NCBI GenBank assembly: GCA_001563335.1
Contig: LRSL01000053.1
Coordinates: forward strand, 1-19,554
Origin: Candidatus Thorarchaeota archaeon SMTZ1-45
Lineage (GTDB): Archaea; Asgardarchaeota; Thorarchaeia; Thorarchaeales; Thorarchaeaceae
Length of the DNA stretch: 19,554 bases
Direction: 5' to 3'
This document shows positions 1 to 19,554 of this stretch, piece by piece (the first letter of the stretch is position 1; each line of letters opens with the position of its first letter). The translations under genes were made by a program, and so were the position numbers. A model generated the notes under the pieces. That model was given only the letters and a program-made list of their open reading frames with translations, did not search any database and was not told where the DNA came from.

Positions 1-40
1 ATATATGATTATTGGGTAATTTAAAAACATGAAATCAGAC

Positions 41-1366
41 TTATTTCTCTCGAATTACAACAAACAAAACATCCTGTCCAGAATAACTGCCTCTAGCAAT
101 TCTGGTATTCGCCTGTATGTTGCTTCCCTCTGTTGACTTGAGAGGCACCTCAAGTTTGATGACATTTCCTTCGTTGGCATCACGCAGAACATCATTAATT
201 CTATCGCGAACTTCTTCATCATAGAAATCTTTGATGTTCATGCCGTTTAGATTATCTTCATGAATTCCAAGTCGTGAACTTGCAGTATGGTTTGCATGGA
301 GCATATATCCTTCTCCATCGATGATGAAGAAAATATCTTGAAGTGAGTCGAACACTCCTATCATTTCAGATTGCGATTGGATGATTGCTTGTTGTGCTTT
401 TGCTCTTGCCATGTAGGCTCCAACTTGTATGGCTATTGCTTCCAGAGTATGTCTGTCAGTAACTGGTATTTCATCATGTGAATGTGAGCCTAAACTAAGA
501 ATTGCCGCAGTCTTGCCTTCAATAATGACGGGTACAATTGCTATAGCTGTCAGATCTTCATAATCACTGAGTTTCCTAAGCGAATCATCTATGTCTTTTC
601 TTGAAACATACATAGGGTCAGTAACATCAAGACTCTTCTCTTCTCCGAGGATACTTTTTAGAAACTGGGCAGATATACCTTGGCTCGTAGAGAGGTCAAG
701 TTTTCCAGTCTTATCATCAACAAGGAAGATACCTCCAGTATCAACTCCATCCAACTGGACCGCAGCTTTCAGAATCCTATCTAGCGCATCAATCATATTC
801 TCTGTTTTACACAGTGTATTCCCTAGGTCTCTTTGTAGGAGCAAGGAATCCTCAACTTTCTTTCGTTCTTCAATTTCTTTTGCCAGCTGCTCGTTTGCTT
901 TTGTGAGTTCAGCTGTTCTTTCCTCAACTCGTTTCTCAAGCTCGTTTAATGCAGTTTCCAGAGCTTCTTCTTGTCTTCTTGCTTCTACCTCCGTTACTAT
1001 CCTAGTAGCTAATTGAGAAAACAACTCTCGGAACTCTTCTGTTCCCTTCTTTAGATAATAGTCTGCACCAAGATTCAGTGCTCTAATTGCTACAGCTTCT
1101 TGGCTTCTTCCTGTAAAGATAATGAAGGGGATGTGTGGATTGAACTCCCTCACCCATTCTAGTAATTCCAATCCAGTCATACTGTCATGACCAAGAAAGT
1201 GGTCACACACGATTGCATCAAATTCCTCTTCTTCAATCAACCGTAGTGCTTCTTGATCCGTGGTGGCTGAAACAAGCTGGATTCTTTCATCTTCCCGAGT
1301 AAGAAATTTCCCAGCTAAGAATAGTAGGTCCTCATCATCATCAATTACTAGGACCCGAATCTTCAT
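41..1366 (-). CDS. Response-regulator receiver protein with coiled coil, GAF and PAS domains (no output domain)
   Basis: REC motifs VLVIDDDED, AIVCDH (phosphoacceptor Asp), IFTGR and ADYYLKK. Signalling helix ELEKRVEERTAEL, a GAF-like segment (GGIFLVD...AIAIVPV...LEAIAIQV) and a C-terminal PAS (VFDSLQDIFFIIDGEG...AN). Start moved from the track's 1441 to ATG 1366, which follows SD-like AAGGTGGAGAGG. Confidence 0.88.
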   Translation of the reverse strand: MKIRVLVIDDDEDLLFLAGKFLTREDERIQLVSATTDQEALRLIEEEEFDAIVCDHFLGHDSMTGLELLEWVREFNPHIPFIIFTGRSQEAVAIRALNLGADYYLKKGTEEFRELFSQLATRIVTEVEARRQEEALETALNELEKRVEERTAELTKANEQLAKEIEERKKVEDSLLLQRDLGNTLCKTENMIDALDRILKAAVQLDGVDTGGIFLVDDKTGKLDLSTSQGISAQFLKSILGEEKSLDVTDPMYVSRKDIDDSLRKLSDYEDLTAIAIVPVIIEGKTAAILSLGSHSHDEIPVTDRHTLEAIAIQVGAYMARAKAQQAIIQSQSEMIGVFDSLQDIFFIIDGEGYMLHANHTASSRLGIHEDNLNGMNIKDFYDEEVRDRINDVLRDANEGNVIKLEVPLKSTEGSNIQANTRIARGSYSGQDVLFVVIREK

Positions 1367-1483
1367 TTCCTCTCCACCTTTTTCAAAGAGCTCTTCCTGC
1401 TCTATGATACATTTCTCTTGATTGATTGTAATAATTATCAATTAATAGATATTATACTTGTCATCACATTATTCTCTGGTGTT

Positions 1484-1520
1484 AAAAAAAGGAAAAAAGT
1501 AAGGGTTGACCCCTTACTTT
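1484..1520 (-). terminator. Intrinsic terminator-like hairpin followed by U-tracts
   Basis: Perfect 10-bp inverted repeat AAAGTAAGGG (1496-1505) / CCCTTACTTT (1511-1520) with a 5-nt loop, 6 nt past the stop at 1527. On the minus strand it is followed by TTT-CC-TTTTTTT. Confidence 0.75.
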
Positions 1521-1526
1521 AATTTT

Positions 1527-3026
1527 TTACCTCTTTCGGAAAATCACTGCAGCTACAATGATGCCCACTACCACTCCAACAACTCCGATTACAGCAACAG
1601 TCAAGATATCGAATCCTACAGGAGGTGGTGTTGTTGTACCTGTTGGAGTTGTTGTTGTTGTCGTTGTTGGTGGTGGTGCAAATCCACCTGGCACATATGG
1701 TTCACCATTCCAGAGGGCCGCAATTGGAGGTGCGACCGTGTTACGGTCAAGGGTTTCAACCAATTCAGCAATGACCTTATTATATGTTTCAGATGCTGGA
1801 TTAGTATCATTCACAGCTTTTGCGATGTACATCTCTGCAAGTCCTTGATGATCATCGGGTCTCAGGTATGTTGGTCCTTTTGGACAATTTATCGTGACAC
1901 CGCTTTCTAGATAATTGATCATCAAATCAGTATCAAGATCTGAGATCTCATTCGTGACATCTACCAAGAATTGTGCAGTTGCAAACGCACTTGCTGTGAA
2001 AAGCTCAGGCACTCGATAGGTTTGCAAGAATATATTGTAGTTCGGCCTAATGTTTCTGGTTACATGTTCAGCCACCATCCAGTCGTTAACTGCATTGTTT
2101 GGCAGTTTGTAACCATATAGACAGAGTCCAGTAGAATTGATGTAGGTTGCTGGAGGTGTCAAACTTGCTTCAATGAGGTTCATAGAAAGGATATCAATAC
2201 ATGCTCCAGCGATTTCCATATCTGATGCGACATCATAACTTGTCAAATCTGTATACAGATATGAGAAGTCTCCAGCCCAAATGATGAACAAATACTCAAT
2301 ATCCGAAACTGCATCGACAGCCTGAAGATTTAGTATATAGGGCGAGAAGTCAGTTGCAGACAAGGGTGCATACTGAATACTGAGTACTGATCCTCCTCTG
2401 TCTTCTATCAAAGTCTTCATTGATTCAACGCCATCATATCCAAAGGAATAATCAGCAGCAAGAAAAGCAAATCTAGAATAGTTTAGATAGTTTTCATCCA
2501 TGGCGTATGTAACGCCTGCATATGCATCATGCCAGTTATTTCTGGCGATGCGGAAAATGTATGGATTGAAATTTTCTGCGGTTATTGAAGAAGCAGCAGC
2601 TGGTGTTACGAAAAATAGCTTCTCATAATCTTCAGCAATACCTGCTAGCGTTGCTGCAACTGCACTAGAAGTACCTCCAACAAGAATGTCAATTCCATCC
2701 GTTTCGATTGCATTTATTGCTTGGGTTCTTGCATAACTCGTACTTCCTTGCGTATCATAGTAATGAATCTCATAAGGCCGCCCGGCTTCCGTCATATTTT
2801 CATTATCATATCCCATCATCGTCGTTGCATATACCAATCCCAACTCAAACCCTTGTTTCGTCCAAGGTCCGTAAAACCATAGACCCAGCCCGACTGTTTC
2901 AGGTGTGAAAACTCCAATCTTAATTGGCTCCTGCGCAACAGCTGGCTTCACAAAGAAAACAGGTATGAAGATGGATACTAGGAGTAGCAACGAAAGAGAT
3001 AGAGATATTGTTCTCAGTTTTTTCAT
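1527..3026 (-). CDS. livK: ABC transporter substrate-binding protein, LivK/branched-chain amino acid (type 1 periplasmic-binding) family, C-terminally anchored
   Basis: Signal peptide MKKLR plus hydrophobic stretch plus PAVA. Family motifs IKIGV, YDTQG, ILVGGTSSAVA, NPYIFR, ADYSFG and DFSPYI. C-terminal PT linker, TM helix and RKR. SD GGGAGG at 3034-3039. The ligand is not determined. Confidence 0.9.
   Translation of the reverse strand: MKKLRTISLSLSLLLLVSIFIPVFFVKPAVAQEPIKIGVFTPETVGLGLWFYGPWTKQGFELGLVYATTMMGYDNENMTEAGRPYEIHYYDTQGSTSYARTQAINAIETDGIDILVGGTSSAVAATLAGIAEDYEKLFFVTPAAASSITAENFNPYIFRIARNNWHDAYAGVTYAMDENYLNYSRFAFLAADYSFGYDGVESMKTLIEDRGGSVLSIQYAPLSATDFSPYILNLQAVDAVSDIEYLFIIWAGDFSYLYTDLTSYDVASDMEIAGACIDILSMNLIEASLTPPATYINSTGLCLYGYKLPNNAVNDWMVAEHVTRNIRPNYNIFLQTYRVPELFTASAFATAQFLVDVTNEISDLDTDLMINYLESGVTINCPKGPTYLRPDDHQGLAEMYIAKAVNDTNPASETYNKVIAELVETLDRNTVAPPIAALWNGEPYVPGGFAPPPTTTTTTTPTGTTTPPPVGFDILTVAVIGVVGVVVGIIVAAVIFRKR
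1622..1677 (-). repeat. Low-complexity (ACA/CCA)n codon repeat encoding a Pro/Thr linker
   Basis: Runs of GTT and GGT on the plus strand encode PPPTTTTTTTPTGTTTPPP within the binding protein. Confidence 0.8.
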
Positions 3027-3040
3027 CTTCTATCCTCCCA

Positions 3041-3097
3041 TAACAGTATCTATCCTGTAGCAATACTGTTAATGTTGGAACATAGACTGTTCTATGT
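3041..3097. promoter_or_regulatory. Two adjacent inverted repeats in the leader of the substrate-binding protein gene
   Basis: TAACAGTAT (3041-3049) / ATACTGTTA (3063-3071), and ACATAGA-CTGT-TCTATGT (3080-3097). A regulatory function is inferred. Confidence 0.45.
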
Positions 3098-3149
3098 CTA
3101 TCCATTTAAGGAGGGGTCCCGGCTATATATCTCTTAAGGAAACCCAGAC

Positions 3150-3953
3150 CTAAGATGCAAGTTGTTGTTGTTTACGTAGGAAACCCAGAACTATACTGTT
3201 AAACTCCTCAGGTCTTTCGAATGTTACAGCATGTCCTGAATCACGAACAATGATCATTTCTGAATTGGGTAAGTTATCATGAATCAAGCTTGAATATGGG
3301 TAAGCTGGTTTCAAGATGTCTTTCTCACCAGCAATGACACAAGTAGGTGTTTTGATTCGTTTCAATTTGTCTGTGATATCTAGCTCAAGAAAAGCATCCA
3401 TCAATCTCACAAGTGGAGGATAATCTAATAGTGTATAACGAACCTTAGCTTGTTCCAAAATAGTAGTATTTTCTCGAATGAAGGTGTCTCCAAAATTCAA
3501 AGGCACAGTGGCGTGATAGAATAAGTCCGGATTACCAAGTTCGCATACATATCTCCAAAGTTGAGCCAACTCATAAAGCACAGGTCCCAAATACGAAACA
3601 CCACTGCAAACAACCAAGCTCTTCAACATCTCAGGATACTTCATTGCAAAGACCAGGCCGAGTTCAGCTCCATAGCTGATTCCCACATGGTGCACTCTAG
3701 AAATTCCAAGCTCTTCGAGAAGTGCTTTTTGATCCTCAGCATGGATATCGAATGTATAGGGTTCTTTTGGTTTCTCACTCTGTCCCTGTCCGCGCATATC
3801 GTATAGAATAACTTGGTACTCTTTGGAAAATACCGGTACTTGATTGATCCATCCTAGCGTATTCGAAAAGACACCATTTCCAAAGATTACAGGTTCACCT
3901 TCTCCATGTATTTCATAATAGATATTCACACCATTCACATTACTAATTGGCAT
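3150..3953 (-). CDS. Alpha/beta-fold serine hydrolase (enol-lactonase/esterase-like)
   Basis: IYYEIHGEG, YDMRGQGQS, nucleophile elbow GISYG, acid GEKD and catalytic His SGH. Confidence 0.9.
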   Translation of the reverse strand: MPISNVNGVNIYYEIHGEGEPVIFGNGVFSNTLGWINQVPVFSKEYQVILYDMRGQGQSEKPKEPYTFDIHAEDQKALLEELGISRVHHVGISYGAELGLVFAMKYPEMLKSLVVCSGVSYLGPVLYELAQLWRYVCELGNPDLFYHATVPLNFGDTFIRENTTILEQAKVRYTLLDYPPLVRLMDAFLELDITDKLKRIKTPTCVIAGEKDILKPAYPYSSLIHDNLPNSEMIIVRDSGHAVTFERPEEFNSIVLGFLRKQQQLAS

Positions 3954-3955
3954 GG

Positions 3956-5506
3956 TTATTTCCCTTCTTGTCCAAAATCTTGCCGCAATTTTCGTTTTAG
4001 GATCTTCCCTGCTCCAGAGATATAAGGAGTAAAATTATCCACATAGGCTACGGATTTGGGAATCTTGAATTTTGCCAATTTATCAGTGCAGAAGTTGAGT
4101 ATCTCCTCCTCTGATGCTTCTTGCTCTGGTTTCAATACAACAACAGCCCGTCCTACCTCTCCCCATTTTGGATCAGGTACACCAATAACTTGCACCTCTG
4201 CAATCTTGGGATGCTGTTCCAAGACCTTCTCAATCTCCCTTGGATAGACATTCTCACCCCCAGAGATGAACATATCCTTCACTCTATCAACCACATAGTA
4301 ATACCCCTCATCGTCAAAATACACCATATCCCCTGTCTTAAACCAACCATCATCATCTAAAAGATCCTTATTCAACTCTGGTCGATTCCAGTAACCTATG
4401 GTCACTGTGGGGCCCTTGAATAGAAGTTCGCCAACCTCATTTGCGCTGCAATCCTTTCCGGTTTCAGAATCAACCACTTTTGCGTCTATGAAAAAGTTCG
4501 GTGTACCAATGCTGCCAATCTTTCGCTCAGCATCCCATGGATCGAGGGCAAAACATCCTGGTCCAACTTCTGTCATTCCAAATCCTTGTTTGAATTTGAC
4601 TCCATGTCTTTCTCGAAATGTCTTGATAACGTCCAATGGTAGAGGCTCTCCCCCAGATGTCAAGAATCGAACATTACTAAAATCAATTGTACCAAAATCT
4701 TGATGATTCATCAACATTCGGTATTGTGTGGGGACCGCGAAGAAAAAGTTGGGTTTCTCCTTGTTAATCACTCTTATCAACGTGTCAAGATCCCATCTCT
4801 TCATTTGGATTACCTTTCCTCCGAGAATGAAAAGTGGAATTGCATAAACATACAATCCTCCTACATGAAACAGAGGTAGGTGATTGATGTAGACATCTCC
4901 TGGAAGGATGTCTCTAATTGTACTGAGTGTATTGAATGCAACTTGTTTGTAGGTAATCATTGCACCTTTTGGCAAGCCAGTGGTTCCCCCAGTAAACACA
5001 ATGCCCATTGGATCCTCATATGAGAGGTCTACTGCATTGGGAGGAGTCGAATTTGTATTTTTCATCAACTCTTCATAGACCAAGGAACCTTCCACATGTG
5101 CTCCTTTTGTGGTCAATGAAACCCAATGATCAACAGCGACTTCCTGTATAAGCTCCAGTGTAACATTAGCCATGTCTGCATCATAGAATATCATAGAGGG
5201 AGTAAGATCCTCGATCAAATCAGCTAACTCTCGAGCTACTAATCGCCAGTTGAGAGGACTAAAAATACCCCCGCATTTCTGGCACCCGAAAAATACTTCC
5301 CAGTACTCCAAGCTGTTCTGAGCGAGAATACACAGCCGATCTCCCTTTTGAAAATCCATTTCTTGTTGTAAAACGTTTGCAATCCTATTCGCTTGTTTGT
5401 TGAATGCTCTGTATGTATACCTTCTACCGGTTTCTACATCCACTAGAGCTTCAACCTCTGGCGAGAAAACGTCCCTCTTGGACAAATAATCGAACTGATT
5501 AACCAT
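3956..5506 (-). CDS. Acyl-CoA synthetase (long-chain fatty acid-CoA ligase/MenE-like ANL family), paralog A
   Basis: P-loop FTGGTTGLPKG, LPLFHVGG, GFGMTE, WFKTGD, DRVKDMFISGGENVYP and GKILK. SD-like GAGGGA upstream. Confidence 0.93.
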   Translation of the reverse strand: MVNQFDYLSKRDVFSPEVEALVDVETGRRYTYRAFNKQANRIANVLQQEMDFQKGDRLCILAQNSLEYWEVFFGCQKCGGIFSPLNWRLVARELADLIEDLTPSMIFYDADMANVTLELIQEVAVDHWVSLTTKGAHVEGSLVYEELMKNTNSTPPNAVDLSYEDPMGIVFTGGTTGLPKGAMITYKQVAFNTLSTIRDILPGDVYINHLPLFHVGGLYVYAIPLFILGGKVIQMKRWDLDTLIRVINKEKPNFFFAVPTQYRMLMNHQDFGTIDFSNVRFLTSGGEPLPLDVIKTFRERHGVKFKQGFGMTEVGPGCFALDPWDAERKIGSIGTPNFFIDAKVVDSETGKDCSANEVGELLFKGPTVTIGYWNRPELNKDLLDDDGWFKTGDMVYFDDEGYYYVVDRVKDMFISGGENVYPREIEKVLEQHPKIAEVQVIGVPDPKWGEVGRAVVVLKPEQEASEEEILNFCTDKLAKFKIPKSVAYVDNFTPYISGAGKILKRKLRQDFGQEGK

Positions 5507-5578
5507 TTGGTATTCCCTCGATAGGAACTCTACTTTTCCTCAATCGAGAATATTAAGCACAACCAAAATAAAAATCCC

Positions 5579-6589
5579 TTACCACCATTTCAATACAGCG
5601 GCTGCCATGTTGAAACCTCCCCCAGATGAACAAAGTGCAATGTTCTCACCGTTTCCTTTCCCAGGTGGTGGAAGTTTCCCTTGTTCAATAGCATCGTACA
5701 TAGCCAATGCAATGCAAGCAGATCCAGTATATCCCCACTTATCCATTACATTATGTGTCTTTTCAAGAGGCATGTCTAGTTCTTTCATTACAGCTTCAAT
5801 AGTTCGTAGGTTTACCTGCGTGAAGAAAATCCAGTCAATATCCTCGATAGACAAATTTGCCTTTGAAACACATTCTCTTGTTAGAATTGGCCAGTGTTGA
5901 AGGTTTGTATCTGCAGGAAATCGCTTTCGAAAAGATAGATGGTGTCTATTATTCTGAATCGCTTCAATTGAGGGTGGTTCAGCTGTTCCTCCGACGAAGA
6001 CTCCCAAATGGTCATGAAAAGAGCCATCTGCAATCAGTTTTGAAGTAATGAATCCCTCTTTATCCTCACTTGCTTGCAGTATCATTGCTCCTGCAGCATC
6101 TGCAAACAAAGTACAAGTGTAGTGATCAGTCCAATCAACAAATTTGGTCATTCCGTATGCTCCGATAACCAAAACCGTATTAATGTCCGAATCTGTTCTT
6201 ATGTATCGGGAGGCTATGTCTAAAGAAGTAACTAGTCCTGCACAAGCACAATTGACATCAAAGGTACCCGCATTCTTGGCACCGATTTTGTGTTGAACCA
6301 CTACTGATGTCGCTGGAGAAAGATAGTCTGGTGTATCAGTACTCAAAATTATTAGGTCAAGCTCCTCAGCATCGACACTTGCTTTTTCCAATGCTTCACG
6401 ACTTGCATTTCCTGCAAGATCAGATGTAACCTCATCTTCAGCCATGATATGTCGTTGTCTAATACCAACATTCTCAACTAACCAATTGGCAGTACCTGGA
6501 CGATGAAGCATCTGTTCAATGTCTTCATTTGTCAACATCTTCTCAGGAATGTATATCCCCAGACCTGTGGCCACAGCTGAGCGAACCAT
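5579..6589 (-). CDS. fabH: 3-oxoacyl-ACP synthase III (FabH)-like enzyme with non-canonical active site, paralog A
   Basis: GIYIPEKMLTNED, GIRQRH, STDTPDYLSPATS, DVNCACAG, LFADAAGA and SGGG. The HQAN and GNT motifs are replaced by TQVN and GYT. Start set at ATG 6589 (track TTG 6619). Confidence 0.88.
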   Translation of the reverse strand: MVRSAVATGLGIYIPEKMLTNEDIEQMLHRPGTANWLVENVGIRQRHIMAEDEVTSDLAGNASREALEKASVDAEELDLIILSTDTPDYLSPATSVVVQHKIGAKNAGTFDVNCACAGLVTSLDIASRYIRTDSDINTVLVIGAYGMTKFVDWTDHYTCTLFADAAGAMILQASEDKEGFITSKLIADGSFHDHLGVFVGGTAEPPSIEAIQNNRHHLSFRKRFPADTNLQHWPILTRECVSKANLSIEDIDWIFFTQVNLRTIEAVMKELDMPLEKTHNVMDKWGYTGSACIALAMYDAIEQGKLPPPGKGNGENIALCSSGGGFNMAAAVLKWW

Positions 6590-6669
6590 ATTCAACAACC
6601 CATAAGTTTTCTTTTCCAATTGAACACTTTTTCTAACCCGCTAACCTTCCAATGTTGCTTTGGAATAAA

Positions 6670-7509
6670 TCATCCTTTCTCCACTTCATCTATAAAATTC
6701 ATTACCTCTTGATTGAATTCTTCATACTTTTCAATGATGACAAAATGTGATGCGCCTTCTATAATTTTTAATTTTGAATTTGGTATACGCTCCGCTAGCA
6801 GTTCTCCGTTCTTCGTTGGTACTGCACGATCATTATCTCCGTGTAGGATAAGTGTTGGTGCAGTTATCCTGCTTAATTCCAATTCGGAATCAAATTTACT
6901 TGTTGCTGTGCTTTGGTGCACTTGCGCGTATAACGGTGTAGGATGTTTTTCTGCCCATACATCAATTTGTTCTATTACTGAACTGTTTTCCTGGAGGAAT
7001 TGTGGACTAAAGGTAGCTCTATAACGCATCTCTCGGGCTTGTTCTACCGAGATTGTTTCTGTAGGTAAAGCAATTAGCAAAGCCATCGTCTTATCATCCA
7101 TCGGGACATAATTAGATCCTCCAAAATGAGTGGAAGTTAAAATCAAACTTCGAACTTTTTCAGGATATGAAATGGCAATCTGCTGTGCAATCAATCCTCC
7201 CATTGAGATTCCTAAGATATGCGTGGTTTCGATCTCTAGTGCATCCATCAGACCAACTGTATCAGCAGCCATCATCTCTATAGTGTATGGATAATCCGGT
7301 TTGGAGCTTTTTCCTGCTCCACGATTATCAAAGACAACACATCTGTATTTTTCCTTGAAGGTAGGGATTTGTCGAAACCAAATCCAGCGATAGCTTGCCC
7401 AGCCCCCAATTAGTACAAGGGGCGGAGTGTCACTCAGTCCATGAATCTCGTAATAGATATCGATATTTTCTACAGAGAAATCGGTGTTTCCTATCCTTGC
7501 GTATGGCAT
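6670..7509 (-). CDS. Alpha/beta-fold serine hydrolase (enol-lactonase/esterase-like)
   Basis: IYYEIHG, FDNRGAGKS, GISMGG, HGDND and ASH. Start set at ATG 7509, 5 nt after the livM stop, because the track start overlaps livM. Confidence 0.9.
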   Translation of the reverse strand: MPYARIGNTDFSVENIDIYYEIHGLSDTPPLVLIGGWASYRWIWFRQIPTFKEKYRCVVFDNRGAGKSSKPDYPYTIEMMAADTVGLMDALEIETTHILGISMGGLIAQQIAISYPEKVRSLILTSTHFGGSNYVPMDDKTMALLIALPTETISVEQAREMRYRATFSPQFLQENSSVIEQIDVWAEKHPTPLYAQVHQSTATSKFDSELELSRITAPTLILHGDNDRAVPTKNGELLAERIPNSKLKIIEGASHFVIIEKYEEFNQEVMNFIDEVEKG

Positions 7510-7514
7510 ACCAA

Positions 7515-9257
7515 TCACTTCCTTCTTCGTAATCTCGATTTTATCCTTCCACCAGAAGCTTTCGTTTTTGCCCAAATTTCCCTTCTAAAGACAATCAAGA
7601 GGAGGAAACCAATCGCCCCAAGAAATCCAAATATCCCGATTACAAAAGGGAGAAACCTAATATCTTCTAATAGAAATAGGATTAAGCCCATTATTCCGAG
7701 GAATCCAAATACCCAATAGTCTGCGTCCTTTAGTCCGAAATTGATTCGACCCAAATTGAACTGTCGCAAGCTTTGTTTAAGATTGCTGGACCTTTGTCCA
7801 ATGGAACCAACGATTCCAAATGGCATGAATAAAACAATGAATATATACATCACACCTAACACAACCAGCCATAATTGTCCAGGTAGACCCAGTCCCTCAG
7901 TGATGAAGTCCACTAAATTCAGCTCAGAGTAAACAACTACTCCGGTTCCGAGAATTGGACCAAACAGTGTACCTATTCCTCCGATAATAGTGTACAACAT
8001 TGCATTGATTGTAATTTCAACCCCTAACACTGAGTGTGGATCAATAACTCTAAGATATGGTGCATAGAACGCTCCTGCAAGTCCAGCTATCGCCCCACTT
8101 ATGACTAGCACAACTATTTTGGCACGATGACTACTGTAACCTAAGGCTTCAGCTCGTTCTTCATTCTGAGCCACAGCTGTAACCATTCTCCCAAATGGTG
8201 ATGCAATTAATCGTCTTATGAAAACATAGGTTATTACCAGACAAGTCAAAACTAGATAATATGTCACAGGAATGGTGAAGTAAAATATAGAGGAGTCTTC
8301 AATCCATAATGCGACCATTTCAGCAATGTTTGAACCAAAACTAACAACAATACCACTCAGGACGATGATTATGATAGTGGATGGTAATATGTAAGTAGTC
8401 ACAATATTAGATGATTTTACCCCTCCTGTGATCGATAAGTTCTCAGAATATTGAAGAGGGTCACTAATGGATTTACGCCGTTCCATAAAGTAGAGAACAA
8501 TCATCACGAGAAACGCCATGAACAAAAAAACCGATCCGTAGGCATTTCTCCCAAAAACAAATGTGAAACATGTGAAAACTACCATAACTGGAGTGATAAG
8601 GATCAGACCAGTATAGTCTGTCCGTTTCTTTATGTAGAGAATCATCATTCCAATAAATGCAGCAAGGATTACAAATGCCAGCGTGATAAATAGCAAGTAG
8701 AAAGGACCAGTCCTTATCAAATCAGGAGTCGCTACACTCAGTCCTGTTTCTCCTCCAGAGATATCTGGATTTTCAACAAAGAAATTATAGATGAACATCG
8801 CTATCGCCAAAGCAATAAACGCAAACGCAGTGCCCCTCATTCGACTTGTTGTCAGTCCCATTATGAACCCAAGAGCACCACCAATCATCATTGCCACAAT
8901 TAATGTAAGGGGATATGGAATTGCAGCAATGAGATTAAAGGGCGGTGGGAGAACGTCTGCGTCCAGAGTAAATGCCATGAAATAAGCTCCTACTCCAAAA
9001 AGCGCTACATGTCCGAAATTAAGAAGCGCTGACCGTCCTAGTTGTAAATCAAAGGACATTGCTAGAAGAGCGAAAATCAATATCTGAGTTATGAGGGAAA
9101 GCAGAGCTCGTGTGGGGGACGTACCTGCTGTTGTTCCCATTGGGAGTAGAAACAAAAACGCAAGGACAGCTATTATTGTTTTATTGCTTGACAGCATAGA
9201 AGGTATTCCAAGAATTATTTCCTTTATTGTGTCTAGGATATTTTTCACGTTATGCAT
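7515..9257 (-). CDS. livM: Liv-type ABC transporter permease (LivM), enlarged
   Basis: LLNFGHVALFGVGAY, FAFIALA, GGETGL, SPFGR, QNEERAEALG and IIGGIGTLFGPILG. Contains additional hydrophobic insertions. Confidence 0.9.
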   Translation of the reverse strand: MHNVKNILDTIKEIILGIPSMLSSNKTIIAVLAFLFLLPMGTTAGTSPTRALLSLITQILIFALLAMSFDLQLGRSALLNFGHVALFGVGAYFMAFTLDADVLPPPFNLIAAIPYPLTLIVAMMIGGALGFIMGLTTSRMRGTAFAFIALAIAMFIYNFFVENPDISGGETGLSVATPDLIRTGPFYLLFITLAFVILAAFIGMMILYIKKRTDYTGLILITPVMVVFTCFTFVFGRNAYGSVFLFMAFLVMIVLYFMERRKSISDPLQYSENLSITGGVKSSNIVTTYILPSTIIIIVLSGIVVSFGSNIAEMVALWIEDSSIFYFTIPVTYYLVLTCLVITYVFIRRLIASPFGRMVTAVAQNEERAEALGYSSHRAKIVVLVISGAIAGLAGAFYAPYLRVIDPHSVLGVEITINAMLYTIIGGIGTLFGPILGTGVVVYSELNLVDFITEGLGLPGQLWLVVLGVMYIFIVLFMPFGIVGSIGQRSSNLKQSLRQFNLGRINFGLKDADYWVFGFLGIMGLILFLLEDIRFLPFVIGIFGFLGAIGFLLLIVFRREIWAKTKASGGRIKSRLRRRK

Positions 9258-10362
9258 GACCTGTTAATCCTCCTGGTCGTATTATCAGAATAATCGCCAT
9301 AATGATGAAAACAATGATGTTCTCAAGAAATGGAATGAAGTATGCTGTGAATTGCATTGATAAACCAACTATTAATGCTCCAAAGAAAGTTCCTTCAAAG
9401 CGACCATAATGGGCTCCACCAACAACTACTATGACAAATGCAAATATGAGGTATGTAAGACCGTGCCCTGCGTTTGCTCCAATCCATGGGACTAAGACTG
9501 CACCTGATAGTCCTGCAAGACCCGCACCCAACATGAATACGATTGTAAACAGCTTTCTGATATCTGTCCCTAATGCTTCAACCATTTCCGAATCTTCTAT
9601 TCCCGCTTGAATCTGGAGTCCAATACGCGTTTTTTTGAACCCTACAAACATCAATCCAGCAACAGCTAATCCCAGAAAAATCAAGAAAATACGGTAGAGA
9701 TCGAATTGTAACCCTCCACCAAAATCAATAATGCCACTGATGAAGAAGTAGGATATTTGCGACCATTGAATAATATCAAAGGTAATCTGTGAAGGCGCCC
9801 AGATAATCTCAGCCATTTGAGTAATAATGAACATAAAACCAACTGTCAGCAGTATCTGAGCTATAGGATTACCATAGAGCCTTCGAATTGTAAAGAATTC
9901 TATTCCTCCACCAATGAGCGCTAGAACAGCTGTAGCTCCAAAAGCACTTACAATAAATGCTACCACTGACAAGGCAAAATAATTCTCTCCGAATAGGAGA
10001 TAGAATGGTAGGGTCGGATCTAGGAAAACCGCCTCCGTTGCGATATAGATTACAAAACCCATGAAACCTCCCAACATAAAGAAGGCGCCATGAGCGAAAT
10101 TAATGACATCACATAAACCAAAAATCAAGAAAAAGCCAGAAACCATCAAGAAGAGCAACATGCTGAGGGCTAGTCCATCAACCAGAGATTTACTAGCTCT
10201 AACAACAAATCCATTCCACGTATAGACATCTATTGCTACAACAACTAATAGAGCTCCAATAATAACGAAAACAACTACTAACGCGATTTTCAATATCTGA
10301 CGAATTTTAGGATTTTCTTCCATGTAGATTCGAGGTGAGAATCTCTCTCCTTTCATAGTCAT
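9250..10362 (-). CDS. livH: Liv-type ABC transporter permease (LivH)
   Basis: GFFLIFGLCDVINFAHGAFFMLGG, KTRIG, EDSEMVEALG and AFVIVVVGG. The start overlaps the livF stop (TAATG). Confidence 0.92.
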   Translation of the reverse strand: MTMKGERFSPRIYMEENPKIRQILKIALVVVFVIIGALLVVVAIDVYTWNGFVVRASKSLVDGLALSMLLFLMVSGFFLIFGLCDVINFAHGAFFMLGGFMGFVIYIATEAVFLDPTLPFYLLFGENYFALSVVAFIVSAFGATAVLALIGGGIEFFTIRRLYGNPIAQILLTVGFMFIITQMAEIIWAPSQITFDIIQWSQISYFFISGIIDFGGGLQFDLYRIFLIFLGLAVAGLMFVGFKKTRIGLQIQAGIEDSEMVEALGTDIRKLFTIVFMLGAGLAGLSGAVLVPWIGANAGHGLTYLIFAFVIVVVGGAHYGRFEGTFFGALIVGLSMQFTAYFIPFLENIIVFIIMAIILIIRPGGLTGHA

Positions 10363-11081
10363 TAAATGCTCACCCCCAGGTATTGTGCAACAAGTGCCTT
10401 GTCTTCTATTAACTCATCCATGTTATTACCTTCATGAACGATTTTTCCATTATCGAAAATGTAGAAATTATCACCCAGCTTGGACACTGCCCGGAAGTTC
10501 TGTTCGACCATTAATATTGTAGCATATTCCTTTAGCCTATCTAAAGAGTTGATAAGGTTCTTAGCTAAGAGAGGACTCAAACCCTCAGTAGGTTCATCTA
10601 TTAACAACAGCTCATTTTCATTCATCAATGCACGAGCAACTGCCAGCATTTGCTGTTGCCCACCTGATAGAGTTCCAGCTCTCTGTTTCATAAATCCCCT
10701 CATGTCAGGAAACAGTTCAAAGATGATATCCAATCGATATTGCATGTCATCTCGAGAACTCCCCTTCCTCATGGACACAATTAGATTCTGTTCAACTGAA
10801 AGTGATCCAAATATCCTTCTCGTATCAGGTACATATCCAATACCTTTGTTGACAATTTTATGAGTTGGTAGATTTGTTATCTCTTCACCCTTGAATACAA
10901 TACTCCCTTCTTTTGGAGGATATATCCCGAGTATTGATTTCATTGTAGTAGTTTTCCCAGAGCCATTCCGGCCTAGTAATAGAGTGACCTCTCCTTTTGG
11001 TACGACCAATGAGATTCCTTGCAGGATGTAAAAGGAACCAATATACACATGAGTGTTTTGTATTTCAAGCAAGTTTTTCAT
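10362..11081 (-). CDS. livF: Liv-type ABC transporter ATP-binding protein (LivF)
   Basis: Walker A GRNGSGKTT, signature LSGGQQQMLA, Walker B LLLIDEP and VEQN. Start set at ATG 11081 (track GTG 11090). Confidence 0.93.
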   Translation of the reverse strand: MKNLLEIQNTHVYIGSFYILQGISLVVPKGEVTLLLGRNGSGKTTTMKSILGIYPPKEGSIVFKGEEITNLPTHKIVNKGIGYVPDTRRIFGSLSVEQNLIVSMRKGSSRDDMQYRLDIIFELFPDMRGFMKQRAGTLSGGQQQMLAVARALMNENELLLIDEPTEGLSPLLAKNLINSLDRLKEYATILMVEQNFRAVSKLGDNFYIFDNGKIVHEGNNMDELIEDKALVAQYLGVSI

Positions 11082-11850
11082 CTGTACCACCTAGATAGGC
11101 TGTCAATACTTCTTCATTCTCTTGGATCTCCTTCGGAGAACCTTTAGCAATCATCTTTCCTTCTGATAGGACAAAAATCTCCTCGCTGAGGTTCATTACA
11201 ATGTCCATCTTATGTTCAACCACCAATAGTGTAAGTTGATCACCATACGATTCTTTGACTCGTAAAATGGCATCAATGACTTCTGGAATCTCTTCAATAG
11301 CCATTCCAGCCGCTGGTTCATCAAGTAAAAGGAGTCGCGGCTCAGTAGCGAGAGCCATTGCGATTTCAAGCTTTCTCTGTTCAGCATGTGGTATTAAAGC
11401 CGCCGGGATATAGAGTCGCATAGGATCAAGACCCACAATTGAAGCAATCTCCAAGACTTTCTCATGAAAATTGGTATATGTGCCTGCTTTCTTCAACATC
11501 CCGAGGAAGTTCACTCTTGCACCACTGCAACCTTGTGCTGCCAACCGAATATTTTCGAATGTTGTCTGATATGGAAAAATGTTCGTGATCTGGTAAGACC
11601 GTGAAATTCCTAGTCGTGTGCGTTGATGCATTGAAGTGCGAGTTATATTTCGACCTTCAAAGAATATATGTCCTGAAGAGGGTGGGAAGACTCCAGTAAT
11701 TAGATTAAAGAAAGTCGTTTTTCCTGAACCATTTGGGCCTATGATTGCTTTTATTGAACCCTTTTCCACATCGAGGCTTACATCATTAACAGCAATCAGC
11801 CCGCCAAAACTCTTAGTTAAAGCACTCGTGCTTAGGATTAAATCATTCAT
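11065..11850 (-). CDS. livG: Liv-type ABC transporter ATP-binding protein (LivG)
   Basis: KSFGGLIAVNDV, Walker A GPNGSGKTT, LLLLDEPAAG, VEHKM and C-terminal AYLG. The start is ATG 11850 or TTG 11859. Confidence 0.93.
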   Translation of the reverse strand: MNDLILSTSALTKSFGGLIAVNDVSLDVEKGSIKAIIGPNGSGKTTFFNLITGVFPPSSGHIFFEGRNITRTSMHQRTRLGISRSYQITNIFPYQTTFENIRLAAQGCSGARVNFLGMLKKAGTYTNFHEKVLEIASIVGLDPMRLYIPAALIPHAEQRKLEIAMALATEPRLLLLDEPAAGMAIEEIPEVIDAILRVKESYGDQLTLLVVEHKMDIVMNLSEEIFVLSEGKMIAKGSPKEIQENEEVLTAYLGGTDEKLA

Positions 11851-11859
11851 TGAGGACAA

Positions 11860-12052
11860 TTCGATTTCCTTCTATATTATATATTCAAAATTGATTATCC
11901 TCAGTGAAGTCGATTCAGGCGAATAATATATCTTTTGGATTTAATTGGAGCTATTCTATTGTTTCTATGTAAAAGAAAAGAGAAAGAGAGGTATCTTCAG
12001 GAAGACTAATACTCAACATTATCTTCACTCTGAATCAATAGGAGACTTTGCA
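11860..12052. promoter_or_regulatory. Divergent promoter region of the two operon arms
   Basis: Only gap between the oppositely oriented gene strings. AT-rich with TATA-like runs (TATATTATATATT near 11873-11885, AATAATATAT near 11922-11931). Individual elements are not resolved. Confidence 0.55.
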
Positions 12053-13582
12053 ATGGACCTTAAAGATTGGTCTTGGATAGGCGATTGGACAGGAAGAAGA
12101 GCCCTTTTGACTCCAAAAAAGGAGGCAATTTTTGACAACATCCAGAAAAAGAGATACACATTCGAAGAAATAGATAGACGAGCGAATCAGGTATCTAGGT
12201 TTTTTCTTGACTCAGGAGTACAAAAGGGGGACCGAATAGGAGTCTATTCTAAGAATAGGTTTGACTTTCTTGACATCCTCTTTGCTTGTGGGAAGATTGG
12301 AGCTATACTCACTCCGTTCAACACTCGCCTTACTGCACCTGAACTTGAATACCTAATAGAAAAGACAGACCCTGCGATGTTTCTTTATGACCCCAACTTG
12401 GACTCTCAATTTGAGGATTTACGTCCCTTTCTCGAGAAGAAGCATGTTATTGTCATGGGTGAGAAGACAATTGATGCCGATTCCAACATGCATTCATTAA
12501 TGACTAAAAAATCAGCTAGTGCAATCGAACGACCACCCCTCACACTTGATGATTCTTATTTAATCGTCTTTACTGGAGGTACTACTGGATTACCCAAGGG
12601 AGCTATCCTCTCACATGGATTGGTATTCTGGAACTCAGTCAACACAATTGTTTCATGGGGTCTCAGACCAGATGATATCCAACCACTTCTCTTTCCACTC
12701 TTTCATACTGGTGGAATCAATGTTCTCTTAATTCCTTTCTTTCATCTCGGAGCAAAGTCTATCATCATGGGAGATTTTGGTGCAGATGAAACTTTGAGGG
12801 TAATTGAAGATGAGAAATGTTCCATTGTCATTGCTGTTCCAACAATGTTCAACATGATATCTGAATCTCCAAAGTTTTCAAAGACCAAGTTTGACAGCGT
12901 TCGTGTCTTCATCAGTGGTGGTGCTCCCTGTCCAGTAGCAATTATGGAGAAGTATTGGGAACGTGGCAAGATACTCAAGATGGGTTATGGTCTTACTGAG
13001 GTTGGTCCAAACAATTTCTTTCTTCCTGAGAGTGAGGTTAAACGAAAGCCCTCGTCTGTTGGTTTCCCTGTCTTTCATTGTGATATGAGAGTAATTGATG
13101 ATAATGGTAATGATGTACCAACAGGCAATGTCGGTGAGTTGATACTCCGAGGTCCTCACATATTCTCTGGTTATTGGGATGAACCTGAAGAAACAGCAAA
13201 AACGATCGAACCTGATGGATGGGTCCATACAGGTGATCTCGCTGTGATAGATGATGAAGGATTCTATTTTATTACAGGTCGAAAGAAAGACATGTTCATC
13301 TCTGGGGGTGAGAATGTATATCCCACTGAAATCGAGGAACTTCTATACAAACACCCTTCAATATTGGAAGCTGCTGTAGTTGGAGTACCACATGAGAAAT
13401 GGGGTGAGGTTGGGAAGGCAGTCATCGTGTTGAAACCTGGTATGAGTCTCACTGAAGAACAGATTCTTGAATATCTTGATGGAAAGCTTGCTCGATATAA
13501 AATCCCGAAACACTACGAATTTAGAGATGAATTACCAAAGAGTGCAGCTGGGAAAATACTGAAACGTGAATTATCAGAATAG
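12053..13582 (+). CDS. Acyl-CoA synthetase (long-chain fatty acid-CoA ligase/MenE-like ANL family), paralog B
   Basis: FTGGTTGLPKG, PLFHTGG, GYGLTE, WVHTGD, GRKKDMFISGGENVYP and LPKSAAGKILK. Start set at ATG 12053 after SD AGGAG (12040-12044). Confidence 0.93.
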   Translation: MDLKDWSWIGDWTGRRALLTPKKEAIFDNIQKKRYTFEEIDRRANQVSRFFLDSGVQKGDRIGVYSKNRFDFLDILFACGKIGAILTPFNTRLTAPELEYLIEKTDPAMFLYDPNLDSQFEDLRPFLEKKHVIVMGEKTIDADSNMHSLMTKKSASAIERPPLTLDDSYLIVFTGGTTGLPKGAILSHGLVFWNSVNTIVSWGLRPDDIQPLLFPLFHTGGINVLLIPFFHLGAKSIIMGDFGADETLRVIEDEKCSIVIAVPTMFNMISESPKFSKTKFDSVRVFISGGAPCPVAIMEKYWERGKILKMGYGLTEVGPNNFFLPESEVKRKPSSVGFPVFHCDMRVIDDNGNDVPTGNVGELILRGPHIFSGYWDEPEETAKTIEPDGWVHTGDLAVIDDEGFYFITGRKKDMFISGGENVYPTEIEELLYKHPSILEAAVVGVPHEKWGEVGKAVIVLKPGMSLTEEQILEYLDGKLARYKIPKHYEFRDELPKSAAGKILKRELSE

Positions 13583-13595
13583 ATGAGGTTGATTA

Positions 13596-14624
13596 ATGAT
13601 GATAAAGAAATCTATAGGAATTGAAGCCATCGGTACTTACATCCCAAAAGAACGTCATACTGCAGAGTATATCTCCAGCAAGTCTGGGACCCCTGTTGAG
13701 ATTATCAAGTCAAAGATGGGCATGATTAGTAAAGCAGTACCAGGAAAAGATGACCACACCGTTGCTATGGGAGTAAAGGCTGCTAAGATAGCAATTGAAA
13801 GGGCAGGTATTGATCCTGCAAAAGACATCGATCTTGTGATTTGGGCTGGTGAGGTATATGCTGAACATCCAATGCAGACCTATGCTATTAAATTCCAGGG
13901 TGAGATTGGTGCAACAAAGGCATGGGCTTTTGATGTCAACCAGAGATGTGGTACTATTGTTGTTGCTATGATGCTAGTAAAAGCGCTCATGCAAACTTAT
14001 GGATATAAACGCGTCATTATCGGAAGTGGTTATCGGAATTCAGACCTAATCGACTATGGGAACATACGAACGCGATTCATGCATGACTTGGCAGCCAGTG
14101 GCGTTGCCATGATTCTTCGTGCAGATTATGACAGAAACATCGTTTTGGAGGGGAGTGTTATCTCTGATGGTCAGTTCTCTGAGGATGTCTATGTCCCAGC
14201 TGGTGGAACCGTCATGCCAATTACATGTGAAGCGATTGAAAAGGGTCTTACATATCTAGATGTTTCTGATCCTGAAGGTCTCAAACAGCGTTTGGATAAG
14301 TTATCAATGAAGAACTTCATTGCTGTCGTGGATGAGTCTCTCAAACAGAGTGGATATAGTCGAAAAGACATTGACTATCTTGGACTTTTAAGAATGAAAA
14401 GAAGCGCTTTCGAATATGTGGCAAATGAGCTTGGCGTGGATCCTTATGAACAATCTACGTATTTCGAAGAGTATGGTCATATGGGTCAAAATGATGCAAT
14501 TGTTTCTCTCGAAGAAGGTCTAAAAAGTGGAAAGATAAAGGATGGAGACCTCGTTGTTCTCACTGCAGCAGGAATTGGCTGGTCTTGGAATGCAATGACC
14601 ATAAAATGGGGCAAGGAGAAGTGA
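13596..14624 (+). CDS. 3-oxoacyl-ACP synthase III-like enzyme, divergent subfamily, paralog B
   Basis: IGTYIP, AFDVNQRCGT (catalytic Cys), YGHMGQND and KDGDLVVLTAAGIG. SD GAGGT at 13585-13589. Confidence 0.87.
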   Translation: MMIKKSIGIEAIGTYIPKERHTAEYISSKSGTPVEIIKSKMGMISKAVPGKDDHTVAMGVKAAKIAIERAGIDPAKDIDLVIWAGEVYAEHPMQTYAIKFQGEIGATKAWAFDVNQRCGTIVVAMMLVKALMQTYGYKRVIIGSGYRNSDLIDYGNIRTRFMHDLAASGVAMILRADYDRNIVLEGSVISDGQFSEDVYVPAGGTVMPITCEAIEKGLTYLDVSDPEGLKQRLDKLSMKNFIAVVDESLKQSGYSRKDIDYLGLLRMKRSAFEYVANELGVDPYEQSTYFEEYGHMGQNDAIVSLEEGLKSGKIKDGDLVVLTAAGIGWSWNAMTIKWGKEK

Positions 14625-14629
14625 AGTAA

Positions 14630-15052
14630 ATGGAAGTAACAAAGTATTCGGATATCAAAATGGGACAATCCGCAGAAGTTGTACACACTATTACTGAAGA
14701 GGATATTCAGGTCTTTGGTGATCTTAGTGGAGATTATAATCCGTTACACTTCGATGAAGACTGGGCAAAGAAGACTATGTTTGGAGGTCGAATTGCTCAT
14801 GGGATTCTAACAGCTTCTTTCATCAGCACTGCAATTGGTATGCATCTACCTGGCCCCGGGACTATCTATATGAGTCAGAGTATGCGTTTTCTTGGTCCTG
14901 TGAGGATTGGAGACACAATCACAACCAGAGTAGAAGTCGTACTTTTGAATGATGAGAAAGAACGAATAACCTTGAAAACTACTTGCACAAATCAGGATAG
15001 CAAGATAGTCATGGATGGAGAGGCACTAGTCACATTAATGAAGATGGACTGA
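14630..15052 (+). CDS. MaoC/PhaJ-type hotdog (R)-specific enoyl-CoA hydratase/dehydratase
   Basis: Hydratase-2 motif FGDLSGDYNPLH with Asp and His intact, plus FGGRIAHG, LPGPG and FLGPVRIGD. Confidence 0.92.
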   Translation: MEVTKYSDIKMGQSAEVVHTITEEDIQVFGDLSGDYNPLHFDEDWAKKTMFGGRIAHGILTASFISTAIGMHLPGPGTIYMSQSMRFLGPVRIGDTITTRVEVVLLNDEKERITLKTTCTNQDSKIVMDGEALVTLMKMD

Positions 15053-15135
15053 TGACTCCTATGGATGATGAAGAAAAAGCATCCACCATCAGAAAGATAA
15101 GGCTTGATGAATACTGGAAAAAACACACGAGGTAG
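15052..15135 (+). CDS. Putative 27-aa small protein MTPMDDEEKASTIRKIRLDEYWKKHTR
   Basis: Translated by hand. The ATG overlaps the MaoC stop (TGATG), and the ORF fills the gap and ends 6 nt before the next start. An alternative ATG lies at 15061. Confidence 0.5.
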   Translation: MTPMDDEEKASTIRKIRLDEYWKKHTR

Positions 15136-15141
15136 AGGAAA

Positions 15142-16044
15142 GTGGCGGAGCATAAAGAAGATGTACTCCCTGTCATTCATCTGCGGATTCGAGTTTCCAG
15201 ACCAGTGGAGGAAGTCTGGGAAAAATTCTTAGATCCTGTCATTATGCTTCAATGGCTTGGTGATGAGATTAGCGCAGATGTTCGAGTCGGTGGTACTATT
15301 AGATTTCTTGGTCCACACGCTCCTACCACACCTGAAATCGCCAACTATTGGGATATCAAAGAAGTCAAATTTCAGAAAGTCCTTCTTCTTAGTTGGAGAA
15401 TTATGGGTGTTGACACACTTCTAGTCATTAGATTCAATCCCATTGGACCTGGCACAATGATACAAGTGAACCATGGGGCTGTGCCAGTTTCTGCTCGTAA
15501 TTATCATCTTCCTGAGCATTGGAATCTCTTGCTTGCCAATTTCAAGGCTGCAGTTGAGCTTGGAGTTCCAGCAATTCGTTTCAACTACTCAGATTACCAT
15601 CCCTTACGCATTACTCGCTATGATCCAGTCGATGTCCGTCTTAGTGTCATTTGTAAGACCCCTCCCTCACTTCCATTCGATGTATGGACAAATCCTGAGA
15701 AGTTGAAGCATTTCATTCGAGCTGACCATCCTGTGGTTGACCGTCAGTATGCTGGAATCTATACTTGGTGGGCTGAAGGTCAAGGACCTATTGTGTTCAA
15801 AAAGTTGATACCTGACCGTGAGCTAGAGTTCTCATGGGTTCATGGCGATGAACCAGAGACCTTAGTCAATGTACGTTTTGAAGAGGTAAATGATCATACG
15901 TTAGTTACTCTCCACCATCATGATTTCCAATCACCAGAGGCAGTCGTTGGTTATGACATTGGTTGGTCTGGCATCCTCGCTGAATTGAAACTTGTGTGTG
16001 AATTGGGAGAGTCAGGAATCGAGAGAATCAGCGATTGGGGATAA
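15142..16044 (+). CDS. Tandem SRPBCC (AHSA1/START-like) domain protein
   Basis: Two repeats: PVEEVWEKFLDP..W...TMIQVNHG...HWNLLLANFKAAVELG and PSLPFDVWTNPE...TLVTLHHH...GWSGILAELKLVCELG. GTG start after GAGG. Confidence 0.82.
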   Translation: MAEHKEDVLPVIHLRIRVSRPVEEVWEKFLDPVIMLQWLGDEISADVRVGGTIRFLGPHAPTTPEIANYWDIKEVKFQKVLLLSWRIMGVDTLLVIRFNPIGPGTMIQVNHGAVPVSARNYHLPEHWNLLLANFKAAVELGVPAIRFNYSDYHPLRITRYDPVDVRLSVICKTPPSLPFDVWTNPEKLKHFIRADHPVVDRQYAGIYTWWAEGQGPIVFKKLIPDRELEFSWVHGDEPETLVNVRFEEVNDHTLVTLHHHDFQSPEAVVGYDIGWSGILAELKLVCELGESGIERISDWG

Positions 16045-16054
16045 TTCTTTGATT

Positions 16055-16795
16055 CTAGATTGGGAATAATATTGTTCCTGGAAAGAGAAACCACCACATT
16101 GTTATTGCTGTGACCACTGGGATGAAGAAATTATCTGTCCAACCAATACTAAGGAACTCTGCAGCAGTTGTAAACATTGCTATCAATAATATTTGAGGTA
16201 GGACATTGAAGACAACAGTGTCCGGGGAAAATAATACCAATGATGTGATGACTGATAATGCTGTGAATAATAGCACACCAATACTGCCCTCCAGCGACTT
16301 GTTACGATATTTACGTTTGACAAACCTACCTCCATATGGTCGACCAATAACTTCACCAGCAGCATCACCCCATGATACAGCTAAGATTGCTGCTACAAAA
16401 ATCTCAGGTCTTGCAAAGAAAAGGAGGAAAACAGTCGTGAATGAAATTAGCCCCATGAATCCTGAAGCGAATGTATTGAGTCTTGATTCCTCCTCACGAC
16501 TTCCAGCAATCAACAATTCCCAAATTAATTCGCTTTTATGAGCCCAGGCGTACATTAGAATTGTCAGGAAGATACCCACAGCGAATGCAGGTCCACTTAG
16601 ATTTGAGTAAGCAACTACGGTCAAGGCAATGACGGTACCCATTATGATATGAACGAGCTTCCTTGGTTTCCAATGAGGCATTCCTGAGGCAGCCATATAA
16701 TAGGCTGTTGCAAGAACTACTGACACAATAAGTCCAGTGGCAATTGCCATGCCAATGTCCAGCAGGGCTAATTCCCCAAATACAAGATCCACCAT
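16055..16795 (-). CDS. CTP-dependent polyprenol (dolichol/phytol/farnesol) kinase family membrane protein
   Basis: RKLVHI, WGDAAGEVIGRPYG, NKSLEGS and DNFFIP, with multiple TM helices. The start is ATG 16795 or TTG 16804. Confidence 0.85.
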   Translation of the reverse strand: MVDLVFGELALLDIGMAIATGLIVSVVLATAYYMAASGMPHWKPRKLVHIIMGTVIALTVVAYSNLSGPAFAVGIFLTILMYAWAHKSELIWELLIAGSREEESRLNTFASGFMGLISFTTVFLLFFARPEIFVAAILAVSWGDAAGEVIGRPYGGRFVKRKYRNKSLEGSIGVLLFTALSVITSLVLFSPDTVVFNVLPQILLIAMFTTAAEFLSIGWTDNFFIPVVTAITMWWFLFPGTILFPI

Positions 16796-16864
16796 CTTAG
16801 ACAATACTATGGGAACTATGGTAGTATTTCATTATTGCCCCTCTGTATGCTTTGTTTGTTGTGA

Positions 16865-17119
16865 TTAGTCGAGAGGTTCGCCCCTTATTCTCCAACTGGA
16901 TTTTACTATGAATTTAACATAAGTCAGTTGAAACATAACAAAAGCAAAACCAGCAAAGATACCTGCAACAATAGCAGTAATTGGATCAAATAGAATATTG
17001 CCTCTAATAGAGAGGATAACTGAAACTGCACATGTAGAAATTACAAAAATACTGATGTAGAGAAATCTCCCGAGTTTCCTTCCTGAAGGTTGATTAGACT
17101 TTGGTTCTTCGATGGCCAT
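16865..17119 (-). CDS. Hypothetical small membrane protein (2 TM helices, 84 aa)
   Basis: Two hydrophobic stretches flanked by charged residues. ATG 17119 is preceded by GAGG, and the gene is co-oriented with its neighbours. Confidence 0.6.
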   Translation of the reverse strand: MAIEEPKSNQPSGRKLGRFLYISIFVISTCAVSVILSIRGNILFDPITAIVAGIFAGFAFVMFQLTYVKFIVKSSWRIRGEPLD

Positions 17120-17190
17120 TGTTATCTTGCTTTTCCTCGTAAAGAATGAATAAGAGGAGTACCATCCCAGCAACAATTGCGCACATTTGT

Positions 17191-18096
17191 CTAGCTAACA
17201 AGATATCTTGGATGCGGTTTTTCTGGGCGAATCCTGTCCTCAATAAGTACTCCCGAGAGTGCTACATCCACCATTGCAACAGACGGATAAACAATTGGAG
17301 CATCCTTTGCTGGTCCCATCAACACAAAATCAGCTCCAAGGATGACTGGCATAAGACTGGATCCAACTAACGCCGGTTTCTTTGCATCCTTCCCAAATTT
17401 TGGAACAAGTCCTTTCCATGTGCTAATTGCATTATGAGCACCGTTTCCAACCGGAAAGCCATACTTGTCCTTCAGAATTTGTTGTGTTTTACAAGCTATC
17501 CCCAAAGTTGGAAGATCCATAACTCCAGTATCTATCAGGATATTAGAAACTCCTACCGCTTTGGTTCTTTCAATCAGCGAATCCGCTACCTCCACTCTCT
17601 TTGATACAGAAATCATTGACTCTGAGTTAAAAGTCAGGAGTAATGCGTTTGCCAAACCTGTTTCTTTGACCACTCCATAGAGTTCCTCTTTTGTGTCTGG
17701 AGTAAGGGAGTTAATGATGACCCTATCGAGGAAGCCTGCATCTTTTGCATATCTGATTCCAGCAGTATTAACCTCTAGTGAGTCAGACCCATCAATCAAC
17801 AATGGGAATTCCGTCACATCAACAAGATATTGTAAATATACCTCCATAGCTTCTCTTGTTGTAGCAACGACATCTAGCATGGTCCCCAAACCGGTACGTT
17901 CTGTCAAGTCAGTTAGGACATTGAGAAGAGTTTCTGCTGCACTCTTGTCAAACTTCCCTGTAGCAGCATCAGTCACGATGCGGTCGTTGGTGTAGAAGAT
18001 TGAGGGTATGAGAACGGTAGGAATACGACCTGGCAAACCTCCTATTCTGACACCACCAATTTCGAGAGTTCTTTGTTCTGTTCTGTACTCAAACAT
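17191..18096 (-). CDS. mtrH: MtrH/MtgA-family pterin:corrinoid methyltransferase
   Basis: EQRTLEIGGVRIGG..G..PTVLIPSIFY, LLIDG, IINS, ILIDTGV, YGFPVGNGAHNA and GADFVLMGP. Start set at ATG 18096 after SD CAGGAG. Confidence 0.9.
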   Translation of the reverse strand: MFEYRTEQRTLEIGGVRIGGLPGRIPTVLIPSIFYTNDRIVTDAATGKFDKSAAETLLNVLTDLTERTGLGTMLDVVATTREAMEVYLQYLVDVTEFPLLIDGSDSLEVNTAGIRYAKDAGFLDRVIINSLTPDTKEELYGVVKETGLANALLLTFNSESMISVSKRVEVADSLIERTKAVGVSNILIDTGVMDLPTLGIACKTQQILKDKYGFPVGNGAHNAISTWKGLVPKFGKDAKKPALVGSSLMPVILGADFVLMGPAKDAPIVYPSVAMVDVALSGVLIEDRIRPEKPHPRYLVS

Positions 18097-18307
18097 GTGC
18101 AATGCTCCTGATTTCATGCTGTGATTTACTCTTATGAATCCCTCTTTACATATTCTTCCTTTATTGGGTCAGTTCAAATTAGGATTACCAAAATTTGAGA
18201 CAACTGAACTAGAATCCATGCAAAGTTTTGCAAAGAAGATTATGCTTTCATTCAAGTGATTCAGCTATCCGTCTAGATTTATCTGTGTACAAGCGCTTCT
18301 TTGAACT

Positions 18308-19225
18308 GTGATAAAAATGAGGAATATCCCATTTATTCAAACATCTGTCTTCGTCGATAAAAGGTATGATTTTGGTGGTAATCAGCTAGCAACATTCTGG
18401 AATGCTGAAACAAATAAGACTTTGACAAACGAAGAGTTGCAAGGCATCACTAGAGAGATGAACTACTCGGAAACCACATTCGTATTTGATTCTAAAAGGA
18501 AAGACTGTCTTGCTAAAGTGCGGATTTTCACGCCTCATAGTGAAATCCAGTTTGCTGGTCATCCCACACTAGGAACTGCATATGCTCTCCGACGAAAGAA
18601 GATTGTTGCTTCCAAAACTGACAAAATTCGGTTAGAACTAGGAATAGGACCAATTGATGTGGAGTTTCTGGGAAAGGAAATCATAAGCATGAAACAGAAA
18701 TCGCCTGAGTTTCTTGAAGAATTGGAAAACCCTAGAGCAATTATGAAAGCAATAGGCTTACCAGAGAAATCAATCTCAGAAGATTATCCAGTAAGATATG
18801 TTTCTACAGGCAATGCCTTCCTGATAATACCACTGAAATCTCTTGCATCAGTACAAAGAGCATCTCCAAATCCCTCTTTAATAGTAAAAGCTCTTCAAGG
18901 AGAGATCTCACAAGATGTATTGATTTTCACCACTGAAACAATAAATGCTGATGCAAATGCACACGCGAGGATGTTTGCTCCTGCATCGGGTATACTTGAA
19001 GATCCTGCAACTGGAAGTGCTATTGGTCCTTTGGGTGCATACCTCGAACATCATGATGTTCTCGCATCACATAGTCTTGGTGACGTTATTGTGGTTGAAC
19101 AGGGTCATGAGATGAACCGACCAAGTAAACTGAAAGTCCAACTCGTAAGGAAAAAGCAAAAGATTGACGTTTTGGTCTCTGGAAGAATCAGGACTATGGC
19201 GGAGGGCACATTCTACCTGAAATGA
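18308..19225 (+). CDS. PhzF-family (DAP-epimerase-like) isomerase
   Basis: GGNQLA, NYSETTF, RIFTP..EIQFAGHPTLG, ARMFAP..G..EDPATGSA and EQG.EM.RPS. The start is GTG 18308 or ATG 18317. Confidence 0.92.
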   Translation: MIKMRNIPFIQTSVFVDKRYDFGGNQLATFWNAETNKTLTNEELQGITREMNYSETTFVFDSKRKDCLAKVRIFTPHSEIQFAGHPTLGTAYALRRKKIVASKTDKIRLELGIGPIDVEFLGKEIISMKQKSPEFLEELENPRAIMKAIGLPEKSISEDYPVRYVSTGNAFLIIPLKSLASVQRASPNPSLIVKALQGEISQDVLIFTTETINADANAHARMFAPASGILEDPATGSAIGPLGAYLEHHDVLASHSLGDVIVVEQGHEMNRPSKLKVQLVRKKQKIDVLVSGRIRTMAEGTFYLK

Positions 19226-19430
19226 AACTTATCAATGCTAACAATTCGATATCCTATTACACTACTATCTTGATTCTTATGTGTAAAATTTAATTGTGAT
19301 AAAGCGCTAATTTGGGACTTATATTGCTTATTAAGGTTGAATTGAAGCTTGGGCAGAATCGACTCGCAGAAGAAATGGTAATTCTAGAAGAACTGGTCGA
19401 GATATCTCAAAAAGAAGGTACTAAATTCCT

Positions 19431-19553
19431 TCAGCCTTTTATAGTTAATATCTTAAAACCATTGAAGGTCAAGTAGGTCTGATTGAAATCAACATATAAT
19501 GTTCCCAAATCATCTTTCAAAGTTGAGAATCCTTTGTCTTTGTAGAATAAATC
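19431..19553 (-). CDS. Possible 3' end of a gene truncated by the window edge
   Basis: Frame open from the edge for 40 codons (DLFYKDKGFSTLKDDLGTLYVDFNQTYLTFNGFKILTIKG*). No recognisable motif. Confidence 0.35.
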   Translation of the reverse strand, partial: DLFYKDKGFSTLKDDLGTLYVDFNQTYLTFNGFKILTIKG

Positions 19554-19554
19554 C

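What the first reader, a model, noticed from the sequence alone, without database searches (positions are those of the whole stretch)
1527..16044. Candidate undescribed ACP-independent acyl-processing system: Liv-type importer plus paired KAS III, paired CoA ligases, paired hydrolases, MaoC and SRPBCC
Seen: two divergent, tightly packed arms, each carrying one acyl-CoA ligase next to one KAS III. Enzymes are interleaved between the permeases and the binding protein. There is no ACP, malonyl transacylase, ketoreductase, acyl-CoA dehydrogenase or thiolase in the window, and both KAS III lack the His/Asn pair. Known: archaea generally lack ACP-based fatty-acid synthesis. KAS III homologs can perform non-decarboxylative head-to-head condensation (OleA; heterodimeric LstA/LstB) or ester/amide formation (CerJ type), and Liv-family importers also carry non-amino-acid carboxylates. 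Inference: the island imports an acyl compound or ester, hydrolyses it, activates two different acids to CoA thioesters, and joins or cleaves them with the KAS pair, with MaoC handling an (R)-3-hydroxyacyl/enoyl step. I recall similar uncharacterised clusters in bacteria but have not verified this. In an Asgard-like archaeon it would bear on fatty-acyl chemistry and the lipid divide.
Basis: partly seen in the sequence, partly recalled or inferred. Interest (0 to 1): 0.85.

Follow-up and report, generated by a model that had tools for sequence, protein, structure and literature searches.

The report
Acid-import island with unusual ketosynthases
A Thorarchaeote carries a conserved but dispensable gene island that imports an organic acid or ester, links it to coenzyme A and passes it to two atypical ketosynthase-like enzymes of unknown reaction; the same kit recurs on bacterial-type contigs, so it says little about archaeal membrane lipids.

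Summary
Window 1527-16044 encodes a Liv/HAAT-type ABC importer, two alpha/beta hydrolases, two acyl-CoA ligases, two KAS III-like proteins, a PhaJ-type MaoC hydratase and a double SRPBCC protein, in two divergent arms. The host is a Thorarchaeote.

Corrections:
- The arms are separable modules: KAS-B occurs without KAS-A in 66 of 96 Asgard genomes, and the two lie 100 and 333 kb apart on two single-contig genomes.
- KAS-A has Cys with Thr and Tyr in place of His and Asn. KAS-B belongs to NCBIfam NF005308, where Asn is replaced by an invariant His. A His sits one residue after the canonical His column and is Arg in the Thor clade.
- The island is accessory: five same-genus genomes that are at least 90% complete lack both KAS genes.
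- The same kit (KAS-B type, ligase, then hydrolase, MaoC, SDR, TetR and importers) recurs on bacterial-type metagenome contigs.
- No ACP, FabD or biotin carboxylase was found in carrier genomes, so the chemistry is CoA-based and probably malonyl-independent.

Best reading (0.4): an inducible uptake and breakdown pathway in which the KAS-like enzymes act as thiolase-like C-C cleaving enzymes. Condensation, acyl transfer and Ole-like readings remain open. I found no description of it in the literature searched. Relevance to the lipid divide looks weak.

The parts
1527..3026 (-). Substrate-binding protein of the ABC importer (Peripla_BP_6), with a signal peptide, a C-terminal Thr/Pro linker and a membrane anchor
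   Evidence: Pfam PF13458 E 1.1e-37. Translation. Urea and LIV equivalog models score far below their cut-offs.
3150..3953 (-). ABH1, a cytoplasmic alpha/beta-fold serine hydrolase (esterase or lactonase type)
   Evidence: PF00561 E 1.4e-25. GISYG elbow and no signal peptide. Best PDB hit is the metagenomic esterase MGS-M2 (4q3l) at E 2e-44. PcaD and RutD models score below cut-off.
3956..5506 (-). LigA, an acyl-CoA ligase of the ANL family
   Evidence: PF00501 E 4.3e-85 plus PF13193. NF004837 scores 441.8 bits against a cut-off of 476. Best PDB hits are 8weu and 8wev (fatty-acyl / feruloyl-CoA synthetase) at E 1.6e-94, then FadD13. 40% identical to LigB.
5579..6589 (-). KAS-A, a FabH-derived KAS III-like protein with Cys kept, His replaced by Thr and Asn replaced by Tyr
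   Evidence: PF08545 and PF08541. NF006829 scores 263.6 against 249, TIGR00747 scores 236.6 against 292.1. Alignment to FabH. Cys, Thr, Gln, Asn and Tyr are invariant in 121 of 121 sequences. AF2 pLDDT 94.3; Foldseek top hits are FabH structures at 28-35% identity.
6670..7509 (-). ABH2, a second cytoplasmic alpha/beta-fold serine hydrolase
   Evidence: PF00561 E 3.4e-35. GISMG elbow. Best PDB hit is Est1 (6eb3, 8v16) at E 5e-45. PcaD-like at 144.8 bits against 255.85. 31% identical to ABH1. The start at the internal Met is my inference from where the PDB alignment begins.
7515..11859 (-). Membrane and ATPase parts of the HAAT/Liv-type ABC importer: LivM-like 7515-9257, LivH-like 9250-10362, LivF 10362-11090, LivG 11065-11859
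   Evidence: PF02653 twice, PF00005 twice, and PF12399 on LivG. Urea and LIV equivalog models score below cut-off.
11860..12053 (.). Divergent intergenic region with two AT-rich, TATA-like boxes that form an 8-nt inverted pair
   Evidence: Sequence. Inverted repeat I3, 11873-11880 and 11923-11930. The promoter role is inferred and was not tested.
12054..13582 (+). LigB, a second acyl-CoA ligase
   Evidence: PF00501 E 3.3e-80. Best NCBIfam hit NF005307 at 485.4 bits, below its cut-off of 748. Best PDB hit 8wev at E 1.2e-107. ATG at 12054 is preceded by a purine-rich stretch. Orthologs are 508-511 aa long.
13596..14624 (+). KAS-B, a KAS III-like protein of NCBIfam NF005308 (PRK06840): Cys118, Arg266 one residue after the canonical His column, His295 at the Asn column
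   Evidence: NF005308 scores 414.5 bits against a cut-off of 315. Alignments. In 121 Asgard sequences, Cys and His295 are invariant, and position 266 is R in 78, H in 40, K in 2 and S in 1. AF2 pLDDT 96.7; Foldseek top hits are FabH structures at 20-23% identity.
14630..15052 (+). MaoC/PhaJ-type (R)-specific enoyl-CoA hydratase, 5 nt after KAS-B
   Evidence: PF01575 E 3.2e-27. The GDYNPLH stretch carries the Asp and His. Best PDB hits are PhaJ 5cpg at E 1.5e-32, AF1124, human HTD2 and PhaJ 1iq6.
15142..16044 (+). Protein with two AHSA1-type SRPBCC domains (hydrophobic-ligand-binding fold)
   Evidence: PF08327 in two stretches, E 2.5e-27. Weak PDB hits to CalU16 and AHSA1-like proteins. Syntenic in 9 of the 35 genome loci by tblastn. 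An SRPBCC protein (PF10604) also sits in the bacterial-type locus L105.
16055..16804 (-). Polytopic membrane protein with no family match, syntenic with the SRPBCC gene in Thorarchaeota. Its membership of the island is uncertain.
   Evidence: Translation. No Pfam hit at E up to 5 other than noise. Follows SRPBCC in L001, L002, L003, L008, L025, L026, L028 and L033.

Best explanation
**What it is.** An accessory island of a Thorarchaeote that takes up a compound, hydrolyses it, activates it with CoA and cuts it. It is built from two modules that can exist apart.

- **Module A** (minus strand, one operon): a Liv/HAAT ABC importer with a membrane-anchored extracellular binding protein brings in an organic acid or its ester or lactone. 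Two cytoplasmic serine hydrolases free the acid. LigA makes the CoA thioester, and KAS-A acts on it.
- **Module B** (plus strand): LigB activates an acid. The PhaJ-type MaoC interconverts 2-enoyl-CoA and (R)-3-hydroxyacyl-CoA, and KAS-B acts on the thioester. A double SRPBCC protein may hold a hydrophobic substrate or product.

**How it most likely works.**
- Both KAS-like proteins keep the nucleophilic Cys, so they would form an acyl-Cys intermediate from an acyl-CoA. This is inferred.
- Carrier genomes show no ACP, FabD or biotin carboxylase, and the decarboxylation pair is gone. The C-C chemistry is therefore CoA-based and non-decarboxylative, that is, thiolase-like.
- The direction I think most likely is catabolic: thiolytic cleavage of a 3-oxoacyl-CoA. 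That substrate would come from the imported ester or lactone (hydrolase route), or from an unsaturated or 3-hydroxy acid (MaoC route, with a dehydrogenase encoded elsewhere). The products would feed acyl-CoA and acetyl-CoA into the cell's own beta-oxidation enzymes.

**Shown:** gene content, conservation, separability of the modules, residue patterns, and the lack of ACP, FabD and biotin carboxylase. **Inferred:** the substrate class, acyl-Cys catalysis, and the direction of the reaction.
For: **Importer and cytoplasmic enzymes:**

**The activated species is a CoA thioester.** Both ligases are closest to CoA ligases. One bacterial-type locus (L090) has a CoA-transferase where the others have a ligase.

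**No ACP-based or malonyl-based partners found.**
- No PP-binding domain in G000 or in 5 further carriers, four of them 96-99% complete and one a single-contig genome scored 86%.
- No Acyl_transf_1 (FabD) in G000.
- No Biotin_carb_C in 6 of 6 carriers.

**Residues are conserved, not decayed**.

**Accessory and patchy.** NF005308 is over its cut-off in 91 of 301 Asgard genomes and in 14 of 24 other genomes of the same genus. Five same-genus genomes that are at least 90% complete lack both KAS genes.

**Bacterial-type relatives look catabolic.** Of 46 loci, a ligase lies within 6 kb in 35, a hydrolase in 20, Liv genes in 18 and MaoC in 12. Among the 20 loci scanned by Pfam, 8 have TetR, 5 an SDR, and 3 an SSF importer.

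**The variable partners fit one intermediate.** Hydrolase, SDR and (R)-hydratase are the enzymes that would each deliver a 3-oxoacyl-CoA or (R)-3-hydroxyacyl-CoA from a different precursor.

**Downstream enzymes exist elsewhere in G000:** six thiolases and two 3-hydroxyacyl-CoA dehydrogenases.

**Regulation.** PAS sensor kinases flank module B in L017, L025 and L026.
Against:
- The same partner set (SDR, (R)-dehydratase, thioesterase-like hydrolase, and FMN reductase in 3 loci) reads equally well forwards, as an elongation cycle.
- The window has no dehydrogenase to turn the MaoC product into a 3-oxoacyl-CoA.
- The cell already has six ordinary thiolases, so it is not explained why a KAS III fold would be needed.
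- ABC import plus AMP-forming ligases is costly for an anaerobe that would only ferment the product.
- Malonyl-CoA could still come from imported malonate, because the ligases are also related to malonyl-CoA synthetase (4fuq, 246-268 bits). A carboxyltransferase is present too.
- L025 carries a weak Condensation/PapA-like acyltransferase hit near module B, which hints at ester building.
Confidence: 0.4

Rival explanations
1. Salvage and extension. The imported acid is activated, and the KAS-like enzymes condense it with a second CoA thioester. The second unit would be acetyl-CoA, added without decarboxylation, or malonyl-CoA made from imported malonate. Partner enzymes then process the 3-oxoacyl-CoA: a reductase encoded elsewhere, MaoC as dehydratase, and a hydrolase as thioesterase. 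The product would be an extended (R)-3-hydroxy or 2-enoyl acid, or a lipid-like ester.
For: - KAS III is a condensing fold.
- In family NF005308, His replaces Asn, and most members have a second His one residue after the canonical column (37 of 66 rows). From recall, this resembles the Cys-His-His triad of elongating ketosynthases.
- A Glu (E86) is invariant in Asgard orthologs (120 of 121). It lies next to the column of the own-genome HMG-CoA synthase Glu (hhalign probability 99%).
- An SDR in 5 of 20 bacterial-type loci and an FMN reductase in 3 of 20 would complete an elongation cycle.
- Near module B in Thorarchaeota sit SRPBCC, a polytopic membrane protein, an MFS transporter and a weak PapA/Condensation-like hit.
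- MaoC-type dehydratases do serve archaeal fatty acid synthesis (passages read in bioRxiv 10.1101/2024.07.05.601840).
Against: - No biotin carboxylase in 6 of 6 carriers, and no ACP.
- Non-decarboxylative condensation is thermodynamically uphill (textbook knowledge).
- The Glu is present at that column or the next in only 20 of 38 core-family representatives.
- In the Thor clade the first His is replaced by Arg.
- Importers and TetR regulators dominate the bacterial-type contexts.
- Distribution is patchy within the genus.
Confidence: 0.25
2. Acyl transfer. One or both KAS-like proteins load the acyl group from CoA onto Cys and pass it to an oxygen or nitrogen acceptor, as CerJ- or ChlB6-type KAS III acyltransferases do. 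The island would then remodel or build esters or amides rather than make or break C-C bonds. KAS-A is the likelier candidate, having lost both His and Asn.
For: - KAS-A keeps Cys and the Gln-x-Asn stretch but has Thr and Tyr at the two columns needed for decarboxylation and enolate handling, invariant in 121 of 121 sequences.
- From recall, FabH His or Asn mutants keep transacylation but lose condensation.
- Two esterases flank KAS-A.
- A weak PapA/Condensation-like hit lies in L025.
Against: - No acceptor-making gene is conserved in the island.
- From recall, the known KAS III acyltransferases keep a His.
- No sequence or fold match to them ranked above FabH.
Confidence: 0.12
3. Obligate KAS-A/KAS-B heterodimer that joins two different acyl-CoAs head to head (OleA or LstA/LstB style). 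The AMP-binding proteins and hydrolases would play OleC- and OleB-like roles, in beta-lactone or olefin formation.
For: - The island holds the same three superfamilies as OleA, OleB and OleC. An SDR (OleD-like superfamily) joins them in 5 of 20 bacterial-type loci.
- KAS-A almost never occurs without KAS-B in a genome: 30 of 34 have both, and the other 4 are 74-83% complete.
- One bacterial-type contig (L045) carries both KAS types in a single cluster.
Against: - KAS-B stands alone in 66 of 96 Asgard genomes and in 44 of 46 bacterial-type loci.
- The two genes lie 100 and 333 kb apart on two single-contig genomes, and on separate contigs in 13 more genomes.
- From recall, OleA needs His and Asn, and both are missing here.
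- OleA ranks only from 47th in Foldseek, at 15-17% identity.
- The ligases match CoA ligases at E 1e-94 to 1e-107, and a CoA-transferase replaces the ligase in L090.
- The link to importers does not fit a biosynthetic olefin pathway.
Confidence: 0.06
4. Ordinary FabH enzymes that start malonyl-ACP-dependent fatty acid synthesis, with ACP, FabD and the other Fab proteins encoded elsewhere.
For: - KAS-A passes the broad NF006829 subfamily model, 263.6 bits against a cut-off of 249.
- The fold is FabH-like.
Against: - The Cys-His-Asn triad is not met in either protein.
- TIGR00747 (fabH) is below its cut-off for both.
- No PP-binding domain in 6 of 6 carriers, no FabD in G000, and no biotin carboxylase in 6 of 6.
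Confidence: 0.02

Closest known systems
FabH (beta-ketoacyl-ACP synthase III)
   Same: - Same fold and the same nucleophilic Cys. Foldseek TM-scores are 0.84-0.91, with top hits 8vd9, 4ryb and 4dfe.
- KAS-A is 28-35% identical to FabH structures and is sister to FabH-like sequences in the tree.
   Different: - His and Asn are replaced: Thr and Tyr in KAS-A; Leu with Arg beside it, and His, in KAS-B.
- The host shows no ACP, FabD or biotin carboxylase.
- The genes sit with an importer, ligases and hydrolases, not with fab genes.
NCBIfam NF005308 (PRK06840, named '3-oxoacyl-ACP synthase'), an uncharacterised family
   Same: - KAS-B is a member by score, 414.5 bits against a cut-off of 315.
- Family members on bacterial-type contigs have the same neighbours: ligase, hydrolase, MaoC and Liv genes.
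   Different: - In the Thor clade the family's usual His (in the HMKR stretch) is replaced by Arg: 78 of 121 Asgard sequences have R and 40 have H.
- The family name implies ACP, which these hosts lack.
- None of the 14 named control genomes has a member over the cut-off.
OleABCD and LstAB (head-to-head condensation, beta-lactone and olefin pathways)
   Same: - The same enzyme superfamilies occur side by side: KAS III-like, alpha/beta hydrolase and AMP-binding, plus an SDR in some bacterial-type loci.
- CoA thioester substrates and no ACP (recalled for Ole).
   Different: - The His/Asn pair that OleA needs (recalled) is absent.
- The AMP-binding proteins look like CoA ligases, and a CoA-transferase can replace them.
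- The KAS genes are separable.
- The island is linked to importers and TetR regulators.
- Structural similarity to OleA is low (rank 47 and below).
Thiolase-type beta-oxidative or retro-Claisen steps paired with MaoC hydratases (for example the steroid side-chain ChsH/Ltp2 system, recalled) and the archaeal KT/DUF35-ACR-MaoC fatty acid synthase (bioRxiv 10.1101/2024.07.05.601840; abstract and passages read)
   Same: - A thiolase-superfamily enzyme lies next to an (R)-specific MaoC hydratase.
- The enzymes act on CoA thioesters without ACP.
   Different: - Here the thiolase-superfamily member has a KAS III fold rather than a thiolase or SCP-x fold.
- The island has no DUF35 partner, ketoreductase or enoyl reductase.
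Liv-type uptake plus CoA ligase systems for aromatic and other carboxylates (such as the CouP/CouB type in Rhodopseudomonas, recalled)
   Same: - A HAAT-family binding protein and permeases are encoded with a CoA ligase.
- The ligases' best solved relative is deposited as a feruloyl-CoA synthetase (8wev).
   Different: - The binding protein is only distantly related to the solved aromatic-acid binders (4evs, 4ey3 and 4f06 at E about 1e-6; that these bind aromatic acids is recalled, not shown in the call).
- The island has no crotonase-type hydratase/lyase.
- The KAS III-like step has no counterpart in those pathways.

Membership tests
FabH (canonical KAS III) | Cys-His-Asn catalytic triad | tested here: not met
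   - KAS-A has Cys, Thr and Tyr. KAS-B has Cys, Leu (with Arg beside it) and His.
- The pattern is invariant in orthologs.
FabH (canonical KAS III) | Score over the curated fabH model cut-off | tested here: not met
   - TIGR00747: KAS-A 236.6 and KAS-B 118.3 bits, against a cut-off of 292.1.
- Only the broad NF006829 model is passed, and only by KAS-A (263.6 against 249).
FabH (canonical KAS III) | Malonyl-ACP partner system (ACP, FabD, malonyl-CoA supply) in the genome | tested here: not met
   - PF00550: 0 matches in G000 (87.7% complete) and 0 of 5 further carriers.
- PF00698: 0 matches in G000.
- PF02785: 0 of 6 carriers.
- Absence from incomplete genomes is not proof, but four of the carriers are 96-99% complete.
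NCBIfam NF005308 (PRK06840) | Whole-protein score over the curated cut-off | tested here: met
   KAS-B scores 414.5 bits against 315. The genome search gives the same result.
OleA / LstAB head-to-head condensing enzymes | Cys-His-Asn plus a Glu base; heterodimer for LstAB (features recalled) | tested here: not met
   - His and Asn are absent.
- KAS-A and KAS-B are separable.
- OleA structures rank 47th or lower at 15-17% identity.
- Whether they dimerise was not tested.
OleBCD partners | OleC-type beta-lactone synthetase and OleD reductase next to OleA | tested here: inconclusive
   - AMP-binding proteins are present, but their best matches are CoA ligases. A CoA-transferase replaces the ligase in L090.
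- The window has no SDR.
- No OleC-specific model was seen among the 25 best rows shown.
HMG-CoA synthase | Glu-Cys-His triad and family model score | tested here: not met
   - NF003274 scores 67.8 bits against a cut-off of 244.
- hhalign to the genome's own HMG-CoA synthase gives 99% probability, but Glu86 and Arg266 each fall one column away from its Glu and His.
Thiolase (PF00108/PF02803) | Family model score | tested here: not met
   KAS-A scores 22.5 bits on Thiolase_N against a cut-off of 26.4. KAS-B has no hit. The superfamily is shared, but the family is not.
HAAT (Liv-type) ABC importer | Peripla_BP_6 binding protein, two BPD_transp_2 permeases and two ATPases, one with the BCA_ABC_TP_C tail | tested here: met
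   All five components are present. The substrate-specific equivalogs (LivJ/K, LivH/M, Urt) are all far below cut-off, so the substrate is unknown.
PhaJ / hydratase-2 type (R)-specific enoyl-CoA hydratase | Single MaoC hot-dog domain with the catalytic Asp and His | tested here: met
   PF01575 scores 95 bits against 27. The GDYNPLH stretch is present. PhaJ 5cpg matches at E 1.5e-32. Activity was not tested.
[quoted passage not shown] | Ketothiolase with a DUF35 partner, plus ketoacyl-CoA reductase and enoyl-CoA reductase | tested here: not met
   Only the MaoC component is in the island. A thiolase, an HMG-CoA synthase and a third ORF whose Zn-ribbon-like CxxC pairs recall DUF35 (not scanned against any family) sit on contig C23, as in the mevalonate pathway.
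CerJ/ChlB6-type KAS III acyltransferases | Cys with His (and Asp), transferring to an O or N acceptor (recalled) | not tested
None appeared among the PDB hits listed.

The most novel reading that the evidence does not exclude
The two KAS III-like families found here are (a) NF005308 and (b) the FabH-derived Thr/Tyr family. In the most novel reading they are a so-far unrecognised class of ACP-independent and malonyl-independent C-C bond-forming enzymes. In Asgard archaea they would extend imported or endogenous acyl-CoAs into (R)-3-hydroxy or enoyl chains and lipid-like esters. The SRPBCC protein, the polytopic membrane protein and a PapA-like acyltransferase would handle the products. This would be a third route to fatty-acyl chains, beside FAS and the thiolase/DUF35 system, in the closest archaeal relatives of eukaryotes.
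Probability: 0.12. Interest if true: 0.85.

Novelty: new variant of a known kind. Interest (0 to 1): 0.55.

Why it matters
- **Two families with the wrong name.** Two well-conserved thiolase-superfamily families are annotated everywhere as '3-oxoacyl-ACP synthase III'. They lack the residues that name implies, and they occur in organisms with no ACP. The annotation is therefore almost certainly wrong and their chemistry is unknown.
- **A tractable route to the function.** The same gene kit recurs on bacterial-type metagenome contigs. If a cultivable carrier can be found, the function could be worked out in a bacterium and carried over to the archaea.
- **Metabolism of Asgard archaea.** The island may show which acids, esters or lactones sediment Thorarchaeota scavenge.
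- **Lipid divide.** The result is mostly cautionary. A FabH-like gene in an Asgard genome is not evidence of fatty acid synthesis. This one is accessory, patchy and set in an uptake context.

Tried and rejected
- **Literature.** Ten searches were made. They covered PRK06840, the PDB codes 3N0X/3NND and 8WEV/8WEU, FabH with Asgard, and KAS III with MaoC, ligase, hydrolase and ABC transporter. None returned a paper describing this cluster or either KAS family. The library holds only CC-licensed PMC papers and bioRxiv, and supplements were closed, so a description elsewhere is possible.
- **Fused forms:** no longer (600-2000 aa) relatives of KAS-B at E up to 1e-30. The tool itself calls this weak evidence.
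- **ESM Atlas:** returned only generically named KAS III clusters, mostly bacterial. No functional lead.
- **Expression:** no RNA holder listed. Four DNA holders from marine sediment or seawater metagenomes, one of which may be the source.
- **Fold search:** both models simply return FabH. No closer functional neighbour emerged. Model coordinates are not returned, so the geometry of Arg266, His295 and Glu86 around Cys118 could not be checked.
- **HMG-CoA-synthase-like Glu.** E86 is invariant in Asgard orthologs. However, a Glu sits at that column or the next in only 20 of 38 core-family representatives, and hhalign places it one column off. I keep it as a hint only.
- **PHA link.** No class III PHA synthase model match in G000. 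The hydrolases' PHA-depolymerase model scores are below cut-off.
- **Biotin/pimelate reading (BioZ, BioH, BioW analogy).** BioZ ranks 10th to 12th in Foldseek and bioH scores 83 bits against a cut-off of 207. I judged it unlikely, because an ABC importer and two ligases are out of scale for a cofactor pathway.
- **Complex prediction for KAS-A with KAS-B:** not run. All KAS III proteins dimerise through the same interface, so a pass could not separate a heterodimer from homodimers.
- **First metagenome scan:** It was repeated with 8 closer sequences.

Full report
**1. What is in the window**

The window is the whole of contig C53 of a 3.54-Mb, 119-contig genome scored 87.7% complete. ORF listing, Pfam and NCBIfam give two divergent arms.

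Minus arm, in order:
- LivG and LivF ATPases
- LivH-like permease and a 580-aa LivM-like permease
- alpha/beta hydrolase ABH2
- KAS-A
- AMP-ligase LigA
- alpha/beta hydrolase ABH1
- a Peripla_BP_6 binding protein

Plus arm, in order:
- AMP-ligase LigB
- KAS-B
- a 140-aa MaoC protein
- a protein with two AHSA1/SRPBCC domains

Gaps within each arm run from -61 to 123 nt.

The binding protein has a signal peptide and a C-terminal Thr/Pro-rich linker followed by a hydrophobic anchor. It is therefore extracellular, and the ABC system is an importer. Both hydrolases have a GxSxG elbow and no signal peptide.

The 194-bp divergent spacer, counted with LigB starting at the ATG at 12054, holds two AT-rich boxes that form an inverted pair.

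None of the 18 ORFs scanned carries an ACP, FabD, SDR, ACAD or thiolase domain above cut-off. GC content is even, 0.39-0.44.

The nearest loci, with KAS-B 84-91% identical, are titled Candidatus Thorarchaeota.

**2. The two KAS III-like proteins**

KAS-A:
- It aligns over its full length with solved FabH structures (E 8e-54). It keeps the Cys but reads Thr where FabH has His and Tyr where FabH has Asn.
- In the query plus its 120 best relatives, all above 66% identity and mostly labelled Thorarchaeota, Cys, Thr, Gln, Asn(247) and Tyr are invariant in 121 of 121.
- The same Thr/Tyr variant is found in two unnamed 50%-cluster representatives and in a high-GC metagenome contig, L045.

KAS-B:
- It passes the curated cut-off of NCBIfam NF005308/PRK06840 (414.5 bits against 315). 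It fails fabH TIGR00747 (118 against 292).
- Three alignments agree: HMMER to FabH, MAFFT and hhalign to the genome's own HMG-CoA synthase. All place Cys118 on the catalytic Cys, Leu265 on the canonical His column, and His295 on the canonical Asn column.
- The residue after the His column is His in most of the family (the HMKR stretch; 37 of the 66 rows that share His295). It is Arg in the Thor clade.
- Among 121 Asgard sequences, position 266 is R in 78, H in 40, K in 2 and S in 1. Cys118, Arg117, Met-Lys-Arg 267-269 and Gly-His 294-295 are invariant. Glu86 and Glu90 are present in 120 of 121, the remaining row having a gap.

Both proteins are therefore under purifying selection with non-canonical active sites. 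Neither is a decayed copy.

AF2 models are confident, with pLDDT 96.7 and 94.3. Foldseek returns FabH first. BioZ, PqsD, PqsC and OleA follow at lower identity. Model coordinates are not returned, so I could not check how the side chains are arranged.

**3. Host background**

| Feature searched | Result |
|---|---|
| PP-binding (ACP) domain | none in G000; none in 5 further Thor carriers (four 96-99% complete, one a single-contig genome scored 86%) |
| FabD domain | none in G000 |
| Biotin carboxylase domain | none in any of the 6 genomes |
| Carboxyltransferase | present |
| Thiolases | six |
| 3-hydroxyacyl-CoA dehydrogenases | two |
| HMG-CoA synthase operon | present |

The positive control genomes gave hits for each family searched. 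The two KAS-like proteins therefore cannot be working with malonyl-ACP. An internal malonyl-CoA supply is also doubtful.

**4. Conservation and modularity**

Genome loci (annotated by tblastn):
- Of the 35 loci found with KAS-B, 12 carry both KAS genes in the window's order.
- Among the 26 loci with at least 5 kb of flank, one of which is from a Chloroflexia bacterium, a ligase lies within 6 kb of KAS-B in 24, MaoC in 21, and Liv genes in 15.

Even sample of 301 Asgard genomes:
- NF005308 is over its cut-off in 91 genomes, and matches at E up to 1e-60 in 96. It occurs in several families: f1 41 of 76, f9 33 of 68, f12 12 of 19.
- KAS-A orthologs (E up to 1e-90) occur in 34 genomes, in only two families: f1 30 of 76 and f22 3 of 21.
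- Thirty of the 34 KAS-A genomes also have KAS-B. The other four are 74-83% complete.
- Sixty-six KAS-B genomes have no KAS-A.
- Where both are present, they lie within 12 kb in 15 genomes. In the other 15 they are on different contigs or far apart. On two single-contig genomes the distances are 100 kb and 333 kb.

In the 100-kb case, the KAS-A arm (LivM, ABH2, KAS-A, LigA, ABH1, binding protein) is intact on its own. The island is therefore two modules, each built on a ligase plus KAS pair. It is not one machine.

Within the window's own genus, 14 of 24 other genomes have KAS-B and 15 of 24 have KAS-A. Five genomes that are at least 90% complete have neither. The trait is accessory.

**5. The same kit outside Asgard**

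A Chloroflexia genome has a hydrolase, a KAS-B homologue (46% identity) and a ligase in a row.

A metagenome scan seeded with eight unnamed family representatives gave 80 loci whose KAS-B-type gene is 32-58% identical to the window's. Among the 46 loci with at least 5 kb of flank:

| Within 6 kb of the KAS-B-type gene | Loci (of 46) |
|---|---|
| Ligase | 35 |
| Alpha/beta hydrolase | 20 |
| At least two Liv components | 18 |
| MaoC | 12 |
| Second KAS | 2 |
| None of these | 6 |

The commonest combination is hydrolase plus ligase (12 loci).

I ran Pfam on 93 otherwise unassigned ORFs from 20 of these loci. This added:
- TetR regulators in 8 loci
- FabG-like SDRs in 5
- NADPH-FMN reductases in 3
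- SSF importers in 3
- MFS transporters in 3 (L040, L044, L080)
- lactonase-like NHL/SGL propeller proteins in 2
- an SRPBCC protein in 1
- a CoA-transferase in place of the ligase in 1 (L090)

L045 carries both KAS types in the order TetR, KAS-B, hydrolase, ligase, SDR, KAS-A, Liv.

In a quick maximum-likelihood tree with midpoint rooting and SH-aLRT support only, 19 Asgard KAS-B sequences form one clade (support 97). That clade is nested among the unnamed representatives. A second Asgard lineage (families f19 and f7) falls elsewhere. KAS-A groups with FabH-like sequences.

The nearest ESM Atlas clusters are 84-96% bacterial. One f7 locus lies next to a resolvase and a TnpB-like gene. Transfer from bacteria is therefore likely. 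It is not proven, because the representatives carry no names.

**6. How it most likely works**

Shown:
- uptake
- cytoplasmic hydrolases
- CoA-ligase-type activation, supported by the CoA-transferase swap in L090
- a PhaJ-type (R)-hydratase with its Asp/His stretch
- KAS-like proteins with a conserved Cys but no decarboxylation pair
- no ACP, FabD or biotin carboxylase in the hosts

Inferred:
- Each KAS forms an acyl-Cys intermediate from a CoA thioester and carries out non-decarboxylative, thiolase-like chemistry.
- Across loci, the variable partners are a hydrolase or lactonase, an SDR, and an (R)-hydratase. These are the enzymes that would deliver a 3-oxoacyl-CoA or (R)-3-hydroxyacyl-CoA from an ester or lactone, a 3-hydroxy acid, or a 2-enoic acid respectively.
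- Importers, TetR regulators or PAS kinases, and the patchy distribution all point the same way. I therefore favour a catabolic reading: thiolytic cleavage, with the products entering the cell's beta-oxidation and acetyl-CoA pool (0.4).

The same parts also read forwards as an elongation cycle (0.25). Supporting hints are the His-for-Asn change, Glu86 next to the HMG-CoA synthase Glu column, FMN reductases in three loci, and lipid-flavoured neighbours in Thorarchaeota.

Acyl transfer is possible, especially for KAS-A (0.12). An Ole/Lst-like heterodimer (0.06) and ordinary FabH (0.02) are much less likely, for the reasons given in the Rival explanations section.

The substrate is unknown:
- The ligases' best solved relatives are deposited as a feruloyl-CoA synthetase and a fatty-acyl-CoA synthase, followed by FadD13 and malonyl-CoA synthetase.

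**7. Comparison with the known, and novelty**

- KAS-B is a member of NF005308 by score. That family is named as an ACP synthase but is uncharacterised as far as my searches reach, and it is absent over the cut-off from all 14 named control genomes.
- Neither protein meets the FabH, OleA, HMG-CoA synthase or thiolase definitions that I could test.
- The transporter is a HAAT system of unknown specificity.
- The MaoC protein is PhaJ-like.
- Ten literature searches found no description of the cluster. The library is partial and supplements were closed.
- I rate it a new variant of a known kind: thiolase-superfamily enzymes with unusual active sites, in a CoA-dependent uptake pathway shared by Asgard archaea and bacterial-type contigs.

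**8. Verdict**

The ACP-independent, CoA-based reading stands. Three points are not supported:
- the paired-KAS or heterodimer idea
- the link to the lipid divide
- the idea that the island is specific to Asgard archaea

Interest is 0.55. It is a good target for enzyme discovery and a clear case of misannotation, but probably an accessory scavenging trait rather than a window on membrane evolution.

Noticed in passing
window 16055-16804 (-): A 249-aa polytopic membrane protein with no Pfam match. It carries a Gly/Asp...Gly-Arg...Ser-x-Glu-Gly-Ser stretch which, from recall only, resembles CTP-dependent polyprenol kinases or cytidylyltransferases. It follows the SRPBCC gene in eight Thorarchaeota loci.
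   Followed up: partly
window 17191-18117 (-) and 16865-17176 (-): An MtrH/MtgA-like corrinoid methyltransferase (PF02007 E 2.6e-71; NF002142 at 276.8 bits against a cut-off of 287), preceded by a 103-aa ORF with no family. The MtrH gene is syntenic in L002 and L003; the 103-aa ORF also recurs in L003, L028 and L033. It suggests methyl-group metabolism next to the island.
   Followed up: no
window 41-1441 (-) and 18308-19225 (+): A response regulator with GAF and PAS domains lies just downstream of the binding-protein gene. It is not conserved there in the locus I could check (L116). A PhzF-family isomerase lies at the other end of the window.
   Followed up: partly
L025 14678-16078 (-), Thorarchaeota chromosome CP070761: A 466-aa protein with weak Condensation/PapA_C (acyltransferase) hits, below cut-off for whole stretches. 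It sits between module B and the binding-protein, ABH1, LigA end of module A. An MFS transporter lies beside MaoC, and a histidine kinase is inserted between LigB and KAS-B.
   Followed up: no
L121 (Asgard family f12), L040, L044: A different recurrent context for KAS-B-type genes: two MFS transporters, KAS-B, a 637-642-aa GH5 glycosidase with the Glyco_hydro_5_C domain, a DinB-like protein, then a ligase and a hydrolase on the other strand. This hints at a glycoside-borne or ester-borne substrate.
   Followed up: no
one search match table (for example G106, G073, G043, G067, G052 of family f12, and several of f9): Many KAS-B matches in two Asgard families are flagged with one in-frame TAA or TAG, although the open frame is full length. 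This could be a boundary effect or stop-codon recoding, which has been reported for some Asgard lineages (PMC9723677, search listing only).
   Followed up: no
L120 4995-6630 (Asgard family f7): A resolvase fragment and a Cas12f1/TnpB-like ORF lie directly upstream of a bacterial-type KAS-B (about 500 bits to NF005308) with its ligase and hydrolase. This suggests a mobile-element context for a second acquisition.
   Followed up: no
L076 8984-10837 and L091 10180-12063: NHL-repeat/SGL (gluconolactonase- or arylesterase-like) propeller proteins of about 620 aa sit in or beside the ligase, MaoC, KAS-B operon in two bacterial-type loci. This fits a lactone or ester substrate.
   Followed up: no
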